Shown here: piece after piece, positions 1 to 64,000 of the stretch | How the letters are laid out: each line of letters begins with the position of its first letter | How positions within the stretch are numbered: the first letter of the stretch is position 1 | IMG/VR virus record: IMGVR_UViG_3300048597_000634 | Span: 141,545-205,544 of that record | Reading direction: 5' to 3' (one strand) | DNA: 64,000 bases | Notes under the pieces: generated by a model | Databases searched by the model: none | What the model was told of the DNA's origin: nothing | What the model saw: only the letters and a program-made list of their open reading frames with translations | Made by a program: the position numbers and the translations under genes

Positions 1-541
1 AGTCTAAGAACTCTTCGTCAGTCATAGTGGCTAACTTCTCGTACAACTCGAAGGATCTACCGGTTAATCCGTAAGCAGCGTGGACCAAGATAGTCTGGTT
101 TAGTCGGTTGAGCATCAGGTCACGGTCGCTGATGTATTTAAGGAAGGCGGGGGCTGGCTTATTTGGGAAGCAATGTTGCCAACAGGTAAGGGCGGCGGAT
201 TGTTCAAAATTAACCACCATGGTTAAGTTAGGATGGTCTAGCTCGGCGTCTAATAGGTCTCTAGCGGCTAGATGATGATCTATAAGGGTTATCTTATGTC
301 CTTCTTTCAGCCAGCGTTTTAGAACCTTAGCAGGGTAATGGTAGTCAACGATGTAGATGTTTTTGGGACTATCACCGAAGAATAGTTTATTATTTTCTAT
401 CTGGTGGCTGCGCCCCACTAATTTGATGCTGGTGATGTTTTGTTCTTGTAGCCAACGGTTGACTACCCAGGCGGCGGCATAGCCATCTGGGCACACCTGA
501 CTATTATTGACCATGTGGTAGATGATGTAGTTATTCGGCAT
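1..541 (-). CDS. DHH-family phosphoesterase (partial, runs off window start)
   Basis: Not in the ORF track. Manual translation from ATG at 541 gives MPNNYIIYH...CPDGYAAAW...IVDY...LIDHH...SAALTCW...YISDRD, which contains the DHH-family motifs. Confidence 0.8.
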   Translation of the reverse strand, partial: MPNNYIIYHMVNNSQVCPDGYAAAWVVNRWLQEQNITSIKLVGRSHQIENNKLFFGDSPKNIYIVDYHYPAKVLKRWLKEGHKITLIDHHLAARDLLDAELDHPNLTMVVNFEQSAALTCWQHCFPNKPAPAFLKYISDRDLMLNRLNQTILVHAAYGLTGRSFELYEKLATMTDEEFLD

Positions 542-767
542 TTTCTTTTAGTAGCTCCAGCACGATGCGTGGAGGTTCTCCTTGGATGGGGGATCTAGTT
601 ACGTGGTCTACTTTGTAGATAGTTGGTTCGGTGGGCTCGTCGCCTAGGTGTTCTTCAATTAATACTTGTCCTCGACGAAGTACCCACTGGCGCCGGCGCC
701 AACTCATATAATGCGGGTACTTTAGTTTACTTTTGGGATCGGTGATGGCGGGCTTCTTTTTAGGCAT
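531..767 (-). CDS. hypothetical protein
   Basis: 78-aa ORF packed between neighbouring genes on the same strand. Confidence 0.55.
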   Translation of the reverse strand: MPKKKPAITDPKSKLKYPHYMSWRRRQWVLRRGQVLIEEHLGDEPTEPTIYKVDHVTRSPIQGEPPRIVLELLKENAE

Positions 768-772
768 AATCG

Positions 773-2197
773 TTAATCAGCTAATTGGTCAGCGGTTACT
801 TCCGTTGCACAGCTAAGGCACACCGAGAAGTCTTCTGAATAAGGTACAGAGTCTACGAACATAGTCCACAGCTCCCTGTCCTTAGAATACCCTTGGGTCA
901 AAGACATCAAGTGGTCATTATCTGTATTGTCTACACCACCGTTTAGGTCACTATCAGTCCATAGCATTAGGTCATCAGGGTCTTCTGGTAGTTCGTTATC
1001 GCCGGCGCCGTCTTCGTAATAATAGAGTTCGTCTTCTGTTAGCTGCTGGCAGAACTTATAGGTGGCAATGAGGGCGCACATGAAATAGCTGTGGTTTACG
1101 ATTAGCGCCGCCCAAGGCGTTTCATCTCCAGTAAGGTCAGCGAACAACGCAAAGGACTTGTCTTGCTCCATTAAGTCAGAAGACTTGGTTAGCTCTAGGT
1201 GTGAGTCTAAGCAACGTAACCTTACGCCTTCAGAGTCATTAGTAGAGCGCCGCTTCTGGATATTAGTCTTATGGATTAGTTGCTTAGCCCCGAAAGTTCT
1301 AGTGCTGTGACTATCTAAGGGAATCTTATTGTTTAGGATTAGCGGCGCGTATTCACTAACAGCTCGGCTTAGATACGCTTCAGTGGTGGGCAATAATAAC
1401 CAGTCTTTGCCCGACCATACTTGTACGTGTTTTTGGTCTGTGGTGATTCTGAAGTTAATATCTCCTTTAGTCTGTAGGTTAAGGATACGAACTAAGTGGC
1501 GGGCTGGCACCCCGAAGCTTACGTCACCTTCAATGGTGCATTGAGCGTCTATGCCTACCTTGATAAGACTAATGCCTGTATCGGCGCCGCTGTATTCAGA
1601 GCCGAAGAGCTGTAGTTTGCCTAGTTCTCTGTTGTAGTGGAACCATACTGAGCGGCGGCTAGTGTCATTGGCATACTTACTAAAGGTGTTAAGGATAGCT
1701 GCTCGTCGCCGGAAGGGTATTATGTCAGGCACGTTTATACATCCTGGTAGCCAGTCGGTAAACGTAGGTGGTCTAAACTCATCAAAGCCGCCGGTATAAA
1801 TGGGACTAGTAACCCGGTCAATGAGGTCTGGGTCAGCACTAAGACTACAGTCAGTTATGCATTGGACTTCCACCACATTACGTTTAGTAGCCCTAATTCG
1901 CATTGGGTTACTAGACCACGGCTCTTCTCTCAATTGTTTTATGTCGGTGCCATCTATGAGGAATTGAGACTCACCTACGATGCCAGAGCTAGGTATTACC
2001 TTAGACCCCCAGGTGGAGCGTTTTAGTAGGGCAGTTAAGCGGCAATGGGATTCATCTATTTGGGCTAATCGCATGTAACGTAAGGCTGAGCCAGCGGGGC
2101 TAGCGTCTTCGTCTATGTCCAGCAGAAACTTAACTGCTTGGACTAGTTGGGCACCCGTAGCAAAGTCCAGGTAGTTAAGATTATTGTTCTTGGTCAT
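773..2197 (-). CDS. putative divergent DNA sliding clamp (DnaN/beta-like) with acidic insertion
   Basis: Segments resembling DnaN patterns occur in order (LRYMRL..LTA, FLIDG, FDEFRPP, FGVPARHLVRIL, LIVNHSYFMCAL). The gene lies near the DNA polymerase gene. Recognised by eye only. Confidence 0.45.
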   Translation of the reverse strand: MTKNNNLNYLDFATGAQLVQAVKFLLDIDEDASPAGSALRYMRLAQIDESHCRLTALLKRSTWGSKVIPSSGIVGESQFLIDGTDIKQLREEPWSSNPMRIRATKRNVVEVQCITDCSLSADPDLIDRVTSPIYTGGFDEFRPPTFTDWLPGCINVPDIIPFRRRAAILNTFSKYANDTSRRSVWFHYNRELGKLQLFGSEYSGADTGISLIKVGIDAQCTIEGDVSFGVPARHLVRILNLQTKGDINFRITTDQKHVQVWSGKDWLLLPTTEAYLSRAVSEYAPLILNNKIPLDSHSTRTFGAKQLIHKTNIQKRRSTNDSEGVRLRCLDSHLELTKSSDLMEQDKSFALFADLTGDETPWAALIVNHSYFMCALIATYKFCQQLTEDELYYYEDGAGDNELPEDPDDLMLWTDSDLNGGVDNTDNDHLMSLTQGYSKDRELWTMFVDSVPYSEDFSVCLSCATEVTADQLAD

Positions 2198-2251
2198 GGG
2201 TTTTTACAAAAGATTAGGGCGGGATGGTCAACCACCCCCGGTTCAACTAGT

Positions 2252-2596
2252 TTACTTTTTGCCTAGCAAACCTTCAGCTTTATCTAGCCATACTCCTAGG
2301 GAGAACTCAGACAATACAGCTTGCTTTAGTTCACTGCGTAGTTTGTCGTCTTGGAGCTCTTTAGGTAGGATGGCGTCGTCTACAAACTCAAAGGCTTCTG
2401 CTAATTGTCCATCAAGTTTATCTAGGGTTTCTTGGAGGTACTTGTCTTTGACATAGTTGTACGACATGCGCCCAAAGCGTGCAGCTATAGGCTCTACAAA
2501 GGCTTTTGAGGTAACGGTAAGAAAAAAGCCTATTAAGACCCCCAGCACGAGGTCAATAGCATGAGTAATGAAGTTAATCATAGCCAGTCTTTCCAA
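2252..2596 (-). CDS. small membrane protein, possible holin/lysis accessory
   Basis: N-terminal hydrophobic helix (IDLVLGVLIGFFLTV); overlaps the 3' end of the endolysin gene. Confidence 0.4.
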   Translation of the reverse strand: MERLAMINFITHAIDLVLGVLIGFFLTVTSKAFVEPIAARFGRMSYNYVKDKYLQETLDKLDGQLAEAFEFVDDAILPKELQDDKLRSELKQAVLSEFSLGVWLDKAEGLLGKK

Positions 2597-3468
2597 AGTA
2601 AAGTGAAATCGAAGCGAGCAGCGCGGCTACTCTTATACTGGGTGGAAGCCTTCACTAGACGCATAAAGCTTAGGAACTCATTTGGGTCTCGTATTAATAC
2701 ACAACCGGCCGACCAGGTAGAAATAAATGTATTATATGCGCCGCGCCAACCAGTCGTTTTAGTTGTGTGCAAGTTAATCCCATTCCCTGCTTCTCTAGTA
2801 ACGCGGTCATCCCGAAGGAAATTATGGTTACTATCTCTGACCAGAGTAGCCACGCCGACTTGTTGCATAGCTTCATAGCCCCGGTGCTGTCCTACTGCCC
2901 AAAGTTGTTTATGCTGCCCTAGTTGTAGTCGAGCGGCGCCACCCCGGTTCAAAGGGTTCAGGGTGTAGTACCGACCTGGCTCCGTGGTGCCAACGTATAA
3001 ACAAGACCATTTGGGTTGGTTAGGAGCATCAAACTGCATAATACCCACCAAGTCATTCCAGCGGTCTGGTGCGTCATTATTAGGTGTACCGTTAAGATTT
3101 ACACCTTCAATGCCAATGATATTGATAGCGCCTGGGCGTTGGTCTAAGGTATAACCCCGCTCAACACAACAACGGAATGCACGGTCTATTAGGGAATTAG
3201 TGCTGGGTAGCTTAGGGGTTTTAAGAAGTTTTGCTATGGAGCCAGCGCCGATTAACTCAGGAGATTTCTGATAAATACTCTCTTTAAAAGTATTCCAACC
3301 GCCTTGGGTCATAGGACCATAGATGCCGTCGATACGGTTCTTAGGGTATAACCCGCGGTGGGATAGTAGAGTTTGTAGCTCGGTTAATTCTGTGCTGGTG
3401 AGGGCTTTTACTTCCTTGGGGTCACCTTGGTTCATTAAGGAAGTAAGAGCCGGGTATTGGTTAGACAT
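2578..3468 (-). CDS. endolysin: peptidoglycan-binding domain plus YkuD-like His/Cys catalytic domain
   Basis: ELQTLL..GLY...IDGIYGPMT matches PG_binding_1; GINLH...WSAGC is the catalytic motif. Confidence 0.75.
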   Translation of the reverse strand: MSNQYPALTSLMNQGDPKEVKALTSTELTELQTLLSHRGLYPKNRIDGIYGPMTQGGWNTFKESIYQKSPELIGAGSIAKLLKTPKLPSTNSLIDRAFRCCVERGYTLDQRPGAINIIGIEGVNLNGTPNNDAPDRWNDLVGIMQFDAPNQPKWSCLYVGTTEPGRYYTLNPLNRGGAARLQLGQHKQLWAVGQHRGYEAMQQVGVATLVRDSNHNFLRDDRVTREAGNGINLHTTKTTGWRGAYNTFISTWSAGCVLIRDPNEFLSFMRLVKASTQYKSSRAARFDFTLLWKDWL

Positions 3469-3475
3469 AGCTAAG

Positions 3476-3784
3476 TTATTGGGCTTTCATCTTCAACTTA
3501 GCCTTGAGCTTAGTCAAAACACCTTCGAGGGCGTCTAGCATAGACTTATGTTGGCAGGAACAAACCACGTTCATAGATTCGTTTTCTTCTAGTTCTGCTT
3601 CGTAGTATCCACTGGACGTGGGGCGTGTGAGAACGATGGTGAAGGTCTTAGATTTATCTAGTTTGTTAGTTAAGGTAATCCACACCTCACAGTCATCTAC
3701 CGGTTTAATGGAAGAGTTGAAAGTTTTGGTGCCAACTACCTTTCTAATAGTTCTACGGATACTCTGCTTTTGTTCCTCGGTCAT
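3476..3784 (-). CDS. hypothetical protein
   Basis: 102-aa ORF directly downstream of the last polA exon. Confidence 0.6.
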   Translation of the reverse strand: MTEEQKQSIRRTIRKVVGTKTFNSSIKPVDDCEVWITLTNKLDKSKTFTIVLTRPTSSGYYEAELEENESMNVVCSCQHKSMLDALEGVLTKLKAKLKMKAQ

Positions 3785-3788
3785 TGCT

Positions 3789-5823
3789 TTAGTGAGCCCA
3801 GACGGGCGCTATAGAATAAGAACAGGCACCTTTGATCTCAGAGCCTAGAGCCTCAAACTGTTTGGTTTGCACGGACTCCATTATCTGCTTAATGGTCTCT
3901 GCTATTTCTATAGCTAGCTTATCGGATGTGAAGGCTAATTCTGTGTATAGCCCATCGTCATTCACTTTGCTGTTGTCCCAGTCTATGGTAGATGTACCAG
4001 GAGAGTATATCAAGATTTCCATTTGATGTTGCGCCCCGCCCGATTCCGACGGGGCTCCTTAGCTTACACTAAGGGTCAGACTATATCATCACCAGCTTAT
4101 GCGCTGGTGCAACCTGTTTCGAGACCTCTTGGTCCCTACTCCCTTGCGGGATAGTCGTTGAACCTTGGTCATGTGGTATGACCCTTGGCTGCTGATTGCC
4201 CTGCTTTAGCGTGGGGGTTCCCAGCAATTAAGGTTGTTTACCCACGACAAAATCTATCGTGCACCTGTCCAATCAGTTGAATATCCTCCTGTGTAAACGT
4301 TGAATGGTTATCAATCCACCGTTGGATTAATATCATGGATTCTTTGGTCTGGGTTGCTGAAATGCTTTGGCATTGTTGTTATCGTAGAGCCGTTTAAACT
4401 CTACTTCCGCTGGTCACCCAACGGGTCAGGTCATATCATCGACTCTAGGAGTCGCCGGGCGCTCTTGGATAATATTATAGTTTGGGTCCATATTATCTGA
4501 CCGTCACACCTTCCTAGGGACTAAAACCCATCCTAGGCTTGGCTCGGTATTGCCTGGCTAGACACCAGGGGTCCACCGAATTCACCCGGTTATCACTTAA
4601 TCATCACTGATTAAGGCCACCCATTAGTTGATGGCGCAATTCACAGCAGCCCGCACAGCGGAATCTCCTTCCTTGCCGCCAGACCTTTCTTCAGCTCGAT
4701 GTTGTTATCGTCAGGCTCTTTATCCTGACTTCTATTGGTTTCCCAATAGTCCAGACTATTTCTTAAGCGTTGCCATTTTGACAACCCTTTCGGGCGCTCG
4801 TGGGGATTATTATTGTTGGAACTCAAATCCCTAGTCGTTGAACCTGACGTAGAACCAAAGTCCTCTACGTATTGGCTTAGCGTTACCATAACCTTCTTAT
4901 AAGCGTTAGGCTTTCACTAAATTCACCCGATTTAAGGTAGGCTAACTATTCACTTTACCCACCGGTGCCGGCCTGTCAACGGGACTATACAAAAGCCCCT
5001 GGCGGCGGCTAAAGCACCATAATTCTCCGCCCAATCATAATACCCAGCGTAAGTTTCGCGATGGTTTTTTACCCAGGACTCAGCGACGTCTAGTTTGACA
5101 TGATTACGCTCACTGATTGACTGGGGTGTGCTTAAGTAAAGCATCAATTGCCCCCGGCTTTCACCGAGGATTAGACTATACCTTTACAATCATTGATTGC
5201 ACTCGCCGTGTTACCCAACCTTAGGGTTGAGTCTCAGAGTCACCATAGTGTCGGCACCTTAGGTTATCGTCAGTCGTTGAACCATTCGCGCCGCTTTCAC
5301 GACGCCCTGGCTGCTGATTGGCATCGACGTTAGTCGGAAGCTTTCCAGCAATTGAGCGAGTTTGTTTTCGCCAACTCTACTTAGCGAAATTGAGCGTCTT
5401 AGCCGTGTCACGGGGTTTACGCTTTTCTCCAGGCTGTAGTTTTCGTACTATTTCATCCCACTCGCTTTCAGGTTTTCCTTCTACTAAGTGAGGATGGGTG
5501 CAGTTAGAACAAGTCCAAGAATGGAGGTCCCCTCTAGGGTTTGTATAGGTAGTTCCGTCGGGCAATGCGAGCTTTTTAGGTAATAATTGCGCTTGAGTCA
5601 TGGCCGGGTCTTTACTAAGCACTGTAGCTACTAAAATTTCCTGGGATGAGTAGTCTAAAGATACTATACTTTTCCCCGACCCATTACCACAGGTAAAACC
5701 ATTACGAGGGTTACTCATAAAGGTAATAACCTGTTCTTCGGTTTGAGGCTCGCTTAATACTACGCCGCCGCCCGTGGGGGCTGGGCGGGTAGTCAGTCTT
5801 CGTTTACGTTTCGGTTGGTTCAT
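3789..5823 (-). CDS. polA: family A DNA polymerase, C-terminal (fingers/palm) subunit; 5 exons: 5823-5383, 5144-4957, 4696-4631, 4370-4256, 4019-3789; 346 aa spliced
   Basis: Joined exons total 1041 nt in frame. They restore motif A (SLDYSSQE), motif B (RDTAKTLNFA|MLY), AVNCAI|QS and motif C (QVHD|EILI). Confidence 0.92.
4020..4255 (-). ncRNA. group I intron 4 of polA (236 nt, ORF-less), inserted within motif C (HD|E)
   Basis: P1 CACGAU/GUCGUG; P10 AGAUUUU/GAAAUCU; P AAUUGCUGGGAA; Q AAUCAGCAGCC; R GUUCAACGACUA; S AUGAUAUAGUCU. Confidence 0.93.
4371..4630 (-). ncRNA. group I intron 3 of polA (260 nt, ORF-less)
   Basis: P1 GCCAU/GUGGC; P3 CCGGGUG/CGCCCGG; P4 GAAUUCGGU/AAUACCGAGCC; variant P7 GGUCA/UGACC; terminal G at 4371. 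Confidence 0.88.
4697..4956 (-). ncRNA. group I intron 2 of polA (260 nt, ORF-less)
   Basis: P1 GGUGGGU/GCCUACC with U.G at the splice site; R GUUCAACGACUA; S AAGAAAUAGUCU; terminal G at 4697. Confidence 0.9.
5145..5382 (-). ncRNA. group I intron 1 of polA (238 nt, ORF-less)
   Basis: 5' exon ends in U and the intron ends in G. P1 UUUCGCU/GGCGAAA; P AAUUGCUGGAAA; Q AAUCAGCAGCC; R GUUCAACGACUG; S AAGGUAUAGUCU. Confidence 0.92.
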
Positions 5824-6055
5824 CGTCGGTGTTAGTTAATTCTTTGAGCTTCTGTTTGCCTTTTTTGGTTAGAGACAATGGGGCTGACTGTTTAAGTAAA
5901 TCGAGATGCTTAAGAGACTTAAGGGCGGCGGCGATTTGCTGTTTAGTCAATCCTTCACAGTCCGCAGGATAAGCAATAGGATTATGGTCAATGAACGACC
6001 GTAATACTAACTCCTCATCCTGGGATAGTTGTTGGCTGAAGTGGTTGGGCGTCAT
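5804..6055 (-). CDS. small hypothetical protein, possibly winged-helix
   Basis: 83 aa; C-terminal LSLTKKG resembles a wing motif. Confidence 0.4.
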   Translation of the reverse strand: MTPNHFSQQLSQDEELVLRSFIDHNPIAYPADCEGLTKQQIAAALKSLKHLDLLKQSAPLSLTKKGKQKLKELTNTDDEPTET

Positions 6056-8520
6056 AGTGGCGCGGTGCCTCGTCTGGTTTCTAATTCATTAATAATCTCT
6101 AGTAACTGCCAGAATTTATCATGACTAACATTAAATGCCGCAAGCAGGTCCCAATACTGCATAATCACTTTGCCGTAGAGTAAGCGTCGGTCATCACAAG
6201 ACTTTCTGTTTAATATGCTGTATTCCTTGCACAATCTCAGGAAATTAGGGTGCCAATCAGCTATACGCTTAGTTTCTTTGGGGATATAACGCCCTAGTAG
6301 TGTTCGTATAGCTCGGTACTGCTCGCCGGACATATAAGGGTCTCCAGCAAAACCCAGCACCTCCCCAGAATGGTTAGATTCTAACCACTTAAAGAGCCGA
6401 TCTCTCACTGTGTCTATAGAGGTCCAGTTACATAACCCTGCCTCACATAGCGTTTCAATCTTAGCCGCCGCGTTGGGTGAGATGGTAAACCGGAATGGGT
6501 GGTAATGCTTAATGAAACACCGCGGCGCCATGGACACACAGCTATATTCCTCATCAGTTTTGATAATGGTGTAGATGCCGTTATTTTTTAAGTAAATGAC
6601 CGGCTCCATTAATAGCGCCTCGTTAATATCATTGAGGTCATCTACGGTGTGCTTATGCTCCCATGAACCTACATTGATGACGTCATCGCTAGTGTTCCGC
6701 AGTTGCCGAAGCAGCACTGCTAAGTCAACACCAGTCTTATCCTCTACCTCATCCTTACTAGACTTATTAACGGACTTGGTACTCTTAGTTCTGTATAGCC
6801 CAAGGTAGTTAATGATTGGGCCGTAAGGTTTTAGCTGGTCCTCTAGCATGTTGAGAGCTGAAGAGTCCTGGGATAGCTTTAATACTAGGACGGGGCCGGT
6901 TATCTTATCTCCATAGACCCGCTCAAGTTGTTTTAAGGTTATATCGCGCCCCCGGAGGGCTATTACGGTCAGACCAAGGTTAATAACCTTTAATGGGTTC
7001 ATACGGGCGCGGTCATTGGGCGTTGCCTTGACCTTAGCGTGCCGGTAATAATCCTTAATTTCTTTCCATAACTCGCCATCGTAGTCATAAGACATATCAC
7101 TGTCAGCTAACAGGTAATACTTAGACACGGCGTAACTGCACCCTAGACTCTTGTTGTTAGATAAGTAGTCGTAGATATAACCATGGCTGCCCCGCGGCTC
7201 AATTAGCGTAATCAGACCGTCAGTGTATGTAAAGGATGGGAATTGTTGCTCACTGTCAACCCCGTTAGATACATAACGTAGTTTATGGGGACCAGCATCT
7301 ACGGTGAAGGATAATTTGGCTTCAGCATTGAGATAGTATCTGATACGCTGTGTTAGCGCTGTGCAGTAATTAAGAAAGACCTTGGACACCTCAGCCACAT
7401 TGGTTAAGTCAGCACACTCGTGGTGCTTCTTAATATGCTGGTCAAAGGATTGCTGGACCAATGCACTGAGCCTTCTATTGACCTCAACACTAATGACTTG
7501 CGAGGCTAAAGCTTGTAGTTTGTCTAGGATTGGCTGCGTTTGGTCATTCTTCAACAACTCTTCTCGGCTTGTGTTTAAAGGCAAATATCCAGGCGGTACT
7601 CGAATAACCACCACGCAGTGCTGTTCTGTCGCTGAGCTGCTTCGATACCCTAATAGGTCTGAGCTGAGGATTTCTTCTATAGTTAGCTGTTTGCTTATGG
7701 TAGTAGCGTTACTATACACGTAGCCTTTATTTTGTTTGAGGTAATATAAGGCGCCGCCTAAGTCTAAAATCACACTACCGTAGCTATAACGGTTAGCAGT
7801 GTAATAATCTACAGTTACTGGCGTGTCCGCCTCTTCCTTTGTGTTTAGAGAAAAGTAACGGTGAGGCTTTAAGCCTTGACCAAACCACCAATCATCCTGC
7901 GACGTTAGTGACTCACCTTTAATAAGGTTGAAGTCATAACGAGAGACGTCTATTAAGTCTAGTAATGTATGTATGACTTTACTTGTAGCTACATTACCGA
8001 AAGGGATGGTGACTTCTAACCCAGTGTTATCTGCTTCTACGGGTTCTGGGTCAGACCATATTGTTAACTCAGGGATGTGGTATTCATTCAGGTTACAGAG
8101 GTATAGGGTTTCATAGCCGCCGTGGAAACTACGAATGTAAAACTGTTTAGATAAGGCAAGCGGCGCCAGCCGACCCACACCATAGGCACCAATGGCATTA
8201 GCGTTATCTTCCTTAGTGCTCTCACCAATGTGGGTATATAACCCGTGCATTGATTCAGGACTTAGCCCCGGACCATGGTCACGGATGATTACCCGGTCTA
8301 CTTCTACCGTTATATCTACTGATAATCCAGGACCTACTTCGTTGTTAGCGTCGTAGGCGTTGCTGATGATTTCACGGAAGGCGGCGCTAAGGGGGTCGGC
8401 GTATTGTTGGGTGATTAATAGTTGACTTAGCTTAGCTAACTGCTGGCGTTCTAGCTTAATGCTGAATTCTTTGCCAGACTCGTTCTTGATGGCGGTGCGT
8501 TGTTCTAAGATAGGCCTCAT
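6052..8520 (-). CDS. rIIA: rIIA-like protein with N-terminal GHKL (Hsp90-like) ATPase domain
   Basis: Motifs YADPLSAAFREIISNAYDAN, IRDHGPGLS, STKEDNANAIGAYGVG and TGLEVTIP; 822 aa. Confidence 0.75.
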   Translation of the reverse strand: MRPILEQRTAIKNESGKEFSIKLERQQLAKLSQLLITQQYADPLSAAFREIISNAYDANNEVGPGLSVDITVEVDRVIIRDHGPGLSPESMHGLYTHIGESTKEDNANAIGAYGVGRLAPLALSKQFYIRSFHGGYETLYLCNLNEYHIPELTIWSDPEPVEADNTGLEVTIPFGNVATSKVIHTLLDLIDVSRYDFNLIKGESLTSQDDWWFGQGLKPHRYFSLNTKEEADTPVTVDYYTANRYSYGSVILDLGGALYYLKQNKGYVYSNATTISKQLTIEEILSSDLLGYRSSSATEQHCVVVIRVPPGYLPLNTSREELLKNDQTQPILDKLQALASQVISVEVNRRLSALVQQSFDQHIKKHHECADLTNVAEVSKVFLNYCTALTQRIRYYLNAEAKLSFTVDAGPHKLRYVSNGVDSEQQFPSFTYTDGLITLIEPRGSHGYIYDYLSNNKSLGCSYAVSKYYLLADSDMSYDYDGELWKEIKDYYRHAKVKATPNDRARMNPLKVINLGLTVIALRGRDITLKQLERVYGDKITGPVLVLKLSQDSSALNMLEDQLKPYGPIINYLGLYRTKSTKSVNKSSKDEVEDKTGVDLAVLLRQLRNTSDDVINVGSWEHKHTVDDLNDINEALLMEPVIYLKNNGIYTIIKTDEEYSCVSMAPRCFIKHYHPFRFTISPNAAAKIETLCEAGLCNWTSIDTVRDRLFKWLESNHSGEVLGFAGDPYMSGEQYRAIRTLLGRYIPKETKRIADWHPNFLRLCKEYSILNRKSCDDRRLLYGKVIMQYWDLLAAFNVSHDKFWQLLEIINELETRRGTAPL

Positions 8521-8522
8521 TA

Positions 8523-8870
8523 TTATTTGCTGTGTAGGTCGTGCTGTTTGGACTCGTAGGACTGCTTAAGGGCGGCGGCTAGTAGTTGTCCTTTCTCTAC
8601 TGCCATGGACGCTAGGGTAGCTGCGTCAAGGTCTGGATTCTGGTCCATGAGGCGTGGTAGGTAAAGGGTGGCACAAGTAAGTTCTTGTTCTTGCCAGTAT
8701 TCTTCGGACTTGAGAAGGAAAGGCTCGTCTGCTAGTAGCGTGTAGATGTCGCACAGTTGGTCTTCGATGGAAGATAGGTAACGGTCACGGTCGGCGATTT
8801 GTTTGAGGTAGTGGGCTGTGTAGACCGCTGCTTTCTGGATGGTCTTGAGATAGTTAAGGATTGGCTGCAT
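8523..8870 (-). CDS. hypothetical protein
   Basis: 115-aa ORF in the same operon. Confidence 0.6.
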   Translation of the reverse strand: MQPILNYLKTIQKAAVYTAHYLKQIADRDRYLSSIEDQLCDIYTLLADEPFLLKSEEYWQEQELTCATLYLPRLMDQNPDLDAATLASMAVEKGQLLAAALKQSYESKQHDLHSK

Positions 8871-8894
8871 TGTAGTGATGGTTGGTTAATGGGC

Positions 8895-8933
8895 AAAAGA
8901 AAACCCGCCTACGTTTGTTGCGTTGTAGACGGG
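8895..8933 (-). terminator. intrinsic terminator-like hairpin
   Basis: Minus strand CCCGUCUAC...GUAGGCGGG followed by UUUUCUUUU. Confidence 0.6.
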
Positions 8934-9146
8934 CACGAGACGAAAGATACGAAGTGATACTACCAGCTTAGCGCCATTGACTCTGCAATAGCACGGCAGC
9001 GCTGGCTCGGCGATTCTTAGCTTTAAGCCGCTTGTTGGCGTTTAAAGACCTAAGATAGGCAGTGGTCTTCGTTTGGTAGTTTAGTTGAGGTTGGTTAGTT
9101 TCCATGCTTGTTAGTTTGGTATAAATTTATACCATTTGATTATAAC

Positions 9147-9410
9147 TTAAGGTTCTTCATCTTGGACTAGAAACGGCACCCATTTGGCGTGCCAGTCTGC
9201 CAAGATATGTTTGACAATGATGGTGGCTTCGGGGATGTAAGTAGTTAATGGTTCGTAGGAGTCGTCTGCTGGTGGAAGCCCGGTGTATTCGGTGATTAGG
9301 TTAGTGTTCATTAACCGGGTGGTGGTGCCGTCTGGTTTAGCGGCTTCGAGTAGTAAGGAGACTTTGTTTGGTTCTGGAAGGATTTCAAAGGTGCAAACTA
9401 AGTGAGTCAT
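9147..9410 (-). CDS. hypothetical protein
   Basis: 87-aa ORF. Confidence 0.55.
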   Translation of the reverse strand: MTHLVCTFEILPEPNKVSLLLEAAKPDGTTTRLMNTNLITEYTGLPPADDSYEPLTTYIPEATIIVKHILADWHAKWVPFLVQDEEP

Positions 9411-9491
9411 GGTTGGTTAAAGGCGGCGCTTGATTAACTTTTTATCTGGCTGCGGCTAGGTTGAACGTAGTCGGACATTATCCCAACTACC

Positions 9492-9752
9492 ATGGCCAGT
9501 TTATTAGAGCTGTATAGGCTGCAAAATACACTTACGGGCGAGCAAATTAAGAGTTTGTATGAGGGTGAGTTTGACACTAACGCTTATACAGATGCTGAGA
9601 AGATTAAGCTGGCTTCTACTTTAGTAGTAGTACCTGTTCCCGTTACATCTACTTCTCCTGGACAAGTAGGAAATATTGCAGTTGACACGGATTACATCTA
9701 TGTTTGTGTTGCGTCTAATACATGGAAGAGAAATGTATTAACTGATTGGTAG
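9492..9752 (+). CDS. small protein with a tail-fibre/virion-type C-terminal module
   Basis: PVTSTSPGQVGNIAVDTDYIYVCVASNTWKR resembles a module common in phage fibre proteins. One of very few credible plus-strand genes. Confidence 0.55.
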   Translation: MASLLELYRLQNTLTGEQIKSLYEGEFDTNAYTDAEKIKLASTLVVVPVPVTSTSPGQVGNIAVDTDYIYVCVASNTWKRNVLTDW

Positions 9753-9951
9753 TCTGTATCGCTGTGCATAGCTAGCCTCAACATACTGCCCTACGAGCCC
9801 TTTAGGGATGAACGAGAAAATCCATGCATAGGAGCACTTATAGATCAAAGGCATAAGAGATTCGATTTTTAAGTGGTGGGCTACATGTAAGCACATCAAG
9901 TCTCTATCAAAGACTAGCCTTCGTGGTTTAGTTCTTGCTTTGGTTAGCATA

Positions 9952-12222
9952 TTACTCGTAGTCCCTAAATGCTACACCAATAGGGAATCGTGGCAGACCA
10001 TCATCTGTATAACCATGGTGCTTAATGGTTATTAAGGTTTGTGATTCCGGCGGGTTGTCATAAACTTCCTGCTTCTGTGCTACCGTGCCTTGCATTTTAG
10101 CCTTAAACACCAGACCAATACACGTCGAACACTCAGCTATTAGGTCTTCAACGCCCCGCTGCCCTAACAAGAACCTCTCAAAGACGAACTCATTGGTATC
10201 GTACTCCTTAACCTTCAGTAGGTTGCTAGACCGCTGCCCTTGGTCGTAAGTGCCATTAAGGAGACGGATCATTACACCCTCGTAACCTTCGCTAACGTAG
10301 TGCATGTGAAGCTCCATCACTTCCTCCTTGTTGTCGCAGGTAGAGGTAGGTAGGGCTTTAACATGCTGCCAACTAATAGTGGATGTCAGGCGGCGCACCT
10401 CCAACTCCCGCTCTAGCTGCTTCTGATCGTTGACAATGTCGTAGACCCAGAACTCTAGCTGTAAGGATTGCTCTTGTTGTTTCTTAACAGCAGAGACAAT
10501 CTCTTGGAAGGTTAGCTCTCTAGTGAATATCTCCCCGTCGAGGATGACAGGCTGGGTGAGCTTCTCTTCTAGTTCCTTTTTGATGTGCCCTAGCGTAGTG
10601 TACTTTTTGCCGGTGCGGGACAGGAAAGTAACGGTCTTACCGTCGAACACAGCCAGGGCTCTACAATTGTGAATAACAACGCCGTTAGCGACGTAGTTAT
10701 GATTGTCTTCTACCTCTAGGTCGTACTTAGTGTATGGGGCAGAGCTACGCTTAGCTTTAGTTTTATGAAACTTACTCCAAGCGAACTCGTCTTTTGCGGC
10801 TTGCACGTAGTCTTCCGTAGGGAAGTAATATTTGTACTCTACTCCTTTACAATGGCACTTCCGTAAACTGTTAAGTAAATAAAGAGTGTCTTTAGTGTTG
10901 AACTGTAGGAATATTCCAGAGCAATTAGTGGTGTCGACACGTTTATCCCGTATTTCTGTAGGCGTGCAATGCCACTTTTTCTGAAAGTATTCGACAAACA
11001 CTTTTATCTGGTCGAGAGAGTGCTTATGTGTGGATATACTTAGCACCGGTGTGTTAGGGTTTCCGTTGTTAAAGCTTATACTTCCGTCATCTGCAATCCA
11101 TAGACTTAGAGCTTCTGGGCTCATGTATTTACACATGTTATCGTATGTGATGTGCTTCCTGTGCCCTAGCCGCTTACAGTGCCCTGTAAAGTAGATTAAC
11201 TCGATAGGAAAGTCTGTCTTACTTAATGCGACACTATCAAACCGATAGCCTTTAGACCCATAACCTGTTGTGTATTCGGTACACCTACCATCTAAGTTTA
11301 GAGTCTTAACCTTAAAATCGAATAGCTCTTTATTGGTATGACTAAAAGCTAATCTGTAACTGGTACCGCTACCTCTTTTTTCTATGTTCATTATGCTATC
11401 CCCCAGTAAGGTGCCAAAGACAAGAGACGTTCTATACTCGGAGAAGCAATTTACGTAGATTAAATCTTCCTTCTCATTAAGGTCGCGAGCTTCTTTCCAG
11501 CCTTGGTTGGTAAAGTATTTATGGTTGGCAGTTGTCTTCAATCGTGTACCTGTAGGCAGAGTAACATCTAACCAATCTTTGTACTTAGAGCTTCCGTTAT
11601 TAAACCAATTTGTTATGGGCTTGTACTCAAAGACCTTTTTGGCTTCGTTGTAAGAGAGCACTTCCACCTTCATTTTGGTCTCTACTATCTCTTCAATGCT
11701 TATTAGTCCTTTATTAGTAGAGACTAGAGTTTTACCGTAGACGCAGCCGTCCAATTTGGGCTGCACAAGGCAGCGGTACTTAACTTTATTCCACTTCACG
11801 GACTGGGCTAGCATTGGCTTCCGCATTCCGTTAGCGTCAGTGTTAAAGGTAGGTAGAGCGGCTTCTAAAGCATTCTTTAAATGCGAATAGAGAGTATTCT
11901 CGTAGGAGAAAGCTGACGCGGCTGTTCCTTCTACCCAAGAGATGCCTAGGTCTTCTAAAGACTTGTAGCCCTCGTCTTGCTTCTTCTTCCAGTCGCTGCG
12001 GGCTTCAGACTCGGCTTGTTGTTGGGGTGTCGTGGCGTTACTTCTGTTTAAGTTCTTACCTTCGCTAATGGTCTTGATGTTAACGAGGGGTTTGTCGGTG
12101 CCGTACTGTCCTGAGGTCTTGATGACCTGATACTCGTCGGAGCCGAGGACAGCTTCAGTCTCGATCTCCCAATAGGCTATAGATAGATTCTTTGTGCGCT
12201 TGTAAAGTATTGGTAGTTTCAT
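9952..12222 (-). CDS. ATP-dependent DNA ligase precursor (about 396 aa mature) containing an intein
   Basis: QPKLDG|C...HN|CRA, ILDGEIF, FWVYD, EGVMIR, LLKVK, and C-terminal PRFP. Confidence 0.92.
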   Translation of the reverse strand: MKLPILYKRTKNLSIAYWEIETEAVLGSDEYQVIKTSGQYGTDKPLVNIKTISEGKNLNRSNATTPQQQAESEARSDWKKKQDEGYKSLEDLGISWVEGTAASAFSYENTLYSHLKNALEAALPTFNTDANGMRKPMLAQSVKWNKVKYRCLVQPKLDGCVYGKTLVSTNKGLISIEEIVETKMKVEVLSYNEAKKVFEYKPITNWFNNGSSKYKDWLDVTLPTGTRLKTTANHKYFTNQGWKEARDLNEKEDLIYVNCFSEYRTSLVFGTLLGDSIMNIEKRGSGTSYRLAFSHTNKELFDFKVKTLNLDGRCTEYTTGYGSKGYRFDSVALSKTDFPIELIYFTGHCKRLGHRKHITYDNMCKYMSPEALSLWIADDGSISFNNGNPNTPVLSISTHKHSLDQIKVFVEYFQKKWHCTPTEIRDKRVDTTNCSGIFLQFNTKDTLYLLNSLRKCHCKGVEYKYYFPTEDYVQAAKDEFAWSKFHKTKAKRSSAPYTKYDLEVEDNHNYVANGVVIHNCRALAVFDGKTVTFLSRTGKKYTTLGHIKKELEEKLTQPVILDGEIFTRELTFQEIVSAVKKQQEQSLQLEFWVYDIVNDQKQLERELEVRRLTSTISWQHVKALPTSTCDNKEEVMELHMHYVSEGYEGVMIRLLNGTYDQGQRSSNLLKVKEYDTNEFVFERFLLGQRGVEDLIAECSTCIGLVFKAKMQGTVAQKQEVYDNPPESQTLITIKHHGYTDDGLPRFPIGVAFRDYE
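10666..11745 (-). mobile_element. intein (360 aa) with LAGLIDADG homing endonuclease
   Basis: Begins CVYGKT and has block B TTANHKY. LAGLIDADG-like motifs FGTLLGDS and LWIADDGS. Ends YDLEVEDNHNYVANGVVIHN, followed by Cys+1. Confidence 0.93.
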
Positions 12223-12553
12223 GAAGGCTGGTTAAGTATGTAATGGTTAAAGCTAGATGCTCTACTTCCTCTTTTGTCGGCTGACAGTTGTACAGTCTGA
12301 GTACGCCCTTGTAGAGTCTTATATCCGGCGGCAGCTTTAGTTTGGGCTTTTCTTTATCAAGGCTGTGGAACCACCGTAAAGTCTCTCCGAGGTCTACTAG
12401 GATACTAGAGGTAGGCATATAGTAGATGTCAATCAGGTCACCGTCTGGGTAGGTGAATGGGGTGCGTATACGGGTTAGAGGTCCGAAGACGCAGCACTTG
12501 TAGTCGGAACCCAATTCAGTCTGTATCTTGCTTGTAATCCTATCAAGTGCCAT
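12155..12553 (-). CDS. DUF1828-like protein
   Basis: IRTPFTYPDGDLIDIY...DLGETL motif. Confidence 0.55.
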   Translation of the reverse strand: MALDRITSKIQTELGSDYKCCVFGPLTRIRTPFTYPDGDLIDIYYMPTSSILVDLGETLRWFHSLDKEKPKLKLPPDIRLYKGVLRLYNCQPTKEEVEHLALTITYLTSLHETTNTLQAHKESIYSLLGDRD

Positions 12554-12593
12554 GTTGTTATTTGTAGTAAGAAAGGGTGCTTGGGGAGCTCTT

Positions 12594-15537
12594 CTAGGAA
12601 CCTAGGACAGCTTCATGCTGTTGTTGTTGAAGTAGCTGGTACAAGTCGAATCTACATACGTCCTTGTGGAAGTTGAAGATAGAATTTCGGCTTAGATGCG
12701 ATTTGTGGTGTACATCTGGTCGACGCGCCTTAAGCTTTTTCAATGCGTCTAGAAGAACGATGATCTCAAGACGATCTTTTACTTTTGCGGCTTTGATAGT
12801 CATAACCGTTTGTTTGGTGATCATGGAAGTACTCTGAACTTGCTTTCTTTTAAGGCTCTAAGCGCATCTTCTGTAAATCGCTTAAACAGTCGATAAAGAT
12901 AGAGGTTCACCTTATTAAGGTACATGTCGGCCTTATTGAACCCGCTATAGTCCCAGCTGTTTTTGTTAAGCGCAAAGTACTCTACAGCGCACAACTTCTT
13001 TCTTAACCTATCAATATCTTTTAGTCTCAGGCGGTTGGGCTTTCTAATGTAAACCTTGGCTAGTTGTTTGGTGAGCATCAATAGTCTTTGTGTAGGAGGC
13101 GATGCCTCTGAATATATCGTAGATATCGCTTCTTGCTTCGTGAACACTTGGGCTGAGCATCATATTCCCGAAGAGCTTTGCTCTTATCTCACCAATCTCT
13201 GAGACAAAGGAGCAATACATTGTCTCCGGGTCCTCCCTGGCCTTTTTAGCTATATGTTTACTCAACATAGACTACTATCTCTCTAAGAGGGTTAGGGGCG
13301 CTTGAGTACTCGAAGGGACTGACTCTAGGCGGAGGGAGTTTGGAGAGGTAGTAGGTTCTTTTCTGCACTCGGCTTTTACCGTCTTCGTCAAGGTTTTCCC
13401 ACCGACTGTAAGAGTAAAGTAGGTAATACTTCTGAGGCTCAGGCTTCGTCATCTTTGTCCACTGTGTAGTCTGCTATACGGAATATCCCACGCTTGACTA
13501 CATCTTTAACCCAAGCTTTGAGTTCTTCCTGTATCTGCTTTTCGCCTGCTTCTTCCGGGTCGGTATCCGTTGGGTAGCAGAAATCCACACCGAAGTTGTA
13601 GGTGTACTTGTAGGGCTTAACAGGCTCTTTTGGGCGCTCTTCTATCTTCTCTGTTACGTCTTCCGGGCTCACCCCGTAGACCTCAGGAAGGACGGATAGA
13701 ACTTTAATGGTGCAGCCTTTGGATAGGTCTAGCTGCTGGTGTAACTCGTCGACTCGGGCTTGAGCTTCGGTTAGGTTAGCAGCTTCAAACTCTACTTCGA
13801 CGTGTTCCTCTCTTAGTCCGGTAACGGTATAGGTTGGCATGATATAAAAAGTCCGTAGATGGGTAGGTTGTAGTGCATCTCTCTTATGTCTTCGACTATG
13901 TCGAATATCTCAGATGTTAGGTCGAACCCAAATCTTGAGTAGGTGGCTTCTTTAAGCTCATTGATTGGGCTTTTAAGCACAGTGTCTCTCCAAGAGGTTC
14001 TGACTTTAATGTTACTTAGTAGCTTTTTAGTTAGCATTTTGTCCTCTTAGAGGTCTTTAAAGAGAGTTAGCGGAAAGAATTGGTCCCGAACATCTTCGAC
14101 GATGTCAAAGGTCTCTGGTGTTGAGATAGTTGTCTGTAGCGGTCTTTTATTAGCAACCCGGCGTCGTAAATCTTTTTACTTACACACAGGTCTGAGTGAA
14201 GGCGCCTAAACAGACAGCTATATATCGGTCTAATTGTGACCTTAGGAGTCTTGATGTCTAAACGTTTAGGACATGACGCTGCGGTTTGCTTAGTCAGCAT
14301 TCTTCATTAACCCCGTTAACAACCCAACAGTTATTGGTCTGTAGAACACCCAACTATGTCTGAAGTTTCTCTTGGATGACATGTCTATCGCCGGGCATCT
14401 TCTTTGCATTTTATCTTTAATGGTTAGGCGCACGGAAGTGTACTGGCGCAGTCCCCGGTACTCTTGGTAGACAAACCGGTCGCGCACTAACCTTTCTTTA
14501 GTTAACATTGTGTTAAAACCACCCCCTATATTTATCTTTGGTGATGACTAACGAGATGGTGTAGAGCATTTCATTGATAAGCGGTAGGTTATGTTCATGG
14601 AGCTTCACCCTAAACACGTTCTTAGAGCTTATCGCCGCCCTAAGGTTTCTTTGCAACCAACCAGTGTGGTTAATGACCCTTACTTTGCGGCCCTCAACGG
14701 TTTCTTTAGTTAACACTGTGTCCTCTTTTATTGCGGATGACCATGGATACTGCGTAGATCATGCGGTTAGTTGGCATTCTTCTATAAACGTTATTGCTGC
14801 TGACCGCCTCCCGTAGTTTGTAATTTACCTGTTTATCCTTCAACCTCTTCTGACCAAGGTTCTTCGTCAACATTTGTATAACCGTTATAAACATCTATAG
14901 CTTTAGTCAGGTCATCTCCTTGATATAGAGTGGTAGACCTCCGCTGATACCCTTCGGACTCTTCTACAAAATACCGACCATTGGCATCGTAGTGGAACGT
15001 AATGAGCTTATTATTTACACCAGTGGCGGCGGCGTATAGCCAGCGCCGGGTAGTGATGTAATCAAGGACTTGCTCGGGCTTAAGGTTGGTCATTTCCATT
15101 TGGTCAGATAATTGTTTAATAATCCGTCATTGTTTTGTAGAGTCCTACCTACTGAATGGTTAATGTCTGGTGGCGTCAAGTACTCATCGTACTCTATATC
15201 AATATCAAGCTCTAGGCTCTGACTAATGCTAGAAATAAGGTTGTATAGTGCTTGGTCTATGCTTCGTTGATGGTTAGCACGGCACGGCGCTTTACTTAAC
15301 ATGAGTGATTGTTGTTTTTAGACTTATTACATCTTAATCACTTCACCTTATTAGTCCACTATAAACATCCAAAATAAAACCTACTTCACTATCAAGCGAG
15401 TGGCTACTGCTGAGGATGCCATAGTGAGTATTACCCAAATGTAATGCGCGCTCCAATGTCTGGTATTTAACCCACATAACGTCGTCTATAGGGCGACGCA
15501 TAGACACTATGCTCCAGGTTGATCGTTTAGACAGCAT
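12594..15537 (-). other. M-[LIVF]-[TSN]-K small-ORF array, block 1 (about 10 members, plus a few unrelated small genes)
   Basis: Starts at 12824, 13147, 13268, 14037, 14300, 14508, 14716, 14873, 15302 and 15537 all read M/V-L/I/F-T/S-K. Confidence 0.75.
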
Positions 15538-16008
15538 AAGCGCCGGCGATAGCCCACCCTACGACCAAACACAAGGCTAGCTTTAGGTTAATGGGTAGTC
15601 TGTATTTAAAGAGCCAATACAGGGAAATGGCGCCGCCGGCCAGATAAATAAGTTGTTGGTTCATGATGTATCTTAGATGTTCATGATCAAGTGGTTAAAG
15701 CAATCAACTGCGTTCTGGTGGCCACTGCCCAACATCAAAGCGTGGAACACAGTCCACAGCTGTTCTTCGTTGTCGAACTGCAATGTATGACCGTTTTCTG
15801 TAAGAATCCAATGAGTAGTTGGCTCTGTATGTTTAGTGAACGTGCAACCTTTCTTCTCACATAGAAGTGTTATGATTCGTTCCATCGTTTCTAAGTCGTC
15901 CATGATTTTTAAAGGTAGGTTGTTGGTTAATAGTAATAGAAAAGCCTCTGCCGGTTAGGGCGAGGCTATGCGGTTGAGTATAGGCGTGGCTATTAATGGT
16001 CTTTTTAC

Positions 16009-16689
16009 TTAGCGGGCGCCTTGATAGCTAAGCAAAGCTTCTAACTCTTCGATGCGACGGTGGCTGATTTCTAGTTCCACTTCTAGGTTCTGCATTCTTA
16101 TCATCTGGCTACGTAGATAGGACACTTCAGCTTCTAGTTCCTTATAGCTGGGCTTGGTCTCTGCTTCTTTCTTCTTAGCCTCCCGTGCAGCCTGGATTTC
16201 TTGCCAGTACAATTCACAGGTGAATGTATTTGGGTCAACGTCTGGGTTTTGTTGTAGCTTCCTCTTAAACCAAGAGACGATTTCTAAGGTACGGCTGAGA
16301 CGATAAACGTGCTTGACTTGGAAGAAGTCAGGTATTTGTTGGAGCACTTCCCAGTTCTTAGCTAACATCATGGTTTTGGCGGCGTGGGATTCGCTGAAGT
16401 ACTCTACCAAGTCCGGGTCTATTTCTCCCACTAGAGCTTCATAGATAAACTGGAAGTCTTTGAGCAAAGCCTTAAATGACGTATATTCCTTACCCTTAAT
16501 TACCAAAGGGTGGGCAGTGCAGTATCCTTCTTGGCTGAATGTAGCTTGGGCTTCTAGTAGTAGCTGCCCGGCTATACTAGCTTTCTCCAGGTACTGCTTT
16601 CGTAAGTCTTGCGACTGCTTATAAAGGTTCATCGTCTTACCGTATTCAACTAAAAGCGAGCTTAGCTTCTGTGTTAGCATAATTGGCAT
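16009..16689 (-). CDS. paralog family A member 1 (unknown domain plus C-terminal coiled coil)
   Basis: Shares LA.NW..L...SRTL.I..WFK.K....DP.T.T...YW.E with the ORFs at 28930 and 37111. Confidence 0.75.
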   Translation of the reverse strand: MPIMLTQKLSSLLVEYGKTMNLYKQSQDLRKQYLEKASIAGQLLLEAQATFSQEGYCTAHPLVIKGKEYTSFKALLKDFQFIYEALVGEIDPDLVEYFSESHAAKTMMLAKNWEVLQQIPDFFQVKHVYRLSRTLEIVSWFKRKLQQNPDVDPNTFTCELYWQEIQAAREAKKKEAETKPSYKELEAEVSYLRSQMIRMQNLEVELEISHRRIEELEALLSYQGAR

Positions 16690-16706
16690 GAAAGATGTTG
16701 GTCACT

Positions 16707-16753
16707 AAAATCGATTCCGAGTGTGGAATCGATTTTCAATTTTAATTATAACA
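16707..16753 (-). promoter_or_regulatory. extended -10 promoter (TGnTATAAT) followed by a 12-bp inverted repeat
   Basis: Minus-strand TGTTATAAT at 16753-16745; perfect arms at 16707-16718 and 16725-16736. Confidence 0.6.
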
Positions 16754-16850
16754 CCTTAATTTCATGATTGGCGGCTAGAACGCCCTACAAGACGTCCCAG
16801 CCCCGCGCCGCAGTCAATGGGTTGGGCGGCGGCTAAAGCCCGTTTAAGGG

Positions 16851-17258
16851 CTAAAAGAGGCAGTCGCCAAATTTAGACGTTAGCGTATAGTCAATCCTGC
16901 CACTATTTTGAAGCTTTAAATGGAGTTGTAGGTACGCGTCTCCATTACTGGTAAAGCCGTCGAATATAATTTCTGAGGGTAAGAATAAATGCCACAACTC
17001 ATCAAACCAAGGCGTTAGCTGTAGGAAGATTTGGTCGTGGTTTTCCATACGCCCTTTATACGGATGCCCGTCGGCTAAGTAATATATGTTGGTGGACCCA
17101 CCGAAGTCAAACTCATGCTTCGTAATTAAGCGCAGTTCATCTACGTTGTGTTCGGTGAATAAAGAGATGAAGGTGGCTTTAGCCTGTTCGCCGTGTTCTT
17201 TATTTAGTAGAACCTCTAATCCTTTAGGGAATTGTATGTCGATTTTATTAACGTTCAT
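16851..17258 (-). CDS. hypothetical protein
   Basis: 135-aa ORF. Confidence 0.6.
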   Translation of the reverse strand: MNVNKIDIQFPKGLEVLLNKEHGEQAKATFISLFTEHNVDELRLITKHEFDFGGSTNIYYLADGHPYKGRMENHDQIFLQLTPWFDELWHLFLPSEIIFDGFTSNGDAYLQLHLKLQNSGRIDYTLTSKFGDCLF

Positions 17259-17267
17259 GGTTGATTC

Positions 17268-20200
17268 CTATGTTTTTAGTTGTTGACGTGCCGCTGTTAA
17301 GAGTATCGCGGTTTGCATAGCCCTAGTTATGTGCCTTAATGGTCTATCTACAATCCAACGGAGGTTATAATGCATACGCAACTCTTTATTGGCTATGGCA
17401 GTTAACTCTTCTTCGAGAGCAATCAGCTGCTTGCCTTGGTTGAGCGCCGCCATACTATTGGTTAATGTCTGTTTAGTGACCATAAAGTCCAGCTACCGGC
17501 ATTGCGACTCGTGTGCCCCGGGTTATGTGTCTAAAGGGCCTGCTTATAACCCAACGCAGGTCATACAGTGATAATCGGTCTTCAAACGCGATAGAAGGTA
17601 GTGACCTTTCTAATATTGTCGGTAACTTAGATGGTCTTATTTTGGTGTTAGCTACCGTGTTGGTTAATGAATGTTTGGTAATCATAGTGGTAGCTGGCTG
17701 TTGATAAATCCTTTAAGGCGCCAATGTATTCTACTCATATGTGAAAGTGGTTTCTCAACAGCCCAAATAACATTAAAGCATGCTATGAGCTCGTCATAAG
17801 GCATCTCTTTGGGGTATAAGACAAATACTGGGACTTTTAGTGGTTCTTTTAAGACTGCAGGAAGTTCCCGAAGCCGCACGATATTAGTTAAAGATTGTTT
17901 AGTGATCACGGTAAAAAGGCTAAGGTGGCGTGCCGGGTCGGGTTTTCCAATACCATGCAGAGAATTGTCAGCTCTATTGGGACTGTGTTATCTATCTTGT
18001 TAGCCAATAGGTCGGCTAAGTTTATTGGTCGTCCCGGCGGCTGGGTGTTAATTAAGCGCTGTTTGGTGACCATAGTTAGGAGTAGCGTTTCCTCCAAGCT
18101 ACGTCTTTAAGCGGCTTTACATTGAGTACGGCTCTTTGTGTATGCTTGATAACTCCTTCTACTTCCCACCAAGGATTATGGCTCAGTATAGGCATAGCGC
18201 TCTTTAACCACCCTTTAATGATAATTGGCACTCGTGGTTTTGTATTTAGTTTGGTAGCGTATACGCCGTACTGTTTAATGATCATTGTCTTGGGTGCTGG
18301 TTTAGTGCGTGTCTTGTGCTGTAACTGACCATTTGATGGGTCATAGTCCTTTTTATCACGGTGCGATGCACCACCATATAATAATCATAGGAATAACAGA
18401 TTAAGTTGATCTCAGGGTTTATTTGCGAGCGCAAGTCAAATATTACGCTCTTTGATCTTTTATGGTGTTGTTTTGTAAGCACTTCTCGTCTCCGACAATA
18501 CCAAGCAAATCTAACGTGTCTTCTATAGCAAACTCCAGCACCAAGAACTTACTGATTACGTCTCTCTTAGCGGCGCTTGTACGCTTTAAAGTTGTGGGGG
18601 AGGCGCCGCCTTACTTCGTCACATATATTGTCTTGCTTGTCTATCAGTTTGGCTAATGTCTGTTTGTTAATCATTTAACTTCAGTCTTATCCTAGGGCGT
18701 AAGCCCAACGCGTCTTCAATGCCTAACTCGATAGCCAGTAATGGTTCACTTATGTCCTGCTTAGCCAGCCCGATGGTGCCCATATATTCTTTGAGGGATT
18801 TGGCGTGGACTTGTGGGTTGGCAGTGTGCCACACAATATCTTCTTGCTTGTTTGTCAGCCTGGTTAGAGACCGTTTGGTAATCATATTCAGCTAAAGAAC
18901 TTAATCATTTGCGGTGACCGGTCTAAGCCTACAGCTATGGATAAACAGGGGTTAACCACACGCCGCTTGGTAAAGACTCTGATTTGGTGGTATTTGTTGA
19001 TGTAATCGGAGTCGTGAGTTTGTCTAACGCCGGCTAAGGCTTCTAACCCGCGGCGGAAGATGCAGCGCAGTTGGTCTTCTGGTTGGGGGCGGCGGTTATA
19101 AGTTGGTAGTTGATATTTGCTAATCATATCCCAGTCCATTTCTAATTGCTGTAGTGATGGTTCCGTATGGTCTATAGACTGACTGCTTAACCTTAAAGCT
19201 CAAATAAGAATAACTGGTTATCCTGCGGTTCCCAACCACATCCGGGTGTGGCAGGGTTTTTACTTCGTAAGTTAAATCAATGACTGGACCATATTTTGTG
19301 TTTGAAGGTAAATGACGTCTTTTAATCATATTCTTATGGTGACAGCCCTGGCTAATGACCAATAGAATGGTAGGATTTCTGCCTGTTTAGTAGGGTTGAA
19401 ATTCCTAATATGATACTTCAAGTAGTAGGTGGTGCTTTGGTCTATCTCTTGTGTTAGTAGTGGTTTAGTCAGCAAGGTTCGGCAGGGATATAGATATGTA
19501 AGCGCCTTCTATGCTGTATAGAGCGCCATAAAACTCATCGGGTGAGTGTGGTATATGAGCGATATTAGTTAGCCGTAGTTGATGGACAATGTTGTGGCGT
19601 AGCTCATAGGCTAACAATCGTCTTGGGTCGGCGGGTTGGTACGGAATATTTTTAACGCTGAGCATTGGTAGACCTGATGGTTTTGTCGGCTGCTAAATCT
19701 ACGCGTAAATACATCTTTCTGATGTCGTATAGAGTACCCTTGGTGGTGGCGCCGACTATTCTAATTTTATTAACGGCTGCTTGTAGCTTCTCGGTATCAA
19801 ACAATAGTAGCTGGGTGGTTTGTTTAGTCAGTCAGCATTAGCGTAAAAGCCTCATATATAGAGGGAAGAACCATTTACTATGCCTGTCGTTAATAGCTTT
19901 GATTAGTGGGGCGAATATTGCTCTGGATAAGGCATTAAACTCCTTAGTCCAGGCCTCCTTCCATAGATTATCAACACCATTAAGTTGAAGCCTACGCTAG
20001 CTTCGTCTGACTGTCTCTTTATTTTGGGGGTGCTTGTTTTGGTTAACATGGCTCCAATCCTTTGCTATTGCCTCAGCGTCTAACTGCCGGGCTTCTTTAT
20101 CTGTCATTGGGCGGCGCTTTAGTCGTCTCCTGATATACTCAAAGCGCCTTGGGCGTGCTTTATAGGTGGCGCCGATGTCTAAGGTGCGGGCTACGCCGTC

Positions 20201-21910
20201 GGTAAATGCTTTAAAGTAGTTGTTCATAATAGAAGGCACCAGCAATGTTCGATGACAGCGGCGTAATAATTGGTTACTGCATCATGGTAATCCGCACAGT
20301 CAATATCGTACTCAGTTTGCCTTAGTTGGCAGAAGACATGGAACCCGGCGCCGGTCAGTACCTTCTCTTCGGGGGAGTCAGTGCGCGGGTCGTATTCCAT
20401 TAAAGGGATGGATATGGTGCGTTTAGTCAGCATTATCGTAGGTGCCTCCCATTTACAGCTATGCTGAACGGCATTAGATTCCTAATGGAATTCTTTACGT
20501 ACACATTATGTTTCTTCTTAATAGCTCTTGTTAGTACACTTGCTATTTTTAAATTAGCGGGCGTATTTATAAGTTGTTTAGTCAGCATCGTCTTTTGGTT
20601 TTGCAAAGTAGTCTTTTATTTGCCGCCCAACGCCGGCGTTCATTAAATATCGGCCTAGTCTTGCGCTTCTAGTTAGCCTTATTTTGACGCAGGGACAACT
20701 ATAAAGTGCTCGCCATAGATGGTCTACAGCACTACGTTTGGGTTTGATTTGTTTAGACAGCAATATCTCTTGTACCTCTATGATAATCGGACAGCAGTCT
20801 TCCGACGTTGGTATTCACTAGGTATAGTCCTAACCTTGTGTCTTTAGTAGAGCTGGGGATTAGATATCTTAGGGGATGAAGTACGTCCCAGAGATAATAT
20901 TGGGCATTAATAGCGCTAGCTGGTGGTTTACCTGGCTTGCTCAGCATTCATTCTCAAGTCATAGTGGTAATTAGCCAAGCAATTCCCTACTCTGGCATTT
21001 GCCGACTGGATATTTCCTACCCACTGTGGCTCATTAAGTAGCATTGGTTTGCTCAGCTCTTGTATAAGTCTAAGGGGGATTATTTTATATTTAGGCTTGA
21101 TGTGCTTGGTTAACATAATTCGTTAGGGGGGCGGCTAAGGCGACTGCGGTAATGGTTTTCTGTTTAGCCGGCGGCCATTCATTAATCCCCACGTCATAAA
21201 CTGATATCATCTGCGGCTCTGGCAGCCTATCTACAAACCAATCCTTGATGGTCTCTTTAAGTATATAGTTCGGCGGGCATTGCCTATAGGAGATTACAGT
21301 AAGGTGGTCTGGTCTAACGCGCCGCCGGCTATCGTATTTAGTGAGCATGGCTAAAGGCTATTGTTGACCACAAGGCATTAAGGTTGGCGTCATCAAAATC
21401 TAAATTATGGTGAGTTCTAATCCATTCCACTTCGTTATAGAAGTCATAAAGCTTGACCTCGGTTTTTATCGTCATAGCTAACCATATGTTGATGATGTCT
21501 CTTTTAGATGCGTAGGGGCGGGCTTTAGACTTGGTTAACATAATCCCCGTCCGCAAGGTTAATTGCTAGTCTAAATAACATTAAATTTGTAATGGCATGC
21601 CTGTTATATTTATTATGCTCACGTTCTAATACTACTGTTAGTGTAGAATTAGTGCGAGTAATATACGGTCTAAGTACATAAGAGCGCACTTTACGTTTAG
21701 TCAACATAATTAGCGGCGGCAATGTTGTAGATAATGAACTGTTTCTAGTGCTAATCTAATCCTGGACTCACGCGCTCTTGGGAATACTCCTATAGGTAGC
21801 GCGGCACGAGCAATGGATTCTTTGAGTAGTGAGTATACAGGGATGCCGCCGTAGATAACGAATAGCTCTAATTGATTGACGTAGGTTCTAGCACTATGTT
21901 TATTCAACAT
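17268..21910 (-). other. M-[LIVF]-[TSN]-K small-ORF array, block 2 (about 20 nearly contiguous members)
   Basis: Head-to-tail 150-260 bp ORFs with overlapping stop/start. Several are below the ORF-track size cutoff (starts near 18674, 19475, 20049, 20588). Confidence 0.8.
19652..19838 (-). pseudogene. MLTK-family member frameshifted by a 4-bp duplication in the motif
   Basis: ATG CTGA CTGA CTAAACAA; removing one CTGA gives an open MLTKQTTQLLLFDTEK...NAQR* of about 60 aa. Confidence 0.6.
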
Positions 21911-22250
21911 TAGAAGGCACCTTAGTGAATTTGGTAGGTCTAGTTAGCTTGTAATCTAGAGTTCGCTCATCAATGAAGTGGCGATGATTAACGTAGCCTT
22001 TCCAGTACTCTTCGACCCGTGCATCAAACTCTACTATGTCGCCTGGCATTAAACATAATGAGTCTAAAGTCTTGCCCACAGTGAACCAAATATGGTCTGT
22101 TACGATTTGACCAGTAGTCATTAATACTACGTCTTTAAGGAGTATTGTCGGCAATGGAGGACCTTTAAATGCCGCCTTCGTACCAAACTTCTCCACTACT
22201 CCTCTGAACCTCAGTCTTTGTCCGTGTAGCTTTTTAAGCTCTTTTCTCAT
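21900..22250 (-). CDS. conserved hypothetical phage protein
   Basis: 116 aa; OB-fold-like composition (TDHIWF...FDARVEEY...DYKL). Confidence 0.6.
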   Translation of the reverse strand: MRKELKKLHGQRLRFRGVVEKFGTKAAFKGPPLPTILLKDVVLMTTGQIVTDHIWFTVGKTLDSLCLMPGDIVEFDARVEEYWKGYVNHRHFIDERTLDYKLTRPTKFTKVPSNVE

Positions 22251-23011
22251 AGCATATCTCCATAGAGTAGTAATGCTGTGGCATATAGCTTATCTATGGC
22301 TCCCACTTGCTCTGCGTAACTTAAGACATTTAACTTTTGATTCTTTGCCCGAGTCACTAAGTCTACGTGATGGCGGTAACGATACTCTTTGTACAAGTTG
22401 GTCCACAGGTAGCGATATTCTTCACCGGTGCGATAAGAATAAGATCGAATTAACTCGTTGATGGCGCTTCTTGTTGATTTTTCTGGCACCACCTCTGTAC
22501 AAGCAGGTAGTGCCTTAAGTTCTGCATCTACGCGGGAGAAGCGGTCTTCAATCTTATCTAACCGTTCATCATGTTTCAGAAGGTGTTGTTGTTGTAGAGC
22601 CATATTCCGCTCAAGGTCTACTGTCAGTTGAACGGAGGCTAAAAGTTGTTCCGCCAGTGTCATCTGTTTAATAGACACTGTGCCTTTGGTAAGCAATTCT
22701 TCTACCCAGCCATCTACCTGTACAGCTAACTCAGGAGAGCACCACTGAGCAAATCGGATACAGGCCCGGCGATGCGCCCATGTACCACGTTCCTCATTAG
22801 TCCCTCCAGATTCATTAACCTGGATTATTTGGTCTACCGGAATTCCGATAGACTCCTCTAACGCTTGTAGATATTGGTTCGTAGTTTTATTTGCTAGCCA
22901 ATGTCCCACTGACTTGCCAGTAGCGTGAGCCATATCTGTTAGGCTGCCGTACTGGTCTTTCTCCCTCCAACGGATAGATTTGTTATTCCATATCTTGATG
23001 ATGTTCGACAT
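22247..23011 (-). CDS. KilA-N domain DNA-binding protein
   Basis: LTDMAHATGK...WL...T..Y...GTWAH...FAQWCSPELAVQV. Confidence 0.85.
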   Translation of the reverse strand: MSNIIKIWNNKSIRWREKDQYGSLTDMAHATGKSVGHWLANKTTNQYLQALEESIGIPVDQIIQVNESGGTNEERGTWAHRRACIRFAQWCSPELAVQVDGWVEELLTKGTVSIKQMTLAEQLLASVQLTVDLERNMALQQQHLLKHDERLDKIEDRFSRVDAELKALPACTEVVPEKSTRSAINELIRSYSYRTGEEYRYLWTNLYKEYRYRHHVDLVTRAKNQKLNVLSYAEQVGAIDKLYATALLLYGDML

Positions 23012-23013
23012 CT

Positions 23014-23442
23014 CTAGTCCTCTAGATAATATAAACGGACGGCGACCCCATATAGCTTATCAATCACACCTAGTTCTTCAGCGTAATCCACGACTCTTTT
23101 CTTTGATTTCTTTGCTCTAGCTATGAGGTCGACGTTATAACGGCGGTGGTACTCCTTAAATAAGTTTTCCCATAGATAGTCAAAGCCCTCGCCGGTACGG
23201 TACGCGTAATCTTGGATTAACTCGTTGAGGCTACTACGAACAGACTTCTCAGGTATATCCAAGTCAATAACTTGTAGTTGCTTTTCTAACCTCGTTAAAC
23301 GAGCATTATGGTGCTGCAGTAGGTTATGGTGCTGGGCCAACTTCTGTTCATGCCCTACTGCTAGCTGAGCTATAGCCAGTAATTGCTCGGCGGTGGTTCG
23401 AGGTTTAGATTCAGTAGAATATACTTCTTCAAAGTTAGTCAT
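23014..23442 (-). CDS. protein with only the C-terminal domain shared with the KilA-N and BRO-N proteins
   Basis: PEKSVRSSLNELIQDYAYRTGE...LFKEY...VDL.ARAK...YAE..G.IDKLY is shared with the ORFs at 22247 and 53315. Confidence 0.7.
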   Translation of the reverse strand: MTNFEEVYSTESKPRTTAEQLLAIAQLAVGHEQKLAQHHNLLQHHNARLTRLEKQLQVIDLDIPEKSVRSSLNELIQDYAYRTGEGFDYLWENLFKEYHRRYNVDLIARAKKSKKRVVDYAEELGVIDKLYGVAVRLYYLED

Positions 23443-23585
23443 GATAGTAATTGTTAGTAAACAAAAGGCCCCCGCTGACTAGAGTCAACAAGGGCTTGGT
23501 AACCGTAAAAACAGAAAAGTTGCTGGGTGCCCCTATATGGCCCGGCACTGCCCTTCAGGCACAAAAGGGAGGCCGTCGTGATTAA

Positions 23586-23903
23586 TTAGTCAACACAAAC
23601 ATAGTCATCACGGACGAACCCGCGCTGCCCGTTACCGGTGTAAACTTCATCCCAATACCAACCTTGGCTGGGGATAAACGCCCGTACAACGGTTAGTCGT
23701 TCACCGTGGCGTAGTTGTCGCACTGTTCGATGATTGGTGCCAGGGCCAGCTCGTAAGTTTAATGTGGTGCGCGTGTCATTAAGGCATACATAGCCGTTAA
23801 AGCCTGGGTCGGGATTGTTAAAACTGGCAGGGCGACCGATAAAGCCGGGGCCTGGGTTAGCTTGAGACAGTAATAAGGCGGCGGAAAGGATAGTTTCGAA
23901 CAT
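23586..23903 (-). CDS. exported bacterial SH3-domain protein
   Basis: Signal-like N-terminus; LNLRAGPGTNH...L..G......W......GFVRDDYV. Confidence 0.75.
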   Translation of the reverse strand: MFETILSAALLLSQANPGPGFIGRPASFNNPDPGFNGYVCLNDTRTTLNLRAGPGTNHRTVRQLRHGERLTVVRAFIPSQGWYWDEVYTGNGQRGFVRDDYVCVD

Positions 23904-23924
23904 GTTATTTAGGGGGATGGGTGA

Positions 23925-24533
23925 TTAGTTATCAAGCGTTAGGTGCTCAGTTAATATCGGCGTAATAGCTTCTATTAGTGAATCGACTTCTCTGGTTGTG
24001 TAGAGTCTTACTCGTTTAGTGCCACGAAATCTAGTGTCTATATCTACTGGAATAACCTGCCTGTTTGTCGTGTAAGTGGAGAGTAAGTCCTTTAGCTGAG
24101 ACTGTGTCAGCCTGGCAGATTCTTCCACGTATTGGTTATAACTAGAGCCTACCCAATAGTATTCTTCCGAGTCACTTACTTTGGGCGCTCTTTTGAACAA
24201 GCAACCGAAGACGGCCTCCTTAAAGCTTACGTTGAGGTACTTAACTCTGTCATTTGAGTTGTAGTAACATAAACTGCCGCTGCTGTAACTAGGTTTGAAA
24301 GCATAGTAGTTTTTCTGTCTATACGCAGTTAAGGGTAGGTCTAAGTCCATGACTTTTTTCTCGAAGTAGTCCTGAAAACTACATAACCCTACACTAGGTA
24401 TAGTTTTGTTATGTGTAAGGTTTGTCAGTAAGGTGATTAAGTCCAGCTGCTCGTCAACAGCTATCTCTATTTTTTTCGCTTTACCTTCTACGACTAAATT
24501 TATGGACCCTATAGGTAAAACAATCTTGGACAT
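23925..24533 (-). CDS. hypothetical protein
   Basis: 202-aa ORF. Confidence 0.6.
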   Translation of the reverse strand: MSKIVLPIGSINLVVEGKAKKIEIAVDEQLDLITLLTNLTHNKTIPSVGLCSFQDYFEKKVMDLDLPLTAYRQKNYYAFKPSYSSGSLCYYNSNDRVKYLNVSFKEAVFGCLFKRAPKVSDSEEYYWVGSSYNQYVEESARLTQSQLKDLLSTYTTNRQVIPVDIDTRFRGTKRVRLYTTREVDSLIEAITPILTEHLTLDN

Positions 24534-25126
24534 TAGATAGAAACGTTTAGGTAATGGGGTTTATGGATACGGACAAAAGCTAACACTACATCCAAGTCTT
24601 GTTTGTTGGTGGTAGCAATACAACCCTCAGTGCCGTCTTCTTTAGGATTACGCTCAAAGGATGGGTCATAGTGTATGCCTAAGGCAAACCGACCGGTGTT
24701 GAATTGGGGGTTGATTGGTAAGAAACGCCCGCCCACTTCAGCACTACTACCTGCTACCCATTGCCGGGAGACGGTGTACTTGCCGTTTGGTAACGGAGCT
24801 TCGGTACCACTTTGGTTTCGGTTACGGGATTGGGTATGGGCGCGCCCAGATACTGTTAATACCGACGCTATTAGCTTACCATCGGCGAACATCTGCAATT
24901 CGTATAATGGGTTGCCAAAGCGGTTAGTTATGGTAGTGGGGCGCATGACCATGAAGTTGTAGTTTGGGATAGTGGCGGCGGCGGGTTCGGGCGGTGGAAT
25001 TACCTCAATAGGTACAGCTTGTGAAGTGTTAGGTAATTCACTGAGGATGGGTCGGATGGGGGTACCGTTGCCGCAACTTGATAGTAGTGAGCAGAGGGAT
25101 AAGGCGGTTAGGAGTTTGATAGACAT
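24533..25126 (-). CDS. lipoprotein with L,D-transpeptidase (YkuD)-like domain
   Basis: Lipobox-like LLSSC; PLPNGKY...LGIHYD...GTEGCI. Confidence 0.7.
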   Translation of the reverse strand: MSIKLLTALSLCSLLSSCGNGTPIRPILSELPNTSQAVPIEVIPPPEPAAATIPNYNFMVMRPTTITNRFGNPLYELQMFADGKLIASVLTVSGRAHTQSRNRNQSGTEAPLPNGKYTVSRQWVAGSSAEVGGRFLPINPQFNTGRFALGIHYDPSFERNPKEDGTEGCIATTNKQDLDVVLAFVRIHKPHYLNVSI

Positions 25127-25352
25127 TGGTGTATTTCTCTAGATATTAATAAGTGCCAATCTAAGGCAGTTATGCTCACGTTAATCAGTCTTATCGGTAT
25201 ATACAGAGAGTGACGGGACTCCACTACTATCCTTATATGCTTACCTAGACTGCTTACTTTGTGGACCTGGCGCTGCGTGTTTTGTTTACTTAACATGATT
25301 TTGAAAGAATAAAGCCCCCGCTTTAATCGAGGGCTAGGCTTAGCAGTAGCTA

Positions 25353-26423
25353 TTAAGTCCGTAACACAGGATAAATAGACGAAGGACGGAAGCTGCAACC
25401 TTCTAACGCCTCGCCGGGGCTAGCCAAGTATTCTTGAGCCTCTTCACAATTACGGCAACCAGGGTCCACTTCTAAGGCATAGGGGCGCCCGGTGCTGGGG
25501 TCATAGGTGAACAATACCTTCATATCTTCCAACGCCATTAAAGACTCCATCCACATAGAGTTAGTATTCGGCAACTGAATGGTCTTAACATCCAGTACTT
25601 CGGCGTTCATCTCAGTGCAATAGCGGTCCCAACCATAGCCGGTGATCCGCAGGCGTTTAACCTCTTGGTCTTCTTCCTTATTGATCTGCTCCAGAGTTTG
25701 GGTCTCAGGACGCATGACGATTTGTTCGTCTACAATGACGCCGCCGATAGCCCACACTGCAAATCCATCGGGGTAGAGAATAGCCGGGCCCTCAGGGTTA
25801 TTAAGGCACTCATTTTCTGCGTCCCAATGCACTTCCACGGGGTTCTCAGACACAATGGCCACGCCGTCGTAGACAATGGCACAGCTAATCATCTGACCGA
25901 AGTCCCGTAGGAGCTCTACGGATTCCATATCTACTTCGATATCGTGGGCGATGCAAGCCTCTGCGTAGGCTAAGGAACCTTGGAGCCAATAGGAGTAGAG
26001 GAAGTCAGAGCTGAGGTAATAGCGGAGGTTATCTACGTCTGATTTGTATTGCTCTAGGGTTTCGGTTACTAGTGTGTCGATGGTAGCCAGGTCGTCTACT
26101 AAGGGTTGCTCGCCGGTTACTTTGTAGTGAACGTATTCATCAGTGCGTTGGGTGCTGACGCCGGCCTTTTGTTCAATGGTTTGCCATTGTTCGGGGGTGA
26201 TAAAGCCCAAGGAGTTTAGTTTGAGGGCTTTATTAGTCATATCGGCGGGGCTATCGGCGAAGATAACTTCAGGCTTGTCGAGGTTAGCCATGGAGTAGAC
26301 TTTGCAGAGGGCGTTGGTGAAGCGGGGGCGGTCAATGGGTCCTTTAAGGATAGTAGCGTTAGCCCGCATATGGGCTTCGAGTTTCTGCAGAGTGGCTTCG
26401 TCGAGTTGCTTATTGTTAGACAT
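25353..26423 (-). CDS. DUF6745-like protein
   Basis: VYSMANL..P.VIFADSP, and LNNPEGPAILYPDGFAVWAIGGV...E...EVKR...GWDRY. Confidence 0.6.
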   Translation of the reverse strand: MSNNKQLDEATLQKLEAHMRANATILKGPIDRPRFTNALCKVYSMANLDKPEVIFADSPADMTNKALKLNSLGFITPEQWQTIEQKAGVSTQRTDEYVHYKVTGEQPLVDDLATIDTLVTETLEQYKSDVDNLRYYLSSDFLYSYWLQGSLAYAEACIAHDIEVDMESVELLRDFGQMISCAIVYDGVAIVSENPVEVHWDAENECLNNPEGPAILYPDGFAVWAIGGVIVDEQIVMRPETQTLEQINKEEDQEVKRLRITGYGWDRYCTEMNAEVLDVKTIQLPNTNSMWMESLMALEDMKVLFTYDPSTGRPYALEVDPGCRNCEEAQEYLASPGEALEGCSFRPSSIYPVLRT

Positions 26424-26487
26424 AAGTTATGAATGATGGTTGATTAATTAGATGGAGGGTAATTAGCGCGGTTAGTCGTCTTTTTAT

Positions 26488-26883
26488 TTAGCGGAGCATA
26501 GAGTAGTTTGACTTAATATACTTCCTACGCTGAGGTTCGTCCCGATAATCTGCTGCATGTACACGGTCGAAGAAGTATAACTCAGGCTCACCTGGGATTG
26601 TGTAGAGTTCTGTATGGGCGCCGGCGTTATCAAACACTTCTAAGTTAGTTACCACTTGATGGTCGATTTCAGTAATAGGCTCACCATCGGGGTAGTGTAA
26701 TTGCTTGAGTAGGTTGGTGGTGTGATACTCACGGAACTTGGGGTGGTTATAGATCCATAGTTCGGAGCCATGGGCGCGCCACTCTTGGGGCATTAGTTTT
26801 GACTCAACGAAGGTAAGTAGTAGGTACTCAGTGATATCGTCGTTGAGTTTAGAGATGGTTACTAAGTTAATAGGGGGTTGCAT
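26488..26883 (-). CDS. hypothetical protein
   Basis: 131-aa ORF. Confidence 0.6.
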   Translation of the reverse strand: MQPPINLVTISKLNDDITEYLLLTFVESKLMPQEWRAHGSELWIYNHPKFREYHTTNLLKQLHYPDGEPITEIDHQVVTNLEVFDNAGAHTELYTIPGEPELYFFDRVHAADYRDEPQRRKYIKSNYSMLR

Positions 26884-26906
26884 GGGGGGTTTAGTATCCT
26901 TTTTGT

Positions 26907-28881
26907 TTAGCGGTGGTTATGCACCCTGACCGCGCGGTACATGATGTCCCAGCACGATTCTAAGCGGTCGTAGTAGGACTTAATGCTATCAAAGACCGGC
27001 GCCTCAATGTAGTTAAGGTTATATGGTCGGCAGACGCGTAAGATGTTGGCTATTACCTTGGTAGTAAGCGTTTGGTTACTGGCTAATGGCATATACCACG
27101 CGTCTATAGACTGTACCGCTTTGTAGTTGTCGGCTTGGTTAATGGCGGCGGCTTTGGTAATCATTTCTGCTCTGGGAAATAGGCATAAGCTTTGTACATA
27201 GAGTAAGGATAGTAATCGTTAATACCCTGACGAGTGTTGAGCTTTTTGAGTTTAAGCATCACTAAAACCCGGACTAAGTCTACCTCGCATCTATGTTTAA
27301 TTCTGGTGGTTTTGGTGATCATTCGTAGCTAAGGGGGCTTTGGCACATGCTTGGCACATGCTTGGCGCATGCTCTGTACCAAAAGTGAAAGTCAATAAAG
27401 AGGTCGTAGAGTCTTCTATTCCACTGAGGTTTACTATCTTCGACCTTTATCCTAACTGCAAGTAGTGTATTTTCTAACTCTTCGTTTGATTTAGTAAACT
27501 TACTGATGTTTTTGTAGAGCATGATTAAGCAGGGCTATGCGAGTTCCACGTAATAAATTGGCTACTTCTTTGACTTTAATGATTCTGTGCCCTTTATGTA
27601 AAATCATGATGCGTAGGTCGTTTTCTATGCGGTCACTGACCTCATCAAATACAAAGATGCTCCTGTAATTACTGTGTATGTTAAAGGCTATGGTTTTAGT
27701 AATCATTCGTCATTAGGGGCGTTTGCTGCACGTCTATACCTCATATATGTTTTTCTGAGCTCTTCAATAGTTCTAGCCCATGGTGGACTACTTTTTGTAG
27801 ATACCCTCCTACAATTAAGTAGCACTAGCTCCAAGTCTACGGTTAATTTAGTAAATTGACTAATGTCTTTCGCTAACATGTCGGTAATATAGGTGCTTGT
27901 AGTCTACGAAGGGTGCTACGCCAAACCATAGTCCTGCGGGCCTTACATATTCAAGGCGCCGCAAGACTCTAGATACGTAGAGCTGTATATGCCTCTCTTT
28001 TGTAGTGTGTTTAGTTAACATTTCTAAACATCCTAAGCAAGATCGCGCAAGTACCCATTAGCAAGTTAGGTATTTCCTTAACCTTTATGGTGGTGTGTAC
28101 CTTAGACATGGTCATGAATCGCAGGTAATTCTCAATGAGGTTCCAGACGTTACGAAAGGGTGGGTAAATGTCGCCATACCTGGTTTGTTGGTTGAGAAGG
28201 GTTGATTTAGTCAGCATCGCTGCCGCTCCACGCTACTCGTTCTAACAATAGCCGTTCTAAGTCGTTATGGGTTTGTGACCAATCCATTTTATATTCTACG
28301 GAGTCGGCGTGCTCCTCCCATTGCTCTTTGGTCAAGGAGTCAGAGAATGCATCGTATTCCCACCAGGCGGCGATGATTTCATCTTCAGGGTCGAGTTGTG
28401 ACAATGCTTGGATAGCTTCTTGTACGGTCATAGGTGCAAGTTCCTCTTAACGATGGGGGTTGTTGTGCATAGTGGCGCGGTCAGATAGGCTTTGGTGTTT
28501 AAGTAAGCATTACATGCGACTAAGGCCGCGGCCCTAGCACAATCAGAGTGCCGGCAGTAGTAATATTGAAAGCTGGTAGTTGATGTAGTTTCTGCTTTGT
28601 TAAATAGTCTAGCCTGCCTTATTCGGGTATGGACTGTGTTACAAAGTGCCCGGGCAATGATGTCATTTCGTCCGGTTTGTGTTTGGTATTTGAGCATGGT
28701 TAAAGATTAGTTTGTGCCGTATTGGGGTTTTAGCACACGCGATATGTGGTAAGTCGTAATGCTTGTGTAGAAACATCACTAATCTGGGACGCCCAATTAC
28801 TCTGGTATGTCGTTCGAGTATTATGCTAAGCTTCCCGGCAGTGTCCTGCTTCTCTACATGTTTGCCTTTATGTTTAATCAT
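26907..28881 (-). other. M-[LIVF]-[TSN]-K small-ORF array, block 3
   Basis: Starts at 27164, 27322, 27522, 27706, about 27879, 28021 and 28217, plus variants at 28697 and 28881. Confidence 0.7.
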
Positions 28882-28929
28882 ATTTACTAAACGCCCCGGC
28901 TAATTATTAACCGGGGCTCCTATTGTTTA

Positions 28930-29766
28930 TTAGTTAGGGCTAAGTGCTATCTCGGCCAGAATAAGTTCTTCTTTGAGCCTTGCTATTTCGCGGTCTTGCT
29001 GCATTATCTTCTTACTTTGCGAATCCACTAATGCTCGTAATCCCATCAACTCAGCTTGCATCTCTTTCTTAGATGGACCAGCGGCGCGGCTATTACCTTC
29101 TACCTCTGCCCAATACATATCCAACGTTAGAGTATCAGGGTCAAACCCGTCGGTCACCTTAGTTTTAAACCAGCGGATAATCTTTAAGGTACGACTTACA
29201 GCAATACTTTTCCTCGTTATCTTTTGGACGTCATCATCTTGTAGTCTTAATTTAATGACTATATCCCAGTTCTCAGCTAAGTAGATATAGTCATATGCGG
29301 TACCTTTAGCCCAACCGCTCTTCTTTAGATAATCTTCCCATCCAGTATAAGTTCCCATTTCTGTAGTTATAGGAACTTGATTTGTCGCCTTCCTATACAT
29401 CTTCCGTAGTTCTATAAGATTAAGACCTGTGTTCCTATGATGCAGAAGCCATTTTGACTTTGTAGTGCAGGGCTTGTATTTTAGGTACAATGGGTGCAGA
29501 TTTGAGTCATCTAGCTCGTTGTACGTGGTGTTTAGTACCGGATTGAGTTTTCTTACTAACTGGAATTCTAAAAGATCTAGGCTATCTATTTCTGCTAGTT
29601 GATAATGTATAGCGTAGTCTATACCCTCACTTGACAAGAATCGTCTCACTTCATGGCTTCTCAGTCTACTGTGTAGGCTCTTAGCTTTCCCTACATAAAG
29701 CACCTCTTTATTTTGTGTATTTACTAAGTAGTAGACCCCAGACTTATTCGGAATATCACTTAACAT
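28930..29766 (-). CDS. GIY-YIG nuclease domain fused to paralog family A domain
   Basis: IPNKSGVYYL...LYVGKAKSLHSRL.SH...E...NP.LN, followed by the family A motifs. Confidence 0.75.
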   Translation of the reverse strand: MLSDIPNKSGVYYLVNTQNKEVLYVGKAKSLHSRLRSHEVRRFLSSEGIDYAIHYQLAEIDSLDLLEFQLVRKLNPVLNTTYNELDDSNLHPLYLKYKPCTTKSKWLLHHRNTGLNLIELRKMYRKATNQVPITTEMGTYTGWEDYLKKSGWAKGTAYDYIYLAENWDIVIKLRLQDDDVQKITRKSIAVSRTLKIIRWFKTKVTDGFDPDTLTLDMYWAEVEGNSRAAGPSKKEMQAELMGLRALVDSQSKKIMQQDREIARLKEELILAEIALSPN

Positions 29767-30082
29767 AGATAACAGTTTGTAGTAGTGAAATAAGCTTTAA
29801 CTAGCACTGGTTCTTTGCATTATACATTACTTTTGAACTAACTAGGTTTAGGCACTTCTATATCAACCTTTCTTATAATGGTTCTGATAATAATCCTGCA
29901 ACAAAGCGATTAAAGATTGTATGACGGCGGGCTCTGCAGGAATATCGGTTCTGGGGTCTGATTCACCGTCTAAGTACGCTTCAAGGCAGTGAGTCTCTTC
30001 GTTGTAGTTGATATGAGTGAAGTATAGAGGTTCAGTGTTGTAGTCGGAGGGAGTTTCCATAAGGGTAGCTGATGGGCGGCGC

Positions 30083-32093
30083 TTAGACAAGTCTTAGGTC
30101 ACCATTCCTAAGTAGTTTTAGTTGGTTAACGCAATGGCTCTTTATTGTCTGATGCACCAGGATTATTTTTATACCTTCGGCACAGGCTAATATCGTTAAC
30201 AGCTCGACGATGTGGCTTTCTACCTCCTGGGTAATTAGGCGGCACCTAGTCAATTCTTTGGTAAGCATATTGCACATATAACACGATTAGGTTGCGGTTT
30301 TGTCCAAAGCAACTGAAGCCGTACTCAAGGTAGACTCTCATAGCGCGGTTGATTATTACATTGTGGGCGCCGCGCATTATGGGAGTAATGTCGTTATCTA
30401 TAAGGACACCGCCTATATCCCATTCAGTGTCGCTGATAGTTAGCGCTAAGCATGAGGATTTAGTAATCATTACTGGTCTAACTGTACACCACCCACCAGC
30501 CTTTGCTGACTAACCCGGAGTCTAAAGCCTTGGCGCCGGCGATGGTAGGACTAACAACACCTTCAGCGTAGTAAAAAACGCCATCTACGTCGTCATGACA
30601 GCTACCGTCGGCTTCACTGTCGTGATAGTCGATTAATATATTAAGGTTAGTGACCTCAGAGAATTCTGTTTGAACGGACTTCCATAAATCTTCTAGTTCT
30701 TCATAGGGCTCCCCACACTCTAACCAGTCTTGTAAATCTATCAGGCTATATAGTTCTAGCTGTTCTTGAAACGCAGCCCAGCTTGGTAAGTTTAGTTCTT
30801 TAAGTTTGTCTTCGTTAATGATGTATGCGCTGCACGCGCCATATCCCATACTCATAGTGTTTAATTCCTAGTTGTGCTGTTGTCTAAAGTAAGACGGCGT
30901 AAGCCTCTTAATCTACTTTTTAGCGAAGAGTTCCAATCTGCCTCTTGTTGAGCCTTTATTTTCTCTAAGTTAGATTCTCTTAGCCGGGCTATTGTGGGTT
31001 GGAGGTACTTATTTAGATCGTCTAATACTTCTGTGATTATACGTTTTAAGTCTTGTGGCCGTCTCACGCTGATAATATCAAAGTCTTGCTTGTATTTGTC
31101 TAGGCCTGGGCTACCCCAACAGATACTCACTTCACCAAAGTATGACTTCTTCCTTACATATAAGAAGGATACTAACTCTTTTGGGTCGCAGCATAGCTCT
31201 TTTGATAGCTTGTCAGTTACTAACTCTATTGATTTAAATAGCACGTCTTCTTCAAACGGTCTTATTTGTGGGTTATTGTTATTATTATGCATAGGTAGTC
31301 TCTGGTGGTTATTTCCTGTAGTAACTTAACTGGTCTTTCTATCTTAGAGGCTATATAGTCGTAGTAAGGCAGTAATACGCTACGTTTAAGTGTGCATAGT
31401 TCTGAGCCTATTCGACCATAAGTAAAATCGAGGTTAGGTTTGGCACTTAAGTTAGCCTTAGTCAACATGATAGGTCGGCTCGTAATCTTTGAGTCTGAGT
31501 AGTGTTGTTTAGTCAGCATACTGCTTGAATTGACATTATTGGTTCTTCTATCCTATATACGTTGTCTGATACGTGATTCAGGTCTCCATTTTTAAACTTT
31601 AAAGCTAAGAGTGGTACGTCTAGTTTGTCTAAGGCGCTATAGCTATGAAATATTGGGTTTAGGTGGAGGTCGTATCTAACCTTTAAGTTGTCTTTAGTTA
31701 ACATATTAGTAGCTAGACTTAACTTTATATTGGACTACTCTAAACGGCCCTTCTACTGTGGTTAGAGCGTCGTTAACATGTACCAATCGACCATTACAGA
31801 GCTCTAAGGCTCTTAACTGCTCTCTAATGACTAAGCAGCTGTCGTGTCTAGCTATGAAGACTGATTTAACTTTTAGTTTAGTTAGCATTAAGGGTCGGTT
31901 TGATAACTGCGTTTACTATCCTAAAGGGTTCTTCTAATTCAAGCCTGACATGGTTTATGCATATATGGACTTTATGTCTAGACCTAATGATGTCTAGTTG
32001 ACATACTAGGTCTGCTATTGTGTCCGGTCTAGGATAGAAGTTTGGATGGAAGCTGAAGTTATACCTGACCTTTAGGTTACTTTTACTCAACAT
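30083..32093 (-). other. M-[LIVF]-[TSN]-K small-ORF array, block 4 (interrupted by two larger genes)
   Basis: Starts near 30268, 30470, 31468/31519, 31704, 31888 and 32093. Confidence 0.7.
30861..31292 (-). CDS. hypothetical protein, paralog of 42132-42545
   Basis: Shared PF.ED.L.KS...LCC.P.ELV.FL...W.SPGL...YLQPT.A.L...NLEKI.A..EA.WN.SLK.RLR.LRRL.L. Confidence 0.7.
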   Translation of the reverse strand: MHNNNNNPQIRPFEEDVLFKSIELVTDKLSKELCCDPKELVSFLYVRKKSYFGEVSICWGSPGLDKYKQDFDIISVRRPQDLKRIITEVLDDLNKYLQPTIARLRESNLEKIKAQQEADWNSSLKSRLRGLRRLTLDNSTTRN

Positions 32094-32471
32094 TGGGTTA
32101 TTTATAAAGCTCGTCATATATTGGTAAGTCTGACGATAAGTCTGCGTCATTACCTATGACTAAGTAATTTAAACCTTCACGGCGCGCCGCCACTATTAAC
32201 TCAGCAAACTTATCTGTGAATCCGGCGGCTCTTAACAATAAATAAACATCATAGTCGAGAAATCGCTCGTCATGCTGCATCAAATAAACAATGCCTAGAT
32301 GAATCTTAACTGAGTAGTCTTCTTCAAACCATTCGAATGTGGTGTAAGCTTCACAGTCATCAGACTTCAGTTTCTTCTGTTGTTTGGCTAAGTCTAGACA
32401 TAGTTTCCAATCAGCAGGCTGGATATGGAAGGGATTTAAGTGTCCAGCCATTAAGTTTTTAAACGTGGGCA

Positions 32472-32944
32472 TTAAAATAAATCCCGCTTTGCTTTGATGT
32501 GGTTGATTGCATCATTTAACACTTGGTCAAAGGTGCCGTCGTTAATGAAGTGAGCTTGAATGCGGGCCAACACCTCGTTAATCTCTATTGGTGTAGGGTG
32601 GGGGCAGCCCCGCTCAGTGAAGTCTTCTTTGTCTAAGAAGAGGATTGGTAGTGGTGTGGAAAGGTTAGGGGCGGCGGCGGTCGGTTGAGTCATTGTAGTT
32701 ATAGATAAAGGAAACGCATCAGGGGGCTGGCTGATTATTGTTTACGCTTCGCTTTGATGTGGCTAATAGCTTCACTAACTACTTGGTCAAACGTTCCGTC
32801 ATCAATAAAATAAGTTTGGATGTAGTCCACCACCTCTTCAATTTCTGTAGATGTAGGGTTAAGGCATTCTTGTTCGACAAAGTCCGCATTGTCTAGGAAT
32901 AAAACAGGTACCGGGTTAAATAGGCTAGTAGTCGGTTGAGTCAT
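32472..32944 (-). CDS. tandem pair of paralogous small acidic proteins (32472-32693 and 32735-32944)
   Basis: Both read MTQPT...P.LFLD..DF.E..C..PT..EI.EV...IQ..FI.DGTFDQV...AI.HIKAKR. Confidence 0.7.
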
Positions 32945-35713
32945 TGTTTGTAATAGTAAAGTGAAGCCTCTTACATATAGTAAGAGGCGGGGGCGAGGCA
33001 GTTAACAGCCCGGTTTGGGCTTAGGTTTTCCTTTCTTAGGCATAGCTTTGCATGTAGTAGGTACAAGACTAGCTTAACCTTGCATCAGCTTTTCCCAATG
33101 CTCAGCTTCTTGATAGAACCCATTAGGGCGCCAAGGGCGGGCATCTCTAGACGCATACTTACTGGTGCCCGGCAATCCTCGACTTAAGGTAAGCATTGTA
33201 GAATACACATCCTTAGCCACCTTTTGCTTAGCTTCTGCGTCTTCACTGCCCCCGCCAATAGCGCCTTCCCAATCCTTATGGAACGGCAAATCTAATTGGT
33301 CTTCTAGGTGAGCAATGTACAGATACAGAACGTGAATAGCTTTGCTATATTCGTGGACGCAGCTAATGAGTCTATGAGTAGCTTCATCACAGACCTTGGA
33401 CTCCGGCAATATCTGCTCTGGCGTTAACTCGATGGGTTGTGGGGCTTGGGCGGAAGAGCGGCGGCGGGTACGGCGCTGACGGGGTGGGTCGGCGGTAGGC
33501 TGAGGTTTAGATGGCATGGATGGTTAGTTGTGGTCTGGTAGATAAGCGACGTCAAAGGGGCCGGTGCTAATAGCTTCCCATTGTCTAGTGATTTCTCCGT
33601 TGGGTTCACAATAGGTAAACCGTTGGAATTGAATGGGTTGCTTTGCTTGAGTCCCAAAGTCAATGGTAACTATATTAGCGTTGGGCTGGGGTTCTTCTAC
33701 CACGTAACCATATACAGCTTTTTCATCTACTACGTCTTCTAACCCATCGAAGGATTCTACGCAGTCGACACTAATGAATATAGCTTTGACTTTGGCGCCG
33801 CGCTTAAGTGAAGGTGAGGCGGTAGCTATCTGAAGGAATGGAGTCATATATTTCTAATGTGAGTTGGCAGGTTATGGTTTCAGCTACGACTTCTGCCCTG
33901 GCATTGATATAGGCAGTGGCTATTATATAGCCGAATAGTGGTTTACCTTGGGCTTCTACTCGATGTAGTTGGTCATCAACGGTTATATGGACGCCGCGGC
34001 TAATGGTCTTTTTATGTACGAGGCGCTTGGCGAGCATCTTTTAGGGCTTCTAATTCTGTTACTAATCCTTTGGCGTATAGAATTGCGCGGTCTAGTGCTT
34101 GACCATACGCGTCGTCTATATCTTTAGCACGGACAACGGCGGCATCCGCGAGGAACTCGTTGGTCTTACAGTTTCTACCAATGAATTCGACTCTGTATTT
34201 GTTTATACCTTTAGTCTTATAAACGTGTATAGAAGACCAGAATGATTCACTAACGCCAGGTATTGACCAGTTAAGGTGCTCTAAGATGTGATTATCTATT
34301 TTCATTACTGACCACCCACCGCTTCTTCTGCTAACTTGGTCAGCCCACCAGCAACCAGGGCAATTAACCGTAATGTAGCCGCGCGGTCGCCATTACGAAT
34401 GTCTTCCATATAGGAGTCTACATCAACTGATGGGTCTTCACTTAGGGCTAGTAACTTAACGTTCTGGTTAGCAGTGTGGTTATCAGGGTCATCAGCGGCG
34501 CAATATACGGCAACGCAAGACGCAGAATGTAGGTCTATGAGTTCTTCCTGAGAGCCGTCCGGTAAGGTAATGACGGGGCGGTCTTTGGTCATTAAGCTGC
34601 TCTTGAATTGCTTAGGGTTGAGGTTTAGTGTGGTCATTGGTTGAGTTCTCAGTGTTTATGGTTGGCTTCGCTCTCACTGCTCATATGGTCAGTCTCCGGC
34701 AGCATTTCCAATAATAGGTCTGATAGCCAAGGTGTGTTAAATGTGATGCTTATGGGGCCGATGATTAAGCAAATAGCACTCAGGTCTTCTTCTGGCGGGG
34801 TGACAATACACATAGCTATCAAACCAACATACCGCCCGCCGCTCTTGTTAGTAACCCACCATACTCCGTCGGAGGCCCAGTCGAACTTAATTAGTGGAAT
34901 GTGCGCCTTAATGTTGAAGAACGGGACTTTCTCTAGCTTAGTCTTGGTCATTGTCTTTGTCTTTGCCAGTTAGGCTGTAGTTTAGTCAGTACCGTCTTCA
35001 TTTAGTAAAGGCTCGGAGCCGACTAATTCTAGGTTACCTAGCTCCGACCCTATTAGTGTTTTGGCGACCACGTGGGCTTCTTTTAGTAATGTTGTGGGGT
35101 CTTGGTGGACGCTGTAGATATCAAACCTTAATACGAAATGGTGGATGTATTCTTTGGGTCGGTAATGTTGAAGCCAGGCGCGGGCACTATCTGCATCTAC
35201 AGTGACTTCATATCCAGTATCAGCTTTATTGTAGGCGTAGAAGAGCTCCGAAGTCCTAGTTTCCATGTAATACTCAGCTAAATATTTAGCTTCTCTGCAG
35301 TATTTCCAACTGTTAGCCTCTAAAGCTTGTAATTGCTCTTTGGTTAAGGACTCAAAAGCTTCTGTGCAGTCAAAGCGGAAGTCAACGTCAATACTATTAG
35401 TAGTAAAACAACGGGCGGTGACTCTAGGACCATCAGGTATTGACTCAGTCATGCTGGTCATTACGTTGTAAGTTAATTTTGGCATGGTAGTACGTTATTT
35501 TTCGTTGTGGTTTTCAGGCTTGGATATAGCTCCAAGCGCTAGCGTCTTTGTCTTTTAGTCTTTTACAGAAATGTCTGGCTTCTTTAAGCGTTTCAAATAC
35601 GGTTAGAGCACTAAAACAGGACTCATGGTAATAGAGTCCCCAGAATTTGCCGCCGTAGTACGGATAATAATCCCACTTAAGGTAGAATCCATGACACTCT
35701 TGGTCTTGTCTTG

Positions 35714-36083
35714 TCATATCAAACCATCCTTTATTAATTTGCGTTCGATATTGTCACATACTGCTCCACATAATCCAAAGATATTTGAAATCGTATTTAG
35801 ATTTACTTTATGGAACACTGCCCGCAGAATGCGTTGCAGCACAGAATAACTACACTCTACAGGCAGGCTATAATCATATGCTTTACGAACGGTCTGTTTG
35901 TTGAGCATATAACCTCTTTGCTATTGTGATATCAATAGCCTTGCAAAGTAGATAAGTCTGTGAAATGCGACTGAAACCGGTCAAACGGAATAATGCCTGT
36001 AGAGTTCGCTGCTTCACAGATTCATGCACAACTGTTGGTCGTGTAAAGGCATATGGTTTACGGACAGTGAGTTTGCTTAGCAT
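35714..36083 (-). other. pair of paralogous MLxK ORFs
   Basis: MLNKQTVRKAY and MLSKLTVRKPY, both with SV.QR.L.A.F. Confidence 0.7.
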
Positions 36084-37066
36084 TGCGGCGTGACGATTAG
36101 ATTACAACTACCTCCAAATACTACCGTTAACGCAGCAATCACAGCTTCTGCTTCTTCTTGGCTGTTAAACACGTCAGCCTCATTATTGTTGCTGGTCCAG
36201 CTAACCCAACCTTCTTGTCGGTTAAGGTAGTCACCATTGAACATAATGTAATAGCCGGCGGCTTTGAAGTAAATAGCCTTGTCTTTAAACACTTTCTGCA
36301 GAGCCAAAGCTTCATCCAAATTAAACAGGGTAGCTTCAGATTTATAGGTGAAGTGGATGGAACTTTCACCTAATACGGCGTAAGCAGTTTCTTCCCGGTC
36401 ATCACCGTAGTCATAGCACACGTAGAGCTTTGTCTTAGGTATTGCGTCTTCGCTGACTACTTCAGCCTTAATGGTCTCACGCTCTGGGTTGTTGTACTTA
36501 TTAAACAAATCAGTGAACGCTTCGTTTGCAATGTCTTTTAGTTTGCGTCCTTGCTGCTTAGCTAACTCTTTGATTTGAGAGTGTATGTTACGACTAGCTA
36601 ATACACCGCCGGCGTCGGCATGAAGATATATGTAATCCTTTTCCTTCTTAGTAGTTATAGTAGTTCCACCGTTCATATAGACCAGCTTGTTGCTATGTAG
36701 AGTAAGGCCGTGACGCTTAACGATATAGGCTACTTGGCTTTTGACTTGATTGATGGGCTCTAACAGTTCTTCACTGGTATTGTCGGTGTTGTATAGGTGT
36801 AAGCACATCATGCTTAGCCATTCTGAGTATTTGAACGGCTCTTGCCGGCTACTAACAATATCTCCTTTAATTTTTATGCGCCGCCGAATGTAATTAATGG
36901 CATTAATCAAATGGGTGCGGGTAATTTCTTTGAGGAGTATGCCTTCTGGGAAGTGATGGGACGACCAAGTCAGATTGCCGGTGATGGTTAACAGTTCTTC
37001 CCTGGTGTAATTATTACGGTGTAGTTGGCTCATGATTAAGTTTTGGGGTTTGGGATTTGGGTTCAT
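36077..37066 (-). CDS. hypothetical protein
   Basis: 329-aa ORF; internal ribbon-helix-helix-like segment (IHSQIKELAKQQGRKLKDIANEAFTDLFNKY). Confidence 0.6.
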   Translation of the reverse strand: MNPNPKPQNLIMSQLHRNNYTREELLTITGNLTWSSHHFPEGILLKEITRTHLINAINYIRRRIKIKGDIVSSRQEPFKYSEWLSMMCLHLYNTDNTSEELLEPINQVKSQVAYIVKRHGLTLHSNKLVYMNGGTTITTKKEKDYIYLHADAGGVLASRNIHSQIKELAKQQGRKLKDIANEAFTDLFNKYNNPERETIKAEVVSEDAIPKTKLYVCYDYGDDREETAYAVLGESSIHFTYKSEATLFNLDEALALQKVFKDKAIYFKAAGYYIMFNGDYLNRQEGWVSWTSNNNEADVFNSQEEAEAVIAALTVVFGGSCNLIVTPQC

Positions 37067-37110
37067 ATAAATAACCCGGACTGGTTAGGCCCGGGCATTG
37101 CTGCTAACTA

Positions 37111-37752
37111 TTAGAACATAGATGGAACCATTTGCCTGGCATCATAGGCACGTAGCTTATGTACCTCGGCCTCTAGTTCGGTTATGCGAGTATAGGCTAC
37201 TTCTAGTTCTTTCTCAGTCATGTTTAGCTTTACCTGCACAGACTCTAGCGCCTCTTTGAGTTGTTCTTTGGTAGGGCCCGGCGTCTTCTTAGGTTCTTGT
37301 TCTTCCCAATAAAGGTCTAACGTTAGCGTGTCGGGGTCACAACCCTGTGCTACTTTCTCTTTGTACCAGCGTATGATTCGCAGGGTTCTGGCAAGCCTCA
37401 TACTATTAGCTAATGTTTTCTCATTAGATGTGTCTTGCATGCCTAGCTTAAGAACGATATCCCAATTCTCCGCTAGGGTGATGTAGTCATATGCATATGT
37501 CTTTCTTACTCCACTAACCCCGCTTTTAACGTAATCATCAAATGAAGTAAAGGTCCCTAAGTCTGTGGTTACAGGATTTTTTGTGCTGGCGCCTGCCTCT
37601 CTTAACTTTGTCCTAATAGCTATTAGAGCGTCACCCGCTGCTTTTAGCGCCGCTATAGCTTCTATACGTTTTAATTGAGACTCTCGAAACTTAGCGTCGT
37701 GTTCGCTAACCATAGTGCCGACCAGTAGATTTTCTTGTGATATACTTAACAT
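37111..37752 (-). CDS. paralog family A member 3
   Basis: AYDYITLAENWDIVLKL...RTLRIIRWYK.K...G.DPDTLTLDLYW...GP.K is nearly identical to the motifs in 28930. Confidence 0.75.
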   Translation of the reverse strand: MLSISQENLLVGTMVSEHDAKFRESQLKRIEAIAALKAAGDALIAIRTKLREAGASTKNPVTTDLGTFTSFDDYVKSGVSGVRKTYAYDYITLAENWDIVLKLGMQDTSNEKTLANSMRLARTLRIIRWYKEKVAQGCDPDTLTLDLYWEEQEPKKTPGPTKEQLKEALESVQVKLNMTEKELEVAYTRITELEAEVHKLRAYDARQMVPSMF

Positions 37753-37774
37753 AGCTTATGTGTTGATAGACGAT

Positions 37775-37888
37775 TCACGTTCGCAACTCCGAACGTGACT
37801 AATAGACTAACACACTGCCATGTAAAATGGCGTTAAAAATATGCATATTTTTAGACTATAAAAGCGGGCTGCTAACTAAGTCCGCTTT
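37775..37888 (-). promoter_or_regulatory. terminator hairpin, -10 boxes, 20-bp palindrome and 9-bp inverted repeat upstream of 37752
   Basis: Hairpin AAAGCGG...CCGCTTT at 37861-37888; TAAAAATATGCATATTTTTA at 37834-37853; minus-strand TGTTAGTCT at 37812-37804; IR at 37775-37783/37790-37798. Confidence 0.55.
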
Positions 37889-39057
37889 TATCTTTAGGTC
37901 TCACTCTTCATTTTCTACCAGTTCCCAGCTGATCACTTCGTCATCGTCTGATAGGTACTTCACTTCACCGGACATTATCTTACCGAAATCTATCAACGAA
38001 CAATAATAGTAAATACTTTCATCACAGATGCCGAAGGTGTCTAGCTCGGCGGCTTCTATGTATTCTCCGAAGCTGACATAGACTGTTTTAATACTCCCCT
38101 GTGCTTTCTTAATTGCGCACCAGGCGCCGCGGTATTGGACCTTAGCTTTTGACATCTTGCGGTAGCTACTCAGTTGGTCTAGTACGTACTCTGCTAGTAT
38201 CCAATCTGGAGTGTCCAGCTCGTTGTCTATGCTATGCGTGTTGATCGTAGTGGCCAGGTCTTTATAGAAATCGCTGCCTGGTTGTAATTTGTTATTCATC
38301 ATTCAAGTTAGTTAAAGTTTGTTTATTCACGTCTTACCTCCTTCAATGCCAGCCATTTAGTAACCTTTTGAGTCTTAGTCCACGGCTCTGAGACGCCAGC
38401 GATTATCTTAGCTTTAGCTCTAGAAGACGTTTCTCTAACAATGCCCACTAAGTCAAATAAAATCTTTGTCAATTTAATATTCCAATCAGTAGCTCTTATG
38501 TAGGTGACTGGCAGTCTATTGCAATGCCCTCTTAGGCTTTCATTAATCCTATGTAGAGTTTGCTTATTCATGGTTGGGGGCGTCGCTAGGGCGCAGCACT
38601 AGAGTTTTGTGATGCAAGGTGTTAAGTTTACCTAGCGTTTTTGTTGGATTGGTTTTGGAGGTAATCCTGGCGTTCGGTGCGGGGTCAACGTAAATCCTAG
38701 ACGATTTACACTCTCTGGGCTTTTTATACGGTACCAAGGATAATAACCGTATTTAGAGCCCCAAGTGTCCATTACAAAGCTTGTTAAGGCGCGCCTAATT
38801 CTCCAAGAAAAAGGATACTTTTTAGAGGTGTCACTGGGTGGAAGCTTAAGTTTAGTTAGCATTACAACAAATGTCTATTACTTAATATTCTAAGTGTCTA
38901 AAATACTTCTCCTGAGACATTACGCCTTTGATTTATTTCTACCGCACGGGCAATCTTCACTTGTCTTACGTGGACCAGAAGATTATTTACCACAGTGGAA
39001 AGACAGCAAAGGTTCTCTATTTTGCTGTTGGTTTTTGTTTGGCGTTTAGTTAACATA

Positions 39058-40347
39058 TCAAGTCTGTGACAAGTAATTTTTAATCCACTGCAGGCGCTGC
39101 TGTTCATCTAGGGCAGTAAACTCTTCGACGTTCTCCCGCACGTAGTCCACCAATGGGTAGTATTCTTCATCGACTACCTTCTTAAACCCTTCAGTCATAA
39201 TCTTAGAGGTGTCAGGGTTGCGGGCCAACCACTTGTTAGTCAAGTAGTAGGGGCTTTTAACCTTGGCGCTGACACCCTGCTTCGTGTAAAAGACATAGCC
39301 TTCGTGGGTGACAGTCTTAACCTTTTCCAGGAGCTCTCCGACGGTGGTGTGGTGGTGAGACACTGCAGTGGTGCCAAGCATGCGACTGAACTCGTCGAGT
39401 TGCTTGGGGTCTGCCTTAGGTTTGGAGTCCCAGTCTTTGGTGCGGACTGCTAGCAGGTAAAGACCTGGTTCTTCTCGAACAATGTGAGGATCTTCTGGGC
39501 TGACGCACTCAAAGATGAAGCTTTTATTCTGGTAGGAGAAGCAAAGTTCCTTGAGTTGTGCCTCGATGCCTTGGGCTCTGATCACATCCCAACCGTAGCC
39601 TACAAACTTAGAAGTCAGAGAGCCTGTAGTGGATAGGAGCAGTTTATCGTTGTGCCACGTCACACATAACATAAAGCCATTGACCTTACGGAAGGCGGTC
39701 ACCTTGGTGTCAAGGTCTAGCACAGGCGCTTCCTTTTCTACTCCGTAGTTGTAGATCTTGATTAGCGGTAAGGAGATGGGGTTGTAGTCTTCATCCACGA
39801 CAGCACCACGGCACATCTCCAGATAAGGATTCCAGTGCCAACCGTAATACACCTTCTTAGTGTATTTGAGGACATAAAGTCCGTCGTGAGCAGCGGTGCG
39901 GCGCACCCATTTAGGGTTGTTCTCCACATACTGCTTCAGCCCCGCTTGGTTGAACGGGATGTCGTCGGCAATGTCGTGCTCGAAGCGCTCCCGCATACTT
40001 TTCATAGTGCCTGCTGGAATGTCATGCACAGAACCAAAGTTGTTTTGGCATTCAATAACCTGAGGCACGATCTTAAACTCTTTAGCCAGGTCGAAGTAGG
40101 GACGCAGTTCCCATTTGGTGGTAAAGGTGTTGGAGACCACGGCATGCTCCCCTTCAGCTAGCCACGCTCTGGTGCGGGCTAAACAGTCAGCGTGAGCTTC
40201 TTTTAGTTTGTCTCGGTCGAACTTGTAACCGTCTTCTGTGTTGAAGTATTGGTCGGCTTCAAATACTTGGCCGTCGGCACTCGCTAGAGTATGGGCTAGG
40301 GTGGTTTTTCCAGACCCTGGCAGTCCTCGAATGATAGTTAATTTCAT
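39058..40347 (-). CDS. polynucleotide kinase (P-loop) fused to T4 Rnl1-type RNA ligase
   Basis: RGLPGSGKTT...EADQYF...VVSNTF, followed by MCRG, RKVNG, FIFE, EGYV and KVKSPYY. Confidence 0.85.
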   Translation of the reverse strand: MKLTIIRGLPGSGKTTLAHTLASADGQVFEADQYFNTEDGYKFDRDKLKEAHADCLARTRAWLAEGEHAVVSNTFTTKWELRPYFDLAKEFKIVPQVIECQNNFGSVHDIPAGTMKSMRERFEHDIADDIPFNQAGLKQYVENNPKWVRRTAAHDGLYVLKYTKKVYYGWHWNPYLEMCRGAVVDEDYNPISLPLIKIYNYGVEKEAPVLDLDTKVTAFRKVNGFMLCVTWHNDKLLLSTTGSLTSKFVGYGWDVIRAQGIEAQLKELCFSYQNKSFIFECVSPEDPHIVREEPGLYLLAVRTKDWDSKPKADPKQLDEFSRMLGTTAVSHHHTTVGELLEKVKTVTHEGYVFYTKQGVSAKVKSPYYLTNKWLARNPDTSKIMTEGFKKVVDEEYYPLVDYVRENVEEFTALDEQQRLQWIKNYLSQT

Positions 40348-40719
40348 AATTTCCTCAACACTAATTTCCTTTAAAGGTTTGTTCTTTTCTTACCCAGTCT
40401 TCGATGTAAAGCTTAGTTAAGTCCTCTACCTCTTTCTCTGTGAAGAGGTCTGTTCTCTCGTAATAGGCTTTGACGACTTCGTATAGAGAGGGCTCAAATT
40501 GTAGGTCGTTATCTGGGTCAAAGTCAGCCTTGAGGATGAAAGGGCGAATCTCTGTGAATCTTTTATCCATTGGTTCTTAAGGTTTAAAGTTACAGACTTG
40601 AGAGCGTAGATCTTCGCAGGCGATCTCAAAGCCCATAGAGATGTTAAGTAGACTGGAGATCGCCAGGAGCATCAGCAGGATGATGCTGATAATACAGAGC
40701 TTGACGACAAGTTTCTCAA

Positions 40720-41517
40720 TCATTGAGGTGTAGTATTCCTTTGTGGAGAAGCACCGTCGAAGATTACTTCTACTCTGTTTACAACCTTATTAAAGGAAGG
40801 CATAGGTAGATAGTCAATGTGGTGCCGCTCAATAGGTTTAGTTGGTCGGTACTCGGCGGGTATGTCCGCCATTTCTGCAGGCTCTAGGAGCACTAATTTT
40901 CTTTGTATAAAGCTGCCGCGCTTAAACTGCTCTGGGTAGTCGTTGAAGTTGATGCCATGCTCTTGCCACAGCATCTCTTGTAACTCCTTACTGTTCTTAT
41001 TCTGCATCTGCTTGTGGCTGATACGTGCTCTGGCAGCCATCGAGATTGCATTTCTTGTAGCGTCCAACTCTCTCCAGAGGATGGCGTTGGTGGCTTCTTC
41101 TTTGGTAGGCACGGTAAACGCTCTGCAGTCAAACACAGCGGGGATGTCTACCTTAAAGTTGGGTATATACTCTGGTCGAAGTTGGTTAAACCACGCACTA
41201 GCCGTGGAAGCCAGCACAGAGATTAGCTTTTGTTTCTTCCCCCCAAAGGGGAGCTCTTTTAACAGGTTCTCTTCGTAGAGTACAAGGTTGATCTCATCGG
41301 ACTGGGTGTAGCCAATGCGGGCGTTGGTCTCTGAGACTAACCGTTTAGTAACCTCTACCATCAAGTCGATCAATCTCTGGTCATAGGGACGAGCGAGCCC
41401 TTTAGTAAAACTACTAAAGCACTTGCCGTCTACTCTTACGATGATGGGCAGTAGAGGCAAAAAGCGCCCTTTACTCTCGTAGCCTTTCATCCGATCGCCG
41501 AGGGAATCTTTGTTCAT
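40720..41517 (-). CDS. thg1: Thg1-like 3'-5' nucleotidyltransferase (tRNA-His guanylyltransferase family)
   Basis: DRMKGYE, RVDGKCFSSFT, YTQSDEINL, KLISVLAS, FDCRAF, WRELDATRNAI, FKRG. Confidence 0.9.
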   Translation of the reverse strand: MNKDSLGDRMKGYESKGRFLPLLPIIVRVDGKCFSSFTKGLARPYDQRLIDLMVEVTKRLVSETNARIGYTQSDEINLVLYEENLLKELPFGGKKQKLISVLASTASAWFNQLRPEYIPNFKVDIPAVFDCRAFTVPTKEEATNAILWRELDATRNAISMAARARISHKQMQNKNSKELQEMLWQEHGINFNDYPEQFKRGSFIQRKLVLLEPAEMADIPAEYRPTKPIERHHIDYLPMPSFNKVVNRVEVIFDGASPQRNTTPQ

Positions 41518-41624
41518 AGTTTATTTCCTTAGCATATCTAAAAGCATTCTGTCCTCTAGCGCTTGTCTTAACCCTGTCTTTACTTTCATGTAGGCTTCGT
41601 AGGGGCTATAGCTATAGTTGGTGA

Positions 41625-42104
41625 CTAAAACTGATTCTTTTCTAAGGGTTCTACCCGCTCTTTGGCAGAGGTAGGTATGCTGTACAGCAAAAGTTGGTGT
41701 GTTTCTTTGGGCAGGGGAGTGTTGAGCACTCGCACCTTAATCACCTCGTCGTATTCGTGGGTCCAGTAATAGGTAACGGTCTTCGTTTCTGCTATCAGTA
41801 GGTCTTGGAACACCGGGGCTAGCACATCGTAATAGCTCAGCTCCGGCGACACTTTGATACTTTGGAGGATAGTTCTTAACCCGTATTGGATGTGTGCGAG
41901 GGGAGTAGCGAGCTCATCAATGTGCAAGGGCAGTTTGACGCTCTTTCGCTCTCCGGTGACTACCCTCTGGAAGAGATTGCGGAGCACATACTCCTTTGTT
42001 TCTCCGTAGGGTTTTGGGTAGCGAGTCTCACTTATTTCTAATGCTGCGAAGACTTGGTCGTAGACCTCTTTGTCCACTTGAAAATACTGGTTATCCATAT
42101 GCAA
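41625..42104 (-). CDS. hypothetical protein
   Basis: 159-aa ORF. Confidence 0.55.
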   Translation of the reverse strand: MHMDNQYFQVDKEVYDQVFAALEISETRYPKPYGETKEYVLRNLFQRVVTGERKSVKLPLHIDELATPLAHIQYGLRTILQSIKVSPELSYYDVLAPVFQDLLIAETKTVTYYWTHEYDEVIKVRVLNTPLPKETHQLLLYSIPTSAKERVEPLEKNQF

Positions 42105-42131
42105 CTAAATGGTGGAGAGTGGTCACTAGGC

Positions 42132-42545
42132 TTAGTATAATCGTAAGCGGCGTAGGTGCCGTAATCTTGTTTTCAAGGAGTCATTCCACTCTGCTTCTTC
42201 CTTGGCTCTTATCTTCTCTAGGTTGGCAGCTTTTAGCTTTGCTACGGTGGGTTGGAGGTAGTCTCGCAGTTGATCTAGCGTTTCCTCAATAAGACGATCT
42301 AAATCTGCATGCTCTCTTATCGCGTAGATGTTTCTTTCCTCTACGTGCTCTTTCAGCCCGGGGCTTTGCCAATAGATACTGAGCGTTCCCATGTAGTGGT
42401 CGACACTCAGTTTTAGAAAGGTTACGAGCTCATTTGGGCGGCAACATAGAGTGTCTGCAAGGTCGTCAATCACCATTTTTGCGCTCTTTACCAAGATGTC
42501 TTCGGTAAACGGCGCTATTAACGGAGTGTCTCTATGCATATGCAA
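42132..42545 (-). CDS. hypothetical protein, paralog of 30861-31292
   Basis: Colinear similarity over the full length. Confidence 0.7.
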   Translation of the reverse strand: MHMHRDTPLIAPFTEDILVKSAKMVIDDLADTLCCRPNELVTFLKLSVDHYMGTLSIYWQSPGLKEHVEERNIYAIREHADLDRLIEETLDQLRDYLQPTVAKLKAANLEKIRAKEEAEWNDSLKTRLRHLRRLRLY

Positions 42546-42600
42546 TTAGGAGGATGATCAGAGTAGCCAATAGAATAGCCCAAAAGGTATCTTTCATTGG

Positions 42601-43608
42601 TTAGTCCTTCTGCTTGAGCAGGAACGCGTTGCTGATGACTTTAAACGACAGAGTGTTGTCGAAGTTGCGGTACACGACCCCTTCCCGTTTAGTCTCTTTG
42701 TTGAGGACGCTCGGTCCATCTGCCAATTCGATGAGCTTCTTACGGTCTTGGGGTAACTCTACGTCAGTCTCTAACAGGGGTACCATCTCTAGCTCCAGCT
42801 TGTGACACCAATCCTGGAGGTAGTAGAGCTACTCCTTGACGAACTTGTCGATGTTGAAGACGGTGAAGGGACGGAAAGTGTGGGTACTCAGCTTATAAGG
42901 ATTACCTTGGATGCCGGGGCCGATTAGCTCGCCTTGGATAGCAATGTTAACCCCGTAGGCTGTAAGCTTCTCTCTGAGCTTGAACTTGTTAGCGACCTGC
43001 CAGAAGGTGTTAGTCTCCGTTTCTACTAGGTTCATGTTCCTAGAGCAGACACCGAACTCTCCGTTGTTGAAGAATACGGTCATTGAGGAGCCGTCAAGTT
43101 TTTCCGTGGTGTAGTAACGGGCTTCGAGGTAGTCTTGGTACTTGAGGTTTTGCACCCGTTCCTCATCGGTCTTGGTGATAAAGGAGGGGAAGTTACCCTT
43201 GCTGATACCTGCTAGCTGGGGCTTAACAGGGGGTTCGTAGAGGGTGACGTTGAGGTACTCTGAGACATCGTCACCTATAGCGTAGGTAGAAAGGTTGAAG
43301 CCTTTCTCTTCTACGGCGGCGATCGGCAACAATAATCCCTGAGATACCTGCCCGCGTAGCTTAACGGTGCGGAGACGGTTGCCGGGGATGTCGTTAAAGC
43401 TTTTAGGCTGGTCTCCTTTGGTTAGGAAAGGAGCGAGAGAGTGTGGTACCCAGGAGTCAATCTCAAAGTACACAGCGGAGTCTCCGACGGAGAACTCTCC
43501 TTTCTTAACCACCACTTGCCAGCCTTGGACAGTCGCTACTTCAATCAGGTCTGCTCCTTCTATGGGGTTAAGTTCAATGATAGTTTCTAGTCTTGCTAGC
43601 TTTCTCAT
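42601..43608 (-). CDS. Rnl2/DRB0094-family RNA ligase with in-frame TAG at 42829-42831
   Basis: MRKLA...IEGADLIE..., TEKLDGSS, QGELIGPGIQGN. After the TAG the same frame continues LYYLQDWC...VPLL...REGVVYR...SFKVISNAFLLK. Confidence 0.85.
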
Positions 43609-43612
43609 AGGT

Positions 43613-44161
43613 TTAATAATTGCGTTTAAGGACAGGGCGTTGTTTAAGTTCTTCGATCAGAGCGTAGTAATCGCTTAGTAGTTTACCAGTGGCGTCGTAG
43701 CCTACATCAAGAGCTCTATACTGTTCGAGACCAGAGTGCCCCCCGTGAAGATGGGCATAAAAGTGGATAGCGCCGTGGTGACACTCGTTCCAATAGTTGA
43801 TGGGGTAGTGGAACATTGTCACGAGAACCTTGTGGTCTCTTTCCCTCAGTTCTAAGTAGTCGTGGGTGCTGGCAAAGCACTCCATAAATTGTGGGTACTT
43901 GCAGTTTTTGTAGTCGTGGTTGCCCTTGATTAGAATCTTCTTTCCCTTTAGCTGTTGAAGAATCTCTACGGTGGGGCCAATACCTTTAAAGGAGACGTCT
44001 CCAAGGATGTAGATCAAGTCTTGGTCAGCAACGATGTCGTTCCACTCTTCGATCATCCTTCGGTCCATGTCGTCCACATCTTTGTAGTGACCCCGGACAT
44101 CGGGCGAGAACTTAAGGATATTCTTGTGCCCGAAGTGGAGGTCGGAGGTAATGTAAATCAT
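43613..44161 (-). CDS. calcineurin-like metallophosphoesterase
   Basis: SDLHFGH, LGDV, GNHD, HYP, HLH; likely start MIYITSD at 44161. Confidence 0.88.
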   Translation of the reverse strand: MIYITSDLHFGHKNILKFSPDVRGHYKDVDDMDRRMIEEWNDIVADQDLIYILGDVSFKGIGPTVEILQQLKGKKILIKGNHDYKNCKYPQFMECFASTHDYLELRERDHKVLVTMFHYPINYWNECHHGAIHFYAHLHGGHSGLEQYRALDVGYDATGKLLSDYYALIEELKQRPVLKRNY

Positions 44162-45367
44162 TGTTCGGTTTCTGTGGTAATGCGAGCTACTACTTCCGCC
44201 CTGTGGCAAATAACAAGACTGCTGCTGGGCTTAGTCCACTCAGAGCTGTTACTTACTCTTCGCAGGCAGGAATAGGTTTTAGTGTGGGCAGAGGCTTTAA
44301 CTCTATTCTTTATTCTCTGGTGAGGTATCAGCTCGCAGAGCATAGATTTTGTGATCATCGTGTTTCCTTAGTTAACGATAGATAGGTTCTTACAGCAGAC
44401 TTACTGCTGAGTCTACGAATTACTCTGCACCACTCTCTATAGAGGATAGGGTGAAAAACGATGTAGATATAGCTTCTGGCGTATTTGGGTGCAGACCAGC
44501 GCAGTGACATCATACTCTTAGTCCTGGTGTAAAGCTCATGTAGTTCGTCCTTTAGGCTATCGACTGTCATGCCTGCGGTCGCATCACCTATGTTGGCTAT
44601 TTTCTGTTTACTTAGCATTGAACAGTGTCCTCTCTAAGACGAACTCCAGGTCGTTGTAACATTTTGGGATGTTAGCTTTGTAATGTACATAACCCCCTTT
44701 GTGCTCTCTCTGGATAAAACCTACTCTACCGCTCAAGACACGTATTTGGTCTGCGATAGCTCTATTCCGTCTTGGATAGTACTTGGCTGACCTCTTACTT
44801 AGCATCCGATAAATACTCCGTATGATAGGTCATCGATTACTCCAAACTGTCGTGGTGGGTCGAGCTTAGAGTAGAACCAACCGTTACTAATGTCGCTCAA
44901 ATAACCCACTCTTATTCCTAATCTTAGGCACTCTTCATTAAAGGTTTCCGTATTCATTGAGAGTCTTTGAGTCTTCTCTTTAGTTAGCATTGTTTACTCT
45001 ACAATCTTTACCGCCAGCCTAATTGCTACGAAGCATCGGGGTGGTATTAGTGTGTATAGGTAGTTGCAGCGAGACCCTATAGATTGTGACCGTTTCAAGT
45101 ATCCTACGTTGCATCCTAAGCCCAACCCCATTTCATTGAGTGTTTGTTTGTTTATCTTTAAGTGACGGGTTCTCTTTTTAGTCAGCATAGCTTACTCACT
45201 GTCACTCTTATCACTGCAAAGCATTGGGGTGGTGTTATATCGTAAGTGAAAAAGCCTGGGGTTTTTGAAGGCTCTAAATACCCTACACTGCACCCTAATG
45301 CGAACTGTAGCTCCTTGTGTCTTTCCTTATCTATCTTTAGGGGATGAGTTTTCTCTTTAGTCAGCAT
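44158..45367 (-). other. M-[LIVF]-[TSN]-K small-ORF array, block 5 (6 members)
   Basis: Starts at 44358, 44618, 44805, 44990, 45188 and 45367; four share G.VG[YF]...Y...P..F/Y. Confidence 0.8.
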
Positions 45368-46310
45368 GGTGGTCTAAGTAGTAAGAGACTAACTTAGCAT
45401 CCCAGAACTCTCTATCAGGTTCCGCAGGCAGGACCGACTTGAGTTCTCGCAGTTCATCAAGCTCATCCGCTAGCAATCCTTGCAGGTAGGGATAGGTATG
45501 CTTACCCTCTTTAATCTCCCTAAGAAACTTGGCCTCCTTCAAAGGCATCTCCAGATGTCCTGTGGTGAGCAGTTCTTTAATCTGATAGACGCAGCGGAAG
45601 GCATGGCTGACAGCTTTAAAGTCAACGCCACGGTTTTCCATAGCATCGACGCTGCGGGCTCCGTACTTGTCGATCCACAGCGAGAGGGAGTGGGCTAAGT
45701 TGCCTATCTTCTGATTAAGTTGGTAGTGCTTCTCTAGCACGCGGATGTAGTAGACAGTGTTACCCACCTTGTCTTGCTGCTCGACCTGGCGGATGTGCTC
45801 CGAAACCTCGAACTTTTCAAAGACTTCTCCCACCTTAGTATCGCTGGGATGAGTCTTTAACCAATCTCGGAAGCGGATTACTTCTCCGAGGCGGCTACCC
45901 TTCAGTCCATATTTAGCAGCCTGCTGGGTGGCGTAGCCGATGAACGGTTTAACGTTGCTGCTGAGCAGCTTACTGCGATGCTCGATGATATCTAACCACA
46001 CCTCGTTGTGCTCCAACCACATCTCTTTAGGAGAGAACAGAAGGTCGATGGCGTAGATCTGTCCGGTCAGGGCGTCCTTAATGAACCGGCGTAGCTCTTT
46101 GTATTGGTAGTCGATGTCGTCCTTGGTGTTGCGGCGGCGGTCGCTGGCTGCCTTTGTGTTGTAGATGATGGTTTCTTGGTCAATGCCTAGGATGACATCT
46201 TCTACCGGAGCTTTGTAGATTCCTTTGTAGTCCTTGTCAGAGTTGGGGGTGTCGGTGCCGTAGAGGTGGGAACCGTGGAGGCATAGAAGAATGGTGTTGA
46301 GTTTTTTCAT
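45357..46310 (-). CDS. pol-beta superfamily nucleotidyltransferase (phage type)
   Basis: HGSHLYGTDTPNSDKDYKGIY (GS...DxD), KAVSHAFR, L.EIKEGK. Confidence 0.82.
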   Translation of the reverse strand: MKKLNTILLCLHGSHLYGTDTPNSDKDYKGIYKAPVEDVILGIDQETIIYNTKAASDRRRNTKDDIDYQYKELRRFIKDALTGQIYAIDLLFSPKEMWLEHNEVWLDIIEHRSKLLSSNVKPFIGYATQQAAKYGLKGSRLGEVIRFRDWLKTHPSDTKVGEVFEKFEVSEHIRQVEQQDKVGNTVYYIRVLEKHYQLNQKIGNLAHSLSLWIDKYGARSVDAMENRGVDFKAVSHAFRCVYQIKELLTTGHLEMPLKEAKFLREIKEGKHTYPYLQGLLADELDELRELKSVLPAEPDREFWDAKLVSYYLDHHAD

Positions 46311-48009
46311 TGCTTATTGGTGACTTTAATAGCGTCTTTAATGGCTTGCGCTAACGGTGGCACTACATATGCGTAGACTGGGGCTTTGTTGTATCTCAAA
46401 GATGTCTCTCTTGCTCCTAGAAGATGAGTTTCTATCCAGAACATGGAATCATGGAGCTTGCTGAGACTTCTCTCAGTGTATGAATTTGTGTGCTGCTTGG
46501 TTAGCATTAGGACCTCTTTTTGACTCTCTGCCAAGCTCTAATAGCGAAGCCTACAGCGGCATAACACTTAGGGCTACCAATGCAACCGACTCTGGCCCTT
46601 GTTTTGTTTAATTCGCCGTCAACATAGTAAGCCCAGCAAACTGCTGGTTTTGGGTCTACTAGGCTTTGAATAGCGTGGCTCTTTTTAAGCATCAGAACTG
46701 GTACATGGTCGTTAGACGGTTAACTAAGTAATCGTAGACTTTATCAAGCTTAGAGCCTTGATCGTAAATGACATTTACCAGGTTTGTGGTGGTCTCTGGA
46801 TACAACTTAACAGTCAGTTTGGCGTCTAACTTGTGCGCTACTCCTCTACAGCGTATCTTAACGTTGGTGCAGCTCTTACTTTGAAATTCAACACTAAAGT
46901 TTAAACCACCAGACTCTTTAAGTTGCTCCTCTAGAAATACTGTAGGGTGCAGCCTTTCACTGTTATAAGAGAACTCTGGGTACTTTGCTTGTTGCGTTTC
47001 AGAGTCTATCACCACCATAAAGAGATCTGTGATTTGTTTACACATCAACTTTGTGATATGGGTCTCTAACACTTTATAAAAGTGTGATAACGTTTCTTTA
47101 TAACTTTGTAAGTACAGTTCTTTAGCTTGTTTGTGGTTGTTGACGAAAGTCATTAGTTCGATAAGTTCGTGTTCAATCTGCATTGTTATTGCACTCCTTT
47201 CATGTATTTGATCATAAAGTCATTGATAGCATAGGCTACCGCTTCAAGATGTCTGGGGGTTTTGTAGAAGAGTGAATCTCTTATTTTTACAAGTTGTTTG
47301 TCAAGACGCTTAACTGAAGGTGAAGGTCTGTTGCAGCTTAAAGTGACATTAGTCTTCCTTAACATTAAATAATCCTATTATGTTGGGTAATGGCTTTGTG
47401 TACGCTGTTCTCTACTATTGAGTAAATTAAGGGCTTTAGGCAGCGGTAGTAGCCAGGAGCCGGTGGTGTCATCCTTAAGAAAGGGACCTGCACCCACTCT
47501 GCGTGGGTAATGTGTGGAGGTCCCTTTCTACTTAGCCTAGCTTGATTCTTAGTTAACATCCTGGTTCTCTGTCCTCTTAGGGCTTTCGGGTTTTACAATG
47601 GCGGCAAACCCTGCGAATAGAAAGAATATGAACTTGCCTGCCGATAACCAGCGCACGAAGTTCACGGTAAAACCGCAGTAGTCTAGAAAGCATGTCTCTA
47701 CCTTCTTGCGGATGTCTTCTGCTTCAAGGTAGAGGGGTCTGCTCACGCTGCTTTTGGTTAGCATCATTAAAGCTCTTTTAGAGGACTCATGTAATGTCCA
47801 GTGGACCACTCTTTTAGATTAAAGTAAGCTTTCAAAGTTCTTTTAATAGCTTTCTCTATCTGAACATATCTATTCATCTCTCTATAAGGGATAGACCTCT
47901 TAATGTCTATCGTCTTTAAGGTGTTAAACCAATTCTGTCGGTATTCATACCTTAAATCGTAGTTTGGAATTGCCCTTGTAACTCTTGCTAGGTCTTTCTT
48001 GGTTAGCAC
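46307..48009 (-). other. M-[LIVF]-[TSN]-K small-ORF array, block 6
   Basis: Starts near 46507, 46692, 47365, 47559, 47764 and 48009. Confidence 0.7.
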
Positions 48010-48290
48010 CGCTCGGGCCTCCCTATAAGACTTAGCTCTATGTTTTCTCCAAAGAACTCCATAGGCTTCCAGCGGTTCTCATCCCAAATAAAGTACATCG
48101 TCTTGGTGTGGTTCTGTAGAATAACGGCCACCCTTAGGATGTAGCGTGCTGTTTGCTTTTCACGGTTGGCTCTTTTCTCTGCCAGTGTTACTACACCTGT
48201 GTGGAGAGTGTTCTTAGTCTTGTTAAAGACATGGACTAAGGAGCCTACTTCTATCTCATCGGGCCATTCCTCGAATACGTCGCCGGTGTA
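48003..48290 (-). pseudogene. 5'-truncated ORF whose start is replaced by the omegaRNA remnant
   Basis: Open frame YTGDVFEEWPDE...RPERC* has no start before an in-frame TAA inside the remnant. Confidence 0.5.
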
Positions 48291-48416
48291 CTCGGGGGCA
48301 CTGAGAAAGCTTAACGCTTAGGGAGATGGAGCCGCTATCTTTGTTGGAGCAATCCTGCATAGGTAAGTTCTGTCAATGAACTAAGAATCCTTCGCCTTTA
48401 GGCGAGGGAGTGTCAA
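48288..48416 (+). ncRNA. orphan IS200/IS605 right end / omegaRNA-like scaffold without tnpB
   Basis: Colinear with the 3' end of the element at 50214-50361; ends AAGAATCCTTCGCCTTTAGGCGAGGGAGTGTCAA. Confidence 0.7.
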
Positions 48417-48592
48417 TGCTGAATGAGTCCTTCTTTTAATAGGGCAGCCTTAGAGGCAGAGTCCATCTTTCTGTTAATGTTCTCCGTGGCCACTAAAACT
48501 GATGTTATTGCTGGACCAATCTCTTTTTGCAGTCCTATTCTTACTAAGATACGGACCGTTCACAAAACCTGTAGAAAAACGAGGTCTTGTTT

Positions 48593-49009
48593 TTAGATTG
48601 GATTAACCACTCTAGGGCGCAACGGCTGAGCCCCTATCAACTCGGACATTACGTCGTTGCTGAATACTTTTAGGCAGCAATTTAATGCCCCGTTAACGTC
48701 TGCGTTAAGCAACACACCAGTGGCAGTCTTAAACAACCCACGCTTAACACGACGACCTACATAGGACTTATGCTTCTTGACAGGTTCTAGGTCATAAGCA
48801 GAGCATTTGCTGGTGTAGCTTTCCTCTGTCTCTATTACCTTGATACCTACAAGCGCCGCCTTATATGTGATTTGGTCTATCAGTTTACGGTGGGGAATTT
48901 GAGTAAACTGCTGGTTGTTACGCTTACCAATGTTAATCTCTTGTTTCCACAAGCTGTTGTAGCCCACTACAAGCGTCGTTACTAGGTTTTCGACACAGTA
49001 GTCGATTAC
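48593..49009 (-). pseudogene. tnpB: C-terminal fragment of outer TnpB
   Basis: GYN..WKQ.INIGKRNNQQF..IP...EESYTSKCS...GRRVKRGLF...NADVNGALN; the central RuvC-I region is missing. Confidence 0.8.
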
Positions 49010-50361
49010 CTAAGAATTGGGTTTAAAGCCTAGCCCTTCAGGGCTACTTTTATCTGCGTCTTTATGTGATAAGATGAGAGGATGTTAGTAAGAGAAGCCA
49101 AGCTATTGAATGGAGCGCAGGGGCAATATATCGCCCTTGATGAAGCCATTCGCACCGCACAGTTCATTCGGAACAAGTGCGTTAAATATTGGATGGACAA
49201 CACAAGTGTGGGTAAAGCAACTCTGTATGTCCACTCTAAAGACCTAGCTAAAGAGTTTGAGTTTGCTAAAAAGCTTAACTCTACTGCTCGACAAGCTAGT
49301 GCTGAACGCGCTTGGACTTCTATCTCTAACTTTTATAGCCGTTGCCGCAAGGGTGAAAAGAAGAAAGGCTACCCTCAGTTTAAGAAGCATTGTCGCTCTG
49401 TGGAGTACAAGCAGTCAGGGTGGAAGCTATCAGGTGATTGTATGCAAATCACATTCACTGATGGATTTAACGCAGGGACTTTCTCTATATTCTGTAATGC
49501 AGAGACAAGGGAAGACTTGCATACACTAAAGATTAACAGGGTACGTGTAGTCTGTCGGGCTGATGGCTACTATGCCCAGTTTCTATTCGATGCCGACCGC
49601 AAGGAACAAGGAGTGTATACAGGTAACGTTATTGGATTGGACTTAGGGTTGAAATACTTCTACAAAGACCAAAACGATAACGCTGTTGTTTATCCCCAGT
49701 ATCTACGGAAAGCAGAGAAGCGTCTTAAGCGACAACAGCGGCGGTTAAGTAGGAAGTTTAAGAAAGGGCTTAAGCCCCAATCTAATAACTACCACAAGCA
49801 AAGAAAACGACTAGGTAAAACCCATCTTAAAGTCCAACGCCAACGTAAAGACTGGAGCATTAAGCAAGCTCGGTGCGTGGTAATGTCTAACGACATTGTG
49901 GTGTACGAAGACTTAAAGATAGGGAACATGGTTAAGAATCATTCCTTGGCTAAGTCAATCTCCGATGCTAGTTGGTATCAATTCACTCAATGGTTAGACT
50001 ACTACGGCAAGATTTGGGACAAGGTAGTTGTATCGGTAAATCCCGCATACACTAGCCAAGATTGTCCCAATTGTGGTCACAGAGTCAAAAAGACATTAAG
50101 TACCAGGACACATTCTTGTCCCAGTTGTGGATTTGAAGCCTGTCGCGATACTGTGGCGGCAATGAACATCCTTAAAAAGGGCATGAAGTTGTTAGGTATT
50201 GAGTGGCAAAACAGTACGCAAGGGCATTGCGAAACTGGGGAGAAATCCCGAACGACTGAGGAGATAATCGCCTCTGCTATAGATAGGCAACTTGAAATAG
50301 TAAGTGATGTCGATGAATCAGTAACAAGAATCCCCGCCCTAAAGGGCGAGGAGCATGTCAA
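49010..50361 (+). mobile_element. IS200/IS605-family (IS1341/IS891-like) tnpB-only element
   Basis: Preceded by TTAC (49006-49009); left hairpin TAGCCCTTCAGGGCTA; right hairpin followed by terminal TCAA. Confidence 0.8.
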
Positions 50362-50386
50362 GCTTCCAGTCTTTGTGTGCGGCTAA
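49082..50386 (+). CDS. tnpB: RNA-guided endonuclease TnpB (catalytic motifs intact)
   Basis: GLDLG (RuvC-I), YEDL (RuvC-II), CPNC..CPSC zinc finger, RDTVAA (RuvC-III). Confidence 0.93.
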   Translation: MLVREAKLLNGAQGQYIALDEAIRTAQFIRNKCVKYWMDNTSVGKATLYVHSKDLAKEFEFAKKLNSTARQASAERAWTSISNFYSRCRKGEKKKGYPQFKKHCRSVEYKQSGWKLSGDCMQITFTDGFNAGTFSIFCNAETREDLHTLKINRVRVVCRADGYYAQFLFDADRKEQGVYTGNVIGLDLGLKYFYKDQNDNAVVYPQYLRKAEKRLKRQQRRLSRKFKKGLKPQSNNYHKQRKRLGKTHLKVQRQRKDWSIKQARCVVMSNDIVVYEDLKIGNMVKNHSLAKSISDASWYQFTQWLDYYGKIWDKVVVSVNPAYTSQDCPNCGHRVKKTLSTRTHSCPSCGFEACRDTVAAMNILKKGMKLLGIEWQNSTQGHCETGEKSRTTEEIIASAIDRQLEIVSDVDESVTRIPALKGEEHVKLPVFVCG

Positions 50387-50662
50387 ATAACCTTTCCAAG
50401 TCTGAGCAACACGCTTAACTATCTGTTTGGACACCTTTGTAGGCAAGTCCAAATATGCCTCTGTCGCCTTCAGTAGGTGATAAAGGTCATAGAATCCAAT
50501 GTATCCGCCAGACTCAAAGAACTTCTGTCTGATGTGGTAATTGGCTAAGTTGTATAAGTTCTTTGCCCTCCACGATAAATCGTCCACTGTGGAGAAATAG
50601 GCACTTGATAGCTTAATGTTTGTTCGCTCGACTTGTCTCATGGATTTACGCTGTGCAACCAT
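50362..50662 (-). pseudogene. tnpB: N-terminal fragment of outer TnpB
   Basis: AKNLYNLANYHIRQ.F...LP.KVSKQ...W. Confidence 0.8.
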
Positions 50663-50777
50663 TACTACTAGATTCTACAACTTTCTACAGATTTATGCCA
50701 ACAGTGACCAACCCTTAGGTTGTTGGCTTTAAGAAGTCCAGGATAGGCTCTGAGGCTAGACTCTGCTCTTTGCTTGT

Positions 50778-51469
50778 TCATAAGTTAGTCACTATTTGTT
50801 TACTAAGACTTTTCCCGGCGGCTATGCCCATACGCTGGCTAATCCAACAAACTTTGTTTGTGTAACCTATGCTAGTAGTCTTAGTTGTTTGTCTATAGCG
50901 TGTGATAGCCTGACTTATTTCTGCATTAATTAAGATAGTTAGCCTGTGATTCTTACAGATAAAGCCGTTCTCCGCCATTATATACGCCTTCAAGCTATTC
51001 TTAGCGTGCTGCTTGTTCATATAGTCCTAAATCTGATATTACCGTAGCTGTGATTAGGTTCGAAGCACGATCATATAATCTATAAACATCAAACCGAAGC
51101 CAAAGTGTGTGTTCTTTGTACAGTCCTCGATTAGGTAATATAGCTCTTGTGCTTACCGCACTGAGATTAAATCTGACTTGAGTCTTAACTACATTCTGAC
51201 TAGAACAAACGTTGGTTACTGGCTTTTTGAAGGACATCCTATTAGAAATGACGCTGGTCTTAGTTTTAGTTATCACCACTCCTCCGTTTTAGCGTGGTGC
51301 TTATGGTGTTATAAACAGAATGAAATTGGTTGAGAATTTGCAGTCTTAAAGAACACAACGGCAGACAGTATACAGAGCAACCCTTCGATTGTAACTCTCT
51401 AACTTGTACAGTTATAAGTGACTTGTATGATTTGCTGCGAGCTCCTGCGGCATTAATTTTGGTAATCAT
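50778..51469 (-). other. M-[LIVF]-[TSN]-K small-ORF array, block 7
   Basis: MITKINA (51469), VITKTK (51276) and MNKQHA (51020). Confidence 0.65.
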
Positions 51470-51913
51470 GGGGATATGGTAAAGGTTTGTGTTTCTTTAC
51501 TGACACATAAACTTTGCACAACACTTACTTCTGCATTACACTCTCGGCGTTCATTAAATAGTGTACTTACCGCCGCTTGACTGACGATATTTACTGTACA
51601 AGGCGCAATGCCGTCGTTTAATTGAGTATTGTAATCACATAAGCTTTGGCACCACTCATAGACTGTTTGTCGCTCTACTATTGTTAAGTCAACACCTAAT
51701 TCGTTATAAAACTTGTCTGTGCAAAACAAAATTAGATGGACTGTCGGACTATTAATTTTGTTGTAGTTGTACTTGAATGTGGCTCGGCGGCAGCCCTGGT
51801 CATATAACCTACCAAGTAAGGTTAATACGTCCTGCTTATCTGAGTGGTTAGGTGGGAATAGCAGGTACGACGTTTCGGCGTTTAGGGTTATTTCTGACAT
51901 ATGCGATTTAAAA

Positions 51914-52321
51914 CTAATAGGATGCGCTGGTGGTCTCTATAGCATCACCCCACGTTTCCAGTATTTTGGGGTAGATGTCGTCTAAGTCGATTTTTAGGCA
52001 GTCGCCTTCACTGTTATAGGCAAAAGCGTAGCCGATGATATAACGCAGCTTTTCAGCCCCAGACTCCATCAGCACAGCCACGCTGTCTTCTTGTAGATGT
52101 TTAGCAAAGAACTCTCTCCAATCAATATCTTCTTCTTCAAAGCCATCTTCGTTATAGGTGAAACTGGGGATACCTTCTTCAAAGAGCAGTGCACAGTATT
52201 CTTTGCCGTCGCGCTCTTCATGCACGACATTACATTGAATAGCATGACACTCCTCAAGGAATAATGCTTTATCTTTTACTCGAAAGTAGTTGGAGCGGGC
52301 GCTTGCGTAGTAATTAGCCAT
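51914..52321 (-). CDS. conserved hypothetical phage protein
   Basis: MANYYASARSNYFRVKD...VLMESGAEKLRYIIGYA. Confidence 0.65.
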   Translation of the reverse strand: MANYYASARSNYFRVKDKALFLEECHAIQCNVVHEERDGKEYCALLFEEGIPSFTYNEDGFEEEDIDWREFFAKHLQEDSVAVLMESGAEKLRYIIGYAFAYNSEGDCLKIDLDDIYPKILETWGDAIETTSASY

Positions 52322-52608
52322 TTGTCTAATGGGAGGATTCCTTCCCTGTTGAGATCGTTAATATTTAATCGGCCGTACATAGCATTAATACGGTAGGCAA
52401 CGTTATTCATCACTTGGTCGCCCATAGCGACTGCAGAGCCCACACAAATCTTTTGCTCTGCCTTGTGGAGCCTAGTGGTCTTATGGCAGAGGAACGGCTC
52501 GTCTTTGTAGAGGATGCTGTGGGCTATTTCTTGTTTGCGTTCTCGGCTTAGTGTCTTAAGGAAGACAGAGCCCTCACGAAACGGACAGTTACGGCAGGGT
52601 TGTTGCAT
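52276..52608 (-). CDS. Cys/His zinc-binding hypothetical protein (DUF6283-like)
   Basis: PCRNCPFR...FLCHKT...CVGS. Confidence 0.55.
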   Translation of the reverse strand: MQQPCRNCPFREGSVFLKTLSRERKQEIAHSILYKDEPFLCHKTTRLHKAEQKICVGSAVAMGDQVMNNVAYRINAMYGRLNINDLNREGILPLDKWLITTQAPAPTTFE

Positions 52609-53314
52609 CGTTAATCTCCTTTAAGATCACCTCCCGTTTTTCTGCATCAAGGGGGTCAAGGATGAGCAATTCTTTTAATAACGCTAGTATCTTAGACTGT
52701 AGTTTTAGCAAGGTTAGCATCTTAGGCGCGGCAGCTATTAACCTAGCATTGGCCGCTGCCTCTTCATCATCAATATGATAACTACCATTGATGCCTACTG
52801 AGATGCTAGTAGAGCACGTAGCTACAGTGACTTCTACTCCGTCTTTAGTGGTAGCTATTACAGTGGGGATATGGGTTCCGTTATGAAATCGCCAGGCGCC
52901 GGCGGTGTGTTGTTTATTAGTCATTGGTTGGTGGGTTTAAGCGTGAGTCACGGCTATCTAAACACCAAAGTAGTTGGTCTTTATTTTCTTGGCACCACCA
53001 GCCCCACAATTCATCCTTATAGAAACTTCGGTTGGTGGGTGACATCAAAGGACTAAACACTTCTAGCTCTTTGTCTTGCACTTTGACAACAATAGCTTCA
53101 TAGCTCTGCTCAAGGTATTGATTGTCTTCGCTAGTTACTTGTACAGACTCATCGCCTAGCGAGATAGTGTAATCAGTGCCTATTGGTATCTGCTCAATTT
53201 GATAAACCTCGCAGTGGTCGCCCACGCGCGGGCGGCAGTTACCTGTGACTACATGTTTCTTAGGTACCATTAGCTAATCCTTTTGATTAAGTTGTTAGTT
53301 TGTTCTGACGCCCA

Positions 53315-54067
53315 CTAAATACAAGACCCGAATAACTTATTAGCCACAGCATATAATTTGTTAATTACACCCATGTCTTCTGCGTACTCCAAGACCTTCT
53401 TGTTTTCGTTCTTGGCGCGGGCGGATAAGTCAACATGGTGGATGTAGCGGTACTCTTTGTACAGATAATTCCAGAGCGAGGAGTAGGACTCGCCGGTGGA
53501 ATAGGAATAGCCACGGACTAATTCGTTAATAGCACTACGAATAGACTTAGGCGGTACTTCTTCTACTACTGGCGGCAATGCGCGGAGCTCTTCAGACACT
53601 TTGGCGAATCGGTCTTCAATCTTACCAAGACGACTATCGTGCTGCTGCAGTTTCTCAGCCTGTTCTCGCTGTTGTTTTTCTACTGCAATCATAGCTTCGG
53701 CGTGCATCTTTAACAGCTCACCTGGAGTTAGCTCTTTGATGCTATAGGAGCCGGTCTTGCGGATAGAAGGTAGGACTTCAGAGGTCACCCATTTTTTAAA
53801 TGGTTTAGCTATCGGCTTTCGGCAACCCAGCACTAACGAGTATAATCCCGACTCTGATATTAGCCACTTGGACTTAATGCGTTCTATTTCAGCAGTACGG
53901 ATTGAATCCGTACTAACTTTCTCATCGTCGTCAAGCCGCTTAATCGCATCACTTACGTCTAGTTCTAGTACGTGACATGTTTCGCTTGCTACGAACCAAG
54001 GTTCTCCATCGATGTTAATTACGTTGATAGGGTTGTTGTTGAATTGAAATACAGTCAATTCATTCAT
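53315..54067 (-). CDS. BRO-N domain antirepressor-like protein
   Basis: FQFN...IDGEPWFVA...ISESGLYSLV...AKPFKKWVTSEVLPSIRKTGSY. Confidence 0.9.
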   Translation of the reverse strand: MNELTVFQFNNNPINVINIDGEPWFVASETCHVLELDVSDAIKRLDDDEKVSTDSIRTAEIERIKSKWLISESGLYSLVLGCRKPIAKPFKKWVTSEVLPSIRKTGSYSIKELTPGELLKMHAEAMIAVEKQQREQAEKLQQHDSRLGKIEDRFAKVSEELRALPPVVEEVPPKSIRSAINELVRGYSYSTGESYSSLWNYLYKEYRYIHHVDLSARAKNENKKVLEYAEDMGVINKLYAVANKLFGSCI

Positions 54068-54438
54068 TAGCTAATCCTCTTAATAATATGGTCAATTTGA
54101 TTGTTCAATGCGCCACCTTGTATCTCACCCAGGCGGATAGCCAAGAGTAACTCAAACATCTCTGGAGCGGCGGCGCATAACTTAGCGTTAGCCAAAGCTT
54201 CTTGTTTAGACATCTGATAGGAACCAGTCTGTCCATTACTAACGCCAGGCGCACAGCTTGCTATTGCCACGTAGTATTCTTTTTGTTTATCGGGGGTCAG
54301 AGCGGCGCGTACTTCAGGGATGTATTTGCCATGTACGGCTAACCAATGACCTTGGGTATAGGTTGGGCTGAAGTCTACTTGGGACTTAGAGGAACGGTCT
54401 TTACAGATTAATTTCATAGGTTTAATGGAGATAATAAG

Positions 54439-54810
54439 GAAGCCCATTAGTCGTGGAGATGACTAACAGGCTTCTTTTTCGGAGCAAATACACAGAAGGT
54501 GTTGCTACTAGCCTAGTGCAAAATGAAGCCCACCAGTCGTAGAGGTGACCAGTAGGCTTCTGCACAAAGGAGAAGTTTATGGAACATGCTGCTGCTAACA
54601 CCAGCTTAATGCAAAATGAAGCCCACTAGTCGTAGAGATTACTAATGAGCTTCTCCATGAGGCAAAATATGCATATTTCTAGCTTAATGTAAAACAACGC
54701 CTGCTAACATGCCACGAGCTAGCAAGCGTCGGTCAACTTCTAAGAAAACAACTATATTCAGTTTAGCTGAAAACAAAGCCCACCAGCTTGTAGGAGCACT
54801 GGCGGGCAAT
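54439..54810 (-). repeat. tandem array of hairpin / TTTT / TAnnCT units with variable inserts (putative sRNA array)
   Basis: Three 36-nt imperfect repeats GAAGCCCAYYAGTCGTRGAGRTKACYARYRRGCTTC at 54439, 54525 and 54618, plus two diverged hairpins near 54698 and 54778. Confidence 0.75.
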
Positions 54811-55499
54811 TCACAGTCCATCAGAACGAAACACTACTTACACTTTAACTGTATTCTTCGGACCATGGGTAATGACAAAGCCACCGTTCTCATGCAAAGT
54901 TAGCACGCCCATGCCGTCGATGACCATCCGACCGTCTTCCAGCTCAGTAACTTCAGGACAGTTACCATTGGCGTAGCCCGGTACGACGTTAAACGTTAGC
55001 TCTTCAGTCTCCTGGTCTAGCTTCATGGTCATGCTAGCCGGACTGGTGTGAGGTAGGTTAATAGGCGCAGGCAATGGTGCCTTAGACTTGGCAATCATTT
55101 CTTTATATTCTGGGGAGTCGTCTTCAAAATTAGATGCGCTAGCAAGGGGTTTTGTATTGAGGTCAGTCATAGCTTATTTAGTTAGTGTTCAATTTCAAAG
55201 AAATCTACTAGACCTAGGGAAGACATAAGGAAGTCGTAGCATTTATCTTTTATCTTCTTAATGTCCCATAGGTGGTCTACATCTAATACTAGCTTAGGGT
55301 CGTCTTGGTTTGCCCAATAGCCGCGGATATAGCTTGGTGGCAGTTTTGCTTCTCTTAGATAATGTAGTGCTTCGTCCCATCTAAGTCGGTCGGTCTTACG
55401 CCCTATGCTTAAATGTTTAATCTCAGCGGTAAGCATTGTCGGTAACCCATCCTGAAAAGAGGTTAATGAATAAATAACTCCACTGAATACTAGCTTAAG

Positions 55500-55709
55500 T
55501 TAGCTAATGATTTCGTCGTCCGTTATACGGGTGAAGCGTCCGTCGAAGAATTCTTTGTAAGGTCTGACCCATACCTTGTTATCTACCATAGATTTATAGA
55601 CTACGTGTGGTTCTTGGTTATGTTCCAGTAGGGCCCATTCGACTAGGACTTGATACTCTCCGTTAGTCTTTACGTGACGGTATAGGTTATGGGTTACGGG
55701 TACGGGCAT
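55500..55709 (-). CDS. DUF1653-like protein
   Basis: YRHVK...Y.V...VVYKS....WVRP..EF...RF. Confidence 0.7.
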   Translation of the reverse strand: MPVPVTHNLYRHVKTNGEYQVLVEWALLEHNQEPHVVYKSMVDNKVWVRPYKEFFDGRFTRITDDEIIS

Positions 55710-56001
55710 GGTCGAATTCGATTAAATACGGCTGAAGCCAGGCGTCTAAGGTTTCTAGATGGTCTTGGGTTAGGTCAAACCATTCGCTGTTGAATCTCAG
55801 TCGGCGCTGCCAGAACATTTTATGCACTTGTTGTTCCAGCTTCCTGGCTATTTTAGATGGTACTGGGTAGGTTTTTAGTAGTTGGAGTTTGGTGGCGGCG
55901 CCGGTTTGCAGTTGCTTCAAGCGCCGCTTAGGGTTCCTGCTGACCCCAATCTTGTAATTAGAGTCAGCAAGGATTAGATATAGGTAACTAGTATCTAGCA
56001 A
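55687..56001 (-). CDS. GIY-YIG (T5orf172-like) protein
   Basis: YLYLI...YKIGVSRNPKRRLKQLQTG...LE...H...SEWF. Confidence 0.8.
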   Translation of the reverse strand: MLDTSYLYLILADSNYKIGVSRNPKRRLKQLQTGAATKLQLLKTYPVPSKIARKLEQQVHKMFWQRRLRFNSEWFDLTQDHLETLDAWLQPYLIEFDHARTRNP

Positions 56002-56834
56002 GACCCTACATGTGCCACTTTAACAGGCACTACGTTATTCAATGCTTCCGCTTTATCAGCAAATAGCATACTGACGTAGCTAGACATAGTGGCTGCGCTA
56101 TAGGGTAATCGGATGGCATTGCCGGAGGAGTTGCTACAGTTAGTATTAAATGAGACTACTGCTGTTTCAGATCGGTCTTTAACGAATAAGTATTCGCTTA
56201 GCTTAGACAATTGAGTGAGTTGTTGTACGAGCCACCCGCCGCTATGTCCTACGTTAAGGATATGTTGTGGTTGAACTAGGACTTCGAAGACTGGGCCGGC
56301 GTCTGGGCAGCTACCCATTACCCAATTGAATTCTCCTACAGTTAATACGTCACTGCTGACAACGTTACCGCTGGTGAATGAATCACTGCTAGACCAGTTA
56401 GTTATATCACGGTCGTTCAACCAGCTAGCGCGTTGATACATAACGACGTCGCCGTTTAAGGTCAGTGGAGCGTCTACGGTACCTACCCGAGAGAGGAATT
56501 GTACGTTCCGTTCTTGTTGGAAGAAGGATTCGGGCAGGCGGCTTACGAACCGTTCGAAGGGTTGGGTAGGCATGCCGCTATCTTTTAGGGATTGTAGGCG
56601 GTCGCCAATGCCGAATAGGTTCTTATTATCTTTGACGAAGGATAGGTAGCAATCCTTAAGGTTAAGGTCTTGCTCTAGGATATCAAGGGTGCCTTTAGTG
56701 AGGAGGCAATCCCGAAGGAGTTCGTAGACCATACCGTTGGAGTCTTTGTTGACGAAGCGGACGGATTTGTCAGACTCACGGTAGAAAGAGATAGCCTCGT
56801 CGGTTACGAGGTACTTGACTGATTTGGTAGGCAT
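55995..56834 (-). CDS. rIIB-like protein (divergent)
   Basis: PFERFVSRL...FL......PLTLNGDVVMYQR and EVLVQPQHI resemble rIIB motifs. Confidence 0.45.
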   Translation of the reverse strand: MPTKSVKYLVTDEAISFYRESDKSVRFVNKDSNGMVYELLRDCLLTKGTLDILEQDLNLKDCYLSFVKDNKNLFGIGDRLQSLKDSGMPTQPFERFVSRLPESFFQQERNVQFLSRVGTVDAPLTLNGDVVMYQRASWLNDRDITNWSSSDSFTSGNVVSSDVLTVGEFNWVMGSCPDAGPVFEVLVQPQHILNVGHSGGWLVQQLTQLSKLSEYLFVKDRSETAVVSFNTNCSNSSGNAIRLPYSAATMSSYVSMLFADKAEALNNVVPVKVAHVGSC

Positions 56835-56885
56835 AAAGGTTAATTGGTTGGAATGGGCGCGGGGGCGGCGGGTTTAGTTGTCTTT

Positions 56886-57500
56886 TTATGTAGCGGTTTC
56901 TAGGATGGTGCGTTCGGTGTCTAGGTTGCGGTTAATGGCGCGACTAGACTCGAACTTATCAGAGTATCGTGCGTAGAGCTTAAGAAGATTTTTACGAAGG
57001 ATGGGGTTAAGGTCTGGGTAAGTACCAGCGAATAGTATGTGAGCATACCAAAGGAAGTCACCGAGTTCTTCTTGTATGTTCACAACATCTAGTGGAGCAC
57101 CGTCGTATAGAGCGGTGTACAGTGCTTCGACCAGTTCTACCGCTTCGGTAGCCATACCGAGGATACAATGAATGATTTCGGGGGTGCATACGTGGGTAGG
57201 CCATTGCCCGGCGACTGGTGGTGCGGCTACCATAGAGTCGCTGGTCTCTTTAGATACCCATTGGGCGGCTTGTAGTTCCCGGTTGACCTCGGCTACGTTC
57301 TTACCGTAGAAGAGAGCCTTCTTGATTTTGTCTAGGGTATTGCCATAGTAGATGAAGTCTGACATTGCCTTAAGGGCAAGGGGGTAGTCAAGGTCGTCGC
57401 CGTAGAATTCGTGGGATAGGGTGACCTCAGCGCCGGCGCAATACTCAGCCCAGGTAAGGTCTTCGCCGGCTTTGCATTTTTCGATGATGTGGTTAGGCAT
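56886..57500 (-). CDS. MazG-like nucleotide pyrophosphohydrolase
   Basis: LGMATEAVELVEA...IQEELGDFLWY...NLLKL.ARY. Confidence 0.78.
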   Translation of the reverse strand: MPNHIIEKCKAGEDLTWAEYCAGAEVTLSHEFYGDDLDYPLALKAMSDFIYYGNTLDKIKKALFYGKNVAEVNRELQAAQWVSKETSDSMVAAPPVAGQWPTHVCTPEIIHCILGMATEAVELVEALYTALYDGAPLDVVNIQEELGDFLWYAHILFAGTYPDLNPILRKNLLKLYARYSDKFESSRAINRNLDTERTILETAT

Positions 57501-58152
57501 GTTTGTTAAATAACTTACGGGTGCAGTCGAACTTCCAGTATTTGAAGATTTCTTCTCCTAGCTTAGACGGTAAGGTTAATAGAAAACTGACTACTGGTGG
57601 AATTTGTTTAATGCTGAAGCCTTTAGCTAGTAGAGTTCGGACTACGGTTAGTCGAATTAGCTTAGCCGTATCGGTAGCGCCGCCGCCGAATTTGGCCCAG
57701 GATTTAACGTGAGCGTGCTTCACCTTGCCAGGATACATCTGGCCAATAGCATTAGCACAGAGGCTATTTTGCTGGGGAGTGACGTACCAGAGGTTCTTGG
57801 GGTCATTATTCTTGCGGTTGCCATCTAGATGATGAACCTCAAGGATGCCCTTAACCACACGGTATTTACGGTCTGGTCGTTCCTTATAGCGTAGGAACCA
57901 AATGCCAGTGTAAAGGAAGAGGACGATTTGATGAACGCCTGCCACGTAACCGTGGTTAGTTGGATGGAAAACAAAGAAGCCGATGTCTTCGAGGATTTGT
58001 TTGAGTTCTGGGTTGTCTTCAAACTCAAGGACTAAGTAACCTTCGCGGTTAGTGAAGGTATCAGCCTGTTCTAAAAGAGAACGAGCCCCGTCGATTAACT
58101 GACGGAGCTCGCTCCTTTTAATGGAGTAAAAGTCTGCTCTCATAGTATTCAA
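57493..58152 (-). CDS. HNH endonuclease
   Basis: VHQIV...EVHHLDGNRKNNDPKNLWYVTPQQN. Confidence 0.8.
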   Translation of the reverse strand: MNTMRADFYSIKRSELRQLIDGARSLLEQADTFTNREGYLVLEFEDNPELKQILEDIGFFVFHPTNHGYVAGVHQIVLFLYTGIWFLRYKERPDRKYRVVKGILEVHHLDGNRKNNDPKNLWYVTPQQNSLCANAIGQMYPGKVKHAHVKSWAKFGGGATDTAKLIRLTVVRTLLAKGFSIKQIPPVVSFLLTLPSKLGEEIFKYWKFDCTRKLFNKHA

Positions 58153-59123
58153 AGTAAGTAGATTGTGGACACAGCTAACAGTTAACTAAGGCAGCGTGTC
58201 CACATGGTGTCACCTTCTCTCTGCCTGGCATCATCAATTAGAGCCTTATGAATAAGACTTTAAATTAGGTGGTGCTTATGTAACTGTTGGCTGTGCCAGT
58301 GCGTGCAAACCACGGCGGTTTACCTACCGGCTATCCCCTTTAGGGGCCCTAGATTTCCTGATGTTGGTTCATAGAACCGTTAAGCTGACGGTTTATCGCT
58401 TTACGTCGGCGCAGGCTAGGGTCAGGGTCGCTTTGTATATACCGCCGTGCTCCCTCTACTCCATGGCGAGAAGTTTACGGGTGGCGGGGCACCTACGATT
58501 CGGCGCGGGGCTTACTAGTAGGCCGTTAACCTTGTTTTGCGTGGAATATTACCATTTTAGCTTATGAAAAATAGTAGTGTCTAGTGCTACACCAAAGATT
58601 GGCGCTTGCGCTCTAATCTTGTGTAGGCGGGTAAATAAAAAATAGCTCGGTGTGAAATCCAAGCAGTCTTGGGTTTAAGTTTAGGTCTTTTAGCACGCTC
58701 ATAGCGACCTGTGCCTGCTCAAAGCTAAATGTCTCAGCTTCATATGTCTCGGTTAAGACTACAGTCGCATCAAGGTCAAATTTCTTAACGTAGCAGTCGC
58801 CCACCTTAATCTCAAACCGGGAAATAAACTTAACAATAGTGGTGGACCCAGTCAAGTTAGATACGTGCTTAGCTACATATTGAGCGTCTGTGAAGTTTGA
58901 GAACGGGTTATGGTAGGTATTATCGTCTAGATAGTATATGCCTCTGCTAAGGGACTTATATTCTTCGACTGTGCAACCTTCTGGTAGTAGGCATACGAAG
59001 TAGGTATTGAGTTTGTTCTGAGCTTCTTCAGGCACTGATGTGGGCTCGGCATTGAGCTCATTTAATAGTTGTTCATCGTCCATAGAGTTAAGCTGTAAGT
59101 GGAATTAAGTTTGAGGTCTACTA

Positions 59124-59327
59124 ATGAAACGTTTGGCTATCTTTTATGTGCTTACCGACGTCATCCTTATCTTGTTGTCTATGTACATTTACAGGAATGA
59201 CGCGGAGCACTGGGCTCATTACCTGTTCTTTTACACAGTAGGTATGTTAGTGACTGGCACCTTCTACTCCTTGAAAATCCGTCGCATTCGCGAAGAAGCA
59301 GAAGCTGCCAAGGTTACTGAATCCTAG
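59124..59327 (+). CDS. small two-TM membrane protein
   Basis: Two hydrophobic segments and a charged tail; fills the gap between minus-strand genes. Confidence 0.55.
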   Translation: MKRLAIFYVLTDVILILLSMYIYRNDAEHWAHYLFFYTVGMLVTGTFYSLKIRRIREEAEAAKVTES

Positions 59328-60178
59328 TCTTGTTCTGCCAGAGCAGACTCAGATTCAACTGCCTCTTCAGAAGTAGATACGGCATTATAAGTATCCCAAA
59401 TCTGAGAGGCAGTCATCCTTACGTCGTAGCCATCCCGAGCCAAGGTCTTGACCAACCACTTGAGTCCCTTAAATGTGAACTTCGTTGACTGATTGGTGCG
59501 AATATTCCCATAGTTATCTTGCCAAGAAGATGTGACCACAATAGCCCACTCAGCTTCAAGGGCTTTGCGGTATGGCACCGGCGCGCTCTGGATTAAGAAC
59601 TCCTTCTCCTGAAGATACTTGATTAGGTTGTTCCGCCCCAGCTTCTTAATATTGAGGGCGTCAGCAACTTGCTTCATACTAAGGCAGGAGTCTTCGTGGG
59701 TGATAGCCCGGTAAGTCTGGAGTGTGTCTTCGGCTTCAACCAGTTTACCTGAGTAGAATTCTGTCTGTGCTTCCAGGATTTTGTTCTTAGCAGATAACTC
59801 TAGCTTTTCTTCTTCTGCAACTACTAGAGCTTTGAGGGCAGACAAGTAATCTTTAGGTAAACTGTGGTAACCTCCGGTCTCACGAATAGAAGGAAGAACT
59901 TCACCAAAGACCCATTGTTGGAACTTCTGAGAAGAGTCTAGTTTGCTGGAGAATATGAGTTGATATATGCCCGGCTCTTCTAGAACCATTATGTCACGGG
60001 ACTTTCCGTCAACTGTTGTCGCTTTGGCAACACTTTTATTTTCTGCGAACACCTTTCTGGATATAGTTGCTGCAGGGTCAGCGTAACCTAAAGCAGTGGC
60101 TACGTCATTAGCTACAGGCTTACCGTCTACAAAACGGACCTCGAATTCCTCGAAGTTAAATGCGATTAGATTTGACAT
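59324..60178 (-). CDS. BRO-N plus ANT/KilAC antirepressor
   Basis: Likely start MSNLIAFNF at 60178; EPGIYQLIFSSKL...FQQWVFGEVLPSIRETG; LGRNNL..YL...T.FT.KG..W. Confidence 0.85.
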   Translation of the reverse strand: MSNLIAFNFEEFEVRFVDGKPVANDVATALGYADPAATISRKVFAENKSVAKATTVDGKSRDIMVLEEPGIYQLIFSSKLDSSQKFQQWVFGEVLPSIRETGGYHSLPKDYLSALKALVVAEEEKLELSAKNKILEAQTEFYSGKLVEAEDTLQTYRAITHEDSCLSMKQVADALNIKKLGRNNLIKYLQEKEFLIQSAPVPYRKALEAEWAIVVTSSWQDNYGNIRTNQSTKFTFKGLKWLVKTLARDGYDVRMTASQIWDTYNAVSTSEEAVESESALAEQD

Positions 60179-60191
60179 TGTGTTGATTAGA

Positions 60192-60548
60192 CTAAAGTTT
60201 GTTGACACGCACAGACACCCGACCTTGTCGTAGTGGTGCGATGCGTTGGAAGGCGGCGCGGCTAAGGTCGATACTACAATTCCCACACCGGTCTGTAATA
60301 GTAACCACCACCGACTTACCATTAGCTGGATTAGTGACTCTTACCCTGGTACCCAGTCGATAGTGGTTAGAAGCAGCAGTCATCGCATTGGGGTTATAGG
60401 GGCGCCCATTAGCTTTGGTTCGCCCCGCCAACGACGGATGGTAGTAAGTAGCACTAGCCCGGCGCCCCGCCTCTGCAGGTAACGCGGGGACTAATAGTGC
60501 CATTAGTGATACTAAAACTGCTGCTTGTTTAATTGTTGAATAGGTCAT
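60192..60548 (-). CDS. rlpA: RlpA-like DPBB lytic transglycosylase with signal peptide
   Basis: ATYY...G.TKANG..YN...MTAA...LGTRVRVTN..NGKSVVV.ITDR...IDLSRAAF. Confidence 0.85.
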   Translation of the reverse strand: MTYSTIKQAAVLVSLMALLVPALPAEAGRRASATYYHPSLAGRTKANGRPYNPNAMTAASNHYRLGTRVRVTNPANGKSVVVTITDRCGNCSIDLSRAAFQRIAPLRQGRVSVRVNKL

Positions 60549-60574
60549 TAATTACGTTGGAATTCGACTTGTTG

Positions 60575-61924
60575 TTACTTCATGCGTTGGGCAACGGCAC
60601 GGGCTAACTCCGACCGTACTGAGTCCAGTAGGGTCAAGTGAGCAAAGCCTTGGTAGCCCCGCATGCGTTCTGTGGTAACAGCCAGACCATTGCTGAACTC
60701 GTCCATGAACTTGGCAGCTTCCTGGTCTATCTGCTCCACGTCACCTAATAAGATTAGCTTAGAGCCTGAGCCAATCCGGGTTGCTATTGTTTTGGCTTCC
60801 GCCGGCGGCACATTTTGCATCTCGTCAAGTACAATTATGCTATTGCGCCAAGTTACTCCTCTAATATAGGAAAGGCTGACAGTTTCCACGGGACCATCGG
60901 GGTTATTATCCGACTTTACGTAGATATCATAAGGATTCAGCCCAACCATACGACCCTTTTGAGTCTTGTCGGTCTTAGCAAGCTGATTAAGACATCCGTA
61001 CAAACCGGCGAGCCAAGGGTCAGTCTTTTCTTGGATATTACCTGGGAGCCACGGTGGTTTATCGCCGACCCCTACCTCTTTACGACCAATGATGATGGTT
61101 TCATATAGACCTAGGTTTTGGCACATATGCAAGGCGGCGGCTAAGGCTAATAACGTCTTACCTGACCCCGCTTGACCAACCAAGGACATCATAGTGACCT
61201 TAGGGTCTAAGAGCAGTTCTAAAGCATATTTCTGCTCAGAGTTAAGCGGTTGAATGCCGGTTACCTTTAGCCCATTGTGAGTGCTAATGACGCTTAAGCG
61301 ATTACGAGATTCATCATAGCGGGTTAAAGCTTGGCGACCGCCGGAAGCCATCAGGGTGACGCATTCATTGTGCGTAAGGTTATTTAGTTGTTTAAGGGTT
61401 AAGTCGCCTAGTGAGTCTACCAAGATAGACTTATTCGGGTCAGACCAGAGCTCTACTAGTTCATCGTCTGACTCACAGCATACAGAGCGATGACCAGTGT
61501 AGATGGATTCTACCCGTTCATTGCGGTAGTCTTCGGCGTAAATACCTTGGGTGCGGGCGGCTACGCGGAGACCGAGGTCTTTGCTGACCACGATAGCGCC
61601 GGGACACTGCTGACTATATTCAATGATTTTGATATCACCGTAAGTATCGGGGTGACTTAGTTTAGCCCCCGCCCCTAAGACTAAACAACCGCTATTGGGT
61701 AGCGGAATGTTAGGTAGTGCTTCAAAGTATTCGAGACTGAGTTTGTCTAAGTGTCTGGTGACCTGACGGCTATTTTTACCGATGATGCCGGGGCTATTCT
61801 TCTTTTTATCTAGCTCTTGTAGGACAACCTCTGGAATATGTACCTCGTTGTCCTTAAACTTAAACAAAGCCTCGGGGTCATGTAATAACACCGAGGTATC
61901 AAGGATGTATCTTTTCTTTGCCAT
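60575..61924 (-). CDS. phoH: PhoH-family protein with N-terminal PIN domain (PhoH2-like)
   Basis: YILDTSVLLHDP...ELD (PIN); GQAGSGKT, LPG...EK, YIRG, DEMQN, TRIG.GSK...GD..QID. Confidence 0.92.
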   Translation of the reverse strand: MAKKRYILDTSVLLHDPEALFKFKDNEVHIPEVVLQELDKKKNSPGIIGKNSRQVTRHLDKLSLEYFEALPNIPLPNSGCLVLGAGAKLSHPDTYGDIKIIEYSQQCPGAIVVSKDLGLRVAARTQGIYAEDYRNERVESIYTGHRSVCCESDDELVELWSDPNKSILVDSLGDLTLKQLNNLTHNECVTLMASGGRQALTRYDESRNRLSVISTHNGLKVTGIQPLNSEQKYALELLLDPKVTMMSLVGQAGSGKTLLALAAALHMCQNLGLYETIIIGRKEVGVGDKPPWLPGNIQEKTDPWLAGLYGCLNQLAKTDKTQKGRMVGLNPYDIYVKSDNNPDGPVETVSLSYIRGVTWRNSIIVLDEMQNVPPAEAKTIATRIGSGSKLILLGDVEQIDQEAAKFMDEFSNGLAVTTERMRGYQGFAHLTLLDSVRSELARAVAQRMK

Positions 61925-61959
61925 GGTTAGGTAAGAGTGTTGTAAAAAGAAGAGCGAAT

Positions 61960-62622
61960 CTACGACCAACCTAGCTCAGCGGCGGCATAGATAGTAGGGA
62001 ACTCAGCCTTGAAGATATCGGATATAGCGAAAGCAACTTCACGATGTTCTAGTTGCGTCGCTTTATCACAGCGCACCTTTAAGTAGTGAATCCAACTACG
62101 GACTGACCCCTTAAGATACATGCGGGTCTGAGTGTTAAGGGGAAGCAGGAACCTGGCACATTCCTTAGCTATACCTTTCTTTAGTGCTTCCTCATATAAA
62201 TTCTTAGACATCTCCCAGACACTAGACTGACTATCTACAAACCAATCTTTAACTTCTAACGGCAGATCATCAATAGAATTTTGACGGTTTTTAAGGTCTT
62301 GGCGGCGCGCTTTGTATGACTCGTAATCTAAAGCCTTGGTATATCTTTGTGACATTTCCTGCGGAAATAAAGTTTTGTGCCTTAAGATTTGAGCTGCTAT
62401 ACCACGACTAGTGATAACTTCTACGGTCATGTCGACTTGTTCAAATATACTCCAATGTCCTTCTTTAATGCAGTACCTCAACAGCTTCTCATAGTTTGGA
62501 TTCTCTTGATTAGGACTACTAACCCTCGCGCAATAGGCAATTAACCCTTCTGGGGTGGGCACTGATCCATCCTCGAAGGTGATACACGGTTTAGTTACGG
62601 CAATTAGACGTACAGAAGGCAT
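61960..62622 (-). CDS. thyX: flavin-dependent thymidylate synthase
   Basis: HWSIFE, QILRHK...[22 protein letters not shown]...R...TQLEHR. Confidence 0.93.
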
Positions 62623-62633
62623 AAGTAATTCAA

Positions 62634-63263
62634 TTAGCAGTAAAGAGCGTTGTTGAAAGCAGGTTCACCGAAGAGGTTATTACCGATTAGTTCTTCTAGT
62701 TGAGCGGTGGCGATAGCGCAGTAAGCATCAGGGTCGTTATAGTCGTTCTTAATGGTTAAGAACTTAACGCCGCGGGGCTCAAACAAATCGGGGTTGATAT
62801 ATTGCCTAGAGTCTCCTTCAAAGGAGCAGCCCGGCCGGTGGATTTGCACAATGGTTATATGTCTTGGATTGAAGTTGTTAAGTAAAGGCTCCACTTCTTC
62901 ACCAAACCCGCCGTCACTTACCACAAAGACATTGTTGTCATAGTAAGGGCGGCGCTTGATTTCCCCTATTAGTTGTAGACCAAAGAAGTCTTTACCGTGG
63001 AAGCGCTTAATATATCCTTCAGAGATGTTGATATATGCTTGGCGCGGCGTTAATCCTAAGAACTCTGTCAACTTTTGGTCCTTAAGGGCTTCATAGGCGG
63101 TAGGGTCTTGGTCCGGGGTATTATAAAACCGGTGGGTTAACTTCTTTAACTCATTGGCAAACTTGATGTGAATCACATAAGGCTTATGTAACTCTACAAG
63201 GTAACTGGCTAAGAGGTCTTTACCGCACCGGGGCGGGCCATTAAGGATAATGATTTGCTTCAT
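62634..63263 (-). CDS. deoxynucleoside monophosphate kinase-like protein
   Basis: [32 protein letters not shown]. Confidence 0.75.
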
Positions 63264-63269
63264 GGATAG

Positions 63270-63626
63270 TTAGGCAGCTTTGTCTTCTACAGGAGGAGCA
63301 ATGGCGCGGAGTTCTTTGTTAATCAAACCTAGCTGCTCGTCAACGATGGCGCAGACAATATACTCATCAGAGCGCATCTTCTGCACCAAGCTCACAGTCT
63401 TATCCTTCTGGTCATTGAGGATTTCCTGTACAGGGCGGCCCATTAAGTCTTCAATGGCATGGGCGGCGCTAAACACCTTCCCTGTATTTTTATCCTTGGC
63501 AGTCATGTGGTTGGTGAATAGGTCTTCTAGGGTAGCCAAGACTTGTAAGGCTACTTGCTCGTCGCTACTGCGGGTGGTGTAGTCAAACTCAGGGGCTTCG
63601 GGCGCGGGCGTTTGGGTAGTAGTCAT
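63270..63626 (-). CDS. hypothetical protein
   Basis: ORF with likely start MTTTQ near 63626. Confidence 0.55.
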   Translation of the reverse strand: MTTTQTPAPEAPEFDYTTRSSDEQVALQVLATLEDLFTNHMTAKDKNTGKVFSAAHAIEDLMGRPVQEILNDQKDKTVSLVQKMRSDEYIVCAIVDEQLGLINKELRAIAPPVEDKAA

Positions 63627-64000
63627 TATTTCTTGAGGTAAAAGAACCGAGGGCACATGGTATTAACCGTATCGTATATCCCCGAGAAAAACCTTAGCTT
63701 AATTGATGAGTTAGCCGGTTTGTTAGCTATTGCTACGAACATACCGGGAAAGTTTTCTTCTTCTCGGTAGATGTATTTGCTAAAACCATTATCTAACGCT
63801 TGCTTTTGGGTAGATACTAAACCACCATGTACGTCGAGGCAAATATAAGCGCCAACTAATCCACCAAGGTTGTAGCTGATGCGTGGGTCTTGCACGGCTT
63901 CTTCCGCATCGTAGCTAGGTGTAGTTAAGGCAGGGCCGGCGTTGATGGTAAGTAGCGCGCCGGCGGCTACCAGAAAGTTTGAGAGATAATGATGCAACAT
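63626..64000 (-). CDS. hypothetical exported protein
   Basis: Hydrophobic N-terminus; start lies at the window edge. Confidence 0.45.
   Translation of the reverse strand: MLHHYLSNFLVAAGALLTINAGPALTTPSYDAEEAVQDPRISYNLGGLVGAYICLDVHGGLVSTQKQALDNGFSKYIYREEENFPGMFVAIANKPANSSIKLRFFSGIYDTVNTMCPRFFYLKK

Follow-up and report, generated by a model that had tools for sequence, protein, structure and literature searches.

We describe a gene that very probably encodes the C-terminal subunit of a two-chain family A DNA polymerase (PolA) in an uncultivated jumbo phage, itself probably a cyanophage. The gene lies on the minus strand at positions 5823-3789 of the window, by which we mean the whole 64,000-nucleotide stretch analysed (positions 141,545 to 205,544 of IMG/VR record IMGVR_UViG_3300048597_000634). 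Textbooks treat family A polymerases as single-chain enzymes. The clade examined here cuts the polymerase domain itself, so that primer-binding elements and catalytic motifs are found on different proteins. Split PolA as such is already known; what is new is that the split falls inside the polymerase domain, that the halves are far apart, and that the gene for the C-terminal half (C half) holds four introns.

Five exons, all on the minus strand, join into a spliced frame of 346 codons, the count given by a preliminary description of this DNA. That description held that only the motif A to C half of a polymerase is encoded at this locus, with a basic leader that starts about 55 residues before motif A, and our reading of the exons bears this out. 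Exon 1 (5383..5823; 147 codons), for which we found 66 relatives, opens with MNQPKRKRRL and continues through an R..F motif (NPRNGF) and motif A (SLDYSSQE, residues 55-62) to the start of motif B (RDTAKTLNFA). Homologue alignment places the remainder of motif B and the fingers, to TGRHRW, in exon 2 (4957..5144; 62 codons plus 2 nt), AEERSGGKEGDSAVRAAVNCA in exon 3 (4631..4696; 1 nt, 21 codons and 2 nt) and the stretch from QSISATQTKESM to IGQVHD, the start of motif C, in exon 4 (4256..4370; 1 nt plus 38 codons). Exon 5 (3789..4019; 76 codons and the stop) runs from EILIYSPG to APVWAH and is 49-53% identical to the C termini of two relatives, P0004 and L005. Exon lengths (441, 188, 66, 115 and, including the stop, 231 nt) and phases fit one another. 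The 346-residue product corresponds to part of the palm plus the fingers; motifs A, B (RDTAKTLNFA|MLY, exons 1-2) and C (QVHD|E, exons 4-5) are intact, and the family A catalytic residues are all present.

In profile searches the exons were used singly, and P0004, an intron-free orthologue of 339 aa, served as a stand-in for the whole spliced C half. PF00476 reached 17.7 bits on exon 1 alone, against a curated cut-off of 34.3, and matched none of the remaining exons singly, while P0004 scored 96.4 bits; phrog_35406 was matched by exon 1 at E 1.7e-4 and by P0004 at E 4.2e-15. The family A model matches to exon 1 begin only just before motif A (PF00476 142-196, phrog_17 990-1071), in keeping with the earlier statement that this half lacks an exonuclease, a thumb and a TGR/PNLQ region, all of which we found on the product of a separate 454-aa gene. 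One segment of the leader, PTGGGVVLSEPQ, was considered as a remnant of the TGRLSS..PNLQ region and rejected: the real motif is on the other half, and the segment is variable among C halves. No relatives of exon 1 were found among IMG/VR contigs, and the sole match among GenBank phages was one distant fused PolA. Scanning for promoters and terminators round the C-half gene gave background level only.

The four intervening sequences are group I introns (model RF00028, gathering score 50 bits) that contain no open reading frame. Intron 1 (5145..5382, minus strand; 238 nt, 65.3 bits) is within motif B between NFA and MLY. Intron 2 (4697..4956, minus strand; 260 nt, 77.3 bits) follows RW(V), at a site that also holds an intron in the relative L006. 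Intron 3 (4371..4630, minus strand; 260 nt) lies within the N..IQG motif and, at 41.9 bits (E 2e-10), is the only one of the four below the gathering score. Intron 4 (4020..4255, minus strand; 236 nt, 77.3 bits) separates the catalytic D and E of motif C, the site of an ORF-bearing intron in L005. All four insertion points fall in conserved motifs: motif B for intron 1, the position after GRxRW for intron 2, N..IQG for intron 3 and the D-E pair of motif C for intron 4. Each intron has a P1 helix with a U.G pair at the 5' splice site (7, 7, 5 and 6 bp for introns 1 to 4), ends in a terminal G and meets an in-frame stop within 1-5 codons, in intron 1 after a single codon. The junctions themselves are supported by relatives: P0004 is continuous across all four, and P0001 (77% identical) reads through junctions 1-3, among them NFA|M and that of intron 3, and at intron 4 runs into the intron as RFCRG. 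We infer that the introns would self-splice and that the C half would be spliced and expressed in this phage. Across the clade there are five intron insertion sites, and across the family three intein sites.

The other half was found just past the end of the window, on the same contig and strand. The 205.5-kb IMG/VR record of which the window forms part is itself trimmed from a 214-kb metagenome contig, and the 8.4 kb trimmed away hold an intact 454-aa gene for the N-terminal half (N half), at virtual window positions 64006-65370 (L087:7067-8431; minus strand). It is placed on the same contig by a 10,375-bp identical overlap between L087 and the window. The gene ends 6 bp past window position 64000, where it adjoins the last gene of the window (124 aa; 63626..64000, minus strand), and lies 58.2 kb upstream of the C half with about 58 kb of other genes between them. 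Its product matches PF01612 at 49.4 bits (cut-off 23.6), with the Exo I (DxE), Exo II (N...D) and Exo III (Y...D) residues present in LALDTET, GANLKFD and YAANDV, and matches PF00476 positions 70-130 at 43.9 bits, carrying the thumb and the first palm element, TGR...PNLQQ..GR. The C terminus reads ...TGRLACRSPNLQQQSGR, followed by a 14-residue tail and a stop. It also matches phrog_31382 (E 2.8e-28). This is the exonuclease and thumb reading frame ending near PNLQ that the preliminary description had proposed to look for.

Within the 205.5-kb record, no N half was detected with the PF00476, phrog_17 and PF01612 profiles, by phmmer --max with Microcoleus phage PolA, P0014, P0022, P0059 and the L003 N half, or with a five-sequence profile that was also run on all stop-to-stop frames of at least 20 aa. 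Its absence there results from the trimming and not from absence of the gene: the 'provirus' trimming of IMG/VR removed the N half, and database users would misjudge this phage as having half a polymerase. Two candidates inside the record were rejected, namely the ORF at 1331-2278 (a weak match, E 0.087), which has no exonuclease motifs, and a 756-aa ORF that matched an intein-bearing relative and proved to be an intein-containing DNA ligase. A complete polA elsewhere, which the preliminary description had named as a finding against its reading, was not found in the contig, nor was a PolB or Pol III alpha in the genome, which is incomplete (CheckV estimates the trimmed record at 91%). As the genome showed no sign of another DNA polymerase family, the two-chain PolA would be the replicative polymerase of the phage.

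The two halves fit together as parts of one enzyme. They tile phrog_17 without gap or overlap, the N half covering 667-986 and the C half starting from 990, and on PF00476 the C half covers positions 140-344. Alignment with Klenow and Taq puts the break after the PNLQN(IPxR) element and ahead of the R..F strand running into motif A, at about residues 585-595 in Taq numbering or about 678-690 in E. coli Pol I. Co-folding the halves, as had been suggested, was done with a cognate intron-free pair of orthologues from another contig (the L003 N half with P0004) as opposed to the phage's own spliced protein, and gave 0.86, against 0.00 for the best of 3 controls; of 78 solved complexes 51 attained that mark, as against 2 of 108 mismatched pairs. 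The partners had pLDDT values of 82 or more, and the runs shared 87% or more of their contacts. The predicted interface includes contacts of the N-half tail (426-446) with residues 27-44 of the C half and with its motif C region. In this predicted complex the halves fit together in the manner of a single-chain enzyme, although some of the score may come from what the predictor has learned of the single-chain fold, since fused homologues and solved PolA structures exist. The N- and C-half proteins would then assemble non-covalently and form one active site from both chains, which makes this clade a natural system for studying how a PolA active site is put together from two polypeptides.

The split recurs in relatives. 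Among the 66 matches to exon 1, 26 are proteins of 285-360 aa, for which length is the sole ground for counting them as split forms or standalone C halves; a basic leader opens each of those whose sequence was read completely. In the clade, standalone C halves measure about 290-348 aa and N halves about 446-454 aa. Wherever enough flanking sequence could be read, both halves were present: on the contig studied here, in L003, L006, L007 and L089, each with a separate N-half gene nearby, on the L005/L008 contig, and in the cultured phage Ma-LMM01. The spacing of the two genes in relatives is 0.3-3 kb, and reaches 47 kb in the closest relative, L005/L008. Against the latter, protein identity is 78% for the C half and 89% for the N half, with pN of 0.15 and 0.08, respectively, and pS of about 0.74, which is saturated and makes dN/dS a rough guide only. 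Judged by these substitution rates, both halves are under purifying selection, even when 47-58 kb apart. A natural question for such phages is whether separate genes permit separate regulation. The tree of C halves needs 2-3 state changes, with many of its forks open, and is compatible with fused forms that are either ancestral or re-fused.

Immediately upstream of the C-half gene, and overlapping its start by 20 nt, is a gene for an 83-aa winged-helix protein (5804..6055, minus strand), followed by an 822-aa rIIA-like GHKL ATPase gene (6052..8520, minus strand; phrog_612, E 3.5e-35), which is context and not part of the polymerase. The preliminary description had called the upstream genes unrelated; this holds for the rIIA-like gene, and fails for the winged-helix gene, a conserved companion of the split polymerase. 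A winged-helix protein of 72-85 aa is encoded beside one or other half in all 7 loci with enough flank, often with overlapping stop and start codons. The half that it accompanies, N or C, differs between genomes; the slot upstream of it that is taken here by the rIIA-like gene is occupied in L006 by the N half. The predicted model resembles generic MarR/PadR-type folds only, with no match at E <= 0.001. A three-part enzyme is possible but unlikely; in it the winged-helix protein would serve as a bound accessory subunit, such as a DNA clamp or tether making up for the split palm. Alternatively, the insertion of its gene might have been what caused the fission. A 474-aa neighbour has a poor predicted fold (pLDDT 40.6) and gave a weak atlas lead only; it has no similarity to gp176, the clamp of Ma-LMM01.

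Three other explanations would account for a half-length gene. The preliminary description had offered RNA trans-splicing by half-introns as a second option beside a two-subunit PolA, and protein trans-splicing through a split intein would likewise join the halves into one polypeptide. The family does attract such elements, as seen from the four cis introns here and from inteins in relatives: a mini-intein at GRLA|C in the N half of the closest relative, one in P0059 at SPN|C...HN|CQQ, next to the break, and one in P0061 at IQG|C. Nevertheless, each gene has its own start and stop. The N half closes with its tail and stop codon, the C half begins with an ATG and a leader conserved among standalone C halves, and the winged-helix gene overlaps that start. 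Neither exon 1 (E <= 1) nor the N half (E <= 0.01) matches an intein or Hint family, in agreement with the earlier statement that no split-intein C-fragment is visible. Beyond the four cis introns, no half-intron was detected and the genome yielded no group I signal other than one extra match at E 0.3. With about 58 kb of other genes between the halves as well, we consider their later joining extremely improbable and RNA trans-splicing, as originally suggested, not to be borne out.

It is also very unlikely that the C-half gene is in decay, a remnant overrun by selfish introns, severed from its partner and yielding no working protein. Four introns within about 1 kb of coding sequence, a partner gene 58 kb distant and the score of exon 1 alone below the Pfam cut-off might give that impression, yet the five exons all have open frames in phase with one another, the residues of motifs A, B and C are intact, and the introns retain ribozyme cores, P1 helices and the terminal G. 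The pN of 0.15 against saturated pS was moreover obtained with a relative whose halves are likewise far apart, and no other polymerase was detected. Lastly, the products could act separately, the N half as an independent exonuclease for proofreading or repair, the C half in some other role, alone or with another partner. The counterparts in Ma-LMM01 are annotated apart, as '3'-5' exonuclease' and 'DNA polymerase', and the genes can be distant and are not always co-located. However, the N half is not an exonuclease alone, having the thumb of the polymerase domain and the TGR/PNLQQ primer-binding element, and these are what the C half is without. The exact tiling of the family models, the predicted packing and the presence of both halves in each locus read with enough flank likewise leave separate action with little probability. 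A two-subunit PolA with its N half encoded elsewhere, the other option originally put forward, is the reading favoured by the intact 454-aa gene, the tiling, the recurrence of the split and the cognate co-fold.

The nearest cultured counterpart of this two-chain PolA is in the Microcystis phage Ma-LMM01, where gp180 ('3'-5' exonuclease', 427 aa), gp179 (51 aa) and gp178 ('DNA polymerase', 320 aa) show the same break: the N part stops past TGR...QQ, and the C part begins shortly ahead of motif A. The two halves of our phage match phrog_31382 and phrog_35406, to which the Ma-LMM01 N and C halves correspond. Protein identity, however, is only about 26%, and the Ma-LMM01 genes are adjacent and intron-free, in contrast to the 58.2 kb and the four C-half introns here. 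A small ORF lies between the halves there (gp179), without similarity to our winged-helix protein. Both gp180 and gp178 are reported to be middle genes expressed in infection (PMC5780444).

Other phages split PolA elsewhere. In T7-like cyanophages (S-SBP1-like), PolA is encoded in two genes with an exo/pol split, presented as the first seen in PolAs, and the AlphaFold complex superposes on single-chain relatives (Czernecki et al. 2023, PMC10201439); LUZ24-like phages had by then an annotated polymerase in two pieces, 'DNA polymerase part I/II', of 171 aa and 546 aa (PMC3890496). As here, a family A polymerase from two genes is thought to reassemble. Their cut falls at the exonuclease-polymerase boundary, whereas ours is inside the polymerase domain, at PF00476 position ~130-140, with thumb and palm-fingers on different chains. 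Fused relatives have the same family and motif order in single polypeptides, namely the rare metagenomic P0014 and P0022 (746-747 aa) and the PolA of Microcoleus phage My-WqHQDG (700 aa); in these, PNxQQ and the R..F motif are connected by a variable linker, exactly at the place where split forms are cut. Replication enzymes of other polymerase families are also found in separate, sometimes distant genes and are presumed to reassemble, as for the split PolB of MIJ3, which uses a split intein (PMC6892783), and the split Pol III alpha of jumbo phages (PMC7824862).

The introns, too, have parallels. Group I introns of phage polymerase genes interrupt the most conserved coding segments and vary in presence among relatives, as in SPO1, Bastille and other Bastillevirinae, T7-like PhiI and Pf-WMP3, and likewise in Twort orf142 (PMC11878797, PMC3428280). 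The published cases compared have at most three introns per gene, in contrast to four here, none with a homing-endonuclease ORF, in 1,041 coding nt. With its five intron and three intein sites, this polymerase family offers a natural system for examining the influence of selfish introns and inteins on an essential gene.

The family A DNA polymerase (PolA) of this phage is encoded in two halves, whose genes lie 58.2 kb apart on one strand. The stretch at 5383-5823 is the first exon of the minus-strand C-half gene; it opens with MNQPKRKRRL, reaches motif A (SLDYSSQE) at residues 55-62, and breaks off within motif B, of which it encodes the first part (RDTAKTLNFA). Just downstream, three group I introns were matched at Rfam gathering level (5392-5152, 4988-4732 and 4284-4057, minus strand; 65-77 bits), and a search of the whole 205-kb genome added a fourth at 41.9 bits (E 2e-10; window 4407-4640), with no further significant group I match. 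With boundaries fixed by P1 helices and homologues, the gene comprises five minus-strand exons (5823-5383, 5144-4957, 4696-4631, 4370-4256 and 4019-3789) and four introns (5382-5145, 4956-4697, 4630-4371 and 4255-4020). The exon phases are compatible and the joined frame has 346 codons, matching the length given for the spliced ORF in the preliminary description. In all four introns P1 spans 5-7 bp and places a U.G pair at the splice site, the last nucleotide is G, and a stop occurs in frame within 1-5 codons; none contains an ORF, and their cores are akin but diverged (mean column identity 59%).

Family searches, run exon by exon, placed exon 1 at positions 142-196 of PF00476 (17.7 bits, under the cut-off) and 990-1071 of phrog_17 (E 2.7e-8), while exons 2 and 4 matched later parts of the PHROG models hit by exon 1. 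An exhaustive search found 66 relatives of exon 1. The intron-free relative P0004 (339 aa, 47% identical, with a similar basic N-terminal leader) is continuous over all four junctions (NFA-MIY, RWV-AEER, V-QG and VHD-EL) and matches positions 140-344 of PF00476 (96.4 bits); in the relative P0001 (77% identical) introns 1-3 are absent, and its frame runs into intron 4. Based on these junction reads and the PF00476 coverage of P0004, the exon model and the earlier proposal that only the motif A-C half is encoded here are sound.

Searches of the 205,544-bp record with family models, single sequences and an N-half profile found no exonuclease, thumb or TGR/PNLQ region. In related loci the halves are close: L003 has a 446-aa gene with PF01612 and PF00476 3 kb upstream of P0004, in L006 a single 72-aa gene stands between a 449-aa N half and the C half, and the halves are separated by 1.7 kb in L007 and 1.3 kb in L089. 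In the closest relative, a 97.5-kb contig (loci L005 and L008), 47 kb separate the C half from the N half, which is upstream of it and adjoins a gene block orthologous to the last genes of the window. Via the window's last gene we found the source metagenome contig (213,981 bp), of which the IMG/VR 'provirus' record is a copy minus the last 8.4 kb. A stretch of this contig, L087, is identical to the window across a 10,375-bp overlap and holds an intact PolA N half of 454 aa (L087:7067-8431, minus strand), six bases past window position 64000. The N-terminal half, which had been suggested to be encoded elsewhere, is thus on the same contig and strand. The omitted 8.4 kb (L087:1-8436) is phage DNA, syntenic with L008, and also contains RecA, two genes upstream of the N half; provirus trimming created a false 'missing half'. 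The record ends exactly at a gene start (window 64000). L087 and L008 come from one sample, on two related contigs that stop at an identical base; over their first 80 nt (L087:1-80, L008:1-80) they match fully, as against 76% identity overall. This shared end probably reflects an assembly break at a common stretch, not a genome terminus.

The N half matches PF01612 (49.4 bits), PF00476 at positions 70-130 (43.9 bits), phrog_17 at 667-986, and phrog_31382; it carries the Exo I-III residues and ends in ...GAATGRLACRSPNLQQQSGR followed by 14 residues and a stop. Since its phrog_17 coverage stops at 986 and that of the C half begins at 990, the two tile the family models. In alignment with Klenow and Taq, PNLQN is the element at which the N half stops (Taq about 585), and NPRNGF of the C half aligns with the RRAF strand preceding motif A (Taq about 595). 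Because one half stops at PNLQN and the other resumes before motif A, these alignments place the break inside the polymerase domain; a variable linker occupies exactly this site in the fused relatives P0014 and P0022 and in Microcoleus phage PolA. The N-half chain carries the exonuclease, thumb and first palm element; motifs A, B and C are on the C-half chain, along with the remaining palm and the fingers.

Two explanations had been offered for such an arrangement, a two-subunit enzyme or RNA trans-splicing. The genome-wide group I search gave no sign of a half-intron, which speaks against trans-splicing, and neither exon 1 nor the N half shows signs of a split intein, as had been noted for the C-fragment. 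A two-subunit enzyme is consistent with co-folding, performed with the cognate intron-free L003 pair (446-aa N half and P0004) in place of this phage's own: the pair passed at 0.86, a mark attained by 51 of 78 solved complexes and 2 of 108 mismatches, while the best of three controls scored 0.00. Partner pLDDT reached 82 or more, and at least 87% of contacts agreed between runs, with the N-half tail and thumb base set against C-half residues 27-44 and the motif C region. The result supports binding of the halves, although known single-chain structures may account for part of the pass. Against L005/L008, where the halves are likewise far apart, protein identity is 78% for the C half (pN 0.15) and 89% for the N half (pN 0.08), with saturated synonymous sites (pS about 0.74), pointing to strong purifying selection on each. 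As no PolB and no significant match to Pol III alpha was found in the genome, an incomplete assembly, the split PolA is probably the replicative enzyme. The strongly basic leader of the C half (KRKRR; residues 1-16, window 5776-5823, minus strand) is common to standalone C halves with N termini read (P0002, P0003, P0004, L005 and L007) and lies outside the confident co-fold interface; DNA contact and docking are possible roles.

Clade-wide, the C half has five intron sites: at motif A (L005, with a LAGLIDADG ORF), motif B (this phage), after RWV (this phage and L006, with an ORF in the latter), N..IQG (this phage), and motif C (this phage and L005, with an ORF in the latter). L003 and L007 are intron-free. 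Intein sites are GRLA/C (L008 N half), SPN/C (relative P0059) and IQG/C (relative P0061). The mini-intein of the L008 N half (L008:7085-8845), of ~128 residues between GRLA and CRTPNLQQ, is absent from the N half of this phage.

Split phage polymerases are a known kind, given several precedents. In the cultured Microcystis phage Ma-LMM01 the break is the same: gp180, of 427 aa, carries the annotation '3'-5' exonuclease' and gp178, of 320 aa, 'DNA polymerase', with the 51-aa gp179 between them. A passage of PMC5780444 lists gp180 and gp178 as middle genes needed for replication, and the passages found in PMC3201878 and PMC5780444 do not name these genes as a split polymerase domain. An exo/pol gene split in T7-like cyanophages was presented as the first in PolAs (Czernecki et al. 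2023; PMC10201439), LUZ24-like phages have a 'part I' of 171 aa and a 'part II' of 546 aa (PMC3890496), polymerases are split in OM43 phages as well (PMC10580990), and split PolB and split Pol III alpha are on record for jumbo phages. New here are the clade-wide record of a break within the polymerase domain, the extreme distance between the genes of the two halves, and the four introns of the C-half gene, where the literature we found gives at most three per phage gene.

The genes upstream of the C half had been called unrelated. This holds for the rIIA-like gene at 6052-8520 (minus strand; N-terminal GHKL ATPase domain), which occupies the place of the N half in L006 and is arranged identically in L005, but not for the 83-aa gene at 5804-6055 (minus strand), which overlaps the C-half start by 20 nt. 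Its homologues adjoin a polymerase half in 7/7 loci with a readable flank: the N half in L003 and L007, both halves, from between them, in L006 and L089, and the C half in this phage, L005 and the further locus L091. The protein is 79% identical to the L005 copy, is modelled as a winged helix (pLDDT 71), and has only generic MarR/PadR-like matches; the ancestral order was probably N half, winged helix, C half, and the protein may be a third polymerase component. A 474-aa protein at 773-2197 (minus strand), without Pfam or PHROG match, has conserved homologues downstream of the C half in L003, L005, L006 and L007, and a weak counterpart there in L089 (15% identity). A weak atlas lead (score 0.90, rank 29) hints at the Pol III beta clamp, but the AlphaFold model of the protein was too poor (pLDDT 40.6) to bear on this.

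Elsewhere in the window, an ATP-dependent DNA ligase (9952-12222, minus strand; PF01068, phrog_114) is interrupted at about residues 160-520 by an intein that bears a LAGLIDADG endonuclease. A minus-strand cluster of RNA-repair flavour (39058-46310) comprises an AAA_33 kinase-like gene (39058-40347), a Thg1-like gene (40720-41517), an RNA ligase with a PHA02142 OB domain (42829-43608) and an RlaP nucleotidyltransferase (45357-46310). Also recognisable on the minus strand are KilA-N, GIY-YIG endonuclease, Bro-N/ANT, PhoH with a PIN domain, and ThyX (Thy1) genes (22247-23011, 28930-29766, 59324-60322 and 60575-62622). The sole long plus-strand gene seen amid the minus-strand genes encodes TnpB/OrfB_IS605 (49082-50386; Cas12f-like TNB), of which a second copy lies at genome positions 2990-4270.

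Follow-up and report, generated by a model that had tools for sequence, protein, structure and literature searches.

Why should dozens of small, otherwise dissimilar phage genes open with the same four amino acids? The question is raised by a 64-kb stretch of DNA (hereafter, the window) from an uncultivated jumbo phage of ~205 kb, probably a cyanophage, in which ORFs beginning Met-Leu-Thr-Lys or similar occupy the minus strand from 9738 to 51469. An earlier note on this sequence had proposed a constraint on the peptide; the evidence collected here suggests that the answer lies partly in the nucleotides.

Anatomy of the arrays

The roughly 60 small ORFs with a shared M-x-x-K start reported earlier are indeed present: 57 ORFs of 48–91 aa open strictly with M-[LIV]-[TSN]-K, 50 from ATG and seven from GTG or TTG, and another seven carry relaxed tags (MLAK twice, MLYK, MLKK, MLRK, MIIK and MLLK), giving 64 tag ORFs in 16 blocks (Table 1) where chance would provide fewer than one. 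The largest block, previously put at about 20 ORFs between 17.3 and 21.9 kb, holds 19. Phe, which the original motif allowed at position 2, is used by no member. The seven GTG/TTG-start members occupy apparent gaps within the arrays, meaning that an ATG-only ORF reading overlooks them.

Among ATG-initiated ORFs of at least 45 aa, M[LIVF][TSN]K openings number 51 on the minus strand versus one on the plus strand. The shuffled null proposed in the earlier note, run here as third-order Markov shuffles, yielded a mean of 0.2 against these 51, and a null built from internal tripeptide frequency predicts ~0.7 tags among 190 starts. The distribution is local: two double-tag pattern scans of the 205,544-bp source contig returned matches only at window-equivalent 10.7–50.5 kb, and none in its first 141 kb.

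Table 1. Blocks of tag ORFs in the window (single numbers under Members are low coordinates)
Position	Strand	Tag ORFs	Members	Remarks
9738..9950	-	1	MLTK, 70 aa	Directly downstream of intein-containing DNA ligase gene
12594..13268	-	3	12594-12824 MITK; 12821-13078 MLTK; 13044-13268 MLSK	Overlaps of 4 and 35 nt
13813..15537	-	7	13813-14037; 14067-14300; 14290-14508; 14513-14716 (GTG start); 14706-14873; 15090-15302; 15343-15537	
17268..21910	-	19	17268; 17473; 17682 (GTG); 17906; 18076 (MIIK); 18282 (GTG); 18667; 18888; 19326 (TTG); 19903; 20224; 20433; 20578 (TTG); 20753; 20928; 21091; 21338; 21525; 21710	Largest block; paralog trio 17268/17473/17682
18567-18674	-		MINK, 35 aa	Truncated ORF inside 17268..21910, additional to its 19
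25108..25296	-	1	MLSK, 62 aa	Preceded by terminator-like hairpin, 25335-25313
26907..28217	-	7	26907 MITK; 27161 MITK; 27319 MLYK; 27500 MITK; 27703 MLAK; 27860 MLTK; 28011 MLTK	Alternating paralog pairs 27500/28011, 27319/27703, 27161/27860
30083..30470	-	2	30083-30268 MLTK; 30246-30470 MITK	
31262..32093	-	4	31262-31519; 31513-31704; 31706-31888; 31878-32093	31262-31519 has a second, internal MLTK at residue 18
33804..34037	-	1	MLAK, 77 aa	Relaxed tag
35714..36083	-	2	35714-35908 MLNK; 35883-36083 MLSK	Paralogous to each other
38632..39056	-	2	38632-38862 MLTK; 38898-39056 MLTK	
44158..45367	-	6	44158 MITK; 44355 MLSK; 44608 MLSK; 44799; 44994; 45182 MLTK	Last four form the 'VGYL...PP..F' subfamily, also in the related phage contig
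46307..46692	-	2	46307-46507 MLTK; 46507-46692 MLKK	Adjoins RlaP-like nucleotidyltransferase gene
47186..48009	-	4	47186-47365 MLRK; 47365-47559 MLTK; 47549-47764 MLTK; 47767-48009 MLTK (GTG start)	
49244..49390	-	1	MLLK, 48 aa	Doubtful, probably spurious; antisense within plus-strand TnpB gene 49082-50386
51001..51469	-	2	51001-51276 MITK (GTG start); 51266-51469 MITK	

The arrays lie in an accessory region with rIIA, DNA/RNA repair and anti-repressor-like genes rather than head genes; their neighbours include ligases, a nucleotidyltransferase, a phosphoesterase, KilA-N/Bro-N proteins and homing endonucleases. Packing is tight, as 81% of tag ORFs overlap the end of the upstream ORF or start within 5 nt of it, compared with 38% among other genes. 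Overlaps come in the classes -1, -4, -7 and, most commonly, -11, all of which lie within the first 12 nt of the downstream gene, i.e. within the tag itself. Neither strong terminators nor sigma-70-like promoters were found inside the arrays, which fits polycistronic transcription. Shine-Dalgarno sequences are enriched at no gene class of the phage, and the nucleotides upstream of tag starts are not conserved.

Real, fast-evolving orphan cistrons

Past the tag, the ORFs share physical character more than sequence. Their length is uniform (median 67 aa) and their median pI is 9.8 versus 6.0–6.3 in other genes, in keeping with the basic character ascribed to them before. BLASTP past residue 4 recovers ~9 small paralog groups of two to four members (19–40% identity when aligned globally, up to 47% in local BLASTP hits), the remaining bodies being unrelated. 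Bodies found behind the tag also differ in predicted fold: one type is an alpha-beta-beta-alpha arrangement (pLDDT 62), another a single long helix (pLDDT 86) and a third a zinc ribbon. The N-terminal 13 residues are predicted to be disordered, polar and basic. As a side observation, the uniform ~67 aa across three unrelated body types is unaccounted for by the junction model discussed below.

No match to Pfam, PHROG or NCBIfam was obtained for any of 56 members at E ≤ 0.01, and profile searches against 5.8 and 1.84 billion proteins recovered solely a member from a related phage contig. By sequence, then, the tag ORFs belong to no protein family described in these three collections, as the earlier note had surmised; the 1.84-billion-protein search likewise gave no outside relative. 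The related contig carries ~45 further tag ORFs. Its core genes are 54–72% identical to those of the window, yet no tag-ORF body is recognisably common to both, which demonstrates the turnover of array content between phages and upholds the notion of diversified bodies behind one shared start.

Such divergent ORFs might be suspected of not being genes at all but chance or filler ORFs, pieces of longer genes read under an alternative genetic code, or tandemly repeated DNA. Their amino-acid composition matches random translation slightly better (r = 0.89) than it matches the larger proteins of the phage (r = 0.83), and codon usage gives a weaker signal in them than in large genes. Still, 64 open frames of ~67 codons follow one another end to end along the strand, in 62 of them the annotated frame has the top score (in a test biased by stop codons), paralogs are conserved at the protein level, and JGI gene calling predicts equivalents in the related contig. 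Consecutive window ORFs lie in differing frames and end in TAA, TGA or TAG, so reading through any single type of stop cannot join them into one; a long gene broken up by stop-codon reassignment was therefore rejected, a rejection that holds for the window and not for the arrays of the SDBU01000002.1 contig introduced below. Tandem Repeats Finder detected a single 11-bp microrepeat and no array repeat between 9 and 52 kb, which disposes of the tandem repeat. We regard non-genic origins as hardly credible; the tag ORFs are real, very fast-evolving protein-coding cistrons of ~67 codons.

Is the tag, then, simply a relic of tandem duplication, the N-terminus of a single ancestral gene that has not yet diverged? 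The tandem layout, the uniform length and the local paralog groups would suit such a history. However, nucleotide identity between paralogs at codon positions 1, 2 and 3 is 0.52, 0.55 and 0.36, different codons are used at more than half of the identical residues, and most bodies cannot be aligned. With the synonymous sites of the bodies near saturation, an unconstrained 12-mer would have decayed too, and codon bias in the tags does not reflect inherited identity. The tag also persists in two phages with 54–72% identical core proteins and no common bodies. A relic is thus very improbable, and the divergence of the body sequences excludes the variant in which all copies are very recent.

Codon choice in the start module

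Read as DNA, the tag forms a start module of 12 nt, ATG-YTR-ACY-AAA, that contains a stop in the +1 frame (TRA at nt 5–7, or ATGA where residue 2 is Ile) and another in the +2 frame (TAA at nt 9–11). With stops in both other frames, it resembles a device for marking gene boundaries no less than a protein tag. Its codons do vary synonymously, as claimed before, and all six Leu codons occur, but the variation is far from free: Thr is ACY in 37/39 tags, Lys AAA in 42/51 and Leu YTR in 35/39. Ser, said to be encoded by both AGT and TCT, is AGY in 9/10 tags rather than evenly split.

To separate codon from residue, the tag amino acids were held fixed in a synonymous-site test of 106 tags, pooled from the window and its related contig. 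Stops exceeded expectation in the +1 frame (86 vs 74), in the +2 frame (63 vs 36) and in both together (54 vs 24), and Lys was AAA 86 times vs 49–63 expected (P ≤ 0.002 in each case). The excess extends to stops used by no upstream ORF (+2, 36 vs 20.5 expected; +1, 59 vs 50.1) and to double stops in tags without an out-of-frame upstream ORF (17 vs 7.0), and non-tag genes display a weak +2 effect only. Moreover, where position 3 is Gly, Asp or Ala, it is repeatedly paired with a CTA or TTA Leu codon, restoring a TAG in the +1 frame. Together, the codon bias at fixed amino acids and these TAG-restoring replacements place part of the constraint on nucleotides and demonstrate that out-of-frame stops are selected at synonymous sites of the tag. 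That synonymous variation implies a peptide constraint is consequently not supported. As a practical aside, the tag looks like a protein motif yet carries strong synonymous-site selection, and its annotation should be adjusted.

Comparable modules were found elsewhere. In SDBU01000002.1, a 619-kb sediment contig, an independent array family starts MLT[KRS]L[KN][IM] and contains 73 +2 stops vs 17 expected and 61 double stops vs 12 expected. In the L151 zinc-ribbon arrays, stops are retained where Lys is replaced by Glu (AGT GAA gives TGA).

Nucleotide selection does not account for everything. Information content along the tag has a period of three, with its minima at the wobble positions, and within the dual-stop openers NTR-ANT-AAN the free positions still prefer Thr (C in 33/46), Lys (R in 44/46) and Leu (Y in 41/46), a preference that a junction model leaves unexplained. 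A peptide-level component is therefore likely beside the nucleotide constraint, and the earlier claim survives in this reduced form: the constraint is not purely peptide-level, given the bias towards out-of-frame stops and AAA.

Candidate explanations: stop-restart junctions, peptide handles and cassettes

Tentatively, and as a possibility that falls slightly short of probable, we read ATG-YTR-ACY-AAA as a stop-restart junction that works in any frame and serves arrays of fast-evolving, translationally coupled accessory genes. Whichever frame the upstream cistron uses, the ribosome would terminate within 11 nt of the next AUG and would reinitiate there without a Shine-Dalgarno sequence, a signal this genome hardly uses. 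Each cistron would thereby be insulated, and the array could tolerate fast sequence turnover, indels and the gain or loss of cassettes. Met-Leu-Thr-Lys would largely be the read-out of the start module, and the residual Leu/Thr/Lys preference an added constraint at the level of the peptide, tRNA or early elongation.

Translational coupling through ATGA and TAATG overlaps, termination-reinitiation and 70S scanning is a familiar arrangement, and the tag ORFs share with coupled cistrons an upstream stop in or beside the downstream start (81% of tag ORFs have a stop overlapping or abutting the next start), little or no Shine-Dalgarno sequence and long co-oriented runs. From this layout we infer that tag junctions may be coupled by termination-reinitiation. 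Ordinary coupling, however, needs only the one stop that is used, whereas the module has stops in both other frames even where unused, is put to use 64 times and is found again in unrelated array families of phages. Enrichment of off-frame stops by synonymous choice also recalls the hidden-stop or 'ambush' idea, in which such stops are selected to cut mistranslation short. That trend is weak and gene-wide, in contrast to the very strong effect concentrated in the first 11 nt of the tag ORFs, whose bodies lack special enrichment. Several observations count against the junction: other coupled genes of the same phage do without the module, Thr is ACC in 15/39 tags and then gives no +2 stop, 41% of tags lack a +2 stop and 10% have neither, and in SDBU01000002.1 about half or more of the junctions are in-frame TAG-ATG with GGAGG upstream, the out-of-frame stops being enriched without an obvious user.

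Alternatively, MLTK on a flexible basic N-terminal arm could be a handle recognised by one partner, marking a library of varied effectors for capsid packaging and injection, docking or timed proteolysis, a reading that we consider rather unlikely. The use of six Leu codons and of ACC besides ACT next to an invariant Lys, with information lowest at the wobble positions, is what a peptide signal would predict, as is the preference for Thr, Lys and Leu within the dual-stop pattern. The tag is also retained behind GTG and TTG starts, in a related phage with unrecognisable bodies and on bodies of different predicted folds, ahead of a disordered, basic stretch. Set against this, the synonymous bias towards out-of-frame stops (unused ones included) and AAA is left unexplained, as are the chemically dissimilar yet nucleotide-preserving replacements at position 3 and the stop-keeping Lys to Glu change in L151. 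Conservation ends after four residues, and the surroundings of the arrays are rIIA, ligase and RNA-repair genes, not head genes. N-terminal ClpX recognition motifs and ClpS signals bear a loose resemblance to the tag.

The closest model for such a handle is phage T4, whose capsid targeting sequence spans ~10 residues and ends at the prohead-protease cleavage motif Leu/Ile-x-Glu. Like the tag ORFs, T4-type internal proteins (IPI-III and the polymorphic IP locus) are small, basic, diverse and encoded by adjacent genes with a short common N-terminus. Those of T4 are diverse anti-restriction proteins with the targeting sequence as their sole common part, a precedent for a peptide handle (PMC3012670). 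The differences are considerable: four residues instead of ~10 with a cleavage site, 64 members among early/accessory genes instead of a handful, and nucleotide-level selection for out-of-frame stops. In an alignment of positions 5–20 of the tag ORFs, neither a conserved Glu nor a cleavage motif was found. Membership of this group was rejected on the missing cleavage-terminated targeting sequence and on the 0/56 matches to PHROG, Pfam and NCBIfam. We know of no precedent for the packaging of 60+ different cargo species.

RiPP precursor libraries such as the prochlorosins combine a conserved leader, a hypervariable core and one processing enzyme, and resemble the arrays in their conserved N-terminal piece on many diversified peptides and in their cyanobacterial setting. 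Yet RiPP leaders are tens of residues long with short cores, compared with a four-residue tag on 60-aa bodies that look like folded proteins. No RiPP maturation enzyme family was found among the 30 larger neighbouring proteins scanned, and with a conserved part of four residues this candidate, too, was rejected.

The module might also act on DNA, as microhomology for duplicating, deleting and exchanging whole cistrons, both within a phage and from one phage to another, such that cleanly shuffling arrays persist. Nucleotide conservation that reaches synonymous sites, local and interleaved paralogs, complete content turnover between related phages, and the truncated and doubled tags (18567-18674 and 31262-31519), which suggest unequal exchange, all point in this direction. 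Even so, such a cassette boundary is quite improbable: 12 degenerate bases make a very short substrate for homologous exchange, variation is greatest at precisely the three wobble positions, selection for evolvability is a weak, second-order force, and the specific stop-codon content is not predicted.

Lastly, the start could be portable and dual-purpose, joining a frame-insulating stop-stop-start junction to an MLTK handle that one conserved machinery recognises for packaging, docking or proteolysis. Very large phages of different lineages could then maintain, and quickly renew, libraries of 60 to >100 near-random small proteins as injected or early counter-defence effectors. This combination we think unlikely.

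In their setting, the arrays recall the hyperplastic or early regions of large phages, e.g. the T4 early ORFs, the SPO1 host-takeover module and the T5 pre-early genes, where dozens of small, fast-evolving genes of unknown function likewise lie between replication and repair genes; we know of no common start or fixed length among those. Going only by position and evolutionary rate, one might guess that the tag-ORF products are early host-interaction or counter-defence proteins. Were the peptide reading true, the tag would be a new targeting or stability signal marking the largest phage effector library yet seen. Were the stop-restart junction true, 12 bases would end translation in any frame and then restart it, a compact, reusable device with possible use in polycistronic constructs. 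Such a junction would permit long arrays of independently evolving mini-genes without reliance on Shine-Dalgarno sequences, and would offer a testable mechanism by which large phages maintain extensive sets of orphan genes and keep replacing them.

The tag ORFs and their coding status

With gene models built on simple ORF rules, ATG-initiated ORFs of at least 45 aa that open with M[LIVF][TSN]K number 51 on the minus strand of the window and one on the plus strand, while Markov shuffles give a mean of 0.2 such starts and ~0.7 are predicted from how often the tripeptide occurs internally. The earlier note's claim that many small ORFs share a common tag is thus borne out, and the two expectations rule out that the motif arose by chance or through codon bias. 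Seven additional tag ORFs (i.e. small minus-strand ORFs opening with M-[LIV]-[TSN]-K or a near variant, the first four residues being the tag) use GTG or TTG starts and occupy apparent gaps in the arrays. The total, seven near variants included, comes to 64 tag ORFs in 16 blocks. Their lengths vary little (median 67 aa, sd 9.8), and their median pI is 9.8 versus 6.0–6.3 for other genes. Searches of 56 members against Pfam, PHROGs and NCBIfam gave no match, in agreement with the same note's statement that they fit no described family, and beyond the tag detectable paralogy is restricted to about nine groups of two to four members each. In two double-tag pattern scans of IMG/VR, matches on the source contig were confined to the window region, with none in the first 141 kb; the arrays are therefore regional within this contig.

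Tag ORFs are packed end to end along the strand, 81% of them overlapping the upstream ORF or starting at most 5 nt away from it, compared with 38% of other genes. Adjacent tag ORFs lie in different frames and end in all three types of stop codon, so that reassignment of a stop codon could not fuse neighbours. The arrays were also considered as a DNA tandem repeat, but no array repeat was found. In paralog pairs, nucleotide identity is 0.52, 0.55 and 0.36 at codon positions 1, 2 and 3, respectively, and more than half of the identical residues are encoded by different codons, i.e. the bodies are conserved at the protein level while their synonymous sites are saturated. That the tag ORFs are non-coding is the less likely reading, even though their composition lies between that of the phage's ordinary proteins and that of random translation: Arg makes up 8.3% of the bodies, 4.8% of large genes and 8.7% of random translation, and Glu 4.3%, 7.3% and 3.6%, respectively. 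Because of this intermediate composition, the 'basic' character of the bodies partly reflects weakly constrained sequence that is young or turns over fast. A role of the bodies as a frame-switching reservoir was rejected, since their out-of-frame stop density is not lowered.

A conserved RNA or DNA signal upstream of the tag ORFs was sought and none was found. The intergenic stretches have no 8-mer in common, Shine-Dalgarno enrichment is absent for every gene class in the window, and pairing with the anti-SD is energetically no more favourable than at random positions. Nor is the start region unusually unstructured (mean of −4.9 kcal/mol for tags, no better than the −3.5 of other genes). The sequence TTGACT in a few tags resembles a −35 element, but a promoter role of the tag was rejected because sigma-70-like sites are rarer than in shuffles, and a scan of the arrays for internal promoters and terminators returned none that was convincing.

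Gene setting and probable host

The window, which forms the final 64 kb of a source contig of 205,544 bp, has a GC content of 45% and carries almost every gene on the minus strand. Its recognisable genes (Table) are of the accessory or early type in phages and additionally include ThyX, PhoH, a MazG-like protein, KilA-N, Bro-N and ANT proteins, and HNH and GIY-YIG endonucleases. The rIIA-like protein is ~27% identical to its counterpart in Microcystis phage LMM01. Between the tag arrays lies an RNA-repair-like set that comprises a kinase-like P-loop protein (429 aa), a homologue of Thg1-like tRNA-His guanylyltransferase, an RNA ligase with an OB fold, a metallophosphoesterase and an RlaP-like nucleotidyltransferase. 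Three group I introns sit where ORF finding gives short pieces only, for which reason the region at 3476–5823 is probably one gene split by all three.

Table. Features of the window and of related loci. L118 and L126 are loci of the related phage IMGVR_UViG_3300048597_000133, L097 is a locus of SDBU01000002.1 and L151 is IMGVR_UViG_3300017960_000507.
Feature	Sequence	Position	Strand	Remark
Group I introns	Window	4057-4284, 4732-4988, 5152-5392	minus	65-77 bits, above the Rfam gathering threshold
rIIA-like ATPase	Window	6052-8520		Accessory/early-type phage gene
Tag ORFs, full span	Window	9738-51469	minus
ATP-dependent DNA ligase plus intein with LAGLIDADG homing endonuclease	Window	9952-12222	minus	756 aa
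Ligase orthologue	L118	4632-5822		396 aa, intein absent; flanks 63-64% identical
Largest block	Window	17268-21910	minus	19 tag ORFs
Truncated copies	Window	18567-18674
DUF6745 protein	Window	25353-26423		Adjoins tag arrays
DUF6745 protein	L097	7589-8509		Adjoins tag arrays
DUF6745 protein	L126	8491-9561		Adjoins tag arrays
11-bp unit TTGGCACATGC, 3.1 copies	Window	27340-27373		Within tag ORF 27319-27522; sole tandem repeat in 9-52 kb
Doubled tag	Window	31262-31519
Tagless tandem paralogs, two 'MTQPT...' ORFs	Window	32472-32693, 32735-32944
Tagless tandem paralogs, four 'MATLE/MATID...' ORFs	L097	8601-9605		70-74 aa
RNA-repair-like gene set	Window	39058-46310	minus	Between tag arrays
Nested IS200/IS605-type elements	Window	48593-50662
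Split TnpB, C-terminal part	Window	48593-48967	minus
Inserted TnpB	Window	49082-50386	plus	434 aa, within the split minus-strand TnpB
Split TnpB, N-terminal part	Window	50339-50662	minus	94% identical to the related contig's intact 409-aa TnpB
Zinc-ribbon-like ORFs	L151	35982-48865		~25 in tandem

A DNA-level search revealed no close isolated phage, and three of the five window proteins searched had no match or remote relatives only (~25–33% identity), none of them close in isolated phages. The inserted TnpB has named relatives of 75–80% identity in cyanobacteria only (Limnoraphis, Microcoleus, Nostoc, Planktothrix and others), and every phage match is a cyanophage. Judging from the relatives of this one mobile gene, the host is probably a cyanobacterium.

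Related and independent arrays

A second contig of 97.5 kb from the same metagenome represents a related phage whose core proteins other than the ligase are 54–72% identical to those of the window. It carries ~45 ORFs with an M[LIV]xK start, of the same median length as in the window (67 aa) and with a pI of 9.7. BLASTP of the tag ORFs in its locus L118 against those of the window gave no match at E < 1e-3. Alignment by eye between the two phages succeeds for a single subfamily, 'VGYL...PP..F', whose profile found nothing further in 5.8 billion clustered proteins or 1.84 billion representatives. By these sequence comparisons, the tag start is retained while the bodies are almost wholly replaced.

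Two further families, in SDBU01000002.1 and L151, were found with a triple-tag DNA pattern and hence are cases ascertained through the tag itself. SDBU01000002.1 is a contig of 618,894 bp from a deep-sea sediment metagenome of Loki's Castle (assembly KR126; PMC6401483). Together with the related SDBV01012474.1, it contains more than 100 tandem ORFs starting with MLT[KRS]L[KN][IM] (median 68 aa), which on the larger contig fall in at least two regions (24.8–45.7 kb and 137.6–150.5 kb). These ORFs have GGAGG upstream and abound in a 'QVW'-type four-residue periodicity. About half of their junctions are in-frame TAG|ATG, so that TAG may be read through or recoded in this putative virus. The L151 ORFs are four-cysteine, zinc-ribbon-like proteins (MLSKxxCxxC...CPYxLEHLMETQ) with the same overlapping start architecture as the tag ORFs of the window. 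Elsewhere, pattern matches in metagenomes and IMG/VR were mostly tandem DNA repeats or chance, and a triple-tag scan of bacteria and archaea, in which each of 185,579 species was represented by a single genome, returned no arrays, just tandem-repeat or chance matches. The sole sizeable gene common to the window phage, the related phage and the SDBU contig encodes the DUF6745 protein (25% identity, E = 1e-21).

A single family with a hidden common fold was rejected, as hhalign pairs only residues 1–6 of the window and SDBU profiles and the AlphaFold2 models of the two families differ. The SDBU family is predicted to form a single long helix (103-sequence alignment, pLDDT 86). The window family is modelled at low confidence (pLDDT 62) as alpha-beta-beta-alpha with a disordered N-terminal arm; Foldseek found no significant match to this model, and the best, winged-helix proteins at E > 0.5, are a lead only.

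Codon choice in the tag and the junction between cistrons

The earlier note took the varying codons of the tag as a sign of peptide-level constraint. The codons do vary, with all six Leu codons occurring, but this variation is far from free and the argument fails as stated. Relative to the phage's own usage, tags prefer ACY for Thr (37/39, P = 2e-4) and AGY for Ser (9/10, P = 0.004), and they mostly use AAA for Lys (42/51) and YTR for Leu (35/39). The preferred codons spell TRA at nucleotides 5–7 (in Ile tags, TGA at nucleotides 2–4) and TAA at nucleotides 9–11, i.e. stop codons in the +1 and +2 frames.

When synonymous codons were resampled with the peptides of 106 unique tags held fixed, +1 stops were present in 86 tags versus 73–74 expected, +2 stops in 63 versus 36–37, both stops in 54 versus 24, and AAA in 86 versus 49–63 (P ≤ 0.002 for each). 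Stops that no upstream ORF uses are still in excess (+2, 36 versus 20.5; +1, 59 versus 50.1), and tags without an out-of-frame upstream ORF have both stops 17 times (7.0 expected). Other genes of the same phage show a weak +2 effect only. The independent SDBU family displays +2 stops in 73 cases versus 17 expected and both in 61 versus 12. Moreover, where Gly, Asp or Ala replaces the residue at position 3, the Leu codon before it is repeatedly CTA or TTA, so that TAG is remade, and in L151 a change from Lys to Glu preserves the stop as TGA. Given the saturation of synonymous sites in the bodies, the codon bias of the tag stems from selection rather than from common ancestry, and a tag merely inherited from one duplicated gene is a less likely account. 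Besides nucleotide selection, there is still a contribution at the peptide, tRNA or codon level, because the free positions of 46 dual-stop openers (NTR-ANT-AAN) favour C (33, Thr), R (44, Lys) and Y (41, Leu), and because 15 tag Thr codons are ACC, which yields no stop.

We propose that the 12-nt module ATG-YTR-ACY-AAA would act as a stop-restart junction independent of frame: a ribosome in either of the other frames would end at most 11 nt from the next start and could then reinitiate. Each cistron would thereby be insulated against changes in its neighbour, which would fit rapid turnover, truncated copies, a doubled tag and interleaved paralogs. A recombination-boundary role of the module is less likely. 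The junction model does not explain why three unrelated body types share a length of ~67 aa, nor does it explain the invariant Lys with its AAA preference or the enrichment of out-of-frame stops in the SDBU family, in which most junctions are in frame.

The main rival is the idea, put forward in the earlier note, that the tag is a peptide handle on a diversified effector library, for which the internal proteins of phage T4 provide a precedent (PMC3012670). This possible but unproven reading would account for the amino-acid preferences and for the presence of the tag on different folds, but it leaves the synonymous-site selection unaccounted for. The defining features of the T4 type are a signal of roughly 10 residues with a cleavage site, homology to the known internal proteins and a head-gene context, and the tag ORFs show none of these.

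The feature as such is real and strongly non-random. The literature searches turned up no relevant account of the motif or of arrays of this kind, and the feature is apparently hitherto undescribed. The tag-ORF products may be host-interaction proteins that act early in infection. The arrays, whose own coupling is putative, are best filed with the translationally coupled small-gene arrays of large phages, among which they are distinguished by a reused 12-nt start module that is selected at both the nucleotide and the amino-acid level.

What the first reader, a model, noticed from the sequence alone, without database searches (positions are those of the whole stretch)
54439..54835. Array of promoter / variable-segment / terminator units: candidate phage small-RNA cassette
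Seen: five hairpins 80-93 bp apart, three of them 36-nt near-repeats. On the minus strand four are followed by TTTT-N4-TA(A/G)(G/A)CT (TAAACT, TAAGCT, TAAGCT, TAGGCT), a -10-like box, and then about 25-45 nt of unique sequence running into the next hairpin. Each unit could therefore make a 60-80 nt RNA with a unique 5' seed and a conserved terminator. Two seeds are antisense to convincing translation starts (plus strand AAAGGAGAAGTTTATGGAA near 54566 and GAGGCAAAATATGCAT near 54659), and a third contains anti-SD CUCC. Inference: a multiplexed antisense/guide RNA array silencing host or phage mRNAs, CRISPR-like in layout but with each unit separately transcribed.
Basis: partly seen in the sequence, partly recalled or inferred. 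Interest (0 to 1): 0.8.

Follow-up and report, generated by a model that had tools for sequence, protein, structure and literature searches.

The report
Five tandem terminator hairpins in phage
A 420-base gap between two genes of an uncultured large phage holds five related RNA hairpins that look like a stack of transcription stop signals; the idea that they form a guide-RNA array has no evidence for it beyond the layout.

Summary
Window 54418-54837 is an intergenic gap on the coding (minus) strand. It carries five hairpins of 10-14 bp, each followed by a U-rich tail. All five are homologous, not only three. The stems are kept by compensatory changes, and all wobble pairs are G-U on the minus strand, so the hairpins act in RNA. 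Four tails carry TTTT-N4-TARRCT, a motif found nowhere else in the 64 kb. The 27-42 nt segments between the modules are unrelated to one another.

The only relative found, from the same metagenome, is syntenic. It lacks the upstream orphan gene and has one short, plain terminator of the same family at this site, plus a second copy 8.5 kb away.

I found no target for any "seed" in the phage. TAAGCT is not enriched in this phage's intergenic DNA, whereas TATAAT is. The "translation starts" belong to 16- and 7-codon frames on the non-coding strand. No sequencing run was listed, so there is no RNA evidence.

Best reading: an amplified stack of intrinsic terminator modules at a gene-cassette junction in a hyperplastic region, comparable to PeSL cassettes of T4-like phages. 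Separately transcribed 60-80 nt RNAs remain possible (about 0.2). The array is rare but not categorically new.

The parts
54838..55170 (-). Upstream gene for a 110-aa orphan protein. Its stop codon lies 30 nt before H1. The gene is absent from the relative L030.
   Evidence: ORF list. No Pfam or PADLOC family. Only a self hit among 5.8 billion proteins. Missing in L030.
54778..54807 (-). H1: hairpin of 10 pairs with a 10-nt loop, followed by the tail TTTGTTTT.
   Evidence: -19.5 kcal/mol, z -4.0. Covariance model score 50.7 bits.
54760..54773 (-). Tail of H1: TTTT-N4-TAAACT. The box is at 54765-54760.
54732..54759 (-). Variable segment S1 (28 nt). It contains TATAGT.
   Evidence: no similarity to the other segments. 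No target.
54695..54731 (-). H2: hairpin of 14 pairs. It is the most diverged copy, and its stem is kept by compensatory changes.
   Evidence: -22.1 kcal/mol.
54681..54694 (-). Tail of H2: TTTT-N4-TAAGCT. It overlaps the only sigma-70-like match in the array, TTTACA-16-CATATT (9 of 12).
54654..54680 (-). Variable segment S2 (27 nt). It contains the 14-nt palindrome AAATATGCATATTT at 54665-54678.
54618..54653 (-). H3: hairpin of 13 pairs.
   Evidence: 64 bits; -17.6 kcal/mol.
54603..54616 (-). Tail of H3: TTTT-N4-TAAGCT.
54561..54602 (-). Variable segment S3 (42 nt). It contains CUUCUCCUUU, an anti-Shine-Dalgarno-like run. Its plus strand reads AAGGAG-N7-ATG and opens a 16-codon frame.
54525..54560 (-). 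H4: hairpin of 14 pairs. It is the copy closest to the single hairpin of the relative L030.
   Evidence: 65.1 bits; -25.4 kcal/mol.
54510..54523 (-). Tail of H4: TTTT-N4-TAGGCT.
54475..54509 (-). Variable segment S4 (35 nt). It ends in an A-run that gives H5 a T-run on the plus strand.
54439..54474 (-). H5: hairpin of 14 pairs. Its tail is CTTATTAT, with no TARRCT box. It lies 21 nt before the ATG at 54417.
   Evidence: terminator-like; -21.2 kcal/mol, z -6.7.
54067..54417 (-). Downstream gene of 116 aa, family PF27050 (Phage_P22_Y8K6). The public gene call starts at 54447, inside H5. Its ortholog in L030 follows that phage's single hairpin.

Best explanation
The array is a stack of five paralogous intrinsic (Rho-independent) terminator modules. 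It lies on the coding strand between an orphan gene cassette and the PF27050/Bro-N genes, in a hyperplastic accessory-gene region of a large uncultured phage that probably infects a cyanobacterium. Each module is a 10-14 bp RNA hairpin plus a U-rich tail and a short conserved extension. RNA polymerase arriving from the upstream genes would be stopped stepwise, so the array insulates the downstream genes from upstream transcription. It also gives the upstream mRNA a stable 3' end. The modules belong to a lineage-specific terminator family that also occurs as single, dispersed copies in the one known relative. The array most likely arose when the roughly 55-nt module was copied or recombined next to unrelated short sequences, in the same way that composite terminator/promoter cassettes (PeSLs) mark gene gain and loss in T4-like phages. 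Shown here: the hairpins, their strand, their covariation, their U-tails, their family relationship, and the link with a gene insertion/deletion difference from the relative. Inferred: termination itself, the insulating role, and the origin of the array.
For: Almost all ORFs of 150 aa or more are on the minus strand. The array fills the gap between two minus-strand genes. The minus-strand RNA folds far better than its shuffles (z -6.2), while the plus strand does so only weakly (z -2.3). Each hairpin folds at -17.6 to -25.4 kcal/mol and is followed by a U-rich tail. Across the six family copies, 96% of cells pair and 7 of 13 pairs show changes on both sides. There are 14 G-U cells against one A-C cell on this strand. 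The relative L030 is syntenic: 279-aa gene, T5orf172, DUF1653, 84-aa gene, hairpin, PF27050 gene. At this site it has one 10-bp hairpin with the tail CTTTTATTT, which is an ordinary terminator, and it lacks the 110-aa gene. A second family copy lies between two other L030 genes. In PeSL phage pairs, an ORFan flanked by cassettes in one phage corresponds to a single cassette in the other (PMC2839356). The variable segments have no targets better than chance.
Against: Five terminators in a row are redundant, yet every copy keeps a perfect stem, which suggests that each has a job of its own. The conserved block runs about 10 nt past the U-tract and ends in TARRCT, which a terminator does not need. 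Reading the sequence directly and post hoc, all four boxes are followed by a pyrimidine-A step at the 6th and 7th nucleotides, the usual spacing from a -10 box to a start site. Identity falls from about 85% to random at the module edges, which simple tandem duplication followed by drift does not explain. The downstream genes need a promoter, and I could not identify one. Termination was not measured.
Confidence: 0.5

Rival explanations
1. Each TARRCT box is a minimal -10 promoter. Units 1-4 would each give a 62-78 nt RNA made of a unique single-stranded 5' segment and the next hairpin as its terminator. These RNAs would pair with host or phage mRNAs, acting as sibling sRNAs with different seeds.
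For: All four TTTT-N4-TARRCT matches in 64 kb lie in the array, and the box fits TAnnnT. A pyrimidine-A step follows each box at the 6th and 7th nucleotides (direct reading). The predicted RNAs have largely open 5' parts and a terminal hairpin. The segments between modules are unrelated while the modules are conserved. Hairpin loops and S3 carry CUCC/CUCU runs that could pair with Shine-Dalgarno sequences. All five hairpins are individually maintained. A precedent exists for tandem, separately transcribed sRNA units with their own promoter and terminator: NsiR1, with 12 copies in Nostoc (PMC9045159). The palindrome in S2 recurs after another terminator plus TAGTCT at 37.8 kb, which looks like a promoter/operator module.
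Against: No target was found. The longest complementarity, and the duplex energies against 142 translation-start regions, are no better than for shuffled seeds. TAAGCT is not enriched in intergenic DNA (6 found, 6.1 expected), while TATAAT is (5 found, 0.9 expected). No -35 element lies at a proper spacing except in unit 2. Both family copies in the relative have plain U-rich tails. The orthologous copy reads CAGGCT where H4 reads TAGGCT. In known sibling sRNAs the RNA body is conserved, whereas here it is the part that differs. There is no Rfam match. No transcript data are available.
Confidence: 0.2
2. The modules are PeSL-like recombination linkers, or a small selfish repeat. Under this model they matter mainly as homologous sites for swapping gene cassettes, and the array is a pile of near-empty cassettes left by such exchanges. 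The array itself would have no RNA function beyond incidental termination.
For: The array lies exactly where synteny with the relative breaks. The 110-aa gene is present only in the window, and about 14 kb of extra genes sit between the PF27050 gene and the RNA ligase gene. The family has dispersed copies in L030. Module edges are sharp. PeSLs are composite terminator/promoter motifs of roughly 100 bp that flank ORFans and recombine (PMC2839356, PMC4122927).
Against: The window has no family copy outside the array, whereas PeSLs are numerous across hyperplastic regions. Recombination between linkers should leave one hybrid copy, not five copies separated by 27-42 nt. No clear -35/-10 pair is present. 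All copies keep perfect stems.
Confidence: 0.15
3. The array is a regulated barrier, or a protein-binding RNA. The hairpins, with their conserved CUCYAC loops, would be read by a phage antiterminator or another RNA-binding protein. That protein would time expression of the downstream genes, or the multi-hairpin RNA would titrate it.
For: The loop sequence is similar in five of the seven family copies and across both phages. Every copy is maintained. Clusters of terminators serving as timing barriers are known from the lambda nin region (my own knowledge).
Against: No candidate protein was identified. The neighbouring genes have no RNA-binding families. Loop conservation may simply reflect recent common descent. 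H2 has a different loop.
Confidence: 0.07
4. The array is a degenerate CRISPR-like array that serves the TnpB/Cas12f-like gene at 49082-50386.
For: The hairpin repeats are 36 nt long and the intervening segments are 27-42 nt. The 434-aa protein matches PADLOC Cas12f/Cas14c models at 302 bits.
Against: The repeats are only 64-86% identical, and each ends in a terminator. The gene is 4 kb away, on the opposite strand, with unrelated genes in between. The relative has a TnpB only 27% identical and no array. No other cas gene was found, and no spacer match was found. The hairpin is absent from 185,579 reference genomes apart from one chance hit.
Confidence: 0.02

Closest known systems
Intrinsic (Rho-independent) transcription terminators, including tandem terminators such as rrnB T1-T2
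   Same: A G+C-containing stem-loop is followed at once by a U-rich tract, on the coding strand just after a stop codon. The single ortholog in the relative is a textbook example.
   Different: Five homologous copies lie within 390 nt with unrelated 27-42 nt spacers. A conserved 10-nt extension ending in TARRCT follows the U-tract.
PeSL composite promoter/terminator cassettes of T4-like phages (PMC2839356, PMC4122927)
   Same: Both are short conserved regulatory modules with a stem-loop terminator in a hyperplastic accessory-gene region. Both are associated with an ORFan that is present in one phage and replaced by a single module in its relative.
   Different: PeSLs have clear -35/-10 promoters with the stem-loop inside or overlapping them. 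They are many, are dispersed, and flank real ORFs. Here there is no convincing -35/-10 pair, the copies are clustered at one locus, and nothing codes between them. The phage is not shown to be T4-like.
NsiR1 of Nostoc/Anabaena: 12 tandem copies of a ~60-nt sRNA, each with its own promoter and terminator (PMC9045159)
   Same: If the TARRCT boxes fire, the layout is the same: promoter, short RNA and terminator repeated head to tail with a period of tens of nucleotides. NsiR1 is cyanobacterial, and this phage's host may be too.
   Different: NsiR1 copies share the RNA body (seven are identical), and the DIF1 promoter motif is defined. Here the RNA bodies are unrelated and only the terminator and box are shared. 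No transcripts are known and there is no Rfam match.
CRISPR arrays with promoters inside each repeat (type II-C of Neisseria; my own knowledge)
   Same: Repeat and unique-segment alternation, with the idea that each unit is transcribed on its own.
   Different: The repeats here are diverged, each contains a terminator, no cas genes are adjacent, and no spacer matches were found.

Membership tests
Intrinsic terminator | Stable stem-loop in the transcript of the coding strand | tested here: met
   Folding energies of -17.6 to -25.4 kcal/mol, z -4.0 to -6.7. G-U pairs occur only on the minus strand.
Intrinsic terminator | U-rich tract directly 3' of the stem | tested here: met
   All five tails have a TTTT run or at least 5 T in 9 nt. 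The tails of H3, H4 and H5 are shorter or more interrupted than a classical 7-8 U tract.
Intrinsic terminator | Causes transcript release | not testable with these tools
   No sequencing run was listed.
PeSL cassette | Sigma-70-like -35 and -10 boxes at about 17 nt spacing combined with the stem-loop | tested here: not met
   Only unit 2 gives a 9-of-12 match. The total number of promoter-like sites in the region (3) is no higher than in shuffles (3.5).
PeSL cassette | Many dispersed copies flanking ORFans across hyperplastic regions | tested here: not met
   The covariance model finds no copy in the window outside the array. The relative has two dispersed copies in 20 kb.
PeSL cassette | Association with gene insertions/deletions between close relatives | tested here: met
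   The 110-aa gene and four extra modules are present in the window and absent in L030.
Tandem sibling sRNA array (NsiR1-like) | Own promoter in every unit | tested here: inconclusive
   A TAnnnT-type box occurs in 4 of 5 units, but the hexamer is not enriched in intergenic DNA and no -35 element was found.
Tandem sibling sRNA array (NsiR1-like) | Conserved RNA body among copies | tested here: not met
   Segments S0-S4 show no significant pairwise similarity.
Tandem sibling sRNA array (NsiR1-like) | Discrete short transcripts | not testable with these tools
   No runs were listed.
CRISPR array | Near-identical repeats | tested here: not met
   Identity between copies is 64-86%.
CRISPR array | Adjacent cas genes | tested here: not met
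   The flanking genes match no PADLOC or Pfam Cas family. The only Cas12f-like protein is a TnpB 4 kb away on the other strand.
Type III toxin-antitoxin (ToxI-like RNA repeats) | Tandem near-identical repeats of about 36 nt directly upstream of a ToxN-type endoribonuclease gene | tested here: not met
   The downstream gene is PF27050 and has no PADLOC hit. The repeats are diverged and separated by unique DNA.
Known RNA families (Rfam 15) | Score at or above a family's gathering threshold | tested here: not met
   The best match is P37 at 20.6 bits against a threshold of 50.

The most novel reading that the evidence does not exclude
The array is a phage-borne battery of four separately transcribed 60-80 nt RNAs. 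They would share a terminator hairpin with an anti-Shine-Dalgarno-like loop but carry unrelated 5' seeds. That would make it a modular, Cas-free multi-guide cassette in which new seeds are slotted between copies of a promoter/terminator module to silence several host or phage mRNAs.
Probability: 0.15. Interest if true: 0.75.

Novelty: new variant of a known kind. Interest (0 to 1): 0.35.

Why it matters
If the array is only a terminator stack, it is a clear and rare example of a phage amplifying a regulatory module at a gene-cassette junction. None was seen in 1.18 Mb of other viral DNA. It would also extend the PeSL idea of mobile regulatory cassettes beyond T4-like coliphages and vibriophages, to a phage that probably infects a cyanobacterium. 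If the units are transcribed on their own, it would be the first phage array of sRNAs with a shared scaffold and exchangeable seeds. That would be of interest for phage-host RNA warfare and as a natural design for multiplexed sRNA expression.

Tried and rejected
Searches for relatives:
- DNA similarity to 50,697 phage records found nothing relevant.
- Pattern and protein scans of IMG/VR found only the source contig and one relative. A looser hairpin pattern gave about 100 chance hits that carried no family signal beyond the imposed stem.
- Scans of metagenome contigs by protein and by tandem-hairpin pattern found nothing.
- A scan of 185,579 reference genomes for the hairpin gave one chance hit. 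The hairpin is therefore not a host repeat or a CRISPR repeat in those genomes.
- Protein searches with both flanking genes and with the 84-aa neighbour found only the same two contigs. The second assembly record is the same contig.

Sequencing runs: none was listed for the locus.

RNA families: Rfam gave no match at gathering or E-value thresholds, and no tRNA or tmRNA was found.

Coding readings rejected:
- The minus-strand 59-aa and 45-aa ORFs run through hairpins in different frames.
- The plus-strand frames are 16 and 7 codons.

Target searches: exact complementarity, blastn-short and RNAduplex against 142 start regions gave nothing above shuffles, except for the S2 palindrome, which is self-complementary DNA rather than a target.

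Other rejected ideas:
- A replication origin or iterons: the cumulative GC skew is monotonic, and the G-U asymmetry points to RNA.
- An assembly artefact: the copies differ by 14-36%, so they could not have been collapsed or expanded in assembly.

Full report
**Where the array lies.** The window is the last 64 kb of a 205.5-kb IMG/VR viral contig from metagenome 3300048597, which is 214 kb in the JGI record. Almost every ORF of 150 aa or more is on the minus strand. The reported interval fills the gap between two minus-strand genes. Upstream is a 110-aa orphan gene (54838..55170). Downstream is a 116-aa gene of family PF27050 (54067..54417). The neighbourhood is a run of small accessory genes: Bro-N, T5orf172, DUF1653, an HNH endonuclease and DUF6283. 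The window also holds an intein, three group I introns and a TnpB gene. The nearest atlas clusters of the TnpB are mostly cyanobacterial. That makes a cyanobacterial host plausible, but only as a lead. No cultured phage is close.

**The observation.** Read on the minus strand, the gap contains five hairpins:

| Hairpin | Coordinates | Pairs |
|---|---|---|
| H1 | 54807-54778 | 10 |
| H2 | 54731-54695 | 14 |
| H3 | 54653-54618 | 13 |
| H4 | 54560-54525 | 14 |
| H5 | 54474-54439 | 14 |

- Start-to-start spacing is 76, 78, 93 and 86 nt.
- Each hairpin folds at -17.6 to -25.4 kcal/mol, with z-scores of -4.0 to -6.7.
- The whole region folds much better as minus-strand RNA (z -6.2) than as plus-strand RNA (z -2.3).
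- All five copies align over hairpin plus tail, not only the three near-repeats.
- On that alignment, 96% of cells pair and 7 of 13 pairs show changes on both sides. There are 14 G-U cells against a single A-C cell. This asymmetry shows that the element is selected as RNA on the minus strand, not as a DNA palindrome.
- Each hairpin is followed by a U-rich tail.
- Four tails read TTTT-N4-TARRCT. The window has four matches to this pattern and all are in the array, against 1.38 expected.
- A covariance model of the module finds nothing else in the window above 17 bits, while the five copies score 50-65 bits.
- In 1.18 Mb of unrelated viral loci, no same-strand cluster of three or more such hairpins occurs within 450 nt.

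**Conserved modules and unrelated spacers.** The segments between modules are S1 to S4 (28, 27, 42 and 35 nt), and S0 lies before H1. They show no significant similarity to one another. The modules are 64-86% identical. The change from about 85% identity to random is abrupt at both edges of the module. Loop bases and the N4 bases of the tail are still similar among H2-H5, so the modules do not look like old copies held together by saturating selection. The roughly 55-nt module seems instead to have been copied next to unrelated short sequences.

**The one relative.** Protein searches of 5.8 billion sequences with three neighbouring genes found one related contig, from the same sample. Scans of IMG/VR, metagenome contigs and reference genomes added nothing. 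That contig (L030) is syntenic: 280-aa gene, T5orf172, 69-aa gene, 84-aa gene, then the PF27050 gene. Protein identity to the window is 58-86%.

L030 lacks the 110-aa gene. Its 71-nt gap holds one hairpin of 10 pairs with a 4-nt loop and the tail CTTTTATTT. This hairpin shares its outer stem and loop core with H4 and scores 37.6 bits with the model. It reads CAGGCT where H4 reads TAGGCT. A second family copy (22.8 bits, 12 pairs, tail TTTTTATT) lies 8.5 kb upstream in L030, between two other genes.

The family is therefore a lineage-specific terminator that normally occurs singly after genes. The window shows a local amplification, exactly at a point where gene content differs between the two phages. 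L030 also lacks about 14 kb that the window carries between the PF27050 gene and the RNA ligase gene. With only two genomes, I cannot say which state is ancestral.

**Tests of the guide-RNA reading.**
- *Promoters.* TARRCT fits the minimal TAnnnT form of a -10 box. Reading the sequence directly and post hoc, each box is followed by a pyrimidine-A step at the 6th and 7th nucleotides, which is the right place for a start site. Against this, TAAGCT is no more frequent in this phage's intergenic DNA than in its coding DNA (6 against 6.1 expected). TATAAT is enriched five-fold. Only unit 2 has a sigma-70-like -35/-10 pair.
- *Targets.* Complementarity was tested in three ways: the longest exact match, blastn-short, and RNAduplex energies against 142 start regions. 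None is better than for shuffled seeds. The host is unknown, so host targets could not be tested.
- *The "translation starts".* Both strings exist, but they open frames of 16 and 7 codons on the strand opposite to the genes. On the RNA strand, S3 instead reads as a CU-rich, anti-Shine-Dalgarno-like run. Similar CUCC/CUCU runs sit in the loops. This is compatible with an sRNA that binds ribosome-binding sites, but it is not evidence for one.
- *Transcripts.* No sequencing run was listed.
- *Known families.* Rfam gave no match.

**One observation favours regulatory DNA in unit 2.** S2 contains the 14-nt palindrome AAATATGCATATTT. This palindrome recurs at 37837-37850, again directly after a terminator hairpin, a T-run and TAGTCT. 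Its 10-nt core occurs three times in the window against 0.06 expected. This looks like an operator or promoter module, and it keeps the promoter idea alive for at least that unit.

**Best explanation.** I judge the array to be a stack of intrinsic terminator modules that insulates the downstream PF27050/Bro-N genes from upstream transcription. It would have been built by copying or recombination of a family module at a cassette junction (confidence about 0.5).

The closest described system is the PeSL cassette of T4-like phages. PeSLs are composite terminator/promoter motifs that flank ORFans. In a sister phage, an ORFan with its flanking cassettes is replaced by a single cassette (PMC2839356, PMC4122927). 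The array is not a PeSL member: it has no clear -35/-10 pair, no dispersed copies in the window, and nothing coding between the copies.

Its points are the conserved box, the start-site spacing and the individual maintenance of five stems. NsiR1 is a real precedent for tandem promoter-sRNA-terminator units (PMC9045159), although in NsiR1 the RNA bodies are conserved.

A link to the TnpB/Cas12f-like gene is rejected. That gene is 4 kb away on the other strand. The relative has a TnpB only 27% identical and no array.

**Verdict.** The anatomy is confirmed and unusual. The guide-array function is unsupported but not excluded. TSS and 3'-end mapping in infected cells, together with single-module reporter assays, would settle the question.

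Noticed in passing
window 4057-4284, 4732-4988, 5152-5392 (minus strand): Three group I introns lie within 1.4 kb (Rfam RF00028, 65-77 bits). I did not work out which gene they interrupt. The short ORFs between them may be exons or homing-endonuclease remnants.
   Followed up: partly
window 9952-12222 (minus strand): An ATP-dependent DNA ligase gene is interrupted by an intein that carries a LAGLIDADG endonuclease domain.
   Followed up: no
window 49082-50386 (plus strand); L030 18276-19583: A TnpB/Cas12f-like gene of 434 aa lies on the strand opposite to nearly all other genes. It scores 302 bits with PADLOC Cas12f/Cas14c models, and its nearest atlas clusters are mostly cyanobacterial. It is only 27% identical to the TnpB of the related phage, so the two are independent insertions.
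   Followed up: partly
window 37489-37498, 37837-37850, 54665-54678: The palindrome ATATGCATAT occurs three times against 0.06 expected. The 14-nt form follows a terminator hairpin plus TA(A/G)(G/T)CT at two loci. It is a candidate operator for an unidentified phage regulator.
   Followed up: partly
L030 10316-11035: In the related phage, 720 nt without any called gene follow the PF27050 gene. The window has a Bro-N gene at the corresponding place.
   Followed up: no
window 52589-52924 and 54067-54417 (minus strand): Two paralogous PF27050 genes (37% identity, shared ANAxLxAAAP motif) flank a Bro-N gene, which suggests a local duplication.
   Followed up: no
window 58078-58115 (minus strand): A hairpin of 15 pairs with a CTTTT tail lies inside the HNH endonuclease ORF (57493..58152). 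It is the strongest non-array hit of the hairpin model, at 17 bits.
   Followed up: no
window 55490-55499; L030 about 9620-9640: The intergenic string CTTAAGCTA(G/A)TATTCAGTGGA upstream of the 84-aa gene is conserved between the two phages. It shares TAAGCTAG with the array tails and may be a promoter (TAGTAT in the window, TAATAT in L030).
   Followed up: partly
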